Shown here one piece after another: positions 1-64,000 of a stretch of 64,000 bases of DNA. Below the pieces are notes generated by a model that was not told where the DNA came from, did not search any database, and worked only from the letters and a program-made list of their open reading frames with translations. Origin of the DNA: Auanema rhodensis. Its lineage: Eukaryota > Animalia > Nematoda. Where the stretch lies: the NCBI GenBank assembly GCA_964057225.1, contig OZ059898.1, positions 9,486,001 to 9,550,000 of the forward strand, given 5' to 3'. Both the position numbers and the translations under genes were made by a program. How positions within the stretch are numbered: the stretch's first letter is position 1; each line of letters opens with the position of its first letter.

Positions 1-39
1 GAATTTCATCAACAGTTTCATACCATCTGTAAATCTCAA

Positions 40-2034
40 ATGGAAACTGTAAAAAGCTGGCAAGCTATATTACGTATACATCCTACAATAGGAGTAAGAG
101 CTATGCTTCAGCGGAATGATATCGTTGCCCGATTTGTTGGAAGAAATGTTTTAAAAATAACAACTTGTCAGGAAATAGAACCACATTTCATTTATCGTAA
201 TCATTCTTACAATGATAAATGTTATGCAGAGACCCCTGTTTTAACACACGATAAACAATTATTCTTTGCTCCTATCGATAGCTACGATTCGAGCACTGAA
301 GGACATGAGATCAATTGTGAACACAAAGAGACAAAGATTTGGTATGAAAATGGAACATGGAGAGATTATAAAGGTGACACACATAAAGTAGATAGTATTC
401 ATTCAGAAAAACATGATCATTATGCTGAATTGAGTAAACTTCGATTCACAGGGCGGAATTTGTTTGAAAATTCGACTGAAAAATCCTTAGCCCTATCTAT
501 TGGATTAACTTATGGTTATAGTTTATCTACTTCACCTCACCATGATCTTCTCCGCGTAATTTCTCGTTTACGTGATTGGCCTCAAATTTCCTCTTTCATC
601 TTCAAAGGAAGTAAACTTATAAGAGATGCCAGGAAAATTGTTTTCTCCAATTGGGATCTGTTCATTGACTTTTGTATAGGTTCAATTGAACGAACACTCA
701 TTACCATCGGTTGTATAACTCTGATATTATGTCTAATGATAGCATTATATTTCACTATAAAATGTTATCTCTCCCCTACTTCTATGTTAAAAATAAACCA
801 TATCATGTTGAGCCCAACAGCTCCACCACTTGAGGGAGATGAGATTCATGAAACAGTTAGTGATGAATTGATGCGAAGCTATTTTCCCACCATCATAACT
901 TACATTCCTTTAGCCATACCTTTTGTATGTCACACAACAACAAAGAAAAATGGACACATGTTACCGTTTGTTTATATTGACATTGAAGGTAGAGGACTGT
1001 TAGCATTATGGGATTCTGGAGCTACGGTCTCATATATTCCGTTCTCCACATTGGCATATATTGGAAGACAATATTTTACAAAATATTCTAAATCTGCATC
1101 CACTGCAAATGGATCAGAGTTTCGCTTTGTGGGAAAATGCAAGTTAGATGTGGGTATAGCAGGTTACCAAGTGGAACACGAATTTTTAATATCTGAAGAC
1201 AATGACTGTCCAGGACAAATGTTACTTGGTACTGATTTTATGCGTACGTTGGAAGAAAGAGAGATATTTACTACATTAAAACTATGTAAAGGAAAGTTGA
1301 TTGTTGGTAATATGGAAACACCCTTAGTAAAACCTGGTTGTTTTGCATATAAAACCACAACTAAAACAGTAAATATCATAAGTTTGTCCACAGTAACAGT
1401 TCCACCACACAGTACCTCCCATATATCTTTGCAAACGGGACCAGAATTAGATTTTGATCAATATGCTCTTTTAAAATCTAGCACAGGTCCTATCTCAATT
1501 CCAGATGCCGCCATAGGACCTTTTCCTATTACTATGGTAGTATCAAACAATTCTTCAAAGCCAATTAAAATTAATAAAAATGACCACATTGGTTCAGGAC
1601 TTATAGCATCTAAAGAAATTATGAACGATTATGTTCCACCTGAAGCTGATTGGGAAGATAAGTTACCAACTTTTCCTCAGCATCTTTTGGATGATTTGAA
1701 CTTCAATTCTTGCACTCTGTCCCATAAAATGAAGAAAAATCTGATCACAATCATTAAGGAAAACCAAACGGCATTTTTCAACCATGATCATAATATTGGT
1801 CTCTTTTGCGGACCAGTTGAACATGCCATTCCTATAAGATCTGATATGGATTTTCCAAAAAGTAGATCTTACAGAGTACCATTGGGTAAGCAAGAAGAAG
1901 TAGAACGGCAAGTGAAAGAAATGTTGTCGCAAGGTATAATCGAAAATTCGACGGCTACTTTCACTAGTCCGGTTGTTCTTGTGAAAAAGAAAGATAGACT
2001 TAGCGGCTGGAGCTCAGTTCTTTTCGAATTTTGA
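40..2034 (+). CDS. Polyprotein segment: C-terminal part of a gB-like (class III) glycoprotein, TM helix, PTAP tail, aspartic protease and RT N-terminus (the frame probably continues upstream of the window)
   Basis: RIHPTIGVRAMLQRNDIVARFVGRNVLKITTC...CYAETP resembles herpes gB (xNPxxIxSxxxGRxVSARxLGDVxxVSxC...CYSRP). Hydrophobic helix TLITIGCITLILCLMIALYFTI, then PTAPP, protease LWDSGA and LLGTDF, and RT start SPVVLVKKKD. Confidence 0.75.
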   Translation: METVKSWQAILRIHPTIGVRAMLQRNDIVARFVGRNVLKITTCQEIEPHFIYRNHSYNDKCYAETPVLTHDKQLFFAPIDSYDSSTEGHEINCEHKETKIWYENGTWRDYKGDTHKVDSIHSEKHDHYAELSKLRFTGRNLFENSTEKSLALSIGLTYGYSLSTSPHHDLLRVISRLRDWPQISSFIFKGSKLIRDARKIVFSNWDLFIDFCIGSIERTLITIGCITLILCLMIALYFTIKCYLSPTSMLKINHIMLSPTAPPLEGDEIHETVSDELMRSYFPTIITYIPLAIPFVCHTTTKKNGHMLPFVYIDIEGRGLLALWDSGATVSYIPFSTLAYIGRQYFTKYSKSASTANGSEFRFVGKCKLDVGIAGYQVEHEFLISEDNDCPGQMLLGTDFMRTLEEREIFTTLKLCKGKLIVGNMETPLVKPGCFAYKTTTKTVNIISLSTVTVPPHSTSHISLQTGPELDFDQYALLKSSTGPISIPDAAIGPFPITMVVSNNSSKPIKINKNDHIGSGLIASKEIMNDYVPPEADWEDKLPTFPQHLLDDLNFNSCTLSHKMKKNLITIIKENQTAFFNHDHNIGLFCGPVEHAIPIRSDMDFPKSRSYRVPLGKQEEVERQVKEMLSQGIIENSTATFTSPVVLVKKKDRLSGWSSVLFEF

Positions 2035-4420
2035 TCTCATTTCTGGTTTCTTCCAAATACCGTTGAAACGCTCAGATAGATACCTAACTGCTTTTACCAC
2101 TCCATCAGGTACCTATCAGTATTGCCGAATGCCTATGGGATTGTGTGGAGCGCCACACACTTTTCAATCCGCAGTACGATACTTGCAATCTCTTGTTAGA
2201 TGCAAACTGTTTGTATATCTAGATGATTTGCTAATAATTTCGAACTCAGCTGAAGAACATTTAAAAGATATACAAGAAGTTCTGAAAAAGGTAACTGAAC
2301 TAGGGTTAAAAATTAAGTTATCTAAATGTTGCTTTACAGCCACTGAAGTAAAGTTTTTGGGTTTTGTAATAGGTAGAAATGGTGTTAAACCAGATCCTGC
2401 TAAGATACAGGCTGTTTCCGAATTTCCAAATCCAAGTACAGTTACGGCTGTTAGATCCTTTCTAGGTATGACTAACTATTTTCGACGGTTTATTCAAAAT
2501 TATGCCGAAATAGCTGAGCCATTGTATAAGTTAACACATAAGGATACTCCTTTTGAGTGGAAATCGGAACATGCAGACGCATTTAAAACTTTAAAAACAT
2601 TACTGTGTACTGCCCCTGTACTGAAACCTCCTAAAGCAGACCAACCTTTTGTTATAGAAAGTGATGGCAGTATGATCGCTGTGGGAGCAGTTTTATTGCA
2701 ATCAGCAGAGAAAAATTCTCCATTACACCCGATTGCGTTCGCTAGTAGAAAGTTGACTCCAGCGGAACGGAAATATCCTCCTATTGAAGTTGAAGCACTC
2801 GGTTTAGTCTTTGCTCTTCAACAATTCCGTACCTATGTATTAGGAGTGCCTACCACAGTTATCACAGATCACCGACCATTAACCAGTTTAATGTCGCGTA
2901 AAGATCTCATAGGTAGATTAGCCAAGTATCAACTAATGATACAAGATTTCAACATAAAGATTGAATATCGTCCTGGCAAATTAAACAGTGCCTGTGATGC
3001 TCTCTCCAGGTATATAGGAAACGAAGCAAATGACAGTCGTCCTACTAAACCAAAGGACAAAGTAAAACCTGTTGATGCTTTTATTGCTCATATTACAACT
3101 ATTTCTTCTATTGACCAACTAAATTGTGAAGAAATACGGAAAGTTCAAGCTGGAGTTCCCTGGATTCGCGAAGCACTTTCTCAAATTAATAATGATAACT
3201 GTCCGGCTAATATATCAGACCGGTATGAAGAACGAGAAGGCATATTACATGCAAAACAAGCGAAAAATTATTTGAAACCATCTATCATTTTGCCTCGAAA
3301 CGACAAAATAACTGATGTTGTTATCAAGTTTTTCCATGAAGATTCCAAAATTGGTGCACACCTAGGTATAAATAAAACTACTGATGCGATTCGACGACGA
3401 TTCTTTTGGACTAAAATGGTTCCACAAATAACTGAATTTATTAATCGTTGTACAAAATGTGCAAGTAGGAAATCTAACCCACACCAATCGTATATTCAAC
3501 CTATGGGAAGATTTGTTATACCCGAAAAGCCATTTGATCGTATTCATGTAGATATACTAGGTACCTTTACCTCGCACTAATGATGGACATCGATACATCT
3601 TGAGTATTCAAGATGCTTTTAGTAAATGGGGAACAACTTGCCCATTAATAACACAAACGGCTACTGAAATCACAAAAGCGTTTGTAATTAGATTTGTTTT
3701 CATATATGGACCACCAATGAGTATGATAACCGATAATGGTAGTAGCTTTTTGTCATCTGAATTTCAAGCTATGTGTAAACAATTTGGAATTAAACACACT
3801 ACTACGCTACCATATCATAAAAATGCTAATGGACAAGTTGAGAGACTTCATAGAACTTTGGAAGAAGCTCTCTCTTCATTCGTGAATGAACAACAAACTA
3901 ACTGGGATATACACCTACCCAAAGTTATGTTTGCGATCAATACGTTACCAAACTCATCAACATCTATTAGTCCATATGTTGTATTATTTGGTCGGGATGC
4001 AAGACTTCCGAAAAAAAAAAAAAAAGAATTGACCATCAATTGCCTGGAAATAATCTTCAAACTGAAGAACCAGCCAATCCTACAGAAGATTTTGTCAATA
4101 GATCGCTAATACAAAATGAAAGCACATCTAATATAGTAAAAGATAGAATTGAAACATGCACAAAGAAGAATGAACAACGGTACAATACACGAAATAGAAC
4201 ACAAAATAAAGAAATTCAGGTTAATGACTTAGTTATGATAAAAGTGAATTCTACTCGAAACAAACTAACACCTTCATTCGAAGGGCCTTATTTAGTTACA
4301 GCAGTTCAAAGATCTTTCGTCGTGGTTCAAACAGATAAAGGAAAAAGCAGAAGAGTACACAAGGACTTCGTCAAACCTTACCAACGGACAACATCTATTC
4401 CGGTTATCACAATTTCTTGA
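1870..4420 (+). pseudogene. Gypsy pol (RT-RNase H-integrase), disrupted
   Basis: YLDD, RNase H ESDGS/TDHRPL, zinc finger GAHLG...CTKC, integrase HVDI/TDNG/NGQVER, FEGPY. There is a deletion in RT near 1997, frameshift/stop near 3580, and a poly(A) insertion at 4011-4025. Confidence 0.9.
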
Positions 4421-5024
4421 AGGAATTTTTTTTTTAACAAAATCAAACTGTTGAAATTTTTATTTTTATTTTGTGCCATTTCTGATTGTAACACTTCTTT
4501 GTTGTTGATTGATTTTCTCTGAGAAGTCTGCTATTGTTTTACAAGGTTTTGTTTTATTACTCCAACTCTCATTGAGTAGATTTTTTTTTTCAACATTCTC
4601 TTGTGAATCTTGCTATTTTTTATGCTTAATCATTACTTGTATTCACCTTATGGACATTAGTCATACGGGTTAAACGAGTTTTCATTTTTTTGTACAGAAC
4701 GGGCTCGACCTATTCTCAGGGTAACACCGTACCTGTACAACTCAAGAAAATGAACGACTATATCACAGTCGAATGGTTTAGAAGCAAAGCTCCCGTTTGC
4801 AAGCATTTCACTACTCAAGTGAATGGAATAGAATCTACTCGATACTACATTTCGAATTCAACAAACTTAAAGAAACAATAGCTAAACTTTCAAATCGTAT
4901 TGTATACATTTTTTTTTTATCCACTACACCATGATTTTTTTTTTCCAACATCCAACTATCTTAAAAAGTGAATTAATTTATTTTGTTTTTGAACGAGGAC
5001 GTTCAACTTTTTAAGGTGGGGGGA

Positions 5025-5407
5025 TGTCACATCTGCAAGCACATGGTAAACATGTGCGCGCTATTCGAGCAGCGGGAGCCTGAACAAGCCCCGCCTACAA
5101 CATGGGACACACATGGCACTCTTGCTTCTGGTCTAACCCAGATAGGTTGTCTTATAGTCATGTGAGTCTCATCTCTATATCATCTATATATATATACTCT
5201 ATTTAATACTTTATTATATCTCTTTATATTCTTTCTTAATGTAATTCTTATATTGTATTTTCTTGTTATCTGATAATGAATCCTTTTCTCTTTAAGTATT
5301 TGTCTTAATAAGGAAATCGGGGCGTTCGGGTCTGCCTACCTAAGGAACAAGGTAGAAGTACATATATCTTCCGACCATGAAAAGACGGGAAGAAACAATA
5401 TGTAACG
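5025..5407 (+). repeat. Gypsy A 3' LTR (3' end uncertain, abuts a BEL fragment)
   Basis: Starts TGTCACATC right after the PPT. The same start recurs at 46042-46073 (-), and a diverged relative lies at ~44198-44516 (-). Confidence 0.75.
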
Positions 5408-6085
5408 AGCGTAAGTTGGTTCTTCTTTTTTCATGAACAGGTTCTTTTGGTGTTGCGTTATCCTTGAGTTTTTCTGGGATCTCGTTATCTGAGATTTCCA
5501 ATGAGTGCAGTAAGTTGACAGGTCTTTTTATTTCTCGACCTGTTTCCGAAATCAGCGTTGCTTCTCTGATGTTTCCTGATCTGTCGGGGTGAACTTGAGT
5601 TATTTTCCCCGTACTCCATTTGTGACGGGGAATGGGAAGCTCGTTGATTAGGACGATTTGACCGATGAATGGAATTAACTTTGTTCCCGCTTTCTTAACT
5701 GAAATGTTGTGATGGTGTGTAGAGCGGATTTCTTTCAGGTATAGATCTGTCCAGAGTTCCCAGAACGTGTTTGTGCGCTTCCTTGATGAGTGAATTGCTT
5801 GTTCTGTATCAGCTTGAGTTTGTAGCGCTGGGCTGTCAATGTAATCCTCATCCATTTCTTCTTCTGATTCGACAGAGATGTTCAAGTCGATGTCTTTATA
5901 TATGAAATCGCATGGTCGTATGATCTCATCTTTGTTGGTATCTGTACCGATGTATGTGAGTGGACGTGTGTTTATTGTAGCTTCACACTCTGCAAGGGTT
6001 ATTGTGAGCTCTTCAGTAGTTGGAGTACTGTGGAGTGTTTTGTACAGAGCATGCTACACAGACCTAATAAGTCTTTCGTAAAAAC
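5408..6085 (-). mobile_element. Fragment of the BEL/Pao integrase C-terminal region
   Basis: Near-identical inverted copy of ~36480-37157 (NISVESEEEMDE...KRRTNLR). Confidence 0.9.
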
Positions 6086-8320
6086 AGGCATTGGCTGACG
6101 ATCTCTTTCACATTTCCCATTATATTTGTCCAGTGTAATCTTCTTGATAATGCTGCATGTGTTTTTTGATCCCTTGATGTGCTCCAATTCTTGCATCTTC
6201 ATGAAAAAGTTTCACAAGTATTTAATTCAATGTCTTTTGTTTTGGAATCATAATCATTGGAGTAAGACATTGTTTGTTAGGTTTAGCATGTAAAACTCCG
6301 TCTATAACAATATATCTATCGATATTAATCTGTTTCGGTTGTTCCGTTAACATATCATTAATAGTTTCCTCAATCCATGGTGTTCCTTGTTGTTGTTGAA
6401 TTAGTTTGTCGGTATCCAGAGTTTCCACATTTGCTACATTTATGAGATAGTTAATGGTTTCTTGGGTATCGGTTAAATTTTTTGTTGGCGTTGTCTTGTG
6501 TAATTTCAGTTTAGGGCCATCGTTAGCTTCGTTGTCTATGTATCTGGATAGTGCATCACATACACTATTCATACGTCCTGGTCGGTACATAATCACAATA
6601 TCATATTCCTGGATCATCAACTGATATTTTGCTAGTCTTCCTATGTGATCTCTTCTACTCATTAGACTTGTTAGTGGTCGATGATCCGTTATTAGCTTAG
6701 TTGACGTGCCTTAAACATATGTGCGAAATTGTTGTAATAAGTAGACGAGTGCCAACGCTTCTAATTCGATGGGTGGGTATTTTCTTTCTGTAGGTGACAG
6801 TTTCCTACTTGCGAACGCAATAGGGTGTAATCCATTTCCTGTATCTTGTAGTAAGACTGCTCCAATCGCAATAGTACTAGCGTCACTTTCAATAACAAAA
6901 GGTGTTCCATTTGTTGGTGGTTTCAGAACTGGTGCTGTGCATAGAGCTTTCTTGAGAGTCTCGAATGCTTTCTCACGTTCTTCCGTCCATTCGAAATCTT
7001 GATCCTTGTGTGTGAGTTGATACAATGGTTCGGCTACTTTGGCATAGTCTCTGATGAATCGCCTAAAATAATTTGTCATTCCAAGGAATGAACAAATAGC
7101 GGTGACCGTTTTTGGAGTTGGAAATTTCTTAACCGCTGTAATTTTTGATGGATCAGGTTGTATTCCAGCACGACCAATTATAAATCCAAGAAATTTAACT
7201 TGTGTAGCTGCGAATCTGCATTTACTTAGTTTTACTTTCATTCCTAATCCTTGTAAAGCTTGTAACATTTCTTCTATATCCTCCTGATCTTGTTCAGCTG
7301 TGTTTGATATGATGAGTAGATCATCCAGGTAAACAAAAAGTCGACATTTCACTTGATTTTGCAAATAGCGAACAGCTGATTGAAATGTATGTGGAGCTCC
7401 ACAGATACCCATCGGCATTCTGCAATATTGATAAACTCCTGATGAGGTCACAAATGCAGTAAGGTGACGGTCTTCTTCACGTAAAGGAATTTGAAAAAAT
7501 CCCGATACGAGATCGATGTTTGTGAAGTATCGAGCTCCTGCAGTACTGTCGATTATTTCTGGTATATGAGAAATAGAATAAGTCTGTTTCTGTGTGACAC
7601 TATTGAGTGCACGGAAGTCCGTAAGAAAGCGAAATGAGTTGTCTTTCTTCTTAACTAGGACGGCTAGACTTGTAAAACTTGATGTTGATGTTTCTATTAC
7701 TCCTTGGTCCAGCATTTCTTTCACTTGACGTTCAAATTCGTCCTGTGCGTGTACCCAAAGAAACTCGATGTGATCGAGATTTGGGCAGATCCATATCGGT
7801 TCTCAAAGTGATTGAATGTTCTATAGGTCCTTTGAATAATCCAATGTTCCGATCTTCGTTGAGAAAAGCATTTTGAATCTTTTCAAAATAGTTTTGAGAT
7901 TTTTACATTGACCTTGAGATAGATCGGTTGATTCGGATTTTAAATTATCGAAAGGATTCTTCTCAAAAATAGGCAATTTATCTGACCAATCAGCTTCAGG
8001 TGGAATGTAGTCCGGTATGTGTGGGATTCCAATTTTTTCTGCTATTTTTTCTTTTCAATAATGGTGTTTCCTGTTAACTTAACCTCATAATTTGCAGTGT
8101 TGATGGAAAATATTGTGAGTGGTGAAGTCTTGATAGCAGTAGGTGTGAATTGAATAGGTCTATTTCCACATCGTATAAGAGCGTATTGTTTTGGTTGTAG
8201 TTCTTTTGCCAATTGTAGACGAATCATAGCTCCAGTTTTGGGTGGAATAATTGATTCTCTTCTCTATAATTGACACGGTGTCTGAACTAATGCGAAAGCT
8301 CTTTTGGTTAGCGGGGGTTA
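6086..8320 (-). pseudogene. Gypsy family B pol fragment (linker, RT, RNase H, integrase Zn finger), frameshifted
   Basis: ORFs 6711-7724 (YLDD, ESDAS) and 6222-6662 are clearly homologous to, but distinct from, family A pol. Confidence 0.9.
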
Positions 8321-10356
8321 GAATTGGCAACTTACATCTACATGGGTGCTGACTGCTGGAGTACTCTAAATTCATATCTCTATTAGTTACTACGGAGCAC
8401 TATTTTTTGCCTAATGAATTCAAAAGAAATAATATTATTTTGGACGTGATCACACTAAGAGACAGGTACGATTTCTATTACTATTATGTTTTTTATTTCT
8501 TCATTATTTTTTTGTCAGACACACATCTGAAGTATTAGCTGACTCAATAACCTCGGCTTTACCGATTAATCTGCTATGCAAACTGAACGGTGCTATTAGT
8601 GATAGAGCTCCTAATTTGAAGAAAGCATATAAAATTTTGAACATAGACTAGAAAGTTTTTCTTTTCTACTCATACTTATCACATTTTAGTTTCCACTGTA
8701 CTGCGCACCTTCTCAACTTAATTGTATCTGATGTACTATGCACGGCACCCCTTGAAGAAAATCTAAAAAAAATGCTAAAAACTCTTAGAATGTTCAAAAG
8801 AAGCGCTTGTTTTGAAAACCAACTCGAAACGTATGATTCTAAACCCAAAAAATAAATTTCAAATATTTTAGAAAATGTGCGGAAGGCAATGAAATATTCT
8901 GTTCCATATTTGGATAGTCAAATACGATGGAACAGCACATACATTATGATTAAAAAATTTTAAAAGATTTGTTAATGATGCTTTAAATTAATAATTGCTA
9001 TTTTAAGTCCGATGCCTATGACTGGTCCATGAATGAACAAGGAATTGAACCATTTGGCTTTTGCTTTTTGCAACTTGTCATGGAAACTCTCAAAATTTTC
9101 TTCAACTCTACTTTAACAGCACGTTTTTTCAATGAATGGAAAAGGTCAGAATTACATTATTTTTTACAGGTTTCAAAACGTGACGAATGTGCTTGTTCTA
9201 TTCTGGGGCTCTGCAAACTGATTATTTTTAATTTAAAAAAGTGAGTCACTTATCTTTTGTTTACATGATGTTTAATTATTATATGCTTGATATGAATTTC
9301 AGTTCACTAAAAAAACTTACGGGGAAAAAAAATTTTTGTTTCCCGCTTACTCGAATCTGCTAATTCTCGATTTGCTAATGTATTTGATAATATGTTTACA
9401 AGATGGCCGCATTTGTTGATCCAAGATTCAGTTATCTATCTTCTATACTAACTGCTGAAAAATGGAAAATCGTGGAAGAAAGTTTTATCTCAGCTGCCAG
9501 TACTAATAGTATGTTTTTCAAATAGTATTATTGATTAAAATGATTGCTTCAGAACAGAATAACACCACTAACACAGGAAAAAATTCGAGCTTCTGGGCTA
9601 AATTTATGGAGTGCTCAGATAACGAGCGGAATGATGAATCTGCGAAAGATAAACTTGAAGTATTTTCAAAATATTAAAATATCATTTTCCTTTTCAGAAT
9701 GAAATTTTTCGATACAAATCTTTTTTACAACTAAGTAGACCTTTGATTGAATCACTACCCATAATTTGGTGGGCTAATAATTGTCAAAATTTCCATCTTC
9801 TTAGAACAATAAGCAAAAAATACTTGTGTTTGCTTTTTTCGGCAACAGACTGTGAACGGTTTTTCAGGTGAAAAGTAAGTTATTGAACTAATGATTGTAT
9901 GTTTTCAGTATGGCAGGGGTAATCTGCGGAAACAGACGTAGAACAAAATTAACTGGAGAAAATGCTAGAAACTTACTATTGAATTTAACAAATAGAAACA
10001 AAATCGACGTTGAAAAAAAATGAGGTTTACGAGTGTCATGACTACAAAAATGAAAAGGAAGAAGATGAAGAGAGTGAAACTGAAGAAGACAAAAATGAAA
10101 GAAATGATGACGATATGTAATCTGAATATTCTAATGAATTTTAGCTGATGTATACAAATAAAAAATTGTATTTGAGTGTAGAGAACAGGAGAGAAAACGC
10201 AATAAACCAAATTATCAAATTTTGACTGACTCGACTTGAGAAATATACCGAGTTATCGATTTTTGACTTTTGTCGATTATGAAATTTGAAAACTATCGAC
10301 TTTCGACTTAGTCGACTTGAGCAATATAAAAAAATTTCGAATTTCGACTCGTACCA
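8320..10356 (+). mobile_element. hAT transposon 3' half: intron-containing degenerate transposase plus subterminal repeats
   Basis: Manual translation gives YMGADCWS (~8339), DRAPNLKKA (8601), HCTAHLLNLIV (8694), RWNSTYIM (~8925), FVDPRF, IWW and ATDCERFF (~9842). TCGACT-rich repeats at 10225-10350. Confidence 0.85.
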
Positions 10357-10998
10357 TGGTAGTTCCCCAGGGTTCCGGCTGGGTAACCACATGGAATTAC
10401 TTTCTTTTCTTCCAAATATAAATGATAAAGAGTATAGAGAGAAAGATTTATTCATGATAAAATATACAAACTACAATAATAAAAGTCACATAATGATTCC
10501 TAGTCGCAGCCCAAAGGACTCGTAAGGAAACCTTATATAGTTTTCCTTACGGCATAAAAAGTGGTTATATCAGGTCCGCGAAACTTGGTTCCGCTTGAAC
10601 TGGGCTTTCTTTAATTAAACTTAGTATAAAAAGTGTACGTTCATCTTTGCATTGAATTCCTACTTCTCAAATGTAGCATCAGCTATTTGTTTTTATAATA
10701 TTCCGTTTTATAAGCGATTGACGTTGTCACTCGCTCAACTTATAGGACACGTATGGAACAGACTTGGACTTCGAAGTTTTCGGTTTCGCTCGAATAACAC
10801 AAAGAGGTGAAAAACATATATATTTATATATCCAACATATAAAGTGCGGAAGAGTTGTTATATCTTTAACATTATTTTACTGCCCGAATCTGTGTTTCTT
10901 AAATTTCGAACCTGAGTAATAAGTTTTAGTTTTGGATTTGGTTATTGAAATTCAAGAGAGAGTCGTTATGTTATTGACGTTAATTTACTGCCCGAATT

Positions 10999-11502
10999 TG
11001 TGTTTCTTAAAATTCGAGCCTGAGTTATGAGTTTTAATTTCGAATCTGGTTATTGAAAATCAAAAAAAGATTTTTTTCATTTGACCACTACAACAGCACC
11101 GAACTTGGATAACAGCGATAAGCTGAGTTCAAACTTTAAAGAAATTGAAATCTTCATATCTCCTCTTAATCATATTGTTCCATAATTGTTTCCAATTTTT
11201 TTTGATTAAGAGGGAGAATGCAATCTAATATGTGACGATTTTTTTTATAGAATGTAGTGGTTCCGTGGTGTAATGATTAGCATTTAGGACTCCAAGTGCT
11301 GCGACCCGAGTTTATATCAAAACCGAACTTTCAAGATTCGCTTTTTGTTTCGACCGAAATATGTTTCACAGATTTACTACAGTTTTTGTTCAAAACTCAT
11401 AGTCCTAAAAATACCTCTATACCACACTATGAAGCAGCGTAGAACCTATCAGGAGATCCGGCGATATTTCTCTCCAGAGTATTCGTAATACTTTAAATTT
11501 TT
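10999..11502 (+). repeat. ~500-bp segment duplicated at 41181-41684; carries a tRNA-like relic fused to a Tc1 3' fragment
   Basis: Direct near-identity at offset 30182, including the same junction with the Tc1 sequence (WxEISPDLL). Confidence 0.9.
11259..11330 (+). pseudogene. tRNA-Gln-like relic or tRNA-derived SINE head
   Basis: GGTTCCGTGGTGTAATGATTAGCATTTAGGACTCCAAGTGCTGCGACCCGAGTTTATATC aligns by eye with eukaryotic tRNA-Gln. B-box and acceptor stem are degenerate. Confidence 0.6.
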
Positions 11503-12104
11503 TTACGTTGTCAATCGCTCTACTTATAGGACACGTATGGAACATGCCTAATACCGAAAAAAAGTAGCTGACCTCAGCTACATCGAGAAAGTGAAATTCC
11601 ATGCAAATGTGAAAGTTGTATGAAATGTTTAAAAAATAAAAGAATATTGATAATATAGAATAATTTTTTTTGAAAAATAAAAGAAAAAACAATGTGAATA
11701 CAAAATAATACATCATATATCATACTGGGAATCTTTCAATAGTTCTTTTAGTCTTCTTCATAATACTGGTGTATCTCTGGTAATGGTGATGATCCTAGGT
11801 CGTGGAGAAGATCCATAGTCTTGTTGCATAAATCCGTTTTTTTTCCATTTCTTCTTTGGTGGTTGCTGGTGATGCCAGAAATATTTGTAGAGCATTTATA
11901 ATGTTTTTTTTGCCTCTGTGGATGGCAGTTCGCTGCAATGTTGCAGGCTCCATTCTTGATAGGCCGAATGGGTCTCGGCAATAATTCAGTTTGGTGTCTG
12001 CTGTTCTGGTGAATCGCAACTAGGTGAATAACCTAATTGGTCCCTTAGTTCAGCAATGACATCTCGGATGACTGCTGCTATGTTGGCCCATGGTCCTATG
12101 CAGT

Positions 12105-12313
12105 TGTGCGAACGCACTCCATCTTTCCCATACTCTTTTTTGGACAACGATGCACTTTTATTCCCACTATTCTATTCACCTATGACTCATACGTGCCGCA
12201 CACACACATGCAAGTTTATCCGATTACTCCCCAGATGTTCCTTCCTTATTGTCTCTTAAACACATCTGTCCATCTTAACCTTTTATGTTTAATCTTGTTC
12301 TCTTATTGCCTAT
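12105..12313 (+). repeat. BEL 5' LTR, 3'-truncated
   Basis: Near-identical to 40078-40286, then joins directly to Polinton minor capsid sequence. Confidence 0.9.
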
Positions 12314-12646
12314 TATACGTGCTTCTTCCTCAGCTCCAAGAGGCTTTGTATTGTTGGCGATAAATGATTCTCTTCCAGCATTGATTCCGCGTATTATTTC
12401 ATCACCATTTGCATAGTTGCCTTTAGGCAAGTGCAGAATAAATTTTCTATTGGAAAAACGTAGTGTATAAGATAAATCTTTTTGAACATTTAATATAGAA
12501 CAAGGAAAAATGATGTCTGTCAGCCCAATGCAATATCTATTATTGCGTAGCCTTAGTGTTTCAGGTAATCTGGTAAGAAACACTGATGATGTATTACTTT
12601 TTTCAGAGTCAACTGATGATGGAAGAGTAATGTAAAAATCATCCAT
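12314..12646 (-). pseudogene. Polinton minor capsid (penton), 5' fragment
   Basis: Matches the first ~110 aa of 18755-19612 and is truncated at the LTR junction. Confidence 0.9.
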
Positions 12647-12725
12647 GACAAACCACCACTTGATACGTGTACATTATTGCAAATGAAATCATTTGCATTT
12701 TAGGTACATTTACGAGTGGTTGATT

Positions 12726-13373
12726 ATGGTTTTCAGCTTCAAACTACCCAGTCAGACAACTGTAATAGGTGCTACCCAATGCGGTAAAACAACCCTCATA
12801 AAGCACATATGTGAAAATACTGAAAAGTTTTTCAACGTCCCCATTGATAGAATATTCTGGTTCAGTCAATGTGGGTCATCGTCAGGTGTACCAATAAATG
12901 ATGAGCGTTTAATAATTATTCAAGGGCCGCCTGATCATGATTTGATAAAAGAACAAAAGGGAGTAAATACTATACTAGTGCTGGATGATTTGATGAACTT
13001 TTTTTCATCGAATAAAGCAGCAAAGGAATTACAAAACAACATTTTTACAGTATGGGCTCATCACTGGAATTTGGCAGTGTTTAATCTTGTGCAAGCGGCA
13101 TTTCAACTGGACAGGACCAGTCGAATCAATAGTACATATATAATACTGATGAAAAGTCATTCATATATATTACAAATACGTAATTGTCTGCAGCAATTAT
13201 TTGGGCCACATTTCAAAAATGCTCTAGAGGCGTATGATGATGCAATGTCTACTCCCTATAGTCATTTACTGATTGACAATCATCCTTTAACAAGTGAGAA
13301 GCAGCGTATACTATCTGATATAACAGCGGAGAACCCTATTGTTTATGTTGCCAGAAATGTGTTTAGTGTTTAA
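12726..13373 (+). CDS. Polinton A32/FtsK-like packaging ATPase (outer copy)
   Basis: Walker A GATQCGKT, Walker B ILVLDDL, HHWN..LVQ, RINSTY. Confidence 0.9.
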   Translation: MVFSFKLPSQTTVIGATQCGKTTLIKHICENTEKFFNVPIDRIFWFSQCGSSSGVPINDERLIIIQGPPDHDLIKEQKGVNTILVLDDLMNFFSSNKAAKELQNNIFTVWAHHWNLAVFNLVQAAFQLDRTSRINSTYIILMKSHSYILQIRNCLQQLFGPHFKNALEAYDDAMSTPYSHLLIDNHPLTSEKQRILSDITAENPIVYVARNVFSV

Positions 13374-13395
13374 AGTGCTTGTTCAATGAGTGGTC

Positions 13396-14470
13396 AGTAG
13401 AGAGCCGTGCAAAATTTACTAACCACGCCCCCAAACAGTTGCTAAAAACATACTTTTGGGGGCGTCAGCTGCTAAAAACATACTTTTGGGGAGCGTCAGC
13501 TGTCAAAAACATATTTTTGAGCGTCAGCTGTTAAAATCATATTTTGGCATCATGGTTCATGGATTTTCCTTTTTTAAATTTAAAAATCATGATTTAAAGC
13601 ATGATTTTTTTTTTTTTTTTTTCAAATCAAATTTTAAATTTGTTTATTCAAATGTATGTATATAGTTTTAATTATTTTTAAATATATTAAGTAAAAATAA
13701 AAATTATAAATTTTAAATATTTAAATTATATTTAAATTTTATATATATATAAATTATATTTAAACTTTAAATAATTAAATTATATTTAAATTTTATATAT
13801 ATAAATTATATTTAAACTTTAAATATTTAAATTATATTTAAATTTTATATATATAAATTATATTTAAACTTTAAATTTTATATATATAAATTATATTTAA
13901 ACTTTAAATTTTATATATATAAATTATATTTAAATTTTAAATATATAAATTTGTTTTTAAATTTTATTTCTTTCTTTATTTCTTTATTAAATTTATTAAT
14001 AATGTTTGTTTACTTGATTTGTTTATTTTTTATTGTATTGTGTTTGTACTATTTTATTTTAAAGAACAGTAAAATTTTTGCATGTATATCGTTTTGTTCA
14101 CCGTACTTGTTACGGGTAGTTCAATGGAACACATATCGAAGGTTAATTCGATAAGAACGATATGAAATACAAAATTTAATGGAACACATATCGAAGGTTA
14201 ATTCGATAAGAACGATATAAAATACCAAAATTTAATGGAACACATATCGAAAGTTAATTCGATAAGAACGACATTAAATTATTAATTTTTGAAATTACAA
14301 ATTGTTATTAATTATATTTATTCTAACAAGTAAAAGTTTCAAATTAAAAGAAAAGACTAGTTTTAAACTTTATTTTACTAATATAACAATACAATAACTA
14401 AATAGAGCACACATTGAAGGTAAATACAATAAGATTAACAAACAGTTGCGCTGACCTCAATGAAACGCAT
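13396..14470 (+). repeat. Polinton left TIR with 30-bp, AT-rich and 56-bp internal tandem repeats
   Basis: Inverted homology to 28176-29038 and ~33200-34200. Confidence 0.9.
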
Positions 14471-15093
14471 ATCGATGGTTAATAAACAGTAATAACTGCA
14501 CTGTGGGGGTTTAAATATAGTATAATCATTTTAACATTTCAAAAGTTTTAGTTTCGTAATATAATCATTTTTAAATATTCAAGAATGAAATATTTTTACA
14601 TATAAAACGTTGGCAGTCACATGTTTTGTGCTACAATATGGGTGTAAAACTATACTATGAATAATATATGAGCTATTAAGCAAAGTTTAAAAAGCCTAAA
14701 TGTTTTACAGAGATGGCTGTTGTTTATGGCACAAACGGTAAACAATAATGTTTAAAGAGATGTAAAAACTAATTAATATGCAGATTGTTTACAGGTTCAG
14801 AGTGCGCCAACTGTTGGCAACTGTCGATGAGATGAGTATATCTGCATAAATATGCTGTAAAATCTAATTAATAAAAGAATTTCATCAGCAAACTTGATTG
14901 TAACACAATGGGTTGTACTTTACAAAAATCTTTGTATAAAAGGTTGGCAATTTTGCTACATTTACATTTCAGCTCTGCCGACTATCCGAGGATCCGACGT
15001 TTCACCATCTCCTGCCACTCTTTGCCAATCGCCATAGACTGCTCCTCTCTGCAAGTTTGCCTTATATTTTAGAAAGTTGGATCTTTAGCGGAA

Positions 15094-15679
15094 ATGAAGC
15101 GTGCTGTACTTGCTGATGTGACAAATGTTGTGCGCAAATCGCCTGAACCTGAAGTACCACGACCACCCACACCAGCACCAAATTTCACAAGTTTTGGTAT
15201 GAACCTTAACTTGTCTTTTTTAAATCTTTAATTTAGATTCACCAATAAAGCAGATTGAGATTCTGAGAGAGAGCACTCCACCAAGGAGTGTATTAATGAG
15301 ACCGATTTGTCTCTGCAAAACTTGTAGGGAATCATTGCAGGTTATAGACGAGTATCACTGTTTCAGCCTCTGTATAAAGTGTAGAGGAAGGAATGATGCG
15401 TTGGGTCTTTTGAAGGAGTTTCGTCACTATAAGCCCGAAAACTTTTCTATTAATGTAAGCTTGCATATTTATTTATTTTCAATTTTATAATTTTTTTAGA
15501 TGCGCTTTTATAACACCATGACGTGCAAGCAATTGTTGAACAATATGGGCTATATTGTTATATATGCAGATGAGGCTACTGTAAAGACTTTTGGTTATAA
15601 GCAGAATGTATTCTACTTTAAACTAATTCCTGAAGCACTCAACCTGAACATGTTTATCCGCTTTGATCCTTCATTTTGA
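15094..15679 (+). CDS. Spliced Polinton accessory protein, ~166 aa (exons 15094-15196, 15237-15454, 15500-15679); D-box-like N-terminus, CxCxxC...CxxCxxC
   Basis: 40- and 45-bp GT-AG introns give one continuous frame: MKRAVLADVTN...DSPIK...STPPR...CLCKTC...CFSLCIKC...FDPSF*. Confidence 0.65.
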
Positions 15680-15972
15680 CTACAACAAGCACAAATAGTA
15701 CAATTGGCGTTTTATTCTTGTTTTGTTATGTGGCATTTTTATATTCTCAGCCGTAACATTTTTTTTTCCAGCTCTTGCGAATATCCATCAATGGCTCATC
15801 AATTGAGGACGAATGATCAACCAACTGGTAAGAATTTGAAAATTTGAATAGTCTACATTTTTTTTTCCAGGTTGAATTGTTGTTTGTATTTTGCTGGTTT
15901 TTTATTGTTACATTATGCGATATATCAAATAAATCATTTATTATAATTACAATTGTTTATAACATTGAAAAA

Positions 15973-17037
15973 TTATACATTTAAATTTTCTGCATCTATC
16001 CATTCATTAAAGTTGTCGGGATATCCACTCCATTTTACAAATACTTGACGTTTACCGCTTCGAGTACGCTCTTTTAAAACTTTTTCTATATAGTACTTGT
16101 TGCTTTTATTAGTAGCCAAGACAAGTTCAGGTTCGTAGAATATTCCCTTTATACGTTCACCATTATAATCTACAAGTTTATACACGGTTGGGTTTCCGGT
16201 TACAACCTCATCAATTGTGAACAGCTCCATTGTATATCCAGACTCGTAGCTTTTTTCAAAAGTACGCCTATTTTTGCTTATGCGAACAGTATCACCAATT
16301 TTAAAGCGGCTTTTAACAGCTGGTGCATATTCTTCAATGAATATATTTGCTTTAACATCAATGGGCCGCATTTTTATAGAGCGGTTATAAGATTTGTTTA
16401 TTCCTTCAACCAAATCATCTAGGATATCAATCCAACGATGATTATTCTTGTAATAGAGATATTTCATCATGCGTGTTTTTAAAGTTCTATTTGCTCGCTC
16501 CACCATTGCAGCCTTTTGTGGTGAACTTGTAGATCCGTGCAGTATGGCAAACTTTTTGAATAGTTTTTCACAATGACTATTATAAAACTCTGTGCCATTA
16601 TCAGTAATCAACTGAATTGGTATAAAATTCTTGAATAAATTTTCAAATGCACTAGCAACCTCTATACCACCTTTAGTTTTCAAAGGCCTAACATATAACA
16701 TGCGTGAAACATCAATCATGGTCAACATGTAAGCATAGCCGTCGTTTAATTTTTTATATTTTTGCATATCAACCAAATCTGCTTGCACTGTTAGAAATCG
16801 ACCACATCCTCTAGTCTTTCTAGTCTGCATACGCATTCTGGTTGGTTTATGCCGTGTAAAAGTTTCAGAATCTTGCAAAAAATCATCAACTTGTACCTTT
16901 GAAATGCCATGTTTTCGTGCTTGCGATAATAAATTCTTGGCTGATGTATATGAAGCTGGATGTTTTATATCGTAATAAATGCTCGCCAAAATATCATTTC
17001 CATAATCTAATGTAGAACCTTTTACGACCTTGGCCAT
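15973..17037 (-). CDS. Polinton retroviral-like integrase with C-terminal chromodomain
   Basis: QADLVD / TDNGTEF / VERANRT DDE triad, and YYIEKVL...VKWSGY...EWI chromodomain. ATG inferred at MAKVV. Confidence 0.92.
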   Translation of the reverse strand: MAKVVKGSTLDYGNDILASIYYDIKHPASYTSAKNLLSQARKHGISKVQVDDFLQDSETFTRHKPTRMRMQTRKTRGCGRFLTVQADLVDMQKYKKLNDGYAYMLTMIDVSRMLYVRPLKTKGGIEVASAFENLFKNFIPIQLITDNGTEFYNSHCEKLFKKFAILHGSTSSPQKAAMVERANRTLKTRMMKYLYYKNNHRWIDILDDLVEGINKSYNRSIKMRPIDVKANIFIEEYAPAVKSRFKIGDTVRISKNRRTFEKSYESGYTMELFTIDEVVTGNPTVYKLVDYNGERIKGIFYEPELVLATNKSNKYYIEKVLKERTRSGKRQVFVKWSGYPDNFNEWIDAENLNV

Positions 17038-17710
17038 TCTGTGTTTCTCCCGCCTGAGGTGTGTAATATGATTCGGCGGCAGTATCAAAAGTCTTTGACC
17101 TTTTACTTTTGAGTGTACGAACCGGTGATGGTGAATATCGAATAACAGCTTTACGATGACGAGGCGTTCTAGGTAATATAGTAGAGTCCAAGTCTGTAAC
17201 AGCCGGTTCAGCTCTAGTTACAACGTCAACTGAATCATTGTCAGCCGACTCTCTTCTAGTTTGTTTCTTGTTAGAACTAGATACGCCTTTACTGGCTAAA
17301 AACTTTGACAAGACTGAAAATCCATTGGGCTCCGTTTTTGTTTTATCCAGTACAAAATCTAAAATTTTTGTAATATTCGTGTTTGGTACAGCCTCATTAT
17401 TAATCACAAGTTGGTTATTCTTGTTTGTGCGCACCTCTGGAAATTTCTCCCACAAATTGTTATACTTTCTTGGCAACTTGTATTCTGGCAATAGAGGTGG
17501 ATCAACATTTTCCACTTGTACTGATATGGGCGCATCTATACTTTCTCTATAGTTTTTGAGACGAGCAATCAAGTCTTCGTATAGTTCAGCCTTTTTATAG
17601 TCGGGTATAGCTCTATTTTCTCGTAAAAGCTTGAGCTCTGCATCAAACTTGTCTATATTAATTGTTTCCTCGTCGACAGGAATTAGTCGATATTTATGGT
17701 TGAGCTTCAT
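16994..17710 (-). CDS. Polinton uncharacterised protein (238 aa) with basic S/T-P-rich C-terminus
   Basis: Intact in both copies, overlaps neighbouring ORFs in a tightly packed cluster, ends QNGQGRKRF. Confidence 0.8.
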   Translation of the reverse strand: MKLNHKYRLIPVDEETINIDKFDAELKLLRENRAIPDYKKAELYEDLIARLKNYRESIDAPISVQVENVDPPLLPEYKLPRKYNNLWEKFPEVRTNKNNQLVINNEAVPNTNITKILDFVLDKTKTEPNGFSVLSKFLASKGVSSSNKKQTRRESADNDSVDVVTRAEPAVTDLDSTILPRTPRHRKAVIRYSPSPVRTLKSKRSKTFDTAAESYYTPQAGETQNGQGRKRFYIRLWK

Positions 17711-18015
17711 GATTTAAAACCAAAATAGGCAATACCACATGTAACTATTGTTTTCAATTGTTTGTGTGAAAGCGTTGCCAATAATGATTTAGCCTTTTCC
17801 GGTGTGCGTATCAAAGCTATTTGACGTAATAATGAAGATATGGGCAAGAGGGTTTTATATTCCTTGTTAGTTAAAAGAAAATTATTATTTTTCACAATAT
17901 TAAATACAATTTCAACAATAATTTCAATTTGTGCAAAAGAAAATGAGGAAACAGAACAAGGAGTTTTGGCGCAAGAAGACAAAAAGTTGAAATTTGACAA
18001 AATACGACCACTCAT
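17707..18015 (-). CDS. Polinton small uncharacterised protein (102 aa)
   Basis: Intact in both copies. ATGA stop/start overlap with the downstream ORF. EIVFNI motif. Confidence 0.75.
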   Translation of the reverse strand: MSGRILSNFNFLSSCAKTPCSVSSFSFAQIEIIVEIVFNIVKNNNFLLTNKEYKTLLPISSLLRQIALIRTPEKAKSLLATLSHKQLKTIVTCGIAYFGFKS

Positions 18016-18027
18016 TGAACAAGCACT

Positions 18028-18675
18028 TTAAACACTAAACACATTTCTGGCAACATAAACAATAGGGTTCTCCGCTGTTATATCAGATAGTATACGCTGC
18101 TTCTCACTTGTTAAAGGATGATTGTCAATCAGTAAATGACTATAGGGAGTAGACATTGCATCATCATACGCCTCTAGAGCATTTTTGAAACGTGGCCCAA
18201 ATAATTGCTGCAGACAATTACGTATTTGTAATATATCTGAATGACTTTTCATCAGTATTATGTATGTACTATTGATTCGACTGGTCCTGTCCAGTTGAAA
18301 TGCCGCTTGCACAAGATTAAACACTGCCAAATTCCAGTGATGAGCCCATACTGTAAAAATGTTGTTTTGTAATTCCTTTGCTGCTTTATTCGATGAAAAA
18401 AAGTTCATCAAATCATCCAGCACTAGTATAGTATTTACTCCCTTTTGTTCATTTATCAAATCAGGATCAGGAGGCCCTTGAATAATTATTAAACGCTCAT
18501 CATTTATTGGTACACCTGACGATGACCCACATTGACTAAACCAGAATATTCTATCAATGGGGACGTTGAAAAACTTTTCAGTATTTTCACATATGTGCTT
18601 TATGAGGGTTGTTTTACCGCATTGGGTAGCACCTATTACAGTTGTCTGACTGGGTAGTTTGAAGCTGAAAACCAT
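18028..18675 (-). CDS. Polinton packaging ATPase
   Basis: Walker A GATQCGKT and Walker B LVLDDL. Confidence 0.92.
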   Translation of the reverse strand: MVFSFKLPSQTTVIGATQCGKTTLIKHICENTEKFFNVPIDRIFWFSQCGSSSGVPINDERLIIIQGPPDPDLINEQKGVNTILVLDDLMNFFSSNKAAKELQNNIFTVWAHHWNLAVFNLVQAAFQLDRTSRINSTYIILMKSHSDILQIRNCLQQLFGPRFKNALEAYDDAMSTPYSHLLIDNHPLTSEKQRILSDITAENPIVYVARNVFSV

Positions 18676-18754
18676 AATCAACCACTCGTAAATGTACCTA
18701 AAGTGCAAATGATTTCATTTGCAATAGTGTACACGTATCAAGTGGTGGTTTGTC

Positions 18755-19612
18755 ATGGATGATTTTTACATTACTCTTCCATCATCAGTTGACTCTGAAA
18801 AAAGTAATACATCATCAGTGTTTCTTACCAGATTACCTGAAACACTAAGGCTACGCAATAATAGGTATTGTATTGGGCTGACAGACATCATTTTTCCTTG
18901 TTCTGTATTAAATGTTCGAAAAGATTTATCTTATACACTACGTTTTTCCAATAGAAAATTTATTCTACACTTGCCTAAAGGCAACTATGCAAATGGTGAT
19001 GAAATAATACGCGGAATCAATGCTGGAAGAGAATCATTTATCGCCAACAATACAAAGCCTCTTGGAGCTGAGGAAGAAGCACGTATAAAAAGTTTAATAG
19101 ATAAAGATGAAGATGTAAAAAAATGGTATAATAATCGCCAGGCTGAGGCTAAGCTAGTGGAGGAAATGCTCGCAGACGCCACATTTCAGTTTAACAAAAC
19201 ATTGCAGCGCATAGAGTTTGTAACAAGCAAGCGACTATTAATGAATGCAACGCTTGATGATGATTTTGCATATTTTCTTGGTTTTGAAAATAAAAACATC
19301 AACGATACAATAATAGCCAGGGGTCCCATTGATTTTTCAAATAACATTAATACAATGTATATATATTGTGATATTGTAGAATATTCCATTCTTGGTAATG
19401 TGAAAGCTAATTTACTTGCATGTTTGCCTGTACCACCTCCTACTGAATTTGGTAAAATGATTGCCAAAACATTTAATCCTATTCGTTATGTACCAATCAC
19501 TAGACAAACACTCGATACCATATGTATTGAAATTTTAGATGAATTTGGTCGTCCTATGCAATTTAATTATGGTTCTACAGTTGTTACATTGCATGTTAAA
19601 AATATGAAATAA
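18755..19612 (+). CDS. Polinton minor capsid protein (penton, single jelly-roll)
   Basis: Typical motifs DFYITLPS, NTSSVF, YIYCDIVEYSILG, PIRYVP, DEFGRP and VVTLH. Confidence 0.88.
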   Translation: MDDFYITLPSSVDSEKSNTSSVFLTRLPETLRLRNNRYCIGLTDIIFPCSVLNVRKDLSYTLRFSNRKFILHLPKGNYANGDEIIRGINAGRESFIANNTKPLGAEEEARIKSLIDKDEDVKKWYNNRQAEAKLVEEMLADATFQFNKTLQRIEFVTSKRLLMNATLDDDFAYFLGFENKNINDTIIARGPIDFSNNINTMYIYCDIVEYSILGNVKANLLACLPVPPPTEFGKMIAKTFNPIRYVPITRQTLDTICIEILDEFGRPMQFNYGSTVVTLHVKNMK

Positions 19613-19617
19613 ACGTT

Positions 19618-20082
19618 TTATTCAACAGTTATACAATACCACATTTTTATTTTCGAAGGTTTAAAAGATAGTTTAGGGCAGTTTTGTTTGTCGCTCGGCT
19701 CGTGTTGTGAATGTTCTCCGTCACTATTGCTGCGGCATCTTTTTGATTGGGTTGAATGTACAAACTCCTCAGCTTTTTCAAAGGGTTTGCTGGTATCATT
19801 TCCATCACCATCTTCACTATTCGTTCCATTATTATTATGAATACGCCGAATATGACGCTCACAATTGAATCTTGTTCCAAAAGTTTCACTACAATGAGGG
19901 CACAAACGTCTACGAACACCATCCAAATGTCCATATTTTTGAATAAAGTCAGCATTGCTGATATAATTGTTACATATGGGTTGAATCCCTGCATGTCTTT
20001 TCAAAACGTGATCACTAAAATGCTTGGTTGAAGAAAATATTTCCTTGCATGTACCACAATATTTGTTACATAAAAGTTCCAT
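19618..20082 (-). CDS. Polinton protein with two C2H2 zinc fingers
   Basis: YCGTCKEIFSSTKHFSDHVLKRH and LCPHCSETFGTRFNCERHIRRIH. Confidence 0.8.
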   Translation of the reverse strand: MELLCNKYCGTCKEIFSSTKHFSDHVLKRHAGIQPICNNYISNADFIQKYGHLDGVRRRLCPHCSETFGTRFNCERHIRRIHNNNGTNSEDGDGNDTSKPFEKAEEFVHSTQSKRCRSNSDGEHSQHEPSDKQNCPKLSFKPSKIKMWYCITVE

Positions 20083-20335
20083 TAGAGGAAAATGAAAAAC
20101 GACCACACGCAATCAACCCACTTTTATATAATGAGCAATAATATGACTAGTGTTGTACAAAAGCCCAATCCCAATGCTATACCTTTAATAAATGGCACTG
20201 AAATACATTTCAACATTCTCCTGTATAAAGGCGCTGGTTTAGATTGCTCCAACGTGTATTTGACACATAATTCACAGTGACAAGGAATATTCATAACTGA
20301 CCACGTAATGTAGCAGGTTATTAATGACAAATTTC

Positions 20336-20791
20336 TTATATAGTAGCCAATTTATAGTCGAATACTTTATGCATAAACGCTTTAATAAAGACATCATCAT
20401 TTTTCAATAGTTTAAAAAATGAACAAATGCTTTCAAATGAATTACCAGCCGACAACATTAGTATTACAAATACCACGTAGCCACCACAAGTGTATTCAAT
20501 TATACGTTGTGGTTTGCAAGTATTAATTTTTACCTTTTTATATTTGGCCAGATAATTTTGAATGTACTTGTTCATTTTATATCCCAAGCTACAGAAAAAA
20601 TAGGCTTGCTTGTTACGGACAAAGATGACCTGCCAATGTGTGCCTGGCTTATCATGTGTGTCAGTATTTACGACAAGTGCAAAGTTTTTACGACGCGTTT
20701 TGGGTAGAGTATCAGCGCTATATACACCGAGGAATAGTTTCCGAGTGCTGGGTACAGATTGCAATAGTGATACTATTTCAGACGAATACAT
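20336..20791 (-). CDS. Adenain/Ulp1-like cysteine maturation protease
   Basis: FLGVYSAD, NTDTHDKPGTHW, Q...TCGGY. Confidence 0.88.
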   Translation of the reverse strand: MYSSEIVSLLQSVPSTRKLFLGVYSADTLPKTRRKNFALVVNTDTHDKPGTHWQVIFVRNKQAYFFCSLGYKMNKYIQNYLAKYKKVKINTCKPQRIIEYTCGGYVVFVILMLSAGNSFESICSFFKLLKNDDVFIKAFMHKVFDYKLATI

Positions 20792-20842
20792 TTTAGTAGA
20801 ATGATCTAGTGTAACTTTTGTATTGCGCGCGTGCGGTTCGAT

Positions 20843-21295
20843 ATGCCGCACCTCCTTTTGGATGTCAACTCTATTCAATGGACAACACTTTTAAATCAAC
20901 AAATGGGTGGCGCCCCATTTAGCGGAATGATGTTTCAACATGGAATGCAGAGGGGTCATGGTTTGGGTGGTATTTTGGCAACTTTGGCATCATTTCTACC
21001 ACGCATCATTCAATCACCTATAGCCCAAAATCTCATCAATGCCGGAAGAAACGCCTTATCCAGTGCTGTAAGCAATAGTCCAGTTGTAAATTCACCTCTT
21101 GGCGGACAGTTGCTGAAAACTGGTAATGAAATTGTCGATGGGGTGCTGAAAGGCGATAATATCAAGGAAACTCTTAAAACAGCCGGCCGACAAGCTATAC
21201 GAGATCTTACCGGCTTGGGCAAACGGCGACGACGCAAAACCACAAAACCTCATAAGCGGTTGTGCATCACTCGTGAGCGGTCGTTTCACATTTAA
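20843..21295 (+). CDS. Putative virion core / membrane-active protein (protease substrate)
   Basis: QMGG, MQRGHGLGGILATLASFLP amphipathic segment and basic tail GLGKRRRRK. Its stop abuts the MCP ATG. Confidence 0.7.
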   Translation: MPHLLLDVNSIQWTTLLNQQMGGAPFSGMMFQHGMQRGHGLGGILATLASFLPRIIQSPIAQNLINAGRNALSSAVSNSPVVNSPLGGQLLKTGNEIVDGVLKGDNIKETLKTAGRQAIRDLTGLGKRRRRKTTKPHKRLCITRERSFHI

Positions 21296-22630
21296 ATGGC
21301 TAAATTGATAGATTCAAAATCAGCACAAGCCCTTTTACCTAATATCAACTATGGTGAAATACCTGCGTCGGCATTAGGTGTTGAATCCACTCGTACTGTA
21401 CAAGTCCCTTTGAAAAATACTTTTCTTCCTCAAGGACCATGGGAATTTGTTATAGCTCAAAATTCCAAATCATTCCTCAATCTGAGAAGATGTTGGTTGA
21501 ATGTAAAATTTAAAATTGTAACCACAAACGGTGATCCAGTACCAGACAACCTTGTTTTTGCACCATGTCAACAATTTGCTGCCAGTTTAATACATTCGTA
21601 TCATTTGAAAATTGGCGATGTTAGCGTGTATGACTCTACCGTGAATCATGCCTATAAAACATATATCGAGAATATTTTAATGTATAGCAACGATGTTAAA
21701 GAGAGCAAACTTGCCATATCAGGCTATTATGCTGATAGATATATAGATAATGCATCCAGTGCTGGATTTAGAACGCGTCAAACGCTTGTAAAAAATGGCA
21801 TATTGTGTGAGATGGCTGCTCCCGTCAGTATCGACCTATTTAATCAAGAGCGACTGTTTGTAAACTATTCAAAAATGGAGCTAACTGCATATCCAAACCG
21901 TGATAACTTTTTAATTGACACTCTAGGCTGGAATAATGAAAACAAGGATACTACATTAAAGGAGGAGTTACCAAATTTGAAAGTAGATATCAGCGATGTA
22001 CATTTGCTCATTCAAGAGTTTGATCTAAACGCTGGATTAGCTATGGCTATAGAAGATAAACTCGCAAAGGATCGAATACACTACCCCATGACATCAGTGA
22101 AAATGCGCTCTTATTTCATAGAAGGAGGCCGCTTGGATTCACCTAATAATATATTATTCACGTCTCATACACCAAAACGTGTTGTAGTAGGTCTTGTCGG
22201 CGCACACGCTTATAATGGTACTTTTAAACATTCGCCATTCAACTTTAAACCGTTTGATTTGAAAAATATATACTTGACGCTCAACAATAGGGTAATACCT
22301 ACCCGTCCTTATAATTTAGAATGGCGATCTTCCTATGCCACAGCATATATTGACATGCTCGAAGGTTTGGGACTTGGTCGTACAGATTCATCCAATGGTA
22401 TTACACCAGCAATGTATAAAGCTGGTTTCACATTTTTTGTATTTGATATTTCTCCTACTGTGCATTCGTCAGAGTTATTTGATGTTATACGACAAGGTAA
22501 TGTAGCCTTGAAATTGGAATTTGGTCAACAAACGCCGCAAGAGGGCTTATATGCAATTGTTTATGCAGAGTATGACTCTATTCTTTCAATTGACAACAAT
22601 CGTGCTCCATATATTGATACCAGTTCGTAA
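21296..22630 (+). CDS. Polinton major capsid protein (double jelly-roll)
   Basis: 444 aa with PKRVVVGLV, YNGTFKHSPFNF, FFVFDISP and YAEYD motifs typical of Polinton MCP. Confidence 0.92.
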   Translation: MAKLIDSKSAQALLPNINYGEIPASALGVESTRTVQVPLKNTFLPQGPWEFVIAQNSKSFLNLRRCWLNVKFKIVTTNGDPVPDNLVFAPCQQFAASLIHSYHLKIGDVSVYDSTVNHAYKTYIENILMYSNDVKESKLAISGYYADRYIDNASSAGFRTRQTLVKNGILCEMAAPVSIDLFNQERLFVNYSKMELTAYPNRDNFLIDTLGWNNENKDTTLKEELPNLKVDISDVHLLIQEFDLNAGLAMAIEDKLAKDRIHYPMTSVKMRSYFIEGGRLDSPNNILFTSHTPKRVVVGLVGAHAYNGTFKHSPFNFKPFDLKNIYLTLNNRVIPTRPYNLEWRSSYATAYIDMLEGLGLGRTDSSNGITPAMYKAGFTFFVFDISPTVHSSELFDVIRQGNVALKLEFGQQTPQEGLYAIVYAEYDSILSIDNNRAPYIDTSS

Positions 22631-22774
22631 TGTATGTAATAAATTCTTTAAAAGATTTAAGAATAAAATTTATTAATACCACTATTTTTAAAAATAAATA
22701 CATGTACAATGATAAAATTTTATAAATACAAATATATACAAGATAAAAATTTATAAATTCAAATATATTAAAAC

Positions 22775-25700
22775 TTATTCACAATAACCGTAGGGTAAAG
22801 TACTATAATCTTGTAGATAACAAAGTTTATCCATTACGACTTTAGTACTTTTTGTCATATCCATTGTGGATATGGCACCGAGTTGCCTCTTTAACAATGT
22901 CGTATTGGTTTTTAAAACCAATTTCTCTCCATCCACAACGAGTCCGCGAACCAGTCGCTCCATACTTTCAAAGTTTACCACTGATGCTGCCGTGTGGTCC
23001 AACGTCTGAAAATTATAAAATTATTTGAAAAGTCAAAGCTCGTACTTACCACTCCCTTTGCCTTTGTTACATATTTCACATCACCAGCTGCATTTACAAG
23101 TTTATAACTATAAACTTTTGCTGCTGGTGACACAAACTTGGTCATTGACCAACCATCGGGTATTTCAGAGGTTAGTTTACCTAACCATTCACCCTTCATA
23201 TCCTCAATTGGATCTGGCTCATCCAGGCACCTTTGATAAATTAGAGAATCCGTGTCTAAATAATGTAAGTTTAAATTGAATACAAAGTATAAAATTACCT
23301 GTATACACCAAATTCTTTCCAATTTTCTCCATTGCCTTATACAATAGTAGCCTTGCATGAGCGGTTGTATAGGCCGCAATAGCTACATTTGTAAAAGGCG
23401 GTGGCGCCAAATGTGAATCCTCTGGTACTGTTGTGCAGTACGCAACATTATCCACAATTTTGAACCCAGTGAGTTCCCTTGCAGGATCAGTAATGATCCT
23501 ACCAATTTCTGGGTCCTCAACACCAATAATCTTGGTTTGGGCTTTATCAGGTCTTTGACCCATTTTACCCCAGACACTATAAGCAAATTTGTAATGTATT
23601 GTTTTTAAAAAGTTTACAAACCTACTTAGCTGCAGTTTGGCAATGCTACGCATGGCAGCATTCTTTTCAATTTTATTGCTCTCCAGAGCAACACCAGTGT
23701 TCTCCTCGTGCTCTTGGAGATATATTACCTGTAAAATTCTATTTAATGTGATACTTTTATTAAAACATACCTTTTCTTCCTCTGTCATGTTTGGCTTTGG
23801 CCAGCCCGACGCCTCTTGTTTAATTTTTATGTACTTTTGTACAAATTCTTTAAACAGGCCGCCTTGTTGCCATTCTTCCCAGTGCCACACCTCATGCACA
23901 TTAAGCACTTTATAGCCACGTTGTATGGCACACTCGAGCTCAACATGTGTCACAGTTAGATGCAGCTTTCTAGCATTTACATCATTTTGGTGCTCACATG
24001 CTACATTTTTACTCTTGACTGCACAAGTGCGGCAGTTTGTAAAAATTAATTTACCGCCAATACGTGTGCCTAATACAGGGTACAGCAAATTTGTGGGTGC
24101 AAGCACGTCACATTTTACTAGCCCCTTGTATGGGCAACATGTCTCAAAGCTTTTGAAACTCTCAGTAATAACTTTGGGATTACCTACAGGGTAATAGGCA
24201 TCAAAAGCGGTGACATATGGATATAGTGAACAAAAGTCCACATACTCGAGCGAGTATCTATCCGAAGCTTGTGCCAAAAGCTTATATGTCTGGGTGCGGC
24301 CACCGATAAAGGCATCTCTAGGTGCCAAGCGTGTAACAACATTTGTTTCACGCATAAATTTCGCCATTTCTTCATTGGCCGAAATTTGAGCATTAATTTC
24401 GTGCTCCCACACTGTGGTAACACTAATGCCTTGGCTTTGAATTGCTTCAAGCCTTTTCATGGTTTTATCATAAACCTAAATTTTAAAAGTTAAAATGATT
24501 AAAAAAGTCACAATTACCTCTTCCATTGTTTCACCATTTCTGCCTGGTGCTATAGCGCTCTTGTTGGTGCACTGGGGGCAACCATGGTAAATACAACCAT
24601 TAATCTACAAAAATTTGAATTTTTTACATTTATCACAAATTACTCACCTCATAGCCATGATTGGCAACGGGGTCATAAGCATCGAGTAGATAGCGATGGT
24701 CATCTACTCTCACTGCAAATTCACCACCATTAAGCTTATGCATTAATGGGCGGCCCAATCCTTGTTCTAGCCATTTTATATACTTTATGGCTATTATACT
24801 CTGCTTTTGACCGGCATAATAACCAGTCTCGGGCAGAATACCCACTTGGTTCTCTTTAATGTGGTTCATTTTCAACTGTAATATAATAGTTTTGAAAATG
24901 CTTGTATTTTAAAAAACTTGCCTGGAATAAAGAGAAACTGGCAAATGTCATACATTGTATGACAGGGTTCCAGCCAGTGGTGGCGGTTGCCAACTTCATG
25001 TAAACTTTCATACAGTTGGTTAAAATACGGACATCTGTCCTACAATATTCCAAAAGCTCTTCATCAAAATCAAACGCTCTTTGATTACGCTCTTCATACC
25101 AAATATCGAATGAAGCTAGGTCTTCTGCTTTCATTCTAGCAGTACAATAGTACTGTTTTGGTGGTAAAGATGGTAACACTTTGCCATAATTTATTGGGTG
25201 ATTATAGAGGTAAGGAAACTGTCCTTTACTCATATCAGGTACACCAAATGCCTTGGGTAACGCTGATAGGGGTAAAGGCACTAATAAATAACTATCTTTA
25301 AAATATAAATGATTAAATTTTTGACCTCTTAAAGGCTTGACAACCATGCTTATAATCTTGGTCCCATTTAAAATTGGATCAGGATATATTCCACGGTTTA
25401 TCAGCCTAGACACCAAGAAATGTATGTCAAAGCGTGAACCATTATGCGCAATCAAAATTGCATTATCATTCTCAACAGAGTTGAGTAACCAATCAAGGAA
25501 ACGATCTGTTACAGACCATTCACTATCACCTTGTTGGTACCCAAAATGGCCCTCCTTGGTTGTGCATTTTTCGCATGAATTGGCGTCTATACAACTTTCA
25601 CAAAATTTGTTATACACAACCATATTGGGCCATTGTTCATCTGCATATTCATGAACATTTGTACCGCTTTTTAACACAACCGTTTCAAAGTCATAGAAAA

Positions 25701-27978
25701 TAATCTTAAACAAGTAAGCATTACACTTGTAAAGATGTAAAATACAAACCTTGTATTTTTCTTGCCTCTTTTTTAACTGATCCTTCTTCTTGTCGTTAGG
25801 TGGTACCCAACAACAAGAATGATCTTCAGGCTTTGTTTGCCCACACTTTTTGCAAAATTTCTCATTGCAATTGTGCGGTCTATCAGCACGTACTCTGTGA
25901 TAATGATCACAGTTTTCACATGTCTGAATTTAGTCTTGTTAAATTTTATATATATTTTTTAAATTACCTTAAACATTCGACATGTTTTTCTGATATGCCT
26001 GTCAAAGCATTGACGAGTTTTGAACAAAACTCTACAACTATCACATCTTATGCTACTCTCAACCACATTTTCCATCGAATTACATTTTAAGGTGTGGCAT
26101 TTCTTACACTTGGCTTTACATCTATGCAACACTGTTTTGTAAGATAATTTACAGTGTTGGCATATAATACCATCAAAAATCTGTGATCTACTACAAGTAG
26201 TAATACAGTCATAATGATTATTTCGGTAGCCTAGTGTTACCACTTTGCTAGCCGTTTCATTAAAGATACGCTGAATAGCGTACATACGCTGTCCAGGTGG
26301 CCTAGCGTATACTACAAACTTATAGTCTGTATTACAACTTGCAATAATATTTAAATGGTTCAAATTATAATTTGGTAAATGTACAGAAATACCACACCTA
26401 TTTAATAAATTGATATGATGTGGTTGATTTGGCAACAAGATGTAGTTGCGACGAAGATTTTGTATCCTCCGCTTTTCAACAACATCTTCTGCTGCCTCTT
26501 CATCGGCTTTCCACATTCCCACGACTGCTGCTCTAGCCAGGCAATGTGTATCAGTGTTCTCAATTGTGCCAGGTATTTTGAGTTCGGCATCAAAATAGAA
26601 ACCAACTCTACCTTCACCAGGCATCAGGCTTGGCTGCACCGGTCTTTCATCAAACACATACATTTCAATGTTCATTGCCTGGCTAATTACAGCCTCTCGC
26701 TTTGATTGCTGTACCTTGCTGATGGCATTCATGATGGCAACGCCATCCAAATGCTCCCTTCTACGGAAATCCATAAATATGGATCCCTTTTCAAAGGATG
26801 GGTGCTCTATTGATAAACAAAATAGTGCTTTTTGTTTATCTGGCACACCACTTTCAGCAAGGCACCGATCAAGAAACTCATTAAATAGCCGCGGCATGAC
26901 AACATGCATTGGCTCATTAATGGCTTCCAAATGTGGGAACGTGAGCGATCTAACGACCACGTTGGTGAACCGACCAGTTCGTTTTATGCGTCGGTGTGAC
27001 CACTATAATACATATTTTTTATAATGGTTATACGCTTTTAATTTAAATATAAATAATTTTTGTTTATAACTTTTAATAAATTTACTTTTCTTTAAATTAT
27101 TTTTATTAATGTTTAAAAATAAATGGCATTTGATTTTTAAATATAAAGTTTTTTTTTTTTCAACTTTGAAAAAACTTTTATAAACATTTGTTAATGTTAA
27201 AAAATAAATGAAAAGGTCAAGATTGTGTTTTATTATTTTACTAGTTCAAAATGTTTGAAATATTTATAATTTGTAAGAATTCAAAATTGGTTGAAAGAAA
27301 GATAGATAGTGAGATGAAATGTAAAGATTTTAAAATGAATGCTGTTCAAAAGAATGAATATGTAAATTTCAAAATACTTGCAATTTGTTTGATAAAAGAT
27401 ATAGATTGAGATGAAATGTAAAGATGAGAGAGAGAGAATTTTATGAATGCAATTGAAAAAGAGAAATAAATTTCAAAATGTTTTCAAAATATGCAACTGG
27501 AGCAAGAGAAAATTTCATGTTTCAAAAGATATATTATGAAATGATATGTAAATAAAAGATCGCACCTCTATTTTACAGACATTGTTGAAAACCGCTCCAT
27601 ATCCGACTTGCCCTCCACTGGTTGATGGGGTAGCGGGATCCCATTCTCTTAAAAAGAAAAAACTAATTGTTATAATTTTTAATATCGCTTACTCATCACT
27701 GTCATCCAAGGTTATTACTTCAATAACCCTTGATGATGAGGGCCCACTGTTAAAAGTGGGTGATGTGGGCTCACAGAGCTCGATCCCACCAGCCTCGGTA
27801 AACTTTATACGTTTACTAAAAAACAAAATATATATAAAGATTCAAAATATTGTTAAATTACCTGAGCTGATTAATCTCTTCATAATCAAATCCTAGCTCT
27901 TCACATAAACGTTTATAACTGAAAAAAGAAAAAGTTTACAAACAAATAAACAAAAAGACACAACCTATTAGCAGCCAT
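22775..27978 (-). CDS. Protein-primed family B DNA polymerase, 14 exons, ~1369 aa, with an inserted Vsr-like nuclease domain
   Basis: Exo FYDFET / HNGSRFD / YCRTDV; pol GGRT, DFCSLYP, KLQLSSVWGK, YTDTDS; YEINGCIYHGCPQC. Introns: 27919-27964, 27816-27861, 27648-27692, 27003-27565, 25924-25967, 25705-25749, 24876-24921 (GC-AG), 24605-24647, 24476-24517, 23729-23770, 23577-23621, 23256-23298, 23006-23049. All phases are compatible. Confidence 0.88.
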
Positions 27979-28175
27979 TGTACCTTGATATAATGAATAT
28001 ATCAGTCTACACATTGCTGTTGGCATTGTAATTTGTTATGTAACATGGATTTGGGTACAGCTGTCAAAACTAGCAGTTGCGATAAACTTTAAAATAAATA
28101 AGCTTATTGAATACATCTGTTTTTATTGTCCCCATCGGATTAATTTTTGTTATTAGTTCTTATTAAATTAACTTC

Positions 28176-29038
28176 ATGCGTTTCATTGAGGTCAGCGCAA
28201 CTGTTTGTTAATCTTATTGTATTTACCTTCAATGTGTGCTCTATTTAGTTATTGTATTGTTATATTAGTAAAATAAAGTTTAAAACTAATCTTTTATTAT
28301 AATTTGAAACCTTTACTTGTTAGAATAAATATAATTAATAACAATTTGTAATTTCAAAAATTAATAATTTAATGTCATTCTTATCGAATTAACTTTCGAT
28401 ATGTGTTTCATTAAATTTTGGTATTTTATATCGTTCTTATCGAATTAACCTTCGATATGTGTTCCATTAAATTTTGGTATTTCATATCGTTCTTATCGAA
28501 TTAACTTTCGATATGTGTTCCATTGAATTACCCATAACAAGTACGGTGAACAAAATTATCTACATGCAAAAATTTTATTGATCTTTAAAAATACAAATAA
28601 AATAGTACAAACACAATACAATAAAAAATAAACAAAATAAGTAAACAAGCATTATTAATAAATTTAATAAATAAATAAAATTTAAAAAACAAATTCATAT
28701 ATTTAAAATTTAAATATAATTTAAATATTTAAAATTAAGATTTTTATTTTTACTTAATATATTTAAAAATAATTAAAAATATATACATACATTTGAAAAA
28801 GCATATTTAAATTTGATTTAAAAAAAAAAATCATGCTTTAAATCATGATTTTTAAATTTAAAAAAGGAGAATCCATGAACCATGATCCCAAAATATGATT
28901 TTAACAGCTGACGCTCAAAAATATGTTTTTGACAGCTGACGCCCCCAAAAGTATGTTTTTAGCAGCTGACGCCCCCAAAAGTATGTTTTTGACAGCTGTT
29001 TGGGGGCGTGGTTAGTAAATTTTGCACGGCTCTCTACT
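28176..29038 (-). repeat. Polinton right TIR
   Basis: Inverted match to the left TIR with a shorter AT-rich tract. Confidence 0.9.
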
Positions 29039-29073
29039 GTGGTCGTATTTTGTCAAATTTCAACTTTTTGTCT

Positions 29074-29667
29074 TGCGGTAAAACAACCCTCATAAAGCAC
29101 ATATGTGAAAATACTGAAAAGTTTTTCAACGTCCCCATTGATAGAATATTCTGGTTTAGTCAATGTGGGTCATCGTCAGGTGTACCAATAAATGATGAGC
29201 GTTTAATAATTATTCAAGGGCCTCCTGATCCTGATTTGATAAATGAACAAAAGGGAGTAAATACTATACTAGTGCTGGATGATTTGATGAACTTTTTTTC
29301 ATCGAATAAAGCAGCAAAGGAATTACTCAACAACATTTTTACAGTATGGGCTCATCACTGGAATTTGGCAGTGTTTAATCTTGTGCAAGCGGCATTTCAA
29401 CTGGACAGGACCAGTCGAATCAATAGTACATATATAATACTGATGAAAAGTCATTCAGATATATTACAAATACGTAATTGTCTGCAGCAATTATTTGGGC
29501 CACGTTTCAAAAATGCTCTAGAGGCGTATGATGATGCAATGTCTACTCCCTATAGTCATTTACTGATTGACAATCATCCTTTAACAAGTGAGAAGCAGCG
29601 TATACTATCTGATATAACAGCGGAGAACCCTATTGTTTATGTTGCCAGAAATGTGTTTAGTGTTTAA
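29074..29667 (+). pseudogene. 5'-truncated packaging ATPase (starts inside Walker A)
   Basis: CGKTT onward only, fused to the first codons of the 102-aa ORF. Confidence 0.88.
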
Positions 29668-29679
29668 AGTGCTTGTTCA

Positions 29680-29988
29680 ATGAGTGGTCGTATTTTGTCA
29701 AATTTCAACTTTTTGTCTTCTTGCGCCAAAACTCCTTGTTCTGTTTCCTCATTTTCTTTTGCACAAATTGAAATTATTGTTGAAATTGTATTTAATATTG
29801 TGAAAAATAATAATTTTCTTTTAACTAACAAGGAATATAAAACCCTCTTGCCCATATCTTCATTATTACGTCAAATAGCTTTGATACGCACACCGGAAAA
29901 GGCTAAATCATTATTGGCAACGCTTTCACACAAACAATTGAAAACAATAGTTACATGTGGTATTGCCTATTTTGGTTTTAAATCATGA
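29680..29988 (+). CDS. Polinton small protein (102 aa), second copy
   Basis: Identical protein to 17707-18015. Confidence 0.75.
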   Translation: MSGRILSNFNFLSSCAKTPCSVSSFSFAQIEIIVEIVFNIVKNNNFLLTNKEYKTLLPISSLLRQIALIRTPEKAKSLLATLSHKQLKTIVTCGIAYFGFKS

Positions 29989-30701
29989 AGCTCAACCATA
30001 AATATCGACTAATTCCTGTCGACGAGGAAACAATTAATATAGACAAGTTTGATGCAGAGCTCAAGCTTTTACGAGAAAATAGAGCTATACCCGACTATAA
30101 AAAGGCTGAACTATACGAAGACTTGATTGCTCGTCTCAAAAACTATAGAGAAAGTATAGATGCGCCCATATCAGTACAAGTGGAAAATGTTGATCCACCT
30201 CTATTGCCAGAATACAAGTTGCCAAGAAAGTATAACAATTTGTGGGAGAAATTTCCAGAGGTGCGCACAAACAAGAATAACCAACTTGTGATTAATAATG
30301 AGGCTGTACCAAACACGAATATTACAAAAATTTTAGATTTTGTACTGGATAAAACAAAAACGGAGCCCAATGGATTTTCAGTCTTGTCAAAGTTTTTAGC
30401 CAGTAAAGGCGTATCTAGTTCTAACAAGAAACAAACTAGAAGAGAGTCGGCTGACAATGATTCAGTTGACGTTGTAACTAGAGCTGAACCGGCTGTTACA
30501 GACTTGGACTCTACTATATTACCTAGAACGCCTCGTCATCGTAAAGCTGTTATTCGATATTCACCATCACCGGTTCGTACACTCAAAAGTAAAAGGTCAA
30601 AGACTTTTGATACTGCCGCCGAATCATATTACACACCTCAGGCGGGAGAAACACAGAATGGCCAAGGTCGTAAAAGGTTCTACATTAGATTATGGAAATG
30701 A
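29985..30701 (+). CDS. Polinton 238-aa protein, second copy
   Basis: Identical protein to 16994-17710. Confidence 0.8.
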   Translation: MKLNHKYRLIPVDEETINIDKFDAELKLLRENRAIPDYKKAELYEDLIARLKNYRESIDAPISVQVENVDPPLLPEYKLPRKYNNLWEKFPEVRTNKNNQLVINNEAVPNTNITKILDFVLDKTKTEPNGFSVLSKFLASKGVSSSNKKQTRRESADNDSVDVVTRAEPAVTDLDSTILPRTPRHRKAVIRYSPSPVRTLKSKRSKTFDTAAESYYTPQAGETQNGQGRKRFYIRLWK

Positions 30702-31725
30702 TATTTTGGCGAGCATTTATTACGATATAAAACATCCAGCTTCATATACATCAGCCAAGAATTTATTATCGCAAGCACGAAAACATGGCATTTCAAAGGT
30801 ACAAGTTGATGATTTTTTGCAAGATTCTGAAACTTTTACACGGCATAAACCAACCAGAATGCGTATGCAGACTAGAAAGACTAGAGGATGTGGTCGATTT
30901 CTAACAGTGCAAGCAGATTTGGTTGATATGCAAAAATATAAAAAATTAAACGACGGCTATGCTTACATGTTGACCATGATTGATGTTTATACACGCATGT
31001 TATATGTTAGGCCTTTGAAAACTAAAGGTGGTATAGAGGTTGCTAGTGCATTTGAAAATTTATTCAAGAATTTTATACCAATTCAGTTGATTACTGATAA
31101 TGGCACAGAGTTTTATAATAGTCATTGTGAAAAACTATTCAAAAAGTTTGCCATACTGCACGGATCTACAAGTTCACCACAAAAGGCTGCAATGGTGGAG
31201 CGAGCAAATAGAACTTTAAAAACACGCATGATGAAATATCTCTATTACAAGAATAATCATCGTTGGATTGATATCCTAGATGATTTGGTTGAAGGAATAA
31301 ACAAATCTTATAACCGCTCTATAAAAATGCGGCCCATTGATGTTAAAGCAAATATATTCATTGAAGAATATGCACCAGCTGTTAAAAGCCGCTTTAAAAT
31401 TGGTGATACTGTTCGCATAAGCAAAAATAGGCGTACTTTTGAAAAAAGCTACGAGTCTGGATATACAATGGAGCTGTTCACAATTGATGAGGTTGTAACC
31501 GGAAACCCAACCGTGTATAAACTTGTAGATTATAATGGTGAACGTATAAAGGGAATATTCTACGAACCTGAACTTGTCTTGGCTACTAATAAAAGCAACA
31601 AGTACTATATAGAAAAAGTTTTAAAAGAGCGTACTCGAAGCGGTAAACGTCAAGTATTTGTAAAATGGAGTGGATATCCCGACAACTTTAATGAATGGAT
31701 AGATGCAGAAAATTTAAATGTATAA
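30658..31725 (+). CDS. Polinton integrase-chromodomain, second copy (intact)
   Basis: DDE motifs plus chromodomain; retains IDVYTR. Confidence 0.92.
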   Translation: MAKVVKGSTLDYGNDILASIYYDIKHPASYTSAKNLLSQARKHGISKVQVDDFLQDSETFTRHKPTRMRMQTRKTRGCGRFLTVQADLVDMQKYKKLNDGYAYMLTMIDVYTRMLYVRPLKTKGGIEVASAFENLFKNFIPIQLITDNGTEFYNSHCEKLFKKFAILHGSTSSPQKAAMVERANRTLKTRMMKYLYYKNNHRWIDILDDLVEGINKSYNRSIKMRPIDVKANIFIEEYAPAVKSRFKIGDTVRISKNRRTFEKSYESGYTMELFTIDEVVTGNPTVYKLVDYNGERIKGIFYEPELVLATNKSNKYYIEKVLKERTRSGKRQVFVKWSGYPDNFNEWIDAENLNV

Positions 31726-32020
31726 TTTTTCAATGTTATAAACAATTGTAATTATAATAAATGATTTATTTGATATATCGCATAATGTAACAATAAAAAA
31801 CCAGCAAAATACAAACAACAATTCAACCTGCAAAAAAAAAAATGTAGACTATTCAAATTTTCAAATTCTTACCAGTTGGTTGATCATTCGTCCTCAATTG
31901 ATGAGCCATTGATGGATAATCGCAAGAGCTGGAAAAAAAAATGTTACGGCTGAGAATATAAAAATGCCACATAACAAAACAAGAATAAAACGCCAATTGT
32001 ACTATTTGTGCTTGTTGTAG

Positions 32021-32577
32021 TTAAAATGAAGGATCAAAGCGGATAAACATGTTCAGGTTGAGTGCTTCTGGACTTAGTTTAAAGTAGAATACATTCTGCT
32101 TATAACCAAAAGTCTTTACAGTAGCCTCATCTGCATATATAACAATATAGCCCATATTGTTCAACAATTGCTTGCACGTCATGGTGTTATAAGAGCGCAT
32201 CTAAAAAAAATGATAAAATTGAAAATAAATAAATATGCAAGCTTACATTAATAGAAAAGTTTTCGGGCTTATAGTGACGAAATTCCTTCAAAAGACCCAA
32301 CGCATCATTCCTTCCTCTACACTTTATACAGAGGCTGAAACAGTGATACTCGTCTATAACCTGAGAGACAAATTGGTCTCATTAATACACTCCTTGGTGG
32401 AGTGCTCTCTCTCAGAATCTCAATCTGCTTTATTGGTGAATCTAAATTAAAGATTTAAAAAATACAAGTTAAGGTTAAACTTGTGAAATTTGGAGCTGGT
32501 GTGGGTGGTCGTGGTACTTCAGGTTCAGGCGATTTGCGCACAACATTTGTCACATCAGCAAGTACAGCACGCTTCAT
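32021..32577 (-). pseudogene. Disrupted copy of the spliced accessory gene
   Basis: Homologous to 15094-15679. The first splice donor is deleted (~32477) and there is a ~23-bp deletion in exon 2 (~32365). Confidence 0.6.
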
Positions 32578-34200
32578 TTCCGCTGAAGATCCAACTTTCT
32601 AAAAATTAAGAAAAACTTGCAGAGAGGAGCAGTCTATGGCGATTGGCAAAGAGTGGCAGGAGATGGTGAAACGTCGGATCCTCGGATAGTTGGCAGAGCT
32701 GAAATGTAAATGTAGCAAAATTGCCAGCCTTTTATACAAAGATTTTTGTAAACTACAACCCATTGTGTTACAATCAAGTTTGCTGATGAAATTCTTTTAT
32801 TAATTAGATTTTACAGCATATTTATGCAGATATACTCATCTCGTCGACAGTTGCCAGCAGTTGGCGCACTCTGAACCTGTAAACAATCTGCATATTAATT
32901 AGTTTTTACATCTCTTTAAACATTATTGTTCACCGTTTGTGCCATAAACAACAGCCATCTCTGTAAAACATTTAGGCTTTTTAAACTTTGCTTAATAGCT
33001 CATATATTATTCATAGTATACTTTTACACCCATATTGTAGCACAAAACATATGACTACCAACGTTTTATATGTAAAAATATTTCTTTCTTGAATATTTAA
33101 TAATGATTATATCACGAAACTAAAACTTTTGAAATGTTAAAATGTTTATACTATATTTAAACCCCCACAGTGCAGTTATTAGTGTTTATTAACCATCGAT
33201 ATGCGTTTCATTGAGGTCAGCGCAACTGTTTGTTAATCTTATTGTATTTACCTTCAATGTGTGCTCTATAGAGTTATTGTATTGTTATATTAGTAAAATA
33301 AAGTTTAAAACTAGTCTTTTCTTTTAATTTGAAACTTTTACTTGTTAGAATAAATATAATTAATAACAATTTGTAATTTCAAAAATTAATAATTTAATGT
33401 CATTCTTATCGAATTAACCTTCGATATGTGTTCCATTAAATTTTGGTATTTCATATCGTTCTTATCGAATTAACCTTCGATATGTGTTCCATTAAATTTT
33501 GGTATTTCATATCGTTCTTATCGAATTAACCTTCGATATGTGTTCCATTAAATTTTGGTATTTCATATCGTTCTTATCGAATTAACTTTCGACATGTGTT
33601 CCATTGAATTACCCATAACAAGTACGGTGAACAAAATTATCTACATGCAAAAATTTTATTGTTCTTTAAAAATAAAAACAGTAAAAAAACACAATATTAT
33701 AACATAATAAACAAAATAAGTAAACAAACATTATTAATAAATATAATAAATGAACAAAGTAATAAAATTTAAAAACAAATTAATATATTTAAAATTTAAA
33801 TATAATTTATATATATAAAGGTTAAATATAATTTAAATATTTAAAGTTTAAATAAAATTTATATATATATATAAAATTTAAATATAATTTAAATATTTAA
33901 AATTAAGATTTTTATTTTACTTAATATATTTAAAAATAATTAAAAACATATACATACATTTGAAAAAACAAATTTAAAATTTGATTTAAAAAAAAAAAAA
34001 AAATCATGATTTTTAAATTTAAAAAAGGAAAATCCATGAACCATGATCCCAAAATATGATTTTAACAGCTGACGCTCAAAAATATGTTTTTGACAGCTGA
34101 CGCGACCCAAAAGTATGTTTTTAGCAGCTGACGCCCCCAAAAGTATGTTTTTGACAGCTGTTTGGGGGCGTGGTTAGTAAATTTTGCACGGCTCTCTACT

Positions 34201-37200
34201 GATAACGCCTCAAAAGGAAACGACTAAGCTCAGAATAGTCTACGATGCCTCCGGACATTACCAAAACAAGCCAAGCTTGAACGACGTCATTCACCAAGGC
34301 CCATTAATCCTTCCTTCTCTTATAGGGATGATACTACGATTCAGATGCGGACCAATAGCAATGATTGCTGACGTTAAAAACCCCTTTCTTCAAATCCGAC
34401 TACACAAATCCGAAAGAGACGCGACACGATTCTTCTGGTTAAATGACATCAATCAACCAATCACACCAGAAAACATAAGGACACTTCGTTTTTGCCGAGT
34501 TCCGTTTGGCATCAACGCTTCTCCATTCCTACTCAGCGCAACTATACGCTATCATCTGATGCAAAGAAGTTACGAAAACTTTCTTGCCCATCAAATAAAG
34601 GAAAACCTCTACGTCGACAACTTACTCTTAGCATGTGATTCGAGCGAAAAGATATGTCTCTGGTATCAAGACATCAAAAACATATTCGCAGAAATGAATA
34701 TGACACTCCAAGAGTTCATATCTAACGACGCTACCTTCAACAACAACCTCAGTATGGAAAAGAAAAACAGTTCAACAACACCCAAAGTATTGGGACTACC
34801 TTGGGACACCAAGACTGATCAATGGATTATCGAGACGAAGATAACAGAAACAAAACCAACCAAAAGAGGCATAACTCAAGCTATAGCCTCAATCTTCGAT
34901 CCTATGGGAATGATCTGCCCCAGCCTTCATCCACTCCGTCTGTTTTTACAATCACTGTGGACAGAAAATTTTGACTGGGACACAACACTTCCCCATGAGC
35001 TGCAACAAAAATGGAAAGAATTGTCAGACAATTTCCACATGGTAAAAGCGATTCCTCGCTCACTACCATCAGACCCAACAAACTCATATCATCTGGTCAC
35101 CTGCGCAGATTCCAGCGGATCTGCGTTAGGATTTTGCGTCTACATCTTATCAGCATCAACTCGCAAACCCAGACTCATGTTTGCAAAATCAAAGTTGCAC
35201 TCCAAGAATTCATCCATCACGATCCCAAAAGCAGAAATCTCTGCTCTCACAATAGGAGTATCAAACACTCTGAAAATCGCCAAAGAAATCAGAAACAACA
35301 TCAAGATAGAAACTGCTACCTTTCTATCCGACTCTGAGATAGCACTTGCTTGGATCCGACAGAAACCAGACCAGAAAACAACTGGAGTCTTGGTACAAAA
35401 CCACATCAAAGAAATCAACGAATGCGCAGAACAACTGGAAGATATGGAAATAAAGACCTTCTTTGGTTATATCAACACGAAGGATAATCCAGCCGACATC
35501 GCCACAAGAGGTTGTACCACAGCAGAGCTAAGTGACCATTACTGGTGGAATCCACAAGCTCAACTCGAACGAGCAATCAATGGTCCATTATTCACTCTTC
35601 CACAGAATGAAGTGAATGTTCACATGACAACTACGGATGACGACTCAAACGAAGAACCATGGATATCAGACTGTTCCTCATGGACACAGGCACAAGAAAA
35701 ATGGATAGCAACTCATTATCCACTCACTGAAGCTTGTACACCTCAATATTATGAAGAAGCAGAACTAAATCTACTACACCTTCATCAAAGAAATTTGATG
35801 GTTCGTCTGACAGCAGCCCAAAGAAACGATCTCCGTCCACTCCTCAGAGATCACCTCTGGCACAGTAGAGGACGAATGGAAAACGCTGAGCTAGAGCAAT
35901 CAGCTAAGCTTCCTATCATCATCCTTCCCAAAACACCAACCGCACGACTCCTCATAGAGCACTTCCATGAAAAATTTCACAAAAGTACTGCTCATACCAT
36001 GGCGGAGGTACGACAAAAATACTGGATTCCTCAACTACGTTCCCAGACACAAGCAGTCATAAGGAAATGCGCAAACTGTCAAAGGCTTAACAACCGGCCA
36101 TTTACATACCCTCCATCAGGAAACGTACCATCCAGACGACTCCAACGAAGCCAACCCTTCAAACATGTAGGTCTCGACTACTTCGGACCCATCACAGTCA
36201 AAGACGGAAATACGAAAGTCTGGAGCTGCATCTACACCTGCACGGTGACAAGACACATCCATCTTGAGGTGATTCACAACCTCACAGCTACCGCATTTCT
36301 CAACTGTTTACGAAAAATCTGGGCACGACGTGGATGCCCATCGAGAATAACCTGCGACAACGCAAGCACCTTTGAGCTTGGTCAAAAGGTTGCAAACAAA
36401 CTCTTCACTACAACAGACAGCGGAAATCAATACAAAATTCGCTGGCACAACATCACCCCCTATGCCCCATGGCAAGGCGGTTTTTACGAAAGACTTATTA
36501 GGTCCGTGAAGGAAGCTCTCTACAAAACACTCCACAGTACTCCAACTACTGAAGAGCTCACAATAACCCTTGCAGAGTGTGAAGCTACAATAAACACACG
36601 TCCACTCACATACATCGGTACAGATACCAACAAAGATGAGATCATACGACCATGCGATTTCATCTATAAAGACATCGACTTGAACATCTCTGTCGAATCA
36701 GAAGAAGAAATGGATGAGTATTACATTGACAGCGCAGCGCTACAAACTCAAGCTGATACAGAACGAGCCATTCACTTATCAAGGAAACGCACAAACAAGT
36801 TCTGGGAACTCTGGACAGACCTATACCTGAAAGAGATCCGCGCTACGCACCATCACAACATTTCAGTTAAGAAAGCGGGAACAAAGTTAACTCCATTCAT
36901 CGGTCAAATCGTCCTAATCAACGAGCTTCCCATTCCCCGTCACAAATGTAGTACGGGAAAAATAACTCAAGTTCACCCCGACAGATCAGGAAACATCAGA
37001 GAAGCAACGCTGATTTCGGAAACAGGTCGAGAAATAAAAAGACCTGTCAACTTACTGCACTCATTGGAAATCTCAGATAACGAGATCCCAGAAAAACTCA
37101 AAGATAACGCAACACCAAAAGAACCTGTTCATGAAAAAAGAAGAACCAACTTACGCTACTTACCACAAGTATGGTACGGAGATACAACCAATACACTCCT

Positions 37201-39778
37201 CACTTTCTTCACAATACTAGCGATTTTTGGACCAATGGCCTCAGCAAACCCAACAATTTCATGCAACTCCCACGGAGTTCATATCCATGGAATCAGTACG
37301 GCAAACCAACAAGTGTGCATCCAAAACACATGCTTCAACAGTAGTAACAACGGAGACGTCACTCTTCCCACGGCAGAAAAACTGACGGACTATCAAGTCA
37401 GTTGGACATTTTTTCACAACTCCAGACTTCAACACATGTACTTAACATGCCCAGGAGTCCACTTCTGCTCTACAGTTACCTGCACATTTTGTACAGCAAC
37501 CCTGCTCAATCCATCGTGTTGGCCTTGGACTTCAATCTTGCTAGTGACACTCATAGTATACATGATCACAGCCTTATGCTACGGATTACTATACACACCA
37601 TAGGTTATCGGCAAACCAATTCGTCTGTGGTGCTATATAATCTTCTCACTCACACTGACAATTGGACGAAGATTGAAGTAACTCTTCTCAAAAAGAAGGC
37701 AATCTGTCATTCCTCTTCTTGCAATAATACTGTTAGAAATAGGAAACACCTCTGCATGTCAAGAATTGAACATGATTTCAACAAAAGAATCGTCATGCAC
37801 TCAAAACGAATGTCGAATCCGAACATCAGAACGACTTACCATCAGCCCATACAGTCAGGAAGCATGCCTCTCATTTACCAACAACGATGACAAAATCACT
37901 TTCCTACGCATCCAGTGGATCAAAAGCACTTATTCTTGCGAAGTAAATTCATTATACTTCACTAGAGAAAGCATCACCCAAGTCCAAGACAGCAAACGCT
38001 GCCCACTAACTGGATCCTGCCAAGAGACAAAATGCGCCATGATCAGAGAAGACACCAAGATCAATGAACTAACAATGGCCAACCAATACCCAGGACAAAC
38101 ATTCTGCACAGAATCTTGTGGAGGCATTGGCTGCGGATGCTTCTATCCATCATCCGGTTGCCTCTTCTACAGAACGTATATGAAACCCACGGACAAATCC
38201 ATTTACAAAGTCTTCACTTGCACAGAATGGTCACAATCTACTCAGATGCTACTTACCTATCAAAATGGAACGAATATAATTACCAGAAACATCACCTTAC
38301 ACGGCGATTTGATTTCTTTGTCTCCATTCAAGATAACACTTACCAGCATTACTTCACCCGTCATACCAGCAATGCATTACAAATTCATTCGAAATCTGAA
38401 GAAAACAGCAGTCTGGAACCAACCAGCAACTCTATCTTGCTCATCAAGAGAGAAAGCAATAAAAATGGAATGCCAAGCTACTCCACATTGCGATTGTTCA
38501 CCAGCCGAAGATACCGTGAATTGTCGATGCAAAGACTACTCTTTGAATACATCATTTGAAAATGTGAAAAGTGCCTTACCACTCATCACACCTGCCTACT
38601 CCATCGAATCTTCAAATCGCAAAGTTCACATAACTGTCAACCGTAACATTATGGCCGAACTACACATCACAATTGATGGCAAATTCCAAAGCTCATTCAA
38701 TTACAGCTCGGAATTTTGCGACATAACAGACTCCATGTTAACAGGCTGTTACAACTGTCAAAACGGAGCACAGGCTAAAATTATATGTTCCTCATCAACA
38801 AATACTCTCGCGGCAACAACTTGCGAAGGTACAGCATTCATGCTACACTGCAGCCCTGAAGGAACAATGAACACTATTCGACTTCCAATGACAACAGCTT
38901 CACCTCGGACACAGTGTTCATACACTTGCGGAAAACAAACGAAGTCATTTTTGCTCACCGGAATATTATATTACGTGAATAATATGGAAGATCTCAACAA
39001 ACACTGCGTCGATGGAAATCACTCCTCCATTCATGAGTCAGTTATATCTTTCCCATGGCCTGATATCACTCATTTCTACGACATTTACCTTAACTGGTAC
39101 CGAGAACTTCTATTTTGTCTCATACTGATATTATCCGCATTGGCCATTTCGTATTACATCATGACGACATACTCCATCGCCATCGCGAGCAACACACTTT
39201 TCTTCGCCATCAGAATTATTAAAACAACGCTCCACCTACCCATCGTTACGCTTCGTTTCCTCAGGCGCCTCCTCTTCCTCATCACTCAACGGAAGACCCA
39301 CGTCGCTATCATACTCTTATTCCTAATCATGACAACTCACGCCACCACTTTTCGCGAAACTCTTGCTTCCTCAGCCGAGAGAAAACAATCATATTTACGT
39401 CTGTCCTTAGACAAAAGAAATGATTACTACAAGGGCCTATTGCAATCCATGGATCTATCTCTGAAAACTTTATTCCAACTTGAAGCGATTACGAATACTA
39501 CTGCTAGAGACATCCAACTTGCCGCTACTGATATTCTCTGTTATTTCATCAAAATAAAAGACTTTATCAACACAGCCAGGACCTATAATGTATTCGAAAA
39601 GGAGCTTACTGATCTACAACTATTTGGAAACGAGAAACGACTCACCGAATTGGTGGAAAGGATTCATAAGGACCACTTGGACGACGTAAAATTGGACATG
39701 CCCTACGATCCTTTGAGGGCCCATCAAGAAAGAGAAGCTGTGAAACATCGCCTCCACGCAAATCGAACATCATTGTAG
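34201..39778 (+). pseudogene. BEL/Pao pol-env polyprotein (RT, RNase H, integrase, Gn, Gc, C-terminal extension) with two in-frame stops
   Basis: KLRIVYDAS, YVDN, DPMG, DSEIAL, NPADIATRG, GLDYFGP / CDNA / GGFYERL. Cys-rich Gn, and Gc KRCPLTGSC...CTESCGGIGCGCFYPSSGCLF. ORFs 34184 and 37766 share a frame, separated by TAG 37601 and TAA 37679. Confidence 0.92.
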
Positions 39779-40077
39779 TGGAAGCGCAACCAGAACTCAA
39801 GCTTCTGGTAAATGAGATGAAGGATCTCCGCAAGGACATCCAACAACTTACAGCACCATTGAACCTCATCATTGAGGAACTTCGCTGCATCAAAAACCTC
39901 TTCCAGAAGAGGTCTTTACCTGATATCTGCACACAAGGGACTCAAACTCCCTCCAAGCCAAAGCTGAAGGAGACAGAAGCCACACCACCAAACAAGCCCT
40001 CGACGAGCAAGGAATCTCTGCCTTCCTACGTCGACCTTTTCTGAACAATGCTATTATAGCATAATCGGCGGCGGGAG

Positions 40078-40738
40078 TGTGCGAACGCACTCCATCTTTC
40101 CCATACTCTTTTTTGGACAACGATGCACTTTTATTCCCACTATTCTATTCACCTATGACTCATACGTGCCGCACACACACATGCAAGTTTATCCGATTAC
40201 TCACCAGATGTTCCTTCCTTATTGTCTCTTAAACACATCTGTCCATCTTAACCTTTTATGTTTAATCTTGTTCTCTTATTGCCTATAGTCTATTTTAATC
40301 TTATGAATTCGTTTAGCTCAATCAATAATCTTGTAAGTTGCAATCGAGGTCTAAATGGCTCATGACTCATTCGCCCACTCGCGCATCCTGCAAAATCTGG
40401 GAGATGCCGCACAGGATAAGACATGACTCATCTACACTTAGCCTGCCCCCACAACTGACAGCAGAAGGCACATTCAATCTGTGGCAAATGCTGTATTCTC
40501 TGTATATTCTATTCTATTCTAATATTCAGCCCACGTATCTGCTCCATATTTACTTTGTATTCTTGCTTCGTATTGTGTTCATCTATATTCCTATTTTTGT
40601 CAAAGTTGTCTTTACCAGTTCTCTCTTAATAAATCGTTGTCCAAGGAACCTAGCGTTCTCGTTCTCTACACTTCAAATCCACTGAACCACTCATGCCTGT
40701 TTTACGCTCTCCTACTTCAAAGGACTCCAGTCAAAACA
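40078..40738 (+). repeat. BEL 3' LTR (661 bp)
   Basis: Follows purine tract GGCGGCGGGAG; TGT...ACA; AATAAA at ~40628; TSD GCAGT follows. Confidence 0.85.
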
Positions 40739-41180
40739 GCAGTGGTCGACCTCCGACAGTCGATCCTTGTCGTATTGGTAACATAGGATTTTGAGCGTTT
40801 CAGTGCTGGCATTCGCTCTTGTTAGTCCTTGAACTAACTCTTTCAGGATCTTCTCTTTTCTGGGGCGGTTGCCGATGGTATTGGCTCCTAGCTGTTTCAA
40901 TTCTCTTACTAATAATTGAATTGAAAGCCATCTCTTTTTGGCCATCATGTGGGGGATTTCGACGGCTTCAGGAAGTTGGGTGGACATTGTTGTCTTTGGT
41001 ACTGTTTTCTATCCTTTTATTCTTTTAAAACTTAGTCGGTCCTTTCCTTTCTTTTTGTCGCCTCCTTTTTGGCCAGTTAGGTAAAAAGGTGATGAGGATT
41101 TTTAATTAAAAAACTTTGCAGTGATGTTTGAAAGATTCCAAGTATGATGTATAATTTTATTTTGAAATTTTGGTGATTAA

Positions 41181-41684
41181 TGTGTTTCTTAAAATTCGAG
41201 CCTGAGTTATGAGTTTTAATTTCGAATCTGGTTATTGAAAATCAAAAAAAGATTTTTTTCATTTGACCACTACAACAGCACCGAACTTGGATAACAGCGA
41301 TAAGCTGAGTTCAAACTTCGAAGAAATTGAAATCTTCATATCTCCTCTTAATCATATTGTTCCATAATTGTTTCCAATTTTTTTTGAATAAGAGGGAGAA
41401 TGCAATCTAATATGTGACGATTTTTTTTATAGAATATAGTGGTTCCGTGGTGTAATGATTAACATTTAGGACTCCAAGTGCTGCGACCCGAGTTTATATC
41501 AAAACCGAACTTTCAAGATTCGTTTTTTGTTTCGACCGAAATACGTTTCACAGATTTACTACAGTTTTTGTTCAAAACTTATAGTCCTAAAAATACCTCT
41601 ATACCACACTATGAAGCAGCGTAGAACCTATCAGGAGATCCGGCGATATTTCTCCCCAGAGTATTCGTAATACTTTAAATTTTT
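41181..41684 (+). repeat. Second copy of the 10999-11502 segment
   Basis: Direct near-identity. Confidence 0.9.
41441..41512 (+). pseudogene. tRNA-Gln-like relic, second copy
   Basis: Same as 11259-11330 apart from one or two substitutions. Confidence 0.55.
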
Positions 41685-42774
41685 CTTCTTTGGTGGAACA
41701 TTGAAATCCAGCAGCTTTGCGGCCAAGTTCTCGCCATAGATGTTCGATGGGGTTCAAGTCGGGCGACTGGCTTGGCCACTTGAGAACATTCAGGCGTTGT
41801 TCTTCGAAGAAGCTCATTGTTGAACGTGCCGTGTGCTTTGGATCATTATCTTGCTTTAGAATAAACCTTGCATTATCGCAAGATATCCTGGTAATCCGAG
41901 GCACATTCTTCCTTCCACACGAAAAAGTAGTCCTACTTCAGAAGAGCAGAAGCAACCCCAAACCATGATAGTGCCTCCACCATACTTGACTGTGGGTCGT
42001 AGGTATTTGGGGTTGTATCTTGTATTGGGAGGTCTACGAACCATAGCAGGACCATCATTTCCGAATAAGCAAAACTTGCTTTTATCGGTAAAAATAACGG
42101 AGGGCCAGTCTTCAAAGGTCCAATTCAGATGTTTGTGGGCGAATTCCACTCTAGCTAGCCTGTTGTTGACACTGATAAGAGGCTTACGGGCTGAGATCCT
42201 GGCTCCTTGTATTCTAGCTATCAGTCTTCTTCTCACGTTTGACGCGTGTAGCTGTACAGAGCACATTTTCAAAAGGTGTTAACTCAGAGCGGTGGACGTT
42301 AACTCTGGATGTTTAGTAACAAGCTTAACTAACATTTCTTCCTGTCTTTGTGTGGTTTTCCGTGGTCTTCCTCTCATTTCTTCTTGTATAGGATAAGGTC
42401 GAGCATCATCTTTGAACACTTGATGCACAGTACTTTTTGGAATACTGAAGAGCTCGCTGATTTTTCTTATTGTCAGCACTTTTGCTTTCAAGTTACGGAT
42501 TATAACTCTTACTTCCTAACACGTCTTCTTTCCTTTAGCCATCTAAATAATAAAAAATGAATTTTGCATTTTAATTATTCATGCTTCCAAAAATAGAAAA
42601 TTTCAATCGTTAAATTGATTATTTTGTTCCAGTAGATTGATGCCTATTTTCTGAAAAAATGATACTTCATAAGCCTGAAATATTGATTTTTTATTAAATT
42701 GTTTTTGTTGTAGTTTGTAAGGTGTTTCTGGGGCCACTAAGATATTTTTGTCCAAGGTTTTTTGCACATGACTA
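41631..42774 (-). mobile_element. Tc1-like (DD34E) transposon, 3'-truncated, degenerate
   Basis: FTDKSKF, VWGCF, QDNDPKH, SPDLNPIEHLW. ATG at 42542. Terminus TAGTCATGTGC (degenerate CAGT) next to TATA. Confidence 0.88.
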
Positions 42775-42778
42775 TATA

Positions 42779-44179
42779 CAGTCCTGTGCGATGAAGGTTG
42801 CACACCCCGATGTTAGAGGCCCCAGACCTCAAACTACAAAAAAAAATTCGAAAAAATTAATTTGGGTTTCAGGCTTAAGTATCAACATATCGATTAAAAT
42901 TGAAGTTAAAATGATGTAAACTGAATTTTTTAAAAATAATTTAAGTTTAATATTTAAAATATTCATATTTTTGCTTGTTTTGCATAATAAAAAACTAAAA
43001 TTAAACTAAAATAAATTTAAGATGGCTAGAGGCAAGAAAACTTCCCCTGAAGTAATATCCATCATAATCAATATGAAGGAGAAGGGCTTAAGCGTTCGGA
43101 AAATAGGCGAAATGCTGTCGATGCCTCCCAGTACCATTCAAAGAGTATGGAAAGATGTCCAAAAACCATACAAAATGGATATGAGAGGACGAGAAAGAAA
43201 AACTACGAAAAATCAAGACAATCTGTTGGTTAGGCTGGTCCAGAAGCATCCAGACAGCACATCCATGCAGTTGAGCCAACATCTTCAACGTATGTTTAAT
43301 ATTATGCTACATCCCTCCAACGTAAGAAGAAGGCTGTTAGCCAGAAACTTACGGGCCCGTGTTCCTGTGCGAAAGCCGTTGATTTCGGTCAACAACAGGC
43401 TCAAGTGTGTTCAGTTTGCACAAGAGCATCTGAACTGGACCATTGAAAATTGGTCTTCCGTCATTTTCACTGATGAAAGCAAATTTTGCTTATTTGGAAG
43501 TGACGGACCTGGATTCGTCAAAAGGCCACTCAATCAACGGTACAACCCCAAATACATGCGACCTACGGTCAAGCATGGTGGCGGAAACGTCTTGTTTCTG
43601 TTACTCCGAAATTGGGCCTCTATTCCGCGTAGAAAGCAGAATGTGTGCAGAAGACTACCAGCACATTCTTCAAGAAGCCTTCATGCCCTTCGCCATCAAC
43701 AAGTTAGGAACGAGGAATTGATTTATCCTGCAACAAGATAACGATCCCAAGCACACGGCTCGATCGACAACGAAGTTCATGGAAGAGAACCGGCTGAACG
43801 TTCTAAATTGGCCCAGCCAGTCTCCGGATCTCAACCCCATAGAGCATATTTGGAGAGAACTTGGACGAAGATCTTCAAAATACCCATGTTCTAATAAGGA
43901 TGAGAAGTTCAGAGTCCTCCGTACACTCTGGAGGGAGATATCACCGGATCTGCTGAAGAAACTCGTGGAATCGATGCCCAGAAGACTTCAAGCAGTGATT
44001 GATAATTTTGGATATCCAACAAAATATTAATAAACTTGTTTAATTAATTTTTAAAATTTTTTTATTGATTCTGTAGTGGTTTTTAACATCCAAAATATTT
44101 TTTCTCGATTTTTCTGTAGTTTGCTTCAAAAGATACGGGGGGATTCTAGTGGGTGTGCAACCTTCATCGCACAGGACTG
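42779..44179 (+). mobile_element. Full-length Tc1-like transposon (1401 bp), perfect 29-bp TIRs, TA flanks
   Basis: CAGTCCTGTGCGATGAAGGTTGCACACCC at 42779 and its reverse complement at 44151-44179. Confidence 0.95.
43022..44030 (+). pseudogene. Tc1 DD34E transposase, frameshifted
   Basis: HTH region, FTDESKF, QQDNDPKH, SPDLNPIE, SMPRRLQAVI. Frameshifts near 43590 and 43720. Confidence 0.92.
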
Positions 44180-44197
44180 TATATATATATATATATA

Positions 44198-44516
44198 TTT
44201 CTACTTTTTTTGTGTTATAGGGCAAAACCGAATGCTTCCATCGATATTTTAAGACAAACGTAAACAGATAAAAGAATTTATTATCAAATCACAAGAAATT
44301 ACAGTATGTATACATTGACAAAGAATACAAAGAAAAAAATTATAAAATAGAGAATTTATTGAGTTGTGATTCACATAGCGCATAAGCAATCGATCTGGGT
44401 TAGTGCAAAAATAAACCCGTGTTATATGTTTTTTCTCATTTCGTAGGCATTGCTGGTTCAGGCTTTGGTCATTTGAATAGCTTGCACATGTTCACCATAT
44501 GCTTGCAGATTTGACA
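44198..44516 (-). repeat. Diverged Gypsy LTR related to 5025-5407
   Basis: Reverse complement starts TGTCAAATCTGCAAGCATATGGTGAACATGTG and stays colinear (CTAACCCAGAT, TGTCTTAA, TTCGG). Confidence 0.75.
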
Positions 44517-46041
44517 TTGAGAAAATAGATATACCGATTAAAATGAAATGTCGAATATGAAATTTAAAAATTATCGATTTTTGACTAAAATCGACTTAAG
44601 CAGTGTGATAATTCACGATTTTTGCTTAAAATCGACTTAAGCAATATGATAATTCACGATTTTTGACTAAAATCGACAGTTATGTACCTTTTTTTTAAAT
44701 TTGATTTGTCTAATTGTCTATTTTTATTTTCTATTTCCAAGCTTGATATGCGCAGCGTTTCGAAATCCAAAGTGTGGCACAATTTTTAGAGATTGAAAAA
44801 AAATGTGTCATGTAGTTTATGTGGTAAGATTTATACGTTTCATGGGGCAACCACAAACCTTTGGGACCATATCAAAAAATTACATCCCCAAGAATCGAAT
44901 GATCTCACCAAAAAAGATACTTGCTCCCTTGTGTCCTAACAATCTCAACCACTCATTACACAATCTTTGTGGCCCACTAAGTCCAAGTTAAAATCCGAAA
45001 AATTTTGGAAAAAGGAAAAGTTGGTAGACTTCTTTTTTTTATCATATATCTCGCTAAGAATTGTAGAAACTTCTAGTTTTCTTGAGTTTTTGAAAGACCT
45101 GAAAGATGAAAATGAAGAGGAGAGGGAAGAGGAGAGGGAAGAGGATAAAGATGAGCCAAGAGCTAAAAGAAGGAAAACTAGCGAGCACATCCTCACGTCC
45201 ACTCCAAGGACCTCAAGCGACACCGTTACCAGTCATAGCACTGCAAGTGCTTCTACCTCCTACGTGACCGAATTCAGTCAAAGCACCGCAAGTGCCTCAT
45301 CAGTAAGCCCCAGGGCGAAAAGGCTGATTAAGCCTCCCGCAAAAATGGTGAAGAGTAAGTTCTATCTTTCACTAGAAATTATTTTTGATTGTTAGGCGTA
45401 ACCCCAAAAGTGCGGGTAATAACGAGACCAAAAACCAAGCCCAAGATCAGTGAGTTTATTGACCATTTATATCTAACGTTGACATACAGCGCTCACTGAC
45501 TTTAAAAAGTTAGTCAAATCAATGTGTTACGACAACGGAATAGAAAAATGTTTTCTTATTCAGGCCAAGAAGTTCCTCATGGAGATATTAAAATGTCACG
45601 GACACCCTCTTGACGATTTTGACCCGAAGTCGTTAAAAATAACACCAGGTATCTTAATCATTCTCACAGCATAAACAAATATAACCAATTCAGAATTCTA
45701 GACCGTGTTGAGCAACAGCGCACAATTAAAAAAAACCTTGAACCAGGTTTTACCAGCAACTCAATTGTTTTATTTGGAGACGTCAAATACTGCTGTGCCA
45801 CCTTGGAGCCAATTGAAGCAAATGGGAGATTGCTTCTGAAATATGAGGTGATTCTAATTGTTAAACCTTTTTCAAAAATTTTATAAATAGTTTTAGAATA
45901 ATGCGAGGAAAGTTGAAGTGAAGCTGACCGAGCTGTTTTATAGATCTTCACCTGCAGCCCGCATTTAAATTTCCTAGTAGACGCAAATTGGGAAGGCTTA
46001 TTCGAGAAAAAGCTGATGCTATTCATCAGAAAATTTTGAAA
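44517..46041 (+). mobile_element. hAT transposon 5' half (subterminal repeats, BED finger, DNA-binding domain) with an internal insertion
   Basis: AAAATCGACTTAAGCA repeats; SKVW...CSLCGKIY...TTNLWDHIKKLHP (44766-44890); IVETSSFLEFLKDL | QPAFKFPSRRKL. Confidence 0.8.
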
Positions 46042-48530
46042 CACATGTTTACCATGTGCTTGCAGATGTGACATCCCCCCACATAAAAAGTTGAACGTCC
46101 TTGTTCAAAAACAAAATAAATTGATTCACTTTTTAAGATAGTTGGATGTTGGAAAAAAAATCATGGTGTAGTGGATAAAAAAAAATGTATACAATACGTT
46201 TTGAAAGTTTTAGCTATTGTCTCTTCAAATTTGTTGAATTCGAAATGTAGTATCGAGTAGATTCTATTCCATTCACTTGAGTAGTGAAATGCTTGCCAAC
46301 GAGAGCTTTGCTTCTAAACCATTCGACTGTGATATAGTCGTTCATTTTCTTGAGTTGTACAGGTACGGTGTTACCTTGAGAAAAAGTCGAGCCCGTTCTG
46401 TACAACAAAATGAAAACTCGTTTGACCCGTATGACTAATGTCCATAAAGTGAATACAAGTAATGATTAAACATAACAAATAGCCAGATTCACAAGAGAAT
46501 ATTGAAAAACTGCTGTAACTAAATAAGGCCCTTCGAATGAAGGTGTTAGTTTGTTTCGAGTAGAATTCACTTTCATCATAACTAAGTCATTAACCTGAAT
46601 TTCTTTATTTTGTGTTCTATTTCGTGTATTGTACCGTTGTTCATTCTTCTTTGTGCATGTTTCAATTCTATCTTTTACTATATTAGATGTGCTTTCATTT
46701 TGTATTAGTGATCTATTGACAAAATCTTCTGTACGATTGGCTGGTTCTTCAAATTGAAGATTATTTCCAGGCAATTGGTGGTCAATAGGAAGTCTTGCAT
46801 CCCGACCAAATGATACAACAAATGGACTAATAGATGTTGATGAGTTTGGTAACGTATTGATCGCAAACATATCTTTGGGTAGGTGTAAATCCCAGTTAGT
46901 TTATTGTTCATTCACGAATGAAGAGAGCGCTTCTTCTAAAGTTCTATGAAGTCTCTCAACTTGTATATATATACAGGGTGGGTGAGAAGTATGTGTCGCT
47001 CTTTAAATCTCAATATTTCAAAAACAAAACAATATTTTAGCATCAAAAGTTTTTATTATAAAGAGTTATTATTAACTTAGAAATTTTACAAATTGTGTTC
47101 AAAATGGGCTCCTTTTGCTTTAGTTACCGCTGCTATCCTCTTTTTGAAATTGTTCACTGTTGACCACAGGTAATCCTCATCTATTTCGTCCCATGCTTTG
47201 ATCAAAGCTAGCTTCAGCGAATCCAAACTAGTGAAATGTTGCTTCTCTATTTTAGATTGAAGTAGTCCCCATACTGAATAGTCCATTGGGTTGAGGTCAG
47301 GTGAACAGGAAGGCCATACATCTTTGCCCCAGAACCCTGGAAAATGGGTTTTACAGTAGTCCATCGTCGTTTTGGCACTATGAGCTGGTGCCCAATCCTG
47401 TTGAAGAATCATTTCTTGATTTTCGAAGTTGCTCCTCATCCATGGTCCTAAAACGTCCTCCAATATGGTTTTTTGATACACGGCCGCATTGATTTTGACG
47501 TTCCTTTCAATGAAAACAAGCGGTGTCTTCAATTTTGCTGTGATTCCTCCCCAAACCATCAAAGATTTGAAGAAGAGAGATCTCTCAGCAATGATTCTGT
47601 TCTGATTTTTTCTTCCATCTATTTTCATCAGTTGTCGATAGTTCTGTCTGTCCTCTACCTTCAATGTCAATATGAACAAACGGAAACATGTGTCCATTAT
47701 TCTTTGTTGTTGTGTGACATACAAAAGGTATGGCTAAACGAATGTAAGTTATGATGGTGGGAAAATAGCTCCGCATCAATTCATCACTAAATCTTTCATG
47801 AATCTCTTTTTCCTCAAGTGGCGGAGCAGTTGGGCTCAACATGATATGGTTTATTTTTAACATAGAAGTAGGGGAGAGATAACATTTTATAGTGAAATAT
47901 AATGCTATCATTAGACATAATATCAGAGTTATACAACCGATGGTAATGAGTGTTTGTTTAATTGAACCTACACAAAAGTCAATGAACAAATCCAAATTTC
48001 GGAAAACAATTTTCCTGGCATCTCTTGTAAGTTCACTTCCTTTGAAGATGAAAAAGGAAATTTGAGGCCAATTGTGTGAACGAGAAATTACGCGGAGAAG
48101 ATCATGATGAGGTGAAGTAGATAAACTATAACCATAAGTTAATCCAATAGATAAGGCTTAGGATTTTTCAGTCGAATTTTCAAACAAATTTCGCCCTGTG
48201 AATCGAAGTTTACTCAATTCAGCATAATGATCATGTTTATCTGAATGTATACTATCTACTTTATGTGAGTCACCTTTATAATCTCTCCATGTTCCACTTT
48301 AATACCAAATCTCTGTCTCTTTGTGTTCACAATTGAAATGTGGTTCTATTTCCTGACAAGTTGTTATTTTTAAAACAATTCTTCCAACAAATTGGGCAAC
48401 GATATCATCCCGTTGAAGCATAGCTCTTACTCCTATTGTAAGCTGTATACGTACATAGCCTGCCAGCTTTTTACTGTTTCCATTTGAGATTTACAGATGG
48501 TATGAAATTTTTGATGAAATTCGTCAATTA
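46042..48530 (-). mobile_element. Second, deleted copy of Gypsy family A (env-like region, integrase end, 3' UTR, 32 bp of LTR)
   Basis: Inverted homology to 1-998 (47650-48522) and to ~3833-5056 with deletions (46042-46964). Confidence 0.92.
46974..47649 (-). mobile_element. maT-type (DD37D) Tc1/mariner transposon, 5'-truncated
   Basis: LMVWGG, QQDWAPAH-(37 aa spacing)-SPDLNPMD. Terminus CAGGGTG follows a (TA)n run. Confidence 0.88.
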
Positions 48531-48640
48531 TGGAGAGACGCGCTTTCTCAAAACCATAATTCAACTTATTATCTATTATCGTTTTAGTTTTTTGTGGAGA
48601 ATATTGTCATATACTTCTGCTACACACAACTCTCAACCTC

Positions 48641-51600
48641 TCTGGTAACAGTTTTTATTAAAAGTTTCTATGATTATGAATAAACAAATGAAAAAGAATC
48701 AAAAAGAAACACTTCTTGTTTTCTTATTTGATTATAATACTTGAAATTCCAAAACCACTAGAATAAAATGAAGAAAGCGACAATAATTTTTGAATGATTT
48801 GAAGAGAATTGTAAGTTTTAGAAAAGATTTGATGTTTTGCTTTCTCTACTTTTAACTGATTGTCGGCTAAATTATGGTAACAGTTTTTATTAAAAGTTTC
48901 CATGATTATGATTAAACAAAGAAAAAAGAATCAAAAGAGTCACTTCTTGTTTATTTATTTGATTATAATACTTGAAATTCCAAAAACAGTAGAATAAAAT
49001 CAAGAAAGCGACAAAAACAGTTGAACGATTAAAAGACGATTGTAAGTTTTAGAAAATAATAAAAGTTTAGCTCTCTCTACTATTAACTGATTGTCGGCTA
49101 AATTATGGTAACAGTTTTTATTAAAAGTTTCCATGATTATGATTAAACAAAGAAAAAAGAATCAAAGAGAAACACTTCTTGTTTATTCATTTGATTATAA
49201 TACTTGAAATTCCAAAAACAGTAGAATAAAATCGAGAAAGCGACATAAATAGTTGAACGATTACAACACGATTGTAAGTTTAAGAAAATAATTAAAGTTT
49301 AGCTCTCTCTACTATTAACTGATTGTCGGCTAAATTATGGTAACAGTTTTTATTAAAAGTTTCCATGATTATGATTAAACAAAGAAAAAAGAATCAAAGA
49401 GAAACACTTCTTGTTTATTTATTCGATTATAATACTTGAAATTCCAAAAACAGTAGAATAAAATTGAGAAAGCGACATAAACAGTTGAACGATTAGAAGA
49501 CGATTGTAAGTTTTAGAAAATAATTAAAGTTTAGCTCTCTCTACTATTAACTGATTGTCGGCTAAATTATGGTAACAGTTTTTATTAAAAGTTTCCATGA
49601 TTATGATTAAACGAAGAAAAAAGAATCAAAAGAGTCACTTCTTGTTTATTTATTTGATTATTATACTTGAAACTCCAAAAACAGTAGAATAAAATCAAGA
49701 AAGCGACAAAAACAGTTGAACGATTAGAAGACGATTGTAAGTTTTAGAAAATAATAAAAGTTCAGCTCTCTCTACTATTAACTGATTGTCGGCTAAATTA
49801 TGGTAACAGTTTTTATTAAAAGTTTCCATGATTATGATTAAACAAAGAAAAAAGAATCAAAGAGAAACACTTCTTGTTTATTTATTTGATTATAATACTT
49901 GAATTTCCGAAAACAGTAGAATGAAATTGAGAAAGCGACATAAACAGTTGAACGATTACAACACGATTGTAAGTTTTAGAAAATAATTAAAGTTTAGCTC
50001 TCTCTACTATTAACTGATTGTCGGCTAAATTATGGTAACAGTTTTTATTAAAAGTTCCCATGATTATGATTAAACAAAGAAAAAAGAATCAAAGAGAAAC
50101 ACTTCTTGTTTATTTATTCGATTATAATACTTGAAATTCCAAAAACAGTAGAATAAAATTGAGAAAGCGACATAAACAGTTGAACGATTAGAAGACGATT
50201 GTAAGTTTTAGAAAATAATTAAAGTTTAGCTCTCTCTACTATTAACTGATTGTCGGCTAAATTATGGTAACAGTTTTTATTAAAAGTTTCCATGATTATG
50301 ATTAAACAAAGAGAAAAGAATCAAAGAGAAACACTTCTTGTTTATTTATTTGATTATAATACTTGAAATTCCAAAAACAGTAGAATAAAATTGAGAAAGC
50401 GACATAAACAGTTGAACGATTAGAAGACGATTGTGAGTTTTAGAAAATAATTAAAGTTTAGCTCTCTCTACTATTAACTAATTGTCGGCTAAATTATGGT
50501 AACAGTTTTTATTAAAAGTTTCCATGATTATGATTAAACAAAGAAAAAAGAATCAAAGAGAAACACTTCTTGTTTATTTATTTGATTATAATACTTGAAA
50601 TTCCAAAAACAGTAGAATAAAATTGAGAAAGCGACATAAACAGTTGAACGATTAGAAGACGATTGTGAGTTTTAGAAAATAATTAAAGTTTAGCTCTCTC
50701 TACTATTAACTAATTGTCGGCTAAATTATGGTAACAGTTTTTATTAAAAGTTTCCATGATTATGATTAAACAAAGAAAAAAGAATCGAAGAGAAACACTT
50801 CTTGTTTATTTATTTGATTATAATACTTGAAATTCCAAAAACAGTAGAATAAAATCGAGAAAGCGACATAAATAGTTGAACGATTACAACACGATTGTAA
50901 GTTTAAGAAAATAATTAAAGTTTAGCTCTCTCTACTATTAACTGATTGTCGGCTAAATTATGGTAACAGTTTTTATTAAAAGTTTCCATGATTATGATTA
51001 AACAAAGAGAAAAGAATCAAAGAGAAACACTTCTTGTTTATTTATTTGATTATAATACTTGAAATTCCAAAAACAGTAGAATAAAATTGAGAAAGCGACA
51101 TAAACAGTTGAACGATTAGAAGACGATTGTGAGTTTTAGAAAATAATTAAAGTTTAGCTCTCTCTACTATTAACTAATTGTCGGCTAAATTATGGTAACA
51201 GTTTTTATTAAAAGTTTCCATGATTATGATTAAACAAAGAAAAAAGAATCAAAGAGAAACACTTCTTGTTTATTTATTTGTTTATAATACTTGAAATTCC
51301 AAAAACAGTAGAATAAAATTGAGAAAGCGACATAAACAGTTGAACGATTAGAAGACGATTGTGAGTTTTAGAAAATAATTAAAGTTTAGCTCTCTCTACT
51401 ATTAACTAATTGTCGGCTAAATTATGGTAACAGTTTTTATTAAAAGTTTCCATGATTATGATTAAACAAAGAGAAAAGAATCAAAGAGAAACACTTCTTG
51501 TTTATTTATTTGATTATAATACTTGAAATTCCAAAAACAGTAGAATAAAATTGAGAAAGCGACATAAACAGTTGAACGATTAGAAGACGATTGTGAGTTT

Positions 51601-54600
51601 TAGAAAATAATTAAAGTTTAGCTCTCTCTACTATTAACTAATTGTCGGCTAAATTATGGTAACAGTTTTTATTAAAAGTTTCCATGATTATGATTAAACA
51701 AAGAAAAAAGAATCAAAGAGAAACACTTCTTGTTTATTTATTTGATTATAATACTTGAAATTCCAAAAACAGTAGAATAAAATTGAGAAAGCGACATAAA
51801 CAGTTGAACGATTAGAAGACGATTGTGAGTTTTAGAAAATAATTAAAGTTTAGCTCTCTCTACTATTAACTAATTGTCGGCTAAATTATGGTAACAGTTT
51901 TTATTAAAAGTTTCCATGATTATGATTAAACAAAGAAAAAAGAATCAAAGAGAAACACTTCTTGTTTATTTATTTGATTATAATACTTGAAATTCCAAAA
52001 ACAGTAGAATAAAATCGAGAAAGCGACATAAATAGTTGAACGATTACAACACGATTGTAAGTTTAAGAAAATAATTAAAGTTTAGCTCTCTCTACTATTA
52101 ACTGATTGTCGGCTAAATTATGGTAACAGTTTTTATTAAAAGTTTCCATGATTATGATTAAACAAAGAGAAAAGAATCAAAGAGAAACACTTCTTGTTTA
52201 TTTATTTGATTATAATACTTGAAATTTCAAAAACAGTAGAATAAAATTGAGAAAGCGACATAAACAGTTGAACGATTAGAAGACGATTGTGAGTTTTAGA
52301 AAATAATTAAAGTTTAGCTCTCTCTACTATTAACTAATTGTCGGCTAAATTATGGTAACAGTTTTTATTAAAAGTTTCCATGATTATGATTAAACAAAGA
52401 AAAAAGAATCAAAGAGAAACACTTCTTGTTTATTTATTTGATTATAATACTTGAAATTCCAAAAACAGTAGAATAAAATCAAGAAAGCGACAAAAACAGT
52501 TGAACGATTTGAAGACGATTGTAAGTTTTAGAAAAGAAATAAAGTTTAGCTCTCTCTACTATTAACTGATTGTCGGCTAAATTATGGTAACAGTTTTTAT
52601 TAAAAGTTTCCATGATTATGATTAAACAAAGAAAAAAGAATCAAAGAGAAACACTTCTTGTTTATTTATTTGATTATAATACTTGAAATTCCAAAAACAG
52701 TAGAATAAAATCGAGAAAGCGACATAAACAGTTGAACGATTACAACACGATTGTAAGTTTTAGAAAATAATTAAAGTTTAGCTCTCTCTACTATTAACTG
52801 ATTGTCGGCTAAATTATGGTAACAGTTTTTATTAAAAGTTCCCATGATTATGATTAAACAAAGAAAAAAGAATCAAAGAGAAACACTTCTTGTTTATTTA
52901 TTCGATTATAATACTTGAAATTCCAAAAACAGTAGAATAAAATTGAGAAAGCGACATAAACAGTTGAACGATTAGAAGACGATTGTAAGTTTTAGAAAAT
53001 AATTAAAGTTTAGCTCTCTCTACTATTAACTGATTGTCGGCTAAATTATGGTAACAGTTTTTATTAAAAGTTTCCATGATTATGATTAAACAAAGAGAAA
53101 AGAATCAAAGAGAAACACTTCTTGTTTACTTATTTGATTATAATACTTGAAATTCCGAAAACAGTAGAATAAAAGCAAGAAAGCGACAAAAACAGTTGAA
53201 CGATTAGAAGACGATTGTAAGTTTTAGAAAATAATAAAAGTTTAGCTCTCTCTACTATTAACTGATTGTCGGCTAAATTATGGTAACAGTTTTTATTAAA
53301 AGTTTCCATGATTATGATTAAACAAAGAGAAAAGAATCAAAGAGAAACACTTCTTGTTTACTTATTTGATTATAATACTTGAAATTCCGAAAACAGTAGA
53401 ATAAAATCAAGAAAGCGACAAAAACAGTTGACGATTAGAAGACGACTGTAAGTTTTAGAAAATAATTAAAGTTTAGCTCTCTCTACTATTAACTGATTGT
53501 CGGCTAAATTATGGTAACAGTTTTTATTAAAAGTTTCCATGATTATGATTAAACAAAGAAAAAAGAATCAAAGAGAAACACTTCTTGTTTATTTATTTGA
53601 TTATAATACTTGAAATTCCAAAAACAGTAGAATAAAATTGAGAAAGCGACATAAACAGTTGAACGATTAGAAGACGATTGTAAGTTTTAGAAAATAATAA
53701 AAGTTTAGCTCTCTCTACTATTAACTGATTATCGGCTAAATTATGGTAACAGTTTTTATTAAAAGTTTCCATGATTATGATTAAACAAAGAGAAAAGAAT
53801 CAAAGAGAAACACTTCTTGTTTACTTATTTGATTATAATACTTGAAATTCCGAAAACAGTAGAATAAAATTGAGAAAGCGACAAAAACAGTTGAACGATT
53901 AGAAGACGATTGTAAGTTTTAGAAAATAATAAAAGTTTAGCTCTCTCTACTATTAACTGATTGTCGGCTAAATTATGGTAACAGTTTTTATTAAAAATTT
54001 CCATGATTATGATTAAACAAAGAAAAAAGAATCAAAGAGAAACACTTCTTGTTTATTTATTTGATTATAATACTTGAAATTCCGAAAACAGTAGAATAAA
54101 ATTGAGAAAGCGACAAAAACAGTTGAACGATTAGAAGACGATTGTAAGTTTTAGAAAATAATAAAAGTTTAGCTCTCTCTACTATTAACTGATTGTCGGC
54201 TAAATTATGGTAACAGTTTTTATTAAAAGTTTCCATGATTATGATTAAACAAAGAGAAAAGAATCAAAGAGAAACACTTCTTGTTTACTTATTTGATTAT
54301 AATACTTGAAATTCCGAAAACAGTAGAATAAAATCAAGAAAGCGACAAAAACAGTTGAACGATTAGAAGACGATTGTAAGTTTTAGAAAATAATAAAAGT
54401 TTAGCTCTCTCTACTATTAACTGATTGTCGGCTAAATTATGGTAACAGTTTTTATTAAAAGTTTCCATGATTATGATTAAACAAAGAGAAAAGAATCAAA
54501 GAGAAACACTTCTTGTTTACTTATTTGATTATAATACTTGAAATTCCGAAAACAGTAGAATAAAATCAAGAAAGCGACAAAAACAGTTGAACGATTAGAA

Positions 54601-57600
54601 GACGATTGTAAGTTTTAGAAAATAATAAAAGTTTAGCTCTCTCTACTATTAACTGATTGTCGGCTAAATTATGGTAACAGTTTTTATTAAAAGTTTCCAT
54701 GATTATGATTAAACAAAGAGAAAAGAATCAAAGAGAAACACTTCTTGTTTACTTATTTGATTATAATACTTGAAATTCCGAAAACAGTAGAATAAAATCA
54801 AGAAAGCGACAAAAACAGTTGACGATTAGAAGACGATTGTAAGTTTTAGAAAATAATTAAAGTTTAGCTCTCTCTACTATTAACTGATTGTCGGCTAAAT
54901 TATGGTAACAGTTTTTATTAAAAGTTTCCATGATTATGATTAAACAAAGAAAAAAGAATCAAAGAGAAACACTTCTTGTTTATTTATTTGATTATAATAC
55001 TTGAAATTCCAAAAACAGTAGAATAAAATTGAGAAAGCGACATAAACAGTTGAACGATTAGAAGACGATTGTAAGTTTTAGAAAATAATTAAAGTTTAGC
55101 TTTCTCTACTATTAACTGATTGTCGGCTAAATTATGGTAACAGTTTTTATTAAAAGTTTCCATGATTATGATTAAACAAAGAGAAAAGAATCAAAGAGAA
55201 ACACTTCTTGTTTACTTATTTGATTATAATACTTGAAATTCCGAAAACAGTAGAATAAAATTGAGAAAGCGACAAAAACAGTTGAACGATTAGAAGACGA
55301 TTGTAAGTTTTAGAAAATAATAAAAGTTTAGCTCTCTCTACTATTAACTGATTGTCGGCTAAATTATGGTAACAGTTTTTATTAAAAGTTTCCATGATTA
55401 TGATTAAACAAAAAAAGAAGAATCAAAAGAGTCTCTTCTTGTTTATTTATTTGATTATAATACTTGAAATTCCGAAAACAGTAGAATAAAATCGAGAAAG
55501 CGACATAAACAGTTGAACGATTACAACACGATTGTAAGTTTTAGAAAATAATTAAAGTTTAGCTCTCTCTACTATTAACTGATTGTCGGCTAAATTATGG
55601 TAACAGTTTTTATTAAAAGTTTCCATGATTATGATTAAACAAAGAGAAAAGAATCAAAGAGAAACACTTCTTGTTTACTTATTTGATTATAATACTTGAA
55701 ATTCCGAAAACAGTAGAATAAAATCAAGAAAGCGACAAAAACAGTTGAACGATTAGAAGACGATTGTAAGTTTTAGAAAATAATAAAAGTTTAGCTCTCT
55801 CTACTATTAACTGATTGTCGGCTAAATTATGGTAACAGTTTTTATTAAAAGTTTCCATGATTATGATTAAACAAAAAAAGAAGAATCAAAAGAGTCTCTT
55901 CTTGTTTATTTATTTGATTATAATACTTGAAATTCCGAAAACAGTAGAATAAAATCAAGAAAGCGACAAAAACAGTTGAATGATTAGAAGACGATTGTAA
56001 GTTTTAGAAAATAATAAAAGTTTAGCTCTCTCTACTATTAACTGATTGTCGGCTAAATTATGGTAACAGTTTTTATTAAAAGTTTCCATGATTATGATTT
56101 AACAAAGAAAAAAGAATCAAAAGAGTCTCTTCTTGTTTATTTATTTGATTATAATACTTGAAATTCCGAAAACAGTAGAATAAAATTGAGAAAGCGACAA
56201 AAACAGTTGAACGATTAGAAGACAATTGTAAGTTTTGGAAAAGAATTAAAGTTTAGCTCTCTCTACTATTAACTGATTGTCGGCTAAATTATGGTAACAG
56301 TTTTTATTAAAAGTTTCCATGATTATGATTAAACAAAGAAAAAAGAATAAAAAGAGTCACTTCTTGTTTATTTATTTGATTATAATACTTGAAATTCCGA
56401 AAACAGTAGAATAAAATTGAGAAAGCGACAAAAACAGTTGAACGATTAGAAGACAATTGTAAGTTTCGGAAAAGAATTAAAGTTTGGCTCTCTCTACTAT
56501 TAACTGATTGTCGGCTAAATTATGGTAACAGTTTTTATTAAAAGTTTCCATGGTTATGATTAAACAAAGAAAAAAGAATCAAAGAGAAACACTTCTTGTT
56601 TATTTATTTGATTATAATACTTGAAATTCCAAAAACAGTAGAATAAAATTGAGAAAGCGACATAAACAGTTGAACGATTAGAAGACGATTGTAAGTTTTA
56701 GAAAAGAAATAAAGTTTAGCTCTCTCGGTTATTATCTGATTGTCGGCTAAAGTATGGTAACAGTTTTTATTAAAAGTTTCCATGATTATGATTAAACAAA
56801 GAAAAAAGAATCAAAGAGAAACACTTCTTGTTTATTTATTTGATTATAATACTTGAAATTCCAAAAACAGTAGAATAAAATCGAGAAAGCGACATAAACA
56901 GTTGAACGATTACAACACGATTGTAAGTTTTAGAAAATAATTAAAGTTTAGCTCTCTCTACTATTAACTGATTGTCGGCTAAATTATGGTAACAGTTTTT
57001 ATTAAAAGTTCCCATGATTATGATTAAACAAAGAAAAAAGAATCAAAGAGAAACACTTCTTGTTTATTTATTCGATTATAATACTTGAAATTCCAAAAAC
57101 AGTAGAATAAAATTGAGAAAGCGACATAAACAGTTGAACGATTAGAAGACGATTGTAAGTTTTGGAAAAGAATTAAAGTTTAGCTCTCTCTACTATTAAC
57201 TGATTGTCGGCTAAATTATGGTAACAGTTTTTATTAAAAGTTTCCATGATTATGATTAAACAAAGAGAAAAGAATCAAAGAGAAACACTTCTTGTTTACT
57301 TATTTGATTACAATACTTGAAATTCCGAAAACAGTAGAATAAAATTGAGAAAGCGACAAAAACAGTTGAACGATTAGAAGACAATTGTAAGTTTTGGAAA
57401 AGAATTAAAGTTTAGCTCTCTCTACTATTAACTGATTGTCGGCTAAATTATGGTAACAGTTTTTATTAAAAGTTTCCATGATTATGATTAAACAAAGAAA
57501 AAAGAATAAAAAGAGTCACTTCTTGTTTATTTATTTGATTATAATACTTGAAATTCCGAAAACAGTAGAATAAAATTGAGAAAGCGACAAAAACAGTTGA

Positions 57601-60600
57601 ACGATTAGAAGACAATTGTAAGTTTCGGAAAAGAATTAAAGTTTGGCTCTCTCTACTATTAACTGATTGTCGGCTAAATTATGGTAACAGTTTTTATTAA
57701 AAGTTTCCATGGTTATGATTAAACAAAGAAAAAAGAATCAAAGAGAAACACTTCTTGTTTACTTATTTGATTATAATACTTGAAATTCCGAAAACAGTAG
57801 AATAAAATCAAGAAAGCGACAAAAACAGTTGACGATTAGAAGACGATTGTAAGTTTTAGAAAATAATTAAAGTTTAGCTCTCTCTACTATTAACTGATTG
57901 TCGGCTAAATTATGGTAACAGTTTTTATTAAAAGTTTCCATGATTATGATTAAACAAAGAGAAAAGAATCAAAGAGAAACACTTCTTGTTTACTTATTTG
58001 ATTATAATACTTGAAATTCCGAAAACAGTAGAATAAAATCAAGAAAGCGACAAAAACAGTTGACGATTAGAAGACGATTGTAAGTTTTAGAAAATAATTA
58101 AAGTTTAGCTCTCTCTACTATTAACTGATTGTCGGCTAAATTATGGTAACAGTTTTTATTAAAAGTTTCCATGATTATGATTAAACAAAGAAAAAAGAAT
58201 CAAAGAGAAACACTTCTTGTTTACTTATTTGATTATAATACTTGAAATTCCGAAAACAGTAGAATAAAATCAAGAAAGCGACAAAAACAGTTTAACGATT
58301 AGAAGACGATTGTAAGTTTTAGAAAATAATAAAAGTTTAGCTCTCTCTACTATTAACTGATTGTCGGCTAAATTATGGTAACAGTTTTTATTAAAAGTTT
58401 CCATGATTATGATTAAACAAAAAAAGAAGAATCAAAAGAGTCTCTTCTTGTTTATTTATTTGATTATAATACTTGAAATTCCGAAAACAGTAGAATAAAA
58501 TCAAGAAAGCGACAAAAACAGTTGAATGATTAGAAGACGATTGTAAGTTTTAGAAAATAATAAAAGTTTAGCTCTCTCGGTTATTATCTGATTGTCGGCT
58601 AAAGTATGGTAACAGTTTTTATTAAAAGTTTCCATGATTATGATTAAACAAAGAAAAAAGAATCAAAGAGAAACACTTCTTGTTTATTTATTTGATTATA
58701 ATACTTGAAATTCCAAAAACAGTAGAATAAAATCGAGAAAGCGACATAAACAGTTGAACGATTACAACACGATTGTAAGTTTTAGAAAATAATTAAAGTT
58801 TAGCTCTCTCGGTTATTATCTGATTGTCGGCTAAAGTATGGTAACAGTTTTTATTAAAAGTTTCCATGATTATGATTAAACAAAGAAAAAAGAATCAAAG
58901 AGAAACACTTCTTGTTTACTTATTTGATTATAATACTTGAAATTCCGAAAACAGTAGAATAAAATTGAGAAAGCGACAAAAACAGTTGAACGATTAGAAG
59001 ACGATTGTAAGTTTTAGAAAATAATAAAAGTTTAGCTCTCTCTACTATTAACTGATTGTCGGCTAAATTATGGTAACAGTTTTTATTAAAAGTTTCCATG
59101 ATTATGATTAAACAAAAAAAGAAGAATCAAAAGAGTCTCTTCTTGTTTATTTATTTGATTATAATACTTGAAATTCCGAAAACAGTAGAATAAAATCGAG
59201 AAAGCGACATAAACAGTTGAACGATTACAACACGATTGTAAGTTTTAGAAAATAATTAAAGTTTAGCTCTCTCTACTATTAACTGATTGTCGGCTAAATT
59301 ATGGTAACAGTTTTTATTAAAAGTTTCCATGATTATGATTAAACAAAGAGAAAAGAATCAAAGAGAAACACTTCTTGTTTACTTATTTGATTATAATACT
59401 TGAAATTCCGAAAACAGTAGAATAAAATCAAGAAAGCGACAAAAACAGTTTAACGATTAGAAGACGATTGTAAGTTTTAGAAAATAATAAAAGTTTAGCT
59501 CTCTCTACTATTAACTGATTGTCGGCTAAATTATGGTAACAGTTTTTATTAAAAGTTTCCATGATTATGATTAAACAAAAAAAGAAGAATCAAAAGAGTC
59601 TCTTCTTGTTTATTTATTTGATTATAATACTTGAAATTCCGAAAACAGTAGAATAAAATCAAGAAAGCGACAAAAACAGTTGAATGATTAGAAGACGATT
59701 GTAAGTTTTAGAAAATAATAAAAGTTTAGCTCTCTCTACTATTAACTGATTGTCGGCTAAATTATGGTAACAGTTTTTATTAAAAGTTTCCATGATTATG
59801 ATTTAACAAAGAAAAAAGAATCAAAAGAGTCTCTTCTTGTTTATTTATTTGATTATAATACTTGAAATTCCGAAAACAGTAGAATAAAATTGAGAAAGCG
59901 ACAAAAACAGTTGAACGATTAGAAGACAATTGTAAGTTTTGGAAAAGAATTAAAGTTTAGCTCTCTCTACTATTAACTGATTGTCGGCTAAATTATGGTA
60001 ACAGTTTTTATTAAAAGTTTCCATGATTATGATTAAACAAAGAAAAAAGAATAAAAAGAGTCACTTCTTGTTTATTTATTTGATTATAATACTTGAAATT
60101 CCGAAAACAGTAGAATAAAATTGAGAAAGCGACAAAAACAGTTGAACGATTAGAAGACAATTGTAAGTTTCGGAAAAGAATTAAAGTTTGGCTCTCTCTA
60201 CTATTAACTGATTGTCGGCTAAATTATGGTAACAGTTTTTATTAAAAGTTTCCATGGTTATGATTAAACAAAGAAAAAAGAATCAAAGAGAAACACTTCT
60301 TGTTTATTTATTTGATTATAATACTTGAAATTCCAAAAACAGTAGAATAAAATTGAGAAAGCGACATAAACAGTTGAACGATTAGAAGACGATTGTAAGT
60401 TTTAGAAAAGAAATAAAGTTTAGCTCTCTCGGTTATTATCTGATTGTCGGCTAAAGTATGGTAACAGTTTTTATTAAAAGTTTCCATGATTATGATTAAA
60501 CAAAGAAAAAAGAATCAAAGAGAAACACTTCTTGTTTATTTATTTGATTATAATACTTGAAATTCCAAAAACAGTAGAATAAAATCGAGAAAGCGACATA

Positions 60601-63600
60601 AACAGTTGAACGATTACAACACGATTGTAAGTTTTAGAAAATAATTAAAGTTTAGCTCTCTCTACTATTAACTGATTGTCGGCTAAATTATGGTAACAGT
60701 TTTTATTAAAAGTTCCCATGATTATGATTAAACAAAGAAAAAAGAATCAAAGAGAAACACTTCTTGTTTATTTATTCGATTATAATACTTGAAATTCCAA
60801 AAACAGTAGAATAAAATCGAGAAAGCGACATAAACAGTTGAACGATTACAACACGATTGTAAGTTTTAGAAAATAATTAAAGTTTAGCTCTCTCTACTAT
60901 TAACTGATTGTCGGCTAAATTATGGTAACAGTTTTTATTAAAAGTTTCCATGATTATGATTAAACAAAGAGAAAAGAATCAAAGAGAAACACTTCTTGTT
61001 TACTTATTTGATTACAATACTTGAAATTCCGAAAACAGTAGAATAAAATTGAGAAAGCGACAAAAACAGTTGAACGATTAGAAGACAATTGTAAGTTTTG
61101 GAAAAGAATTAAAGTTTAGCTCTCTCTACTATTAACTGATTGTCGGCTAAATTATGGTAACAGTTTTTATTAAAAGTTTCCATGATTATGATTAAACAAA
61201 GAAAAAAGAATAAAAAGAGTCACTTCTTGTTTATTTATTTGATTATAATACTTGAAATTCCGAAAACAGTAGAATAAAATTGAGAAAGCGACAAAAACAG
61301 TTGAACGATTAGAAGACAATTGTAAGTTTCGGAAAAGAATTAAAGTTTGGCTCTCTCTACTATTAACTGATTGTCGGCTAAATTATGGTAACAGTTTTTA
61401 TTAAAAGTTTCCATGGTTATGATTAAACAAAGAAAAAAGAATCAAAGAGAAACACTTCTTGTTTATTTATTTGATTATAATACTTGAAATTCCAAAAACA
61501 GTAGAATAAAATTGAGAAAGCGACATAAACAGTTGAACGATTAGAAGACGATTGTAAGTTTTAGAAAAGAAATAAAGTTTAGCTCTCTCGGTTATTATCT
61601 GATTGTCGGCTAAAGTATGGTAACAGTTTTTATTAAAAGTTTCCATGATTATGATTAAACAAAGAAAAAAGAATCAAAGAGAAACACTTCTTGTTTATTT
61701 ATTTGATTATAATACTTGAAATTCCAAAAACAGTAGAATAAAATCGAGAAAGCGACATAAACAGTTGAACGATTACAACACGATTGTAAGTTTTAGAAAA
61801 TAATTAAAGTTTAGCTCTCTCTACTATTAACTGATTGTCGGCTAAATTATGGTAACAGTTTTTATTAAAAGTTCCCATGATTATGATTAAACAAAGAAAA
61901 AAGAATCAAAGAGAAACACTTCTTGTTTATTTATTCGATTATAATACTTGAAATTCCAAAAACAGTAGAATAAAATTGAGAAAGCGACATAAACAGTTGA
62001 ACGATTAGAAGACGATTGTAAGTTTTGGAAAAGAATTAAAGTTTAGCTCTCTCTACTATTAACTGATTGTCGGCTAAATTATGGTAACAGTTTTTATTAA
62101 AAGTTTCCATGATTATGATTAAACAAAGAGAAAAGAATCAAAGAGAAACACTTCTTGTTTACTTATTTGATTACAATACTTGAAATTCCGAAAACAGTAG
62201 AATAAAATCAAGAAAGCGACAAAAACAGTTGAACGATTAGAAGACGATTGTAAGTTTTAGAAAATAATAAAAGTTTAGCTCTCTCTACTATTAACTGATT
62301 GTCGGCTAAATTATGGTAACAGTTTTTATTAAAAGTTTCCATGATTATGATTAAACAAAGAAAAAAGAATCAAAGAGAAACACTTCTTGTTTATTTATTC
62401 GATTATAATACTTGAAATTCCAAAAACAGTAGAATAAAATTGAGAAAGCGACATAAACAGTTGAACGATTAGAAGACGATTGTAAGTTTTGGAAAAGAAT
62501 TAAAGTTTAGCTCTCTCTACTATTAACTGATTGTCGGCTAAATTATGGTAACAGTTTTTATTAAAAGTTTCCATGATTATGATTAAACAAAGAGAAAAGA
62601 ATCAAAGAGAAACACTTCTTGTTTACTTATTTGATTATAATACTTGGAATTCCTAAAACAGTAGAATAAAATCAAGAAAGCGACAAAAACAGTTGAACGA
62701 TTAGAAGACGATTGTAAGTTTTAGAAAATAATTAAAGTTTAGCTCTCTCTACTATTAACTGATTGTCGGCTAAATTATGGTAACAGTTTTTATTAAAAGT
62801 TCCCATGATTATGATTAAACAAAGAAAAAAGAATCAAAGAGAAACACTTCTTGTTTATTTATTCGATTATAATACTTGAAATTCCAAAAACAGTAGAATA
62901 AAATTGAGAAAGCGACATAAACAGTTGAACGATTAGAAGACGATTGTAAGTTTTAGAAAATAATTAAAGTTTAGCTCTCTCTACTATTAACTGATTGTCG
63001 GCTAAATTATGGTAACAGTTTTTATTAAAAGTTTCCATGATTATGATTAAACAAAGAGAAAAGAATCAAAGAGAAACACTTCTTGTTTACTTATTTGATT
63101 ATAATACTTGAAATTCCGAAAACAGTAGAATAAAATCAAGAAAGCGACAAAAACAGTTGAACGATTAGAAGACGATTGTAAGTTTTAGAAAATAATAAAA
63201 GTTTAGCTCTCTCTACTATTAACTGATTGTCGGCTAAATTATGGTAACAGTTTTTATTAAAAGTTTCCATGATTATGATTAAACAAAGAAAAATGAATCA
63301 AAAGAGTCTCTTCTTGTTTATTTATTTGATTATAATACTTGAAATTCCGAAAACAGTAGAATAAAATCAAGAAAGCGACAAAAACAGTTGAATGATTAGA
63401 AGACAATTGTAAGTATTAGAAAATAATTAAAGTTTAGCTCTCTCTACTATTAACTGGTTGTCGGCTAAAGTATGGTGACAGTTTTTATTAAAAGTTTCCA
63501 TGATTATGATTAAACAAAGAAAAAAGAATCAAAAGAGTCACTTCTTGTTTATTTATTTGATTATAATACTTGAAATTCCGAAAACAGTAGAATAAAATTG

Positions 63601-64000
63601 AGAAAGCGACAAAAACAGTTGAACGATTAGAAGACAATTGTAAGTTTTGGAAAAGAATTAAAGTTTAGCTCTCTCTACTATTAACTGATTGTCGGCTAAA
63701 TTATGGTAACAGTTTTTATTAAAAGTTTCCATGGTTATGATTAAACAAAGAAAAAAGAATCGAAAGAGTCACTTCTTGTTTATTTATTTGATTATAATAC
63801 TTGAAATTCCGAAAACAGTAGAATAAAATTGAGAAAGCGACAAAAACAGTTGATTTTTGAAGACAATTGTAAGTTTTAGAAAAGAAATAAAGTTTAGCTC
63901 TCTCGGTTATGATCTGATTGTCGGCTAAAGTATGGTAACAGTTTTTATTAAAAGTTTCCATGATTATGATTAAGCAAAGAAAAAAGAATCAAAAGAGTCA
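48641..64000. repeat. Satellite DNA array, 231-232-bp monomer, ~66 copies, continuing past the window end
   Basis: GGTAACAGTTTTTATTAAAAG recurs at 48876, 49107, 49339, 49571, 49802, 50034, 50266 and onward. Confidence 0.98.

What the first reader, a model, noticed from the sequence alone, without database searches (positions are those of the whole stretch)
1..1250. Gypsy element with a gB-like fusogen fused in-frame upstream of the protease (env-TM-PR-RT order)
Seen: the region where gag normally precedes protease instead encodes a Cys-containing ectodomain, a TM helix, a ~80-aa tail and then DSGA protease, with no stop. Known: env-bearing Gypsy elements and retroviruses usually carry env 3' of pol. 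gB-like glycoproteins are known from the Ascaris BEL element Tas and from nematode Mavericks. Inference: the segment HPTIGVRAML..RNDIVARFVG.NVLKITTC..CY is gB-like, so this is an enveloped retrovirus-like lineage in which Pol is made membrane-tethered on the fusogen's cytoplasmic tail and released by the protease. The second copy (47650-48522) shows the same layout, so it is not a chance junction. I cannot confirm whether this arrangement is already described.
Basis: partly seen in the sequence, partly recalled or inferred. Interest (0 to 1): 0.9.

Follow-up and report, generated by a model that had tools for sequence, protein, structure and literature searches.

The report
Nematode gag-env-pol gypsy retrovirus copy
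This is a slightly broken copy of a nematode-type Gypsy endogenous retrovirus whose herpes-gB-like membrane-fusion protein is encoded in the same reading frame directly ahead of the protease and reverse transcriptase, a real family-wide layout that would likely make the enzymes membrane-tethered, but one already reported for nematode elements.

Summary
Window 1-2034 is one open frame: glycoprotein ectodomain tail (aa 1-231), one transmembrane helix (232-254), an 83-aa stretch, then DSGA protease and reverse transcriptase.

The ectodomain is a class III fusogen:
- Pfam PF24664 gives a sub-threshold hit, but 151 relatives were found and many of those scanned pass the cut-off.
- An alignment-based AlphaFold model matches chuvirus, nyamivirus and rhabdo-like glycoproteins and herpesvirus gB domains III-IV.

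The fusion is the family norm:
- 31 of 52 scanned relatives carry the fusogen upstream of protease or RT in one protein.
- 9 of those 52 also show gag upstream of env.
- 45 of 68 show a transmembrane helix followed 69-174 aa later by D[ST]G[AS].
- Named relatives are all nematode (Auanema, Caenorhabditis, Halicephalobus, Acrobeloides).

Gag is therefore not replaced. It likely lies upstream of the window.

The GAG-ENV-POL order with gB-type Env in nematode Ty3/gypsy elements is already published (Chary & Hayashi 2026, citing Sacco et al. 2022). Single Gag-Pol-Env polyproteins are known from nematode Atlas viruses.

Verdict: a new member of a known kind. Membrane tethering of Pol and its release by the protease are inferred, not shown.

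The parts
1..390 (+). Class III fusogen ectodomain, aa 1-130: C-terminal part of the central helix (domain III-like) plus a beta-rich crown (domain IV-like). Cys56 is invariant; Cys74 and Cys106 are nearly invariant. The gene is cut by the window's 5' end.
   Evidence: Pfam PF24664 matches aa 7-123 to profile positions 335-444 of 653, E 7.3e-6. Alignment A3 gives the conserved cysteines. AF2 pLDDT is 87-98 here. The model aligns to HSV-1 gB residues ~520-660 at Z 5-6. BFVD Foldseek E is 1.5e-6.
391..693 (+). Rest of the ectodomain, aa 131-231: presumed domain V and membrane-proximal region.
   Evidence: The frame is open. 31-67 aligned rows cover it. pLDDT is low, 47-67, over aa 131-220 and rises to 76 over 221-230. 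The assignment rests on position only.
694..762 (+). Single transmembrane helix, aa 232-254.
   Evidence: It is the only Kyte-Doolittle 19-residue peak, at 2.63. pLDDT is 92-96 over aa 231-250. Most of the 68 long relatives have a strong helix at the same distance.
763..975 (+). Predicted cytoplasmic tail or linker, aa 255-325. It has no zinc knuckle and no stop.
   Evidence: Translation. Copy 2 keeps this stretch. In 45 of 68 relatives the gap from helix to D[ST]G[AS] is 69-174 aa.
976..1245 (+). Retropepsin-type aspartic protease, aa 326-415, with DSGA at nt 1012-1023.
   Evidence: Pfam gag-asp_proteas E 2.5e-7 and Asp_protease_2 E 2.6e-6. DSGA position.
1246..2034 (+). Protease-RT linker and start of RT. 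First frame break of this copy lies near 1985-2034.
   Evidence: ORF list. tblastn to the diverged pol at 8248-7641. Public contigs differ in length from the window at ~1995.
1985..3580 (+). RT, RNase H and integrase zinc finger. Second frame break lies near 3561-3580.
   Evidence: Pfam RVT_1 1.3e-29, RT_RNaseH_2 1.3e-32, Integrase_H2C2 1.8e-14. It is 30-52% identical to Pol of 27 env-bearing relatives.
3561..4420 (+). Integrase core and C-terminal region in two frames, with a third frame break near 3971-4109. The stop is at 4418-4420.
   Evidence: Pfam rve 4.6e-14. ORFs. Sequence.
4421..5057 (+). 3' untranslated region and presumed 3' LTR. The element ends at about 5057.
   Evidence: Copy 1 and copy 2 stay alike up to about 5057 / 46042 and then diverge. 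Contig word depth here is 3-6 times that of the internal part. LTR boundaries were not determined.
47650..48606 (-). Copy 2, 5' fragment: ectodomain tail, helix, cytoplasmic tail and first protease residues. It is decayed, cut 5' by the satellite and 3' at residue 332.
46042..46964 (-). Copy 2, 3' fragment: integrase C-terminus and 3' end, with an internal 280-nt gap relative to copy 1.

Best explanation
Window 1-5057 is the 3' two-thirds of a Ty3/gypsy endogenous retrovirus of the nematode gag-env-pol type, in which a class III (chuvirus/gB-like) fusion glycoprotein is encoded in the same frame directly upstream of protease-RT-RNaseH-integrase; the element is likely translated as one Gag-Env-Pol polyprotein, so that Pol would be made on the cytoplasmic tail of the membrane-anchored fusogen and would be released by the element's own protease.

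Shown: the open frame, the single helix, the protease motif, the fold class, and the same collinear layout in many relatives.

Inferred:
- Type I topology, with the ectodomain in the ER lumen and the tail plus Pol in the cytosol.
- An internal signal sequence after Gag.
- Cleavage of the tail-PR junction by the protease.
- Equimolar Gag:Env:Pol.
- Gag lying upstream of the window.

This copy itself is dead, with three frame breaks. The family is high-copy in public DNA runs.
For: Anatomy: the frame is open over 677 codons, with one helix and DSGA 83 aa after it. The domain order is PR-RT-RH-IN.

Fusogen identity:
- The window's protein hits PF24664 at E 7.3e-6 and PF00606 at E 0.006.
- The ESM Atlas nearest clusters are PF24664, then gp64, rhabdovirus G and gB.
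- An exhaustive phmmer search found 151 relatives at E<=1e-3 and 41 at E<=1e-10.
- The closest relatives score 36-58 bits on PF24664, above the cut-off of 27.
- AF2 with a 94-row alignment gives pLDDT 87-98 for aa 1-130.
- Foldseek against BFVD gives 30 matches at E<=1e-3. The top 30 are chuvirus, rhabdo-like, nyami-like or other negative-strand RNA virus glycoproteins, herpesvirus gB or U39, or entomopoxvirus proteins, some of them unnamed in the table.
- The top 5 PDB Foldseek rows are all gB.
- VIA aligns aa 1-120 to gB domains III-IV at Z 5-6, rmsd 3.3-4.7 over 92-120 residues.

Family-wide fusion:
- 21 of 22 long hits and 10 of 30 further hits have env upstream of PR, RT or IN in one protein.
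- 9 of these 52 also show gag or a zinc knuckle upstream of env.
- Of 68 hits long enough to test, most have a strong helix starting 212-259 aa after the window-start equivalent (window: 232). 45 have D[ST]G[AS] 69-174 aa after it.
- All 25 long polyproteins examined have exactly one strong hydrophobic segment between env core and PR. 13 of 25 have another 300-650 aa upstream, a candidate internal signal.
- The window's Pol is 30-52% identical to Pol of 27 of these same proteins.
- All named relatives are nematode.

Copies: two separate insertions in the window share the junction. In eight DNA runs the contig depths of the env part and the protease part are similar: 2306 vs 2493, 633 vs 593, 328 vs 446. 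At the three frame breaks the public contigs differ in length from the window, so the breaks look private to this copy.
Against: - The window's own PF24664 score (24.7 bits) is below the curated cut-off of 27, and PF00606 is far below its cut-off.
- No PDB Foldseek hit reached E<=1e-3.
- VIA Z of 5-6 is in the range the tool calls middling. In the unbiased VIA search the gB domain IV row was rank 12, tied with coiled-coil matches to the long helix.
- The fusion loops, signal peptide, gag, 5' LTR and primer-binding site are outside the window, so none could be checked for this element.
- No short-read contig bridges env to PR by itself, because a 36-nt node at 912-947 is shared with an internally deleted form. 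Direct bridging comes only from the window's two copies.
- dN/dS between the two copies is 0.59 over 289 codons, which is only weak evidence of constraint.
- Nothing here shows translation, topology or cleavage.
Confidence: 0.8

Rival explanations
1. Env and Pol share a frame in the DNA but are not made as one protein. Splicing or another subgenomic route would give separate Gag-Env and Pol (or Gag-Pol) products, so Pol would never be membrane-tethered.
For: There is no direct evidence. Retroviruses express env from spliced RNA, and nematodes splice efficiently (established knowledge). Equimolar Pol is unusual among retroelements. No transcript data could be obtained: no listed run is on record as RNA.
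Against: An unbroken shared frame across the tail-PR junction is kept in 31 of 52 scanned relatives that are only 15-48% identical to the window's protein in alignment A3. The helix-to-active-site spacing is conserved in 45 of 68. That would not be needed if the two were expressed apart. [quoted passage not shown]
Confidence: 0.15
2. The junction is an accident: an env from one element next to a 5'-truncated Gypsy pol, through nested insertion, recombination or misassembly.
For: The window is a dense transposon graveyard with nested and truncated elements. Short-read contigs break at 912-947.
Against: Two separate insertions in the window share the junction. The same collinear layout occurs in dozens of proteins from other nematodes. 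Env and PR contig depths match in eight runs.
Confidence: 0.02
3. The N-terminal segment is a membrane protein of another kind, such as a divergent gag or matrix protein or a host-derived protein, and not a fusogen.
For: The window's own Pfam scores are below the curated cut-offs. Structural Z-scores are modest. The fusion-loop domain is not in the window.
Against: Homologues exceed the PF24664 cut-off in the same region. The BFVD matches at E<=1e-3 are, where named, viral glycoproteins or gB-like proteins. Gag domains (Retrotrans_gag, Ty3_capsid, zf-CCHC) are found separately, upstream of env, in 9 relatives.
Confidence: 0.03

Closest known systems
GAG-ENV-POL Ty3/gypsy 'errantiviruses' with HSV/gB-type ENV in Nematoda, Bryozoa and Platyhelminthes (Chary & Hayashi, eLife 2026, PMC13524379; sections 5, 6, 14 and passages read, supplementary file 1 searched). 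It cites the nematode elements of Sacco et al., J Gen Virol 2022 (not held).
   Same: Ty3/gypsy pol and a class III gB-type Env placed between gag and pol. The hosts are nematodes: 36 Nematoda elements are listed, from genera including Caenorhabditis, Haemonchus, Heligmosomoides, Meloidogyne, Globodera and Heterodera. Named relatives of the window's protein come from Caenorhabditis nigoni and C. remanei, species in that list.
   Different: The text I read speaks of three ORFs and does not say that env and pol share one uninterrupted frame. I recall that Sacco et al. describe a continuous gag-env-pro-pol ORF and Nyamiviridae/Chuviridae-like glycoproteins, but I could not read that paper. The window's env is only 42-50% identical to its nearest relatives found (Auanema), so this family is probably not one of the catalogued elements. 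I could not compare sequences with the catalogue.
Atlas viruses and other nematode belpaoviruses (Merchant et al., Sci Adv 2022, PMC9094657; passages read)
   Same: A nematode endogenous retroelement that encodes Gag, Pol and a captured RNA-virus-type fusogen as one polyprotein without stops. An Atlas-like element lies in this same window at 34181-39778.
   Different: Atlas is BEL/Pao, not Gypsy. Its Env is a class II phlebovirus Gn-Gc. The order is Gag-Pol-Env, so Pol precedes the glycoprotein instead of hanging on its cytoplasmic tail.
BEL/Pao elements with chuvirus-like or gB-like Env (Ascaris Tas; mosquito BEL elements, as cited in PMC13524379)
   Same: The same class III glycoprotein family. 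Three of my hits (P0107, P0145, P0146) are BEL/Pao proteins that carry PF24664.
   Different: There env follows pol. Here it precedes the protease, and pol is Gypsy-type with no Peptidase_A17 domain.
MFUS-1, the gB-like fusogen of nematode Mavericks (Widen et al., bioRxiv 10.1101/2022.07.12.499685; passages read)
   Same: A class III gB-like fusogen captured by a nematode mobile element. Maverick genes lie in this window at about 12-32 kb.
   Different: MFUS-1 is a separate gene of a DNA element. tblastn with the window's protein at E<=1e-3 found only the two copies of this element and the diverged pol at 8248-7641, and nothing in the Maverick region.

Membership tests
Nematode gag-env-pol Ty3/gypsy endogenous retroviruses (gB-type 'errantiviruses') | Ty3/gypsy pol with the order PR-RT-RNaseH-IN | tested here: met
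   Pfam finds the domains in this order along 976-4109. There is no Peptidase_A17. Pol is 30-52% identical to Pol of 27 env-bearing relatives. No RT phylogeny was made.
Nematode gag-env-pol Ty3/gypsy endogenous retroviruses (gB-type 'errantiviruses') | Class III (gB-type) Env encoded upstream of pol | tested here: met
   Ectodomain, helix and tail lie directly upstream of PR in one frame.
Nematode gag-env-pol Ty3/gypsy endogenous retroviruses (gB-type 'errantiviruses') | Gag upstream of env | not testable with these tools
   The window starts inside env and no whole genome is held. Public contigs continue at least 3276 nt upstream at similar depth. Gag is upstream of env in 9 of 52 scanned relatives.
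Nematode gag-env-pol Ty3/gypsy endogenous retroviruses (gB-type 'errantiviruses') | Flanking LTRs and a tRNA primer-binding site | not testable with these tools
   The 5' end is outside the window. Only a shared 3' terminus at about 5057 / 46042 and higher contig depth over 4250-5100 were seen.
Nematode gag-env-pol Ty3/gypsy endogenous retroviruses (gB-type 'errantiviruses') | Nematode host | tested here: inconclusive
All seven named relatives are nematode. The window also holds an Atlas-like belpaovirus and Maverick genes.
Class III viral fusion glycoproteins (gB, rhabdovirus G, gp64, chuvirus G) | Central helix (domain III) followed by the crown domain IV fold | tested here: met
   AF2 pLDDT is 87-98 for aa 1-130. 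BFVD gives 30 hits at E<=1e-3, all glycoproteins or gB-like where named. The model aligns to gB domains III-IV at Z 5-6, rmsd 3.3-4.7 over 92-120 residues. The Z-scores are modest.
Class III viral fusion glycoproteins (gB, rhabdovirus G, gp64, chuvirus G) | Domain I with bipartite fusion loops | not testable with these tools
   By the PF24664 mapping that part of the protein lies upstream of window position 1: the window starts at profile position ~335 of 653.
Class III viral fusion glycoproteins (gB, rhabdovirus G, gp64, chuvirus G) | Type I membrane protein with a single C-terminal helix | tested here: met
   There is one hydrophobic segment, aa 232-254. The topology itself was not tested.
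Pfam PF24664 Monjiviricetes_fusion | Score at or above the curated cut-off (27 bits) | tested here: inconclusive
   The window's fragment scores 24.7 bits (E 7.3e-6), and only the second half of the profile (from position ~335 of 653) can fall within the window. Its phmmer relatives score 36-72 bits in the same region.
Herpesvirus glycoprotein B (Pfam PF00606) | Score at or above the curated cut-off (43 bits) | tested here: not met
   The score is 16.5 bits, E 0.0061. None of the 52 scanned relatives reaches 43 bits either. The protein is gB-like in fold but is not a member of the herpesvirus gB family.
BEL/Pao (Tas-like) env-bearing elements | Peptidase_A17 / BEL-Pao pol with env downstream of pol | tested here: not met
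   Pol here is Gypsy-type and env is upstream of it. BEL/Pao relatives of the env do exist (P0107, P0145, P0146).

The most novel reading that the evidence does not exclude
In this clade the cytoplasmic tail of a trimeric class III fusogen, not Gag, is the device that carries Pol into particles. The conserved 70-130-aa tail would couple protease activation to envelope assembly at the membrane. The family would still be replicating in, and possibly moving between, nematode hosts: near-identical high-depth contigs occur in runs under five organism labels, and an abundant internally deleted derivative rides on it.
Probability: 0.15. Interest if true: 0.6.

Novelty: new member of a known kind. Interest (0 to 1): 0.3.

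Why it matters
The window adds one more high-copy family, probably uncatalogued, to the nematode gag-env-pol Gypsy retroviruses.

That makes a concrete and still untested question easy to pose. Is Pol of these elements really made as a membrane-anchored Env-Pol precursor, and how does a dimeric protease get activated on a trimeric glycoprotein tail?

The layout itself is not a discovery. A specialist who knows the 2022 and 2026 papers would not be surprised.

Tried and rejected
Searches that found no env relative:
- No whole genome is held for the window, so the 5' part could not be read.
- Word-index protein searches with aa 1-320 found nothing, near and longer. With the 677-aa protein, longer, the only hit (P0003) matched pol alone.
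- Viral contigs, metagenome contigs and PDB by sequence gave no usable relative of env.

Structure:
- Single-sequence AF2 gave pLDDT 38.6 and was unusable.
- The VIA wide search was swamped by coiled-coil matches to the long helix at 180-260. gB domain IV was only rank 12 at Z 5.6.

Public runs:
- No RNA holder is listed. Two runs only guessed to be RNA (X12, X13) had no cover of window 1-850 but covered most of 1080-5100 at depth 3-12. I draw nothing from that.
- In all eight runs a contig has other sequence upstream of 912 (loose ends of 59-85 nt). Past ~956 the contigs also run on into sequence that lies near 4160-4220 in the window. In run X13 one contig holds the other upstream sequence, 912-939 and 4160-4435 together.
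- I read this as an internally deleted, non-autonomous derivative. I first took it for an env-less gag-PR subfamily and dropped that idea. Its 30-letter loose end is not in the window, so its origin is unexplained.

Other:
- The diverged Gypsy pol at 8263-6222 (-) is 5'-truncated before its protease, so it says nothing about layout.
- dN/dS between the two copies (0.59) is too weak to argue for selection.
- Sacco et al. 2022 could not be read by DOI or PubMed id. Searches for 'gag-env-pro-pol', 'env-pro-pol', 'Nematoda endogenous retrovirus' and related terms found only the eLife paper. A search on Nyamiviridae, endogenous retrovirus, nematode and glycoprotein found one unrelated paper.
- I could not compare the window with the catalogued elements' sequences.
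Full report
THE OBSERVATION

Frame 1 of window 1-2034 is open for 677 codons and runs off the 5' end. At about 35% G+C I estimate a stop about every 15 random codons, so chance is excluded (my arithmetic).

The protein reads as follows:
- a cysteine- and sequon-bearing segment (Cys 10, 56, 74, 106; N67, N117, N157);
- one strong hydrophobic helix at aa 232-254, with a Kyte-Doolittle 19-residue mean of 2.63 and no second peak;
- then 83 residues without a zinc knuckle;
- then DSGA at aa 338-341.

Pfam places an aspartyl protease at aa 326-415 (E 2.5e-7). RVT_1, RT_RNaseH_2, Integrase_H2C2 and rve follow in the next ORFs. That is the Ty3/gypsy order.

This copy has three frame breaks, near 1985-2034, 3561-3580 and 3971-4109. 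It ends its coding part at 4420 and the element at about 5057.

THE SECOND COPY

Copy 2 lies on the minus strand. Positions 48606-47650 correspond to copy 1 from 85 nt before the window's start up to nt 997, at 93-95% DNA identity. It carries a 123-nt deletion, a frameshift and two stops.

It stops at residue 332, six residues before DSGA. An ORF with a DDE transposase match (47086-47733) sits there. The element then resumes at 46964-46042 with the integrase C-terminus and 3' end. Upstream it is cut by a 232-bp satellite.

The two copies share the 3' terminus and diverge immediately after it, so they are separate insertions. Copy 2 therefore confirms that ectodomain, helix, tail and the first protease residues are one stretch in the family. 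It does not itself show the active site.

WHAT THE N-TERMINAL PART IS

Evidence from the window's own protein was suggestive but not decisive:
- Pfam gives PF24664 Monjiviricetes_fusion at E 7.3e-6 (24.7 bits, below the cut-off of 27; aa 7-123 on profile positions 335-444 of 653). It gives herpesvirus Glycoprotein_B at E 0.0061.
- The ESM Atlas feature search puts PF24664 clusters first (score 0.90, 176 of 256 shared features), followed by gp64, rhabdovirus G and gB clusters.
- Word-based protein searches, viral and metagenome contig scans, and PDB by sequence found nothing.

The exhaustive phmmer search of 1.84 billion representatives found 151 relatives at E<=1e-3, of which 41 at E<=1e-10. 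The three closest are 38-50% identical and score 36-58 bits on PF24664 in the homologous region, above the cut-off.

A 94-row alignment has Cys56 invariant and R33, A43, C74, P79, F89 and C106 nearly invariant.

With that alignment AlphaFold2 gives pLDDT 87-98 for aa 1-130: two helices, then a beta-rich domain. It gives 92-96 over aa 231-250, within the membrane helix. Confidence is low elsewhere. A single-sequence run had failed.

The structure searches gave:
- Foldseek against predicted viral structures: 30 matches at E<=1e-3. The best is a Keturi virus putative glycoprotein at 1.5e-6. The top rows are chuvirus, rhabdo-like, nyami-like and other negative-strand RNA virus glycoproteins, herpesvirus gB and entomopoxvirus proteins.
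- Foldseek against the PDB: the top five rows are all herpesvirus gB, the best being PRV gB domain IV at E 1.9e-3. None reached 1e-3.
- VIA-align on Foldseek's candidates: aa 1-120 align with HSV-1 gB residues ~520-660, the end of the central helix and domain IV. Z is 5-6 and rmsd 3.3-4.7 over 92-120 residues. Prefusion gB alignments run on to the membrane helix.
- The unbiased VIA search was dominated by coiled-coil matches to the long helix. gB domain IV was only a tied rank 12.

Taken together the segment is the C-terminal half of a class III fusogen. It is gB-like in fold. By sequence it belongs with the mononegaviral-type glycoproteins and not with herpesvirus gB.

IS THE FUSION A FAMILY FEATURE?

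Yes. I scanned 52 of the 150 listed hits with Pfam.

Among the 22 hits of at least 1600 residues within the first 94, 21 have the env match upstream of aspartyl protease, RVT_1, RNase H or integrase in the same protein. One has env only. Six also show Retrotrans_gag or a zinc knuckle upstream of env.

The 30 further hits break down as follows:

| Layout | Number |
|---|---|
| env then PR or RT | 10 |
| gag then env, protein ends before pol | 3 |
| BEL/Pao proteins with env after pol | 3 |
| env alone | 12 |
| no family found | 1 |
| helicase plus env | 1 |

A script then looked at the 68 proteins (65 distinct hits plus three cluster members) that extend at least 230 residues past the env core. 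Most have a strong hydrophobic segment starting 212-259 residues after the equivalent of window residue 1 (window: 232). 45 of 68 have D[ST]G[AS] 69-174 residues after that helix (window: 83).

All 25 long polyproteins examined have exactly one strong hydrophobic segment between env core and protease. 13 of 25 have another 300-650 residues upstream, where an internal signal sequence would be expected.

The window's Pol is 30-52% identical to the Pol of 27 of these same proteins.

Named relatives come from Auanema sp., Caenorhabditis nigoni, C. remanei, Halicephalobus sp. and Acrobeloides nanus. The others are unnamed.

THE FAMILY IN PUBLIC RUNS

Fifteen runs from four studies hold the stretch, ten of them half of its words or more. 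None is on record as RNA.

In the eight DNA runs I laid, most contigs are 99% or more identical to the window. Word depths are high and similar for the env part and the protease part: 328 vs 446, 2306 vs 2493, 633 vs 593.

Contigs run at least 3276 nt upstream of window position 1 at the same depth. The element therefore continues well beyond the window, with room for the missing ectodomain half and gag.

At each of the window's three frame breaks the contigs differ in length from the window, so the breaks look private to this copy.

Contigs break at a 36-nt node (912-947). This node is shared with an abundant form that has other sequence upstream and joins to about 4160-4220 downstream. I read that form as an internally deleted derivative. 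As a result no short-read contig bridges env to protease alone.

MECHANISM

Shown: one frame, one helix, a protease after a conserved spacer, a class III fold, and gag upstream in relatives.

Inferred from the known type I topology of class III fusogens and from how other viral polyproteins are made:
- The genomic RNA is translated into a single Gag-Env-Pol polyprotein.
- An internal signal sends the ectodomain into the ER lumen.
- The helix anchors it, and the tail with PR-RT-RH-IN stays in the cytosol.
- The protease then frees Pol from the tail.

I put about 0.6 on this full mechanism and about 0.9 on the identification of the element. The main rival is separate expression through splicing. 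The conserved unbroken frame argues against it.

WHAT IS KNOWN

Chary & Hayashi (eLife 2026, PMC13524379) state that errantiviruses of Nematoda, Bryozoa and Platyhelminthes carry only HSV/gB-type ENV, arranged GAG-ENV-POL. They list 36 nematode elements. They credit Sacco et al. 2022 for the flipped order in nematodes.

That paper is not held. I recall, unverified, that it describes a continuous gag-env-pro-pol ORF with Nyamiviridae/Chuviridae-like glycoproteins.

Single Gag-Pol-Env polyproteins are described for nematode Atlas viruses (PMC9094657). gB-like fusogens are also described in nematode Mavericks.

It is not independent evidence.

The text I could read does not state the shared frame or the conserved helix-to-protease spacing. 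That detail may be a modest addition, or it may already be in Sacco et al.

VERDICT

The element is a new member of a known kind. Interest 0.3.

Noticed in passing
window 34181-39778 (+): A BEL/Pao element. Its pol ORF carries Peptidase_A17, RVT_1, rve and DUF5641. An env ORF follows with Phlebovirus_G2 (E 4.9e-84), and its best solved match is Atlas virus Gc 7a4a (E 1.6e-39). Pol and env are in the same frame, separated only by stops around 37601-37681, as in the single Gag-Pol-Env polyprotein of Atlas viruses. A 96.6% identical fragment lies at 5402-6085 (-).
   Followed up: partly
window ~12000-32000: Maverick/Polinton genes. These include an ATPase-like ORF in inverted duplicate (12687-13373 +, 18028-18714 -), rve plus chromodomain integrases (15973-17217 -, 30478-31725 +), an adenain-like protease (20336-20890 -), a 444-aa ORF with no Pfam match (21296-22630, possibly the capsid) and protein-primed PolB (23219-25929 -). 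I saw no fusogen-sized ORF and no similarity to the Gypsy env.
   Followed up: partly
window 48643-63993: A 232-bp satellite with 66 copies at 96% matches. It abuts and truncates the 5' end of copy 2.
   Followed up: partly
window 912-956 and ~4160-4247, seen in public contigs: All eight runs laid hold an abundant form that shares only 912-947 with the element's 5' part. It has other sequence upstream and joins to about 4160-4220. It is probably an internally deleted non-autonomous derivative, with depth comparable to the full form (2036 and 1790 against 2306 and 2493 in one run). The origin of its upstream sequence is unexplained.
   Followed up: partly
window 41599-44030 and 47086-47733: Several ORFs with DDE_3 or Tc3-type HTH transposase matches (Tc1/mariner-like by my reading). 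One sits inside copy 2 of the Gypsy element, exactly where its protease-to-integrase part is missing.
   Followed up: no
window 6222-8263 (-): A second Gypsy pol, 67% identical in DNA and 5'-truncated before its protease, next to a BEL/Pao fragment. It belongs to a related but distinct family.
   Followed up: partly
proteins P0107, P0145, P0146 (relatives, not in the window): The same class III glycoprotein family also occurs at the C-terminal end of BEL/Pao polyproteins, in the order pol then env. The fusogen has therefore been combined with two retroelement superfamilies in opposite orders.
   Followed up: partly

Follow-up and report, generated by a model that had tools for sequence, protein, structure and literature searches.

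A Polinton nested in a broken Polinton of the same family within an env-bearing BEL retroelement of the nematode Auanema rhodensis

Architecture and order of the nest

Within a window of 64,000 nt of Auanema rhodensis DNA, we confirmed a genuine nest in which a Polinton lies within a broken Polinton of the same family, which in turn lies within an env-bearing BEL retroelement. Part of the outer Polinton (29074-31830) is likely, judging from its letters, to have been copied from the inner element, and the best explanation, to which we attach reasonable but not high confidence, is repair copying of 2.75 kb from the inner into the outer Polinton on top of the nest and a left-arm deletion. A preliminary description had proposed the BEL/Polinton/Polinton nest with junctions at 12104, 12313, 13395, 29038, 34200 and 40738; all six coordinates proved correct, and the TSDs, element ends and empty sites agree with the nest. 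It missed a seventh junction, at 29073/29074.

The BEL element is flanked by the 5-bp TSD GCAGT at 12100..12104 (left, +) and 40739..40743 (right, +). Of its 5' LTR, the first 209 of 661 bp remain (12105..12313, +), identical at 208/209 positions to 40078-40286 in the 3' LTR (40078..40738, +; 661 bp, TG...CA), which is preceded by a purine-rich tract and contains AATAAA at 40628. ORFs and Pfam matches define a pol region that runs from the RT start (YVDN) through RNase H/A17, integrase and DUF5641 into the first part of env (34201..37603, +), followed by a Phlebovirus Gc-like env part (37682..39778, +; Pfam Phlebovirus_G2, E=5e-84; best PDB sequence match 7a4a, E=2e-39). The env is in the same frame as pol, and two in-frame stops, at 37601 and 37679, cut it off. 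The TG...CA LTRs with a 5-bp TSD, the RT-RNase H-IN order with Peptidase_A17, DUF5641 and YVDN, the last described as a belpaovirus RT marker in part of PMC9094657, and the Gc-like env are all BEL/Pao features. Both gag and protease are deleted in the window's copy, which marks a defective BEL copy and not another family.

The whole window contains three Polinton ends, and the third stops at 34200 directly against the BEL pol frame, just where the preliminary description had placed a Polinton terminus against RT (34200/34201). A putative surviving TSD copy of the outer Polinton, GATAAC (34201-34206, +), adjoins this end. The inner Polinton is flanked by GTGGTC at 13390..13395 (left, +) and 29039..29044 (right, +), the TSD named earlier. 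Because the target spot is uninterrupted, with one GTGGTC, at 18006-18011 and 29684-29689, the empty site for the inner insertion is available in cis.

Independent support came from short-read contigs of four public runs (of 11 found), each of which has about half of the sampled words. One contig (X4) matches the LTR up to 40738 and continues into internal sequence starting like a primer-binding site. Another (X7) shows the empty site of BEL, where the upstream flank runs directly into 40739 and GCAGT occurs once, and BEL contigs begin at 34200 in 4/4 runs, those of X1 and X4 extending into non-Polinton sequence. Since the LTR end is fixed at 40738, the BEL site is found empty with a single GCAGT and BEL pol is unbroken past 34200, it follows that BEL inserted first, the outer Polinton second and the inner Polinton last; the empty sites and unbroken BEL contigs thus uphold the order proposed before. 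The BEL copy of the runs is about 2% different from that of the window (78/3479 in X7), and for this reason the four runs do not seem to carry the window's allele. Among the matches listed for the short-read contigs of these four runs, none crosses 34200/34201 or 29073/29074, which is not proof of absence.

A single deletion from the 5' LTR into the penton-like gene, as already suggested, removed 9,950 bp of the outer element along with gag, protease, the start of RT and the remainder of the LTR; its junction at 12313 has 1-4 bp of microhomology. The suggestion that everything is recent stands in part: divergence is low throughout, recency is read from 209 bp of LTR (1 difference, exact 95% interval 0.01-2.6%), and the env stops and TIR divergence indicate decay. 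Given that the inner TIRs differ at 11/500 alignable sites (2.2%) and BEL env has two in-frame stops, against 1/209 in the LTRs, the nest is young, though already in decay. We rejected a genuine age discrepancy between TIRs and LTRs, as a TIR figure of 4.7% includes a poorly alignable AT-rich array, clean blocks give 2.2%, and this is not significantly greater than the LTR divergence (p=0.2). The outer Polinton and BEL are dead, and the inner Polinton is probably impaired. Around the nest, the window is crowded with fragments of Gypsy, BEL and Tc1 elements next to a 15-kb satellite, and an Rfam search of the window gave no match. We regard the nest as functionless in itself, a scar passively left by insertions into repeat-rich DNA that tolerates them.

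Gene content of the inner Polinton

The inner Polinton is full length (13396..29038, 15,643 bp), with the inverted ends AGTAGAGAG. Repeat comparison delimits a left TIR of about 1.07 kb (13396..14470, +), containing subrepeats of 30 bp and 56 bp as well as an AT-rich array, and a right TIR at 28176..29038 (-). An integrase with a chromodomain occupies a stop-to-stop ORF at 15973..17217 (-; Pfam rve E=2e-5, below Pfam's cut-off, and Chromo E=4e-8); compared with the copy at 30478-31725, it lacks one codon near 16706. Two ORFs of 239 and 106 aa with no Pfam match (16994..18027, -) are followed by a packaging-type ATPase with the Walker A motif GATQCGKT (18028..18714, -), whose near-identical copy at 12687 gave weak Pfam P-loop matches. 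The gene at 18728..19612 (+) is likely, from its size and position, to encode the minor capsid protein (penton); Atlas feature matches of its product (0.98) were only to unnamed clusters of Preplasmiviricota/Nucleocytoviricota. Beyond it lie a C2H2 zinc-finger ORF found by profile search (19618..20112, -), an adenain-like maturation protease (20336..20890, -; Pfam Peptidase_C5 E=0.0013), a basic, Gly-rich ORF that likely encodes a core protein (20810..21295, +) and a double jelly-roll major capsid protein (MCP; 21296..22630, +). The structure model of the MCP (pLDDT 73) resembles iridovirus, mavirus, PBCV-1 and Sputnik capsids (E about 1e-15), and a sequence search of it against PDB gave no match.

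With TIRs in the 100-1500 bp range, a TSD (GTGGTC) within 5-8 bp, a retroviral-type integrase (rve below Pfam's cut-off plus chromodomain), the MCP, ATPase and adenain-like protease, and a protein-primed PolB, the inner element is a Polinton with all core genes, the penton assignment being likely. The Caenorhabditis-type Maverick fusogen MFUS-1/PC1 has 866 aa in C. plicata; at the level of ORFs, no unassigned frame longer than 300 aa lies inside the inner TIRs, and no GC-rich cargo separates TIR and integrase (GC 0.33). Close relatives with flanks were found in 0/38 candidates among viral contigs, and metagenome contigs gave three short loci only, at 25-32%.

A predicted intron-rich DNA polymerase

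The protein-primed PolB (22775..27978, -) was resolved by Pfam and exon tiling into 14 exons and 13 predicted spliceosomal introns, one of them 563 nt long and the other 12 in the range 42-46 nt. None of the 14 exons has an in-frame stop, the exons tile Caenorhabditis pPolB, and PF03175 matches were obtained at E=2e-22 and 7e-17. The best matches are from Caenorhabditis (35-37%) and Auanema (65%, covering half of one exon). Motif B is one position off the conserved pattern under the canonical splice model; for one intron, the alternative donor gives stops and the next GT restores the open frame. One intron position also occurs in two relatives at 55-58% identity. The other core genes of the inner element are single ORFs. 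Intronless core genes are a described Polinton trait, not a strict criterion, from which this polymerase departs.

A decayed gene was rejected as an explanation, the breaks coinciding with GT/GC-AG introns, as was repetition of one introner, since pairwise local scores reach 25 at best and reveal no family. These predictions suggest, somewhat more strongly than not, that the inner element belongs to an intron-rich Polinton lineage. The wider reading, of an undescribed, still-moving, fusogen-less nematode lineage with a spliceosome-dependent PolB (13 introns, at least one ancient), missed by ORF-based surveys and preferring its own copies and retroelements, is in our judgement unlikely as a whole.

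A non-collinear outer Polinton

The left remnant of the outer Polinton (12313..13395, +) is an inverted copy of inner 19088-18006, with 14/1083 sites differing, and contains the N-terminal part of the penton-like gene (-) and an ATPase (12687-13373, +). To the right of the inner element, 29 bp (29045..29073, +) continue this remnant and end at a microhomology junction, where the sequence jumps back 645 bp. The two sides of 29073/29074 thus overlap by 645 bp and share only 1-4 bp at the joint, and the outer element is not collinear. The preliminary reading that it was simply split by the inner one therefore holds for the split and fails for collinearity.

The tract that follows (29074..31830, +), comprising the C-terminal part of the ATPase, two ORFs and the integrase, is near-identical to inner 18621-15868, differing at 3/2754 sites (two adjacent and one single) and by one 3-bp indel. 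The non-coding arm with the surviving TIR (31831..34200, +) differs from inner 14170-15867 at 35/1698 sites, far more than the tract (Fisher p=4e-12), and the left remnant is likewise more distant from the inner element than the tract is (p=5e-6). In the 616 bp present in three copies, the left remnant is the odd one at 6/9 variable sites, with 8/616 differences between left remnant and right arm and 3/616 between right arm and inner element. The 645-bp overlap and the inner-like tract together require one further event.

Contigs from 29074 lead into a normal ATPase start in 4/4 runs, which indicates that the 29073/29074 junction is local. In 31831-33150, the runs carry the inner's letter and not the outer's at 14/14 sites listed (of 29 outer-inner differences), and both gaps of the outer element are filled as in the inner. 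Within the tract, outer and inner agree against all four runs at four or more listed sites (at least 4); at 29244, the sole listed tract site covered by the left remnant, the remnant agrees with the runs. Single Polinton contigs have about 5-40x the depth of BEL contigs, which is not a copy number, and the family looks multicopy.

Proposed history and alternatives

In the history that we favour, BEL entered a high-copy repeat and duplicated GCAGT, as its empty site shows. A Polinton integrated at the BEL RT start, to which the unbroken BEL contigs testify, its left TSD being lost, and a second Polinton of the same family integrated in inverted orientation 14 bp beyond the ATPase stop of the first, duplicating GTGGTC, as the empty site in cis shows. 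Before or after this insertion, a deletion, likely by theta-type end joining, fused the penton-like gene with the 5' LTR at the 1-4 bp microhomology visible in the joint. Repair of a break immediately to the right of the inner element may then have proceeded by one-sided invasion, in which synthesis from the outer arm was primed near 15868 on its homologue, the inner arm, and ran past the outer's interruption site; copying would have overshot by 645 bp and been rejoined at 29073 via microhomology. One repair event would explain both the overlap and the near-identical tract, and scars with nearby DNA copied and microhomology at the joints are described in parts of PMC2671141 and PMC4888836.

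Some observations speak against repair copying. No read or contig from the four short-read runs spans any junction of the window's allele, and the three substitutions and 3-bp indel within the tract would have to be later mutations. The letters private to the outer element might represent a haplotype of the family that the four runs lack; the mosaic may then be older than the insertion. The direction of copying, from inner to outer, is drawn from rough rates only. An inversion between the Polinton arms was rejected on the intact TSD pattern.

The greater distance of the left remnant from the right arm than of the right arm from the inner element (8/616 against 3/616) would also fit three Polintons, one (29074-34200) in RT, another (12313-13395 and 29045-29073) within or next to that one and the inner element lodged in the second, with two deletions that trimmed them. 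The multicopy look of the family and the multiple Polintons at one C. elegans locus, described in part of PMC11414722, favour such a history. It requires three insertions and two deletions in a window with only three Polinton ends, leaves the sharp change at 31830/31831 unexplained, and seems unlikely to us. Inverted arms 10 kb apart can undergo gene conversion, and the same final sequence would result if 645 bp of the outer element were duplicated in tandem, the inner element entered the first unit and conversion between the inverted arms followed. This would take two extra events instead of one, with the conversion tract starting at the duplication junction by coincidence, and is improbable.

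We give just as little credence to an assembly or polishing artefact, in which inner reads were placed on the outer arm or 29073/29074 was mis-joined. Three near-identical copies lie within 22 kb, read support is absent among the four runs, and similar problems are reported for endogenous virophages in part of PMC8547959. However, the 1-4 bp shared at the junction could not lead an assembler across it, the left remnant and the non-coding arm each retain their own letters, the tract retains its 3-bp indel and three substitutions, and every TSD fits. As for why two Polintons arrived in succession at one locus, their integrase might be drawn to its own family or to retroelements, with nesting as a safe-harbour strategy, and Polintons are described as clustering at eri-6/7 in part of PMC11414722. 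This is one locus only, in a window so packed with repeats (Gypsy, BEL, Tc1, the 15-kb satellite) that any insertion would be tolerated, and the related mavirus-like elements are characterized in part of PMC8547959 as integrating without sequence specificity. Preferential landing in own copies and retroelements is very unlikely, and the safe-harbour strategy hardly credible; repair copying within a passively accumulated nest remains our preferred reading.

Comparison with known elements and significance

The inner element shares with the nematode Polintons/Mavericks described in parts of Jeong et al. (10.1101/2023.08.22.554363) and Widen et al. (10.1101/2022.07.12.499685) a size of 13-25 kb, long TIRs, a 6-bp TSD and the genes pPolB, INT, ATPase, PRO and MCP, and differs from them in having no fusogen-sized ORF and no GC-rich TIR-integrase cargo. 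Where Widen et al. call Maverick core genes intronless in the portion of 10.1101/2022.07.12.499685 considered here, its PolB has 13 predicted introns. With the vertebrate Mavericks of Barreat and Katzourakis (PMC8097293, in part) it has in common the AGT end motif, TIRs, a 6-bp TSD and core genes; the same text, citing Kapitonov and Jurka 2006, describes intact elements without introns in their genes, and the inner PolB differs in this respect. The BEL element resembles the belpaoviruses Atlas virus and Cer13, as presented in part of PMC9094657, in YVDN, in pol and env in one frame and in a Gc-like env; unlike them, it lacks gag and protease, its 5' LTR is truncated and its env contains two in-frame stops.

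At C. elegans eri-6/7, several Polintons at one locus were likewise followed by rearrangement between copies (PMC11414722, in part), whereas the nest in the window involves no host gene and its order is readable from TSDs. Nested virus-like elements are also described in parts of PMC8547959 (Ngaro in EMALEs) and PMC12220804 (retrotransposons in cryptophyte PLVs), with the order reversed: there a retroelement enters a DNA virus, and here a DNA element enters a retroelement and then its own kin. The SDSA repair duplications of Pace et al. (PMC2671141, in part) share the copying of nearby DNA into a transposon break and a microhomology joint; the tract in the window is 2.75 kb long, with one homologous end and a donor 10 kb away and inverted. 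Judged by titles and the openings of abstracts, in a collection with few subscription papers, we found no paper on Polinton nesting or on introns in Polinton polymerases, and prior mention of either is possible.

The nest is an ordered record of virus-like elements accumulating and recombining in repeat-rich DNA, in which a likely repair event drew on a neighbour to restore an integrase-ATPase stretch free of interruption. It also cautions that insertion dates are not readable from the identity of nearby copies. A fusogen-less Polinton beside a retroelement env is possible raw material for envelope capture; capture has not occurred here: the env is external to the TIRs, with no additional Polinton end beyond it. 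Nesting within a repeat graveyard is ordinary; more unusual is a PolB so rich in introns. This gene is also of wider import, since surveys demanding unbroken ORFs would count elements of this kind as decayed.

Insertion order of the nested elements

The nest of two Polintons within a BEL retroelement was confirmed at 12100-40743. GCAGT stands on both sides of 12105-40738, and 12105-12313 and 40078-40286 are identical at 208 of 209 sites. The 3' LTR of 661 bp has the ends TG...CA; because the 5' LTR is cut, the LTR end is not fixable from the window alone. We therefore used independent contigs from four public sequencing runs of three studies (4 of the 11 runs found). A contig of run X4 matched until 40738 and then entered internal sequence whose first letters resemble a primer-binding site. 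In X7, a contig joined the upstream flank to 40739 with a single GCAGT. These contigs settle the LTR end at 40738 and uphold the boundary and TSD proposed in the preliminary description, although the X7 empty site may be a paralogue because the BEL flank is itself a high-depth repeat.

BEL contigs begin at 34200 in all four runs, at a base compatible with both Polinton and BEL, and those of X1 (533 further letters) and X4 extend past it into non-Polinton sequence; the outer Polinton therefore broke a continuous pol region. The BEL pol and env lie in the same frame, which is interrupted by stops at 37601 and 37679; the Pfam domains are RT, A17, integrase, DUF5641 and Phlebovirus_G2. The RT carries the YVDN motif, described as a trait of nematode belpaoviruses (PMC9094657). 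The inner Polinton (13396-29038, 15,643 bp) is flanked by GTGGTC, which is not a chance hexamer because the same site is uninterrupted at 18006-18011 and 29684-29689.

TSDs and empty sites show that BEL inserted first, followed by the outer and then the inner Polinton, as had been proposed. The deletion from the 5' LTR into the outer element, for which loss of gag and protease had been claimed, is also shown; it removed the remaining LTR, gag, protease, the RT start, the outer left TSD and 9,950 bp of outer Polinton sequence. The outer Polinton is not collinear, so one event more than the preliminary description allowed is needed.

Both element types are already known. Retroelements within Polinton-like elements (PMC8547959, PMC12220804) and Polinton clusters with rearrangements (PMC11414722) have been reported; our literature search on Polinton nesting found no paper on a TSD-proven Polinton within a Polinton. 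A single case of this kind, in repeat-rich DNA next to a satellite, would be expected where insertions are tolerated. The most unusual feature is instead a fusogen-less Polinton predicted to be rich in introns.

Mosaic structure of the outer Polinton

The outer Polinton is an inverted copy of the left part of the inner one. Its left remnant (12313-13395) corresponds to inner 19088-18006, and 29045-29073, to the right of the inner element and its TSD, is the exact continuation (inner 18005-17977). The outer sequence then jumps back to the equivalent of inner 18621 and runs until 34200, giving a 645 bp overlap. The microhomology at the 29073/29074 joint is 1 bp, or 4 bp if a slip of 3 bp is allowed, and the 12313 joint is similar in kind. 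No contig with the 29073/29074 joint was among the matches listed in the four runs; at 29074 contigs of all four proceed into a normal ATPase start.

The tract at 29074-31830 differs from the inner element at 3 of 2754 sites. The non-coding arm (31831-34200) is more diverged, at 35 of 1698 (p=4e-12), and the left remnant differs at 14 of 1083. With the runs' sequence as outgroup, the outer letter was the odd one at 14 of 14 arm sites among the matches listed (out of 29 differences there; 40 of 196 rows listed). In the tract, outer and inner letters agreed against all runs at at least four sites among the matches listed, and the left remnant shares the runs' letter at the one of those four within its reach. 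Separately, 29139-31533 matched a second Polinton subfamily in X1, X4 and X7, about 7-12% diverged and of similar depth.

This pattern probably results from one-sided invasion, in which the outer arm paired with the inverted inner arm and 2.75 kb was copied. Copying would have overshot by 645 bp and ended in microhomology rejoining 35 bp from the inner end, where the homology would be too short. We infer that this one event suffices for the mosaic; scars of such repair copying have been described (PMC2671141, PMC4888836). Three Polintons with two deletions could also underlie the layout, which we consider unlikely, and a duplication plus a separate conversion, as an origin of the near-identical tract beside a more diverged arm, is more doubtful still. 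An assembly artefact likewise seems improbable to us.

The inner Polinton and its predicted PolB introns

The inner Polinton encodes an integrase with chromodomain, two ORFs without assigned function, an ATPase, a likely penton, a zinc finger, an adenain-like protease, a basic ORF, MCP and PolB; no fusogen-sized ORF was found in it. The MCP structure predicted from 8 sequences (pLDDT 73) matches double jelly-roll capsids. Signs of wear are seen in the TIRs (about 1.07 kb and 0.86 kb), with 11 differences in 500 clean sites, in the integrase, which is one codon short of its counterpart in the outer Polinton, and in polymerase motif B, one position off the conserved pattern. Subrepeats of 30 bp and 56 bp occur in the TIRs (13436-13547, 28887-28998, 34048-34160; 14123-14279), with unit variants and numbers varying among the three ends as if slippage-shuffled.

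PolB (22775-27978, minus strand) seems shattered in the ORF list, but each of the breaks is short, AT-rich and bounded by splice signals. It can be read as 14 exons and 13 predicted spliceosomal introns without an in-frame stop, and all 14 exons open in the phase handed on by the preceding exon. Twelve predicted introns are 42-46 nt long and one is 563 nt, with no ORF of 100 aa inside it; 12 have GT-AG ends and one GC-AG. The best named matches are from Caenorhabditis and Auanema, which, with the short AT-rich introns and the BEL YVDN motif, marks the window as eukaryotic and very probably nematode. The ends of the last ten exons fall on adjacent or nearly adjacent residues of Caenorhabditis pPolB (782/783, 812/813 and 1249/1250 in P0012), and two in-frame introns are clean inserts of 14 and 15 residues relative to Auanema and C. 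nigoni proteins. The four 5' introns are predicted from splice signals and open frame alone. Two of four matches, the PolB-related proteins P0093 and P0095 (55-58% identity), end 3-5 residues past the lysine where the 23770 intron starts, which points to an old intron common to these relatives.

The same intron filter gave only two weak candidates in the other inner core genes, which are single ORFs. In contrast to this PolB, the genes of intact Mavericks have been described as intronless (PMC8097293; Widen et al., 10.1101/2022.07.12.499685). Introners in dinoflagellate elements are reported to be mostly acquired after integration (PMC12166617).

Relative age and surroundings

LTR divergence, suggested earlier for dating, is low, at 1/209 sites (interval 0.01-2.6%). 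Inner TIR divergence is 2.2%, the left remnant differs from the inner element by 1.3%, and BEL differs from the runs' copy by about 2%. These figures would all fit roughly 1% change per copy, as a relative age only; the copying event would be about ten times younger if the tract differences arose in place.

The window is a repeat graveyard with pieces of Gypsy, BEL and Tc1 plus satellite. The BEL target is a ~1-kb high-depth repeat with no Rfam match, enclosed by 512-bp direct repeats (10999-11510 and 41181-41692; 97.7%) that include a Tc1-like transposase end. Another fragment from the BEL's own family lies at 5402-6085 (minus strand; 96.6% to 36480-37163, the DUF5641 region), without LTRs. 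Inverted copies of a DDE_3 transposon-like element (1-5056 and 46042-48522; 93-95%) stand farther out, the left one split by inserts including Gypsy pol at 1985-4109. Diverged Gypsy-type pol pieces at 1634-3033 and 6520-8005 are 67% alike on opposite strands, and two diverged Tc1/Tc3-like transposase genes form a back-to-back inverted pair at 41631-43956 (63% alike). An AT-rich satellite (232-bp unit, 66 copies, 96% matches) occupies 48643-63993, up to the window end.

Follow-up and report, generated by a model that had tools for sequence, protein, structure and literature searches.

A spliced cargo gene with a destruction-box-like N-terminal motif in a Maverick/Polinton element of Auanema rhodensis

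We analyzed a 64,000-nt stretch of the Auanema rhodensis genome (assembly GCA_964057225.1, contig OZ059898.1, positions 9,486,001 to 9,550,000; hereafter the window, whose own coordinates are used throughout). Within it, a Maverick/Polinton element carries a spliced gene for a protein of 166 aa. The initial annotation had assigned this gene to a Polinton, and its surroundings agree, as it sits between a terminal repeat and an integrase in DNA that holds a PF03175 polymerase, an rve integrase and inverted repeats. The features of the element are as follows.

13394–14470, no strand assigned: terminal repeat with internal tandem repeats; inverted copies at 33201–34202 and 28176–28950 (outer end of the latter cut short)
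15973–17713, minus strand: integrase, convergent with the cargo gene, rve core and chromodomain (PF00665, E = 2.3e-5, below the Pfam cut-off; PF00385, E = 3.8e-8)
18028–27002, no strand assigned: Maverick core, from Pfam matches and ORFs
18028–18714, minus strand: ATPase-like ORF, with weak P-loop matches only
18728–19612, plus strand: ORF without a family match
19618–20112, minus strand: C2H2 ORF of 164 aa, with zinc-finger-like matches below the cut-off, between the preceding ORF and the protease
20336–20890, minus strand: adenain-like protease (PF00770, E = 0.0013, below the cut-off)
20810–22630, plus strand: ORFs, with no family for 21296–22630
23219–27002, minus strand: protein-primed DNA polymerase B in three ORFs (PF03175, E = 1.6e-22 for 24856–25929 and 6.9e-17 for 23219–24475)
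30478–31725: second copy of the integrase (PF00665, E = 1.4e-8)
32024–32577, minus strand: second copy of the cargo gene, in the inverted partial element; broken

Terminal inverted repeats are present, and their terminal letters agree between 13394 and 34202; a repeat search revealed long inverted arms (13394–18621 against 29074–34202). No target-site duplication was found, as the flanks of 13394 and 34202 differ, and these outer ends probably come from two separate copies. We read the DNA from about 12.3 to 34.2 kb as composite Maverick DNA, in which a reasonably complete element (13394 to about 28950) is followed by an inverted partial copy (28993–34202) that holds an ATPase, an integrase, the cargo gene and a terminus. 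In addition, an ATPase fragment (12313–13395) abuts the left terminus. The integrase–ATPase parts of the arms show 100% identity over about 2.8 kb, and the gene and terminal repeat show 97–98% identity with indels, with the change-over near 15858–15866; this pattern could reflect recent inverted duplication, gene conversion or an assembly artefact.

In the accessible part of Jeong et al. (PMC10748475), the genes of nematode Polintons comprise core genes, an uncharacterised ORF of at least 300 aa, and a fusogen of 730 aa or more. The 166-aa cargo gene is different from this uncharacterised ORF, and the element at 13394–28950 contains no fusogen-size ORF (at least 730 aa). The C2H2 ORF at 19618–20112 is missing from the core-gene list in the same part of that source. 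When the integrase was compared with viral contigs, no relative was found; among metagenome contigs there were two relatives (L001 and L002), both 38% identical, and neither holds a relative of the cargo gene or an ORF led by a destruction box (D-box).

Further repeats lie on both sides of the Maverick DNA. A BEL/Pao retroelement (34181–39778) encodes Peptidase_A17, RT, integrase and DUF5641, followed by a phlebovirus-G2-like fusion glycoprotein/envelope ORF (PF07245, E = 4.9e-84). It begins at the Maverick terminus at 34202 without a 5' part of its own, and thus one of the two elements was probably inserted into the other. Upstream, two LTR-retroelement pol regions lie on opposite strands (1–4109 and 5340–7802), and the ORF at 1–2034, upstream of the aspartyl protease, shows weak, below-cut-off matches to viral fusion glycoproteins (PF24664, herpesvirus gB). 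Pieces of Tc1/mariner (Tc3-like) transposase occur at 43010–43741 and 47086–48157, with HTH domains on the plus strand and the DDE_3 part on the minus strand. A 232-bp satellite extends from 48643 to 63993, up to the window end (66 copies, 96% matches, about 26% GC), with a strong skew of G over C and of A over T.

The structure of the cargo gene was derived from public sequencing runs, 16 of which, from five studies, contain part of the stretch. We compared four RNA-like runs (X12, X13, X14 and X16) with four DNA runs (X2, X4, X8 and X9). All junction evidence comes from X12–X14, which belong to one study and one organism code and whose RNA label is a guess; the DNA runs carry four organism codes, all other than that of X12–X14. 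The resulting gene model is listed below.

14979–15093, plus strand: 5' UTR, extending at least this far upstream (X14 contig from 14979, X12 and X13 contigs from 15029)
15094–15196, plus strand: exon 1, coding, with the start codon, the D-box-like motif and two S/T-P sites
15100–15126, plus strand: RAVLADVTN, residues 3–11 of the spliced translation, D-box-like motif
15197–15236, plus strand: intron 1, 40 nt, GT..AG; skipped in X13 and X14, kept in the DNA contigs of X2, X4, X8 and X9
15237–15454, plus strand: exon 2, long form, coding, with SPIK (15239–15250), TPPR (15275–15286) and the Cys/His cluster
15308–15382, plus strand: Cys/His cluster (C59, C61, C64, H75, C76, C80, C83), predicted zinc site
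15324–15366, plus strand: alternative intron, 43 nt, GT..AG with a TTTCAG acceptor, within long-form exon 2; skipped in X12 and X13
15455–15499, plus strand: intron 2, 45 nt, GT..AG; spliced out in X12 and X13, retained in the DNA contigs
15500–15679, plus strand: exon 3, coding part, with the stop at 15677–15679
15680–15933, plus strand: 3' UTR, with an intron at 15828–15870 and AATAAA at 15928–15933

A gene of three exons and about 166 aa had been proposed from the sequence, and this was borne out: exons 15094–15196, 15237–15454 and 15500–15679, separated by GT..AG introns, join into a 501-nt plus-strand ORF that encodes 166 aa and a stop. Because the transcript holds no ATG in 14979–15093 and an in-frame stop lies at 15070–15072, the ATG at 15094 is the first start. 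Both predicted junctions, 15196/15237 and 15454/15500, were found, the introns being skipped in RNA-like contigs and intact in the four DNA runs. Specifically, junction 15454/15500 is present in contigs of X12 and X13, and a 40-nt skip at intron 1 occurs in X13 and X14. The latter was aligned as 15189/15230, which we infer to be 15196/15237 shifted to the left, since the seven letters on either side are alike. Moreover, an X12 contig stops exactly at 15196, and its 15 loose letters are the start of exon 2. Neither joint occurs in X2, X4, X8 or X9, whose contigs cross both introns unbroken. As the joints are seen in RNA-like contigs and are absent from DNA contigs of four other organism codes, we attribute them to splicing; a processed DNA copy is a possible alternative source of the X12–X14 joints.

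All four skipped segments are GT..AG on the plus strand, which gives the direction of transcription. Intron acceptors are TTTCAG or TTTTAG, intron lengths are 40–45 nt, and GC content is 35–48% in exons versus 16–23% in introns. Taken with the BEL/Pao retroelement and the Tc3-like pieces, these short introns and their acceptors by themselves point to a eukaryote, most likely a nematode. X16, a declared RNA-seq run from a separate study, covers only 15633–15781, which places the 3' end of the gene in an RNA library and is uninformative on splicing. The transcript reaches at least 15916, as an X13 contig joins 15609–15826 to 15870–15916, and the poly(A) site may lie near the AATAAA at 15928–15933.

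The two introns of the initial annotation stand, and a further, alternative 43-nt intron lies inside its exon 2. The segment 15324–15366 is spliced out in two of the three covering runs (X12 and X13), whereas the X14 contig continues through the donor to 15352, which indicates that both splice forms exist. Its removal shifts the frame, and the product consists of residues 1–63 followed by three codons and a stop, giving 66 aa without the larger part of the Cys cluster. We conclude that the gene is real, that it is expressed with alternative splicing, and that it has no annotation among the collections searched.

We then compared the copies of the gene. Ten coding sites vary across the four DNA runs, six of them synonymous and four replacement (I41M, N103K, F110S and I150S). 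Relative to 104.3 synonymous and 393.7 replacement sites, this corresponds to a replacement/synonymous ratio of about 0.18 (binomial P = 0.008; the sites are pooled and are not independent events), and 8 of the 10 are third codon positions (P = 0.003, also from pooled sites). Downstream of the alternative intron, there are three synonymous and three replacement sites, which alone is not significant. No coding indel occurs in the 498 nt among close copies, although intron 2 and the 3' UTR do contain indels, and the 166-codon frame is free of stops in the principal contigs of all four DNA runs. Owing to the synonymous and third-position bias and the lack of coding indels in near-identical copies, the long frame of 166 aa looks constrained, and we consider a function for it very likely. 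X8 also contains a more diverged copy, which shows 14 differences over the 97 nt that it covers (15530–15626); the seven differences listed for it fall in five codons, two with silent changes and three with conservative replacements.

The second copy in the window (32024–32577) is broken: a 7-bp gap deletes the intron-1 donor, and a 23-bp gap in exon 2 shifts the frame. Its exon 1, including the motif, and its exon 3 are intact. Some DNA-run contigs match the window over just a part of the gene, with loose ends at 14994, 15081, 15145, 15530 and 15626, and one X9 contig skips or replaces 15180–15288. This indicates that mosaic and diverged copies exist. In addition, a 691-nt X8 contig begins to match at 15081, 13 nt upstream of the start codon, and carries unrelated sequence ahead of that point, which suggests that the gene has recombined into a different upstream context.

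The last 109 residues of the protein are hydrophobic and Cys-rich (7 Cys, 10 Phe and 7 Tyr). A CxCxxC...HCxxxCxxC cluster had been pointed out there, and the translation contains it as Cys 59, 61, 64, 76, 80 and 83 with His 75. Searches for families, folds and relatives were carried out exon by exon on unspliced translations. Pfam returned no family for any of the three exons at E up to 10. In the PDB sequence search, exon 1 gave nothing, and the best hits of exon 2 (E = 1.2) and exon 3 (E = 0.047) were both judged to be chance; in the ESM Atlas, exon 3 gave nothing, and exon 2 matched only unnamed small Cys-rich clusters, with recognition below threshold. The predicted fold of exon 2 alone was not informative (mean pLDDT 56) and the model was poor throughout, with the tail part (its residues 1–22) mostly at pLDDT < 50. 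Protein searches at near length found no relative of exon 1 or exon 2, and five candidates for exon 2 among longer proteins were obtained, none of which scored. Likewise, none of the 14 pattern matches of exon 3 in viral contigs or of the 406 pattern matches of exon 2 in metagenome contigs was confirmed. Overall, no homologue of the 166-aa protein was found in the protein collections searched by single exons.

The N-terminal part is of a different composition. Residues 1–57, hereafter the tail, contain 11 Pro and 9 Ser/Thr, have no Cys, Trp, Tyr, Gly or His, and have two Phe as their sole aromatics. As stated in the initial annotation, the spliced translation begins MK-RAVLADVTN and includes the SPIK and TPPR sites. 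According to the accessible part of PMC12401543, the key residues of a D-box are R1, L4 and N9, with Val, Leu or Ile at position 7 and mostly Pro or Ala at position 3, the residues at each position being about equally frequent in substrates; Pro or Ala at position 3 is a preference and not a requirement. RAVLADVTN has R1, L4, N9 and an aliphatic position 7 (Val 9 of the protein), whereas its position 3 is Val, outside the Pro/Ala preference. It shares six of nine positions with the Hsl1-derived peptide described in that part of the source, and the likeness to the Hsl1-derived and consensus peptides there comprises R1, L4, D6, aliphatic 7, T8 and N9.

The strict pattern R..L.[DE][IVL].N has two matches among the 127,996 six-frame residues of the window, both of them copies of the cargo gene, and it arose in 0.14% of 20,000 shuffles of the protein, a figure whose significance is overstated as the pattern was picked after the fact from many windows. 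The loose pattern R..L....N has 57 matches in the six-frame window and arose in 6.4% of shuffles. S/T-P sites lie at residues 16 (S), 26 (T), 36 (SPIK) and 48 (TPPR), all four within the tail, and two of them have the full CDK form S/T-P-x-K/R. Four such sites including two full ones arose in 0.8% of tail shuffles (also an after-the-fact choice), and four S/T-P sites alone in 6%. Lys 2, 15 and 39 lie near the motif. The 166-aa protein has no KEN box, and its one ABBA-like match (residues 126–131), in the hydrophobic part, is probably due to chance. Both window copies and all four DNA runs carry the motif unchanged, and the latter show no difference across 15094–15176; as the copies are about 98% identical overall, this carries little weight. 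A start at residue 3 is unusually close to the N-terminus for a D-box.

A place for such a gene is already known. In the accessible part of Widen et al. (bioRxiv 10.1101/2022.07.12.499685), Mavericks are reported to move genes between nematode species, and nematode Mavericks have a region of 2–5 kb, from the left TIR to the integrase, with intron-bearing cargo genes. This cargo consists of wasp proteases and krma kinases, each led by an N-terminal ubiquitin-like module, and these modules recombine between elements. The present gene shares with wasp and krma cargo the slot between terminal repeat and integrase, the introns, a separate N-terminal module pointing at the ubiquitin system and followed by a C-terminal domain, and near-identical copies under several organism codes, some of which share only part of the gene. 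It differs in its length of 166 aa, in that no protease, kinase or ubiquitin-like domain was detected, and in that its N-terminal module is a short degron-like motif rather than a folded domain. Furthermore, unlike the cargo of Widen et al., its region is not GC-rich (31.6% versus 36.1% in the integrase), and no host-derived homologue was found in the protein collections searched. We regard the gene as an additional Maverick cargo gene.

As in known D-box degrons, the motif lies in a tail rich in proline, with Lys residues and CDK-consensus sites close by; the Val at position 3, the start at residue 3 and the location on a mobile element set this candidate degron apart. As in Emi1 and Acm1, a D-box lies upstream of a Cys-rich, likely zinc-binding stretch; however, there is no detectable sequence relation to either, the Cys spacing differs, and no F-box or C-terminal tail motif is present. 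We know of no viral APC/C regulator that is a D-box-bearing Maverick protein. The likeness to such regulators (HCMV pUL21a, PMC3390409; poxvirus and others, PMC13524340) is that a virus-like DNA element would interfere with or read the host APC/C, but in the accessible parts of these sources they bind or destroy APC/C subunits, and the cargo protein has no sequence relation to them. A full-text literature search for Polinton or Maverick together with APC/C or destruction box found no transposon-borne D-box protein, and the nematode Maverick literature from 2023 on shows no such cargo gene by title or abstract start.

The best explanation, in our view, is that this spliced and transcribed gene in the cargo slot encodes a predicted accessory protein of 166 aa whose level would be set by the host cell cycle, a reading that we adopt tentatively and rate somewhat below an even chance. 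The tail would be disordered, and APC/C co-activators (in nematodes, FZY-1/FZR-1) would bind its D-box. As a result, the protein would be degraded from anaphase until the end of G1 as well as in cells that do not cycle, and phosphorylation of the neighbouring sites by CDK may modulate its degradation. The Cys-rich domain, with its likely zinc site, would then be present only in cycling cells, for example in the germline and early embryo, and the 43-nt alternative intron would either lower the output of the full protein or give a 66-aa tail-only product. Whether the tail contains a working degron is a claim that rests on short motifs, and we regard it as quite possible, short of probable. Against it are the Val at position 3, the placement of the motif at residue 3 and the lack of a KEN box, together with the finding that two of the three RNA-like runs assemble the form with the 43-nt intron spliced out, which yields the 66-aa product only. 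The initial annotation had also spoken of a 'sensor' or 'decoy' and of germline timing; the choice between the first two, and the link to the third, can at most be inferred.

At present, the resemblance to a degron may also be accidental, a possibility that we take seriously while leaning against it. Short linear motifs readily arise by chance. The motifs would then be chance matches in a proline-rich tail, and the accessory protein would act via its Cys-rich domain, for example as a zinc-ribbon binder of nucleic acid or protein, with no tie to the APC/C or CDK. The 57 occurrences of the loose pattern in the six-frame window and its recovery in 6.4% of shuffles fit this explanation, as do the 6% of shuffles with four S/T-P sites for a tail that contains 11 Pro and 9 Ser/Thr, the departure of Val at position 3 from the usual Pro or Ala, and the nature of the known nematode Maverick cargo, namely proteases and kinases with no cell-cycle link in the accessible part of Widen et al. 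(10.1101/2022.07.12.499685). It accounts less well for the strict nine-residue form, which is rare (0.14% of shuffles) and has no other match in the window, and for two full CDK sites within 50 residues in a tail without Cys or aromatics save two Phe, which is the usual setting of working degrons.

Emi1 and Acm1 act as APC/C pseudosubstrates, and the cargo protein might do the same, with its D-box docking on the co-activator and its zinc domain blocking ubiquitin transfer, so that the host cell would be held in an S/G2-like state favourable to element replication. We consider such a decoy quite unlikely. The Cys-rich cluster about 50 residues after the D-box and the existence of a 66-aa isoform, a tail-only peptide, are in line with it; in the accessible parts of two sources, a high-affinity D-box makes Acm1 an inhibitor (PMC12401543), and diverse viruses convergently inhibit the APC/C (PMC13524340). 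However, exon-by-exon searches of Pfam, the PDB and the ESM Atlas found no sequence or profile similarity to a known inhibitor or zinc-binding region, Lys residues adjoin the motif as in substrates, and an element integrated in one or a few copies could titrate the APC/C only if strongly expressed. Finally, the locus could be transcribed without giving a working protein, as a decaying cargo remnant in which the 43-nt intron cuts the main transcript short and nonsense-mediated decay eliminates it. The frame-breaking splice form assembled in two of three runs, the second window copy broken by two deletions and the absence of a homologue from the protein collections searched are compatible with decay. 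Nevertheless, we judge it very unlikely: in DNA with a GC content of 31%, the 166-codon frame is uninterrupted over two junctions that were each confirmed independently, the principal contigs of all four DNA runs keep it with no coding indel or stop, and the synonymous and third-position bias includes exon 3 downstream of the alternative intron.

Beyond the preferred reading of a cargo protein whose level follows the host cell cycle, the element may be a Maverick with an APC/C gate of its own. Here, the tail would limit the element protein to cycling germline or embryonic cells or would act as a pseudosubstrate, and the 43-nt intron would switch between the full zinc-domain protein and the 66-aa peptide. 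We regard this as unlikely; if true, a virus-like transposon of eukaryotes would for the first time be seen to carry a cell-cycle degron module.

If the tail is not a degron, the locus still provides an expressed cargo gene that is unannotated, has alternative splice forms and lacks relatives in the collections searched. Should the tail hold a working degron, it would reveal the way in which a Maverick reads the host cell cycle, and it would offer a means to test at what time and in what cells Maverick proteins are allowed to build up.

Follow-up and report, generated by a model that had tools for sequence, protein, structure and literature searches.

A nested Auanema Polinton with a thirteen-intron polymerase gene among intron-free core coding sequences

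The element and its genes

The window, which is the whole 64,000-nucleotide stretch of Auanema rhodensis DNA analysed here, holds a complete Polinton/Maverick element of 15.6 kb, delimited from its sequence and by self-comparison (Table 1). As is characteristic of Polintons, it has terminal inverted repeats (TIRs), a 6-bp target duplication, a polymerase of the PF03175 family, an integrase with chromodomain and a double jelly-roll major capsid protein (MCP). The two TIRs are 96% identical over their aligned columns and keep the AG...CT ends. The left one contains about three repeats of about 40 nt near 14125-14270, and the inner end of the right one lies about 200 nt upstream of the start codon of the polymerase gene (PolB). 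The insertion is recent and went into a sister element, at the start of its 102-aa gene; this sister is near-identical to the complete element, and its PolB side is absent from the window. The sister copy has a 616-bp duplication, and by self-comparison the whole region is a nest of repeats.

The available text on nematode Polintons/Mavericks (Widen et al., 10.1101/2022.07.12.499685; Jeong 2023, PMC10748475) describes similar elements, with TIRs, 6-bp duplication, pPolB, integrase and capsid genes, and with the packaging ATPase and protease genes that are putative here. Vertebrate Mavericks and Alpha adintoviruses (Starrett 2021, PMC8502044; Buck 2024, PMC11071296) are also alike in the parts of these sources available, having PF03175, a chromodomain integrase and a double jelly-roll capsid, together with an OTU-like region and a protease, both of which are putative in the present element. 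The Caenorhabditis-type Maverick, as far as the available descriptions go, carries a fusogen inside, whereas the ORF list and Pfam give no fusogen gene among the ORFs of 13396-29038; a PF07245 match at 37682-39778 lies outside the element and adjoins a Pao pol gene.

The core genes are tightly packed, each stop adjoining or overlapping the next start in places, and a common upstream motif was rejected, with 7 matches versus 7.9 expected. The best Foldseek matches of the MCP model (pLDDT 58.6) are the capsids of Sputnik, mavirus and PBCV-1 (E about 1e-12 to 1e-11), and the MCP profile found nothing significant among PDB sequences. The 285-aa ORF, putatively the penton gene, has no Pfam match, and its single-sequence model (pLDDT 36.8) is too poor for fold comparison. 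The integrase, which is one codon shorter than that of the sister copy, matches PF00385 (E 3e-8) and, below the cut-off, PF00665 (E 1.7e-5).

Table 1. Features of the element and of the flanking sister copy (positions in the window)
Feature	Position	Strand	Details
Complete Polinton/Maverick	13396..29038		15,643 bp, ends AGTAG...CTACT
Target-site duplication, left copy	13390..13395	+	6 bp, GTGGTC
Target-site duplication, right copy	29039..29044	+	6 bp, GTGGTC
Left TIR	13396..14470	+	self-comparison, sequence
Right TIR	28176..29038	-	self-comparison, sequence
Sister element, left remnant	12313..13389		ATPase and part of putative penton gene
Sister element, right part	29045..34200		ATPase fragment to TIR; host of nested insertion
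Left TIR-proximal spliced gene	15029..15940	+	putative cargo; candidate intron 14738-14783 near the putative 5' end; contig skips near 15190-15236 and at 15324-15366, 15455-15499, 15828-15870
Retroviral-like integrase, C-terminal chromodomain	15973..17037	-	354 aa, no intron
Two ORFs without assigned function	16994..18015	-	102 aa and 238 aa, overlapping stop/start, no intron
P-loop ATPase, putative packaging ATPase	18028..18675	-	215 aa, no intron, weak Pfam AAA matches
Putative minor capsid (penton) ORF	18755..19612	+	285 aa, no intron on own strand
Candidate leader intron	18795..18836	-	42 nt, antisense to putative penton, about 120 nt upstream of ATPase ATG
C2H2 zinc-finger ORF	19618..20082	-	154 aa, no intron, PF13894 E 4e-5, below cut-off
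Candidate leader intron	20317..20357	+	41 nt, upstream of core/MCP block
Adenovirus-like protease	20336..20791	-	151 aa, no intron, PF00770 E 9e-4, below curated cut-off
Putative core protein, abutting MCP gene	20843..21295	+	150-aa ORF, no intron
MCP	21296..22630	+	444 aa, double jelly-roll, no intron
pPolB gene	22775..27978	-	14 exons, 4110 nt, PF03175
PolB intron 1	27919..27964	-	46 nt, phase 2, splice signals only
PolB intron 2	27816..27861	-	46 nt, phase 2, splice signals only
PolB intron 3	27648..27692	-	45 nt, phase 2, splice signals only, weakest score
PolB intron 4	27003..27565	-	563 nt, phase 0, boundaries least secure, 1 homologue spans
PolB intron 5	25924..25967	-	44 nt, phase 0, homology
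PolB intron 6	25705..25749	-	45 nt, phase 0, in frame, stop-free, homology
PolB intron 7	24876..24921	-	46 nt, phase 0, GC-AG, homology
PolB intron 8	24605..24647	-	43 nt, phase 0, homology
PolB intron 9	24476..24517	-	42 nt, phase 0, homology
PolB intron 10	23729..23770	-	42 nt, phase 0, in frame, stop-free, contig skip
PolB intron 11	23577..23621	-	45 nt, phase 2, in frame, stop-free, contig skip
PolB intron 12	23256..23298	-	43 nt, phase 1, motif C, homology
PolB intron 13	23006..23049	-	44 nt, phase 0, exact contig skip

The polymerase gene and its introns

The PolB gene runs from an ATG at 27978 to a TAA at 22775 and has 1369 codons plus stop, with no internal stop in its exons. The preliminary description had noted twelve introns of 42-46 bp and one of 563 bp that restore a 4110-nt frame, and an intron within the YTD/TDS motif. 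Both observations are confirmed, the first by the gene model, the stops and the homologues, with introns 1-4 predicted from splice signals. The short introns are 73-87% AT and the long one is 81% AT. All 13 have canonical ends, GT-AG in 12 and GC-AG in intron 7, a departure that the preliminary description does not mention, and the longest open stretch in the region is 418 aa. Two read-through frames match PF03175 (E 1.6e-22 and 6.9e-17), and the polymerase motifs align with those of homologues. Intron 12, in phase 1, cuts the codon of the first Asp of motif C (YT-D-TDS). Motif B holds intron 11 and departs from the conserved motif at one position, so the enzyme made from this copy may be impaired. 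Exon 5 aligns to the protein P0001 (E 1e-12) and retains the Cys and His motifs, and Pfam gives no OTU domain match in PolB; the putative OTU-like and VSR-like regions were assigned by alignment.

In a leave-one-out score of splice sites and composition, the 12 short introns reach 12.2-26.8. The same score does not exceed 12.7 in PolB exons, nor 12.0 in nine core coding sequences. The PolB region has 19 donors scoring at least 9. In 100 local shuffles such donors numbered 4.2 on average and never more than 10, and the antisense strand has 2; the count is partly circular because the weight matrix was trained on the same introns. An exonic AG precedes 11 of the 13 donors.

Homologues cross junctions 5-13 with a net indel of at most 2 in most spanning alignments. 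In one homologue set the fractions, in junction order, are 3/3, 2/3, 32/33, 44/54, 62/64, 116/123, 119/121, 101/109 and 94/94, and in the other they are 50/56, 42/60, 87/96, 97/116, 112/121, 121/127, 92/95, 80/80 and 67/73. Junction 4 is spanned by one homologue and junctions 1-3 by none. As a control for an uninterrupted gene, 21 of 22 loci, all of them distant and not close kin of this PolB, keep a frame of 984 aa or more open through the matched part.

Contigs from three runs of the same species (X1-X3), which match 0.00-0.02 of the search words, were also compared. In two contigs of X1, a run whose RNA status is guessed (likely RNA), introns 10 and 13 are missing precisely, and at intron 11 a skip of 45 nt lies 4 nt off the modelled position; these are 3 of 13 introns in one run, at a depth of 2.4-3.6. 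A 14-nt loose end of an X2 contig resembles the exon adjoining intron 8, and an X2 contig from a diverged copy has a different intron-like sequence at the intron-9 site and is unspliced there. X3 gave just two matches, of 19-23 nt. PolB introns 1-6 and 12, both candidate leader introns and the majority of the core genes lie outside the contig cover. Contig differences are synonymous in 7 of 14 cases, versus 27.5% expected (purifying-selection test, P = 0.06).

Thus introns 10, 11 and 13 are seen skipped, six more are inferred from homology and four are predicted from signals. The transcript support proposed as a check by the preliminary description is found for these three, in the likely-RNA contigs. 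As for U2-type spliceosomal introns, the ends are GT/GC-AG in 13 of 13, and removal is seen in 3 of 13 in the likely-RNA run. That the short AT-rich stretches are not introns, and arose by insertion or misassembly while the copy decayed, is very improbable and, for introns 5-13, largely refuted. Such errors would suit a region of nested repeats with a duplicated stretch in the sister copy, and introns 1-4 have neither homology nor RNA behind them. They do not suit canonical ends and a narrow length class, a frame restored exactly against hundreds of homologues, exact skips in contigs, relatives that break at the same site, or intact TIRs and target duplication.

Both TIR-proximal genes are spliced, and the other core coding sequences lack introns above background

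The nine core coding sequences (6.3 kb) contain no intron above background score. If introns were placed at random over the 10.4 kb of core coding sequence, all 13 would fall in PolB with P = 6e-6, or P = 2e-4 for the nine homology-backed introns only. The preliminary description had called the virion and integrase genes intronless, which holds for the coding sequences and covers these only, since a candidate leader intron stands before each of two core gene blocks. Equally intron-rich capsid genes in relatives, which would have spoken against the pattern, were not seen: five MCP relatives, at 49-72% identity, are all full-length single proteins, called on contigs that may be either DNA or RNA. 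The candidate leader introns count against two modes of expression, as does the possibility that the left gene is cargo.

The left gene shows four skips of 40-45 nt in contigs of X1 and/or X2, three of them with GT..AG ends, and it has no Pfam match and no usable Atlas match. That only the two TIR-proximal genes are spliced, as had been noted earlier, stands in so far as both show contig skips, but the left gene occupies a slot, between left TIR and integrase, where nematode Mavericks carry an intron-bearing gene (Widen et al., in the text available). For this reason it may be ordinary cargo and is not an independent second case. Both genes begin 200-250 nt inside their near-identical TIRs, and on this ground may share a promoter.

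Splicing could in principle act as a gate, regulated intron retention or an unproductive splice of the left gene limiting the polymerase to certain cells or stages. Retention of 10 of the 13 introns would shift the frame or add a stop, while introns 6, 10 and 11, if retained, would be read through with 14-15 residues inserted, in one case inside motif B. Consistent with a gate are also the unspliced intron-9 site in X2 and a weak-scoring 43-nt skip of the left gene, present in two runs, which breaks an otherwise open Cys-rich frame. The short introns nevertheless have ordinary strong sites, three are simply removed where they are seen, and the contig left unspliced at the intron-9 site could stem from nascent RNA or from DNA; a gate is improbable.

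Origin of the introns and modes of expression

An introner origin was rejected, as 16 introns are no more alike than shuffles (mean pairwise score 7.5 versus 7.2; top score 14 versus a null maximum of 15) and junction repeats are 0-5 nt. The two closest PolB fragments (P0141 and P0179, 55% and 58% identical) stop 3-5 residues past junction 10, the next residue being Val in both, and 7 of 186 distant relatives break at the intron-11 codon. Inheritance is also suggested by the intron-like stretch at site 9 of the diverged copy, which is transcribed if X2 is RNA. From these stops and breaks the PolB introns look inherited or recurrent, the common sites being judged from the ends of proteins and not from DNA; searches of viral contigs and metagenome contigs gave no DNA of close relatives. 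Two other candidate shared sites were discarded: for intron 9, suggested by 22 matches that start near junction 9, a conserved Met is the better explanation, and in relatives whose ends fall within motif C the break comes one Asp beyond the intron-12 site. The introns may have been gained singly at AG|G-like sites during a long residence of the lineage in nematode nuclei, because they are mutually unlike, 11 of 13 follow an exonic AG and most homologues run through the sites. Two quick trees were built from sequences picked by name or rank, 49 of 123 matches for the first and 39 of 266 for the second. In the second, the polymerase of the window falls together with proteins from Auanema, Caenorhabditis and Steinernema (SH-aLRT 89-91).

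The introns could therefore reflect history and not regulation, being real but neutral, accumulated in the PolB lineage or in a swapped-in module, with the left gene as host-style cargo. According to the available text of Jeong 2023 (PMC10748475), pPolB is exchanged between nematode Polintons independently of other genes, and the available text of Widen et al. puts intron-bearing cargo in the left slot on record. The relatives that break at the intron-11 codon are spread over distant lineages, as a sequence hot-spot would give, and in the first tree the window and Auanema polymerases sit on a long stem of 1.3 changes per column. Yet both PolB (55-58%) and MCP (49-72%) are surrounded by close relatives, which may or may not be linked, and nothing in these points to a recent swap. 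Neutral gain would also be expected to have put introns into part of the 6.3-kb core set (P 6e-6), unless these genes had a different history. A purely neutral account is possible but rather unlikely.

PolB has 13 introns and the coding sequences for capsid, ATPase, protease and integrase have none. This contrast likely stems from two modes of expression, a reading to which we give a probability of roughly 0.55. PolB and the left gene would be stand-alone RNA polymerase II units, driven in the integrated copy by the same TIR-borne promoter. Introns would be tolerated in such units. They may increase expression and weaken nuclear RNAi, to which introns act as a barrier in C. elegans, and the polymerase could thereby be produced ahead of excision and copying. 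Expression of the core blocks would probably follow later, from compact or polycistronic messages subject to selection against new introns.

The structural contrast of spliced and unspliced genes is real, and its early/late interpretation in the preliminary description is partly supported, such a programme being plausible by analogy. Counting against it, neither the integrase nor the C2H2 zinc-finger gene has an intron, although neither is obviously a late gene, and X2 contigs on the zinc-finger, core and MCP genes are unspliced; contigs cannot rank genes. In the expression of a coral polintovirus the capsid genes form a cluster of their own, separate from PolB, ATPase and integrase. These data cut both ways, as integrase and ATPase not clustering with capsid genes counts against an early/late division.

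The closest working model is punuivirus, an endogenous giant virus of Chlamydomonas (10.64898/2026.10.09.758095), in which, by the available text, a spliced host-like latency set, enriched in introns, stands against a virion set. Punuivirus is a 617-kb algal nucleocytovirus whose expression and marks were measured, whereas the present element is a 15.6-kb animal one read from sequence and contigs. Mirusviruses (PMC12768974, available text) and dinoflagellate eupolintoviruses, which are DNA viruses dependent on the nucleus or proviruses of such, also have spliceosomal introns in core genes, but those of mirusviruses are enriched in virion genes, which is the opposite pattern. The dinoflagellate eupolintoviruses, in the available part of their description (PMC12166617), have introner copies, mostly gained after integration, whereas the introns here are unrelated, confined to PolB among core genes and apparently inherited.

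The intronless core ORFs of published Polintons are found here in the other core coding sequences and not in PolB. Widen et al., in the text available, treat core genes including PolB as intronless, and Barreat and Katzourakis 2021 (PMC8097293, available text) define intact vertebrate Mavericks by intronless ORFs, read Genewise 'introns' as decay and state of intact elements that 'no introns were observed'. The eukaryote-wide search of Jeong 2023, as described in the available text, requires pPolB ORFs of at least 900 aa. Published accounts thus call Polinton core genes intron-free, although Repbase entries or bioRxiv supplements might already note an exon-split POLB. A wider proposal, tentative and with the odds leaning against it, is that there are intact, mobile, spliceosome-dependent animal Polintons, which would express TIR-driven, intron-rich, host-like genes (the polymerase and a regulator or cargo gene) from the integrated copy and compact virion blocks later. 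Repeated intron gain at the same polymerase-motif sites would hide such lineages from ORF surveys, and an entire class of active elements would have been missed or taken for decayed.

Published surveys, as far as their available texts go, assume core genes without introns and rely on gene calling in the prokaryote style or on filters for long ORFs. Filters on ORF length would miss a PolB with 13 introns, and real elements such as this intact, recently inserted one would be dropped, perhaps labelled as decayed. Splicing of PolB fixes its expression in the nucleus, which bears on where and how Polintons replicate, and the division into spliced and unspliced genes offers a simple handle on a possible temporal programme in an animal Polinton.

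Gene model and splicing of the polymerase

The PolB gene, which encodes the protein-primed DNA polymerase of the Polinton/Maverick, is built on the minus strand by 14 exons and 13 introns, numbered from its ATG. The exons restore the 4110-nt frame claimed in the preliminary description, with no internal stops. Twelve introns are AT-rich and have 42-46 nt, while one has 563 nt; intron 7 ends GC-AG, and phases 0, 1 and 2 are found in eight, one and four introns, respectively. Intron 11 falls in motif B. Motif C is interrupted by intron 12 within its first Asp codon, which locates the proposed split of the catalytic YTD/TDS motif. In leave-one-out scoring the 12 short introns reach 12.2-26.8, and the top false candidate in PolB exons reaches 12.7.

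Homologues were aligned with an X placed at each junction, in sets of 123 and 143 proteins. In both sets they align across junctions 5-13, with a net indel of at most 2 in most cases, and introns 5-13 are almost certainly real. No homologue spans junctions 1-3 and one spans junction 4 in these sets; therefore, the first 92 codons are supported by splice signals and frame alone.

Three small sequencing runs of one study, which carry the same species label and whose RNA origin is a guess, were compared with the window as contigs. Between them, two likely-RNA contigs of run X1 skip introns 13 and 10 exactly and a 45-nt stretch at intron 11. This last skip is offset by four bases, as intron 11 combined with a copy-to-copy difference close by would give. 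Run X2 yields a contig of a diverged copy, with 8 differences over 102 nt. Its last 14 letters are similar to the exon on the far side of intron 8, and at site 9 it retains, unspliced, an intron-like sequence that differs from the window's. The junctions are in this way seen in likely transcripts at introns 10, 11 and 13, and not at site 9 of the diverged copy. These contigs, at depth 2-4 and from one study, show that splicing occurs, whatever its extent or timing. Differences between contigs and window are synonymous in 7 of 14 cases against 27.5% expected (P = 0.06). The window copy may be neither the transcribed nor the active one, because it departs from the conserved motif B at one position.

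Distribution of introns along the element

The nine core coding sequences (6306 nt), which include those of virion proteins and integrase, have a best intron candidate of 12.0 and none that exceeds background. With introns scattered at random over the core coding length, the chance that all 13 fall within PolB is P = 6e-6. The 444-aa ORF encodes a capsid protein of the double jelly-roll type. Its five nearest relatives (49-72%) are each one protein of full length and give no sign of equally intron-rich capsid genes. The contrast between an intron-split PolB and intronless core coding sequences is confirmed, in part backed by likely-RNA contigs. Two capsid-like relatives from Aphelenchus avenae, P0131 and P0138, carry the source name 'CBN-RNR-2 protein', apparently a mis-annotation.

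Two strong candidate leader sites lie among the core genes, and 'intronless' is therefore valid for coding sequence only; their top score was matched post hoc by 2 of 200 synonymous shuffles. Both TIR-proximal genes are spliced as proposed.

The left TIR-proximal gene shows four skips in contigs; as a caveat to the contrast, it occupies the slot of intron-containing cargo in nematode Mavericks, as described in the available part of bioRxiv 10.1101/2022.07.12.499685. One of the four skips, of 43 nt, which has a weak splice score and is present in contigs from two runs, interrupts an otherwise open Cys-rich frame with a CxxC...CxxC motif and is possibly an exitron or an unproductive isoform. In the sister copy, deletions affect the two splice sites near it.

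Features of the element and its surroundings (window positions)
Feature	Position	Strand	Remark
Complete Polinton/Maverick	13396-29038		ends AGTAG...CTACT; 6-bp target duplication (self-comparison and sequence)
Near-identical sister	12313-13395, 29039-34200		complete element nested within it; part of its ATPase region duplicated (616 bp)
PolB	22775-27978	-	
Left TIR-proximal gene	15029-15940	+	
Cys-rich frame	15239-15454	+	
43-nt skip	15324-15366		
Candidate spliced leader	18795-18836	-	strong intron-like site antisense to putative penton, sense to downstream ATPase block
Candidate spliced leader	20317-20357	+	strong intron-like site antisense to protease, sense to downstream core/MCP block
Repeat of ~40 nt	14125-14270, 28380-28520		about three copies near each TIR inner end
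Pao/BEL pol, then 698-aa ORF	34181-39778	+	ORF with phlebovirus G2-like fusion domain
Tc3-like transposase fragment	41631-43956		position is that of the 2.3-kb imperfect inverted repeat surrounding it
Tc-like transposon	1-5056, 46042-48522		inverted copies some 42-48 kb apart
232-bp satellite	48691-64000		tandem array of at least 65 copies

Genomic setting and origin of the introns

The complete element has TIRs of about 0.9-1.1 kb with 96% mutual identity and is inserted at the beginning of the sister's 102-aa gene; the sister itself appears to lie inside a Pao retroelement. Between their integrase-to-ATPase blocks there are 3 substitutions and a single 3-nt indel in 2.6 kb, which indicates recent movement of the family. 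Pao and further LTR retroelements lie nearby, one of them beside an envelope gene of phlebovirus-like type, and so do Tc-like transposases. The closest named PolB relative is an Auanema protein (54%), and a quick tree of 40 rows groups PolB with Auanema, Caenorhabditis and Steinernema proteins (SH-aLRT 89-91). Both results point to a nematode as the likely host.

Exonic AG precedes 11 of the 13 introns. The introns are mutually no more similar than shuffles and long junction repeats are absent, which rules out an introner burst as their source; introners in dinoflagellate eupolintoviruses are already published (PMC12166617, in the part available).

Shared intron sites were judged from protein ends. 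P0141 (55%) and P0179 (58%), the fragments found to be closest, both end 3-5 residues past junction 10 with Val next, as expected from read-through into a GT donor. Inheritance of intron 10 among members of a nematode subclade is therefore suggested. Motif B is reached by 186 proteins, of which 158 continue normally and seven have Arg at the intron-11 codon and a stop within 33 residues (six within 30, plus P0222). The six tree-placed proteins that break at this codon occupy five separate places, suggesting a site that was repeatedly hit or is old. In two distant PolB proteins, P0187 and P0279, the sequence breaks off with donor-type read-through at motif C's second Asp, one Asp beyond the window's intron 12; they likely hold an independent intron in that motif. 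In 21 of 22 distant viral loci with DNA, an open frame reaches 984 aa or more.

Proposed expression modes and significance

Both spliced genes start 200-250 nt inside the TIRs, downstream of the ~40-nt repeats, which are candidate promoter or protein-binding sites. The core genes are packed, with within-block gaps that are 13-nt, overlapping or zero and divergent starts 51-79 nt apart. We favour, with a probability of about 0.55, two modes of expression. Most likely, the TIR-proximal genes would be transcribed as ordinary host-like RNA polymerase II units from the element in its integrated state, a setting that tolerates introns and in which they may be of help. The packed core blocks would use a different mode of expression, one that excludes introns. 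An early/late programme is a plausible but hypothetical reading. The integrase and zinc-finger genes, which are intron-free, and the opposite enrichment in mirusviruses (PMC12768974, available part) count against two modes. So does the swapping of polymerases among nematode Polintons (available text of PMC10748475), which gives a purely historical account of the intron pattern; history alone seems unlikely to us. That splicing acts as a gate is improbable.

In the parts available, core genes are described as intronless in nematode (bioRxiv 10.1101/2022.07.12.499685) and vertebrate (PMC8097293) Mavericks, and endogenous viruses are assumed to be without introns (PMC10120064; PMC9356565). The available text of PMC10748475 sets its broad search at ORFs of at least 900 aa, and 'intron' does not occur in its supplement. 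In the literature searched, no published description of an animal Polinton whose pPolB is spliced was found, nor in the available parts of PMC11296320, PMC12220804, PMC8502044, PMC11071296 and bioRxiv 10.64898/2026.07.28.741278. What is new is a Polinton that appears intact and whose polymerase is heavily spliced, and it may, tentatively, point to a two-tier programme together with a hidden spliced class of Polintons.
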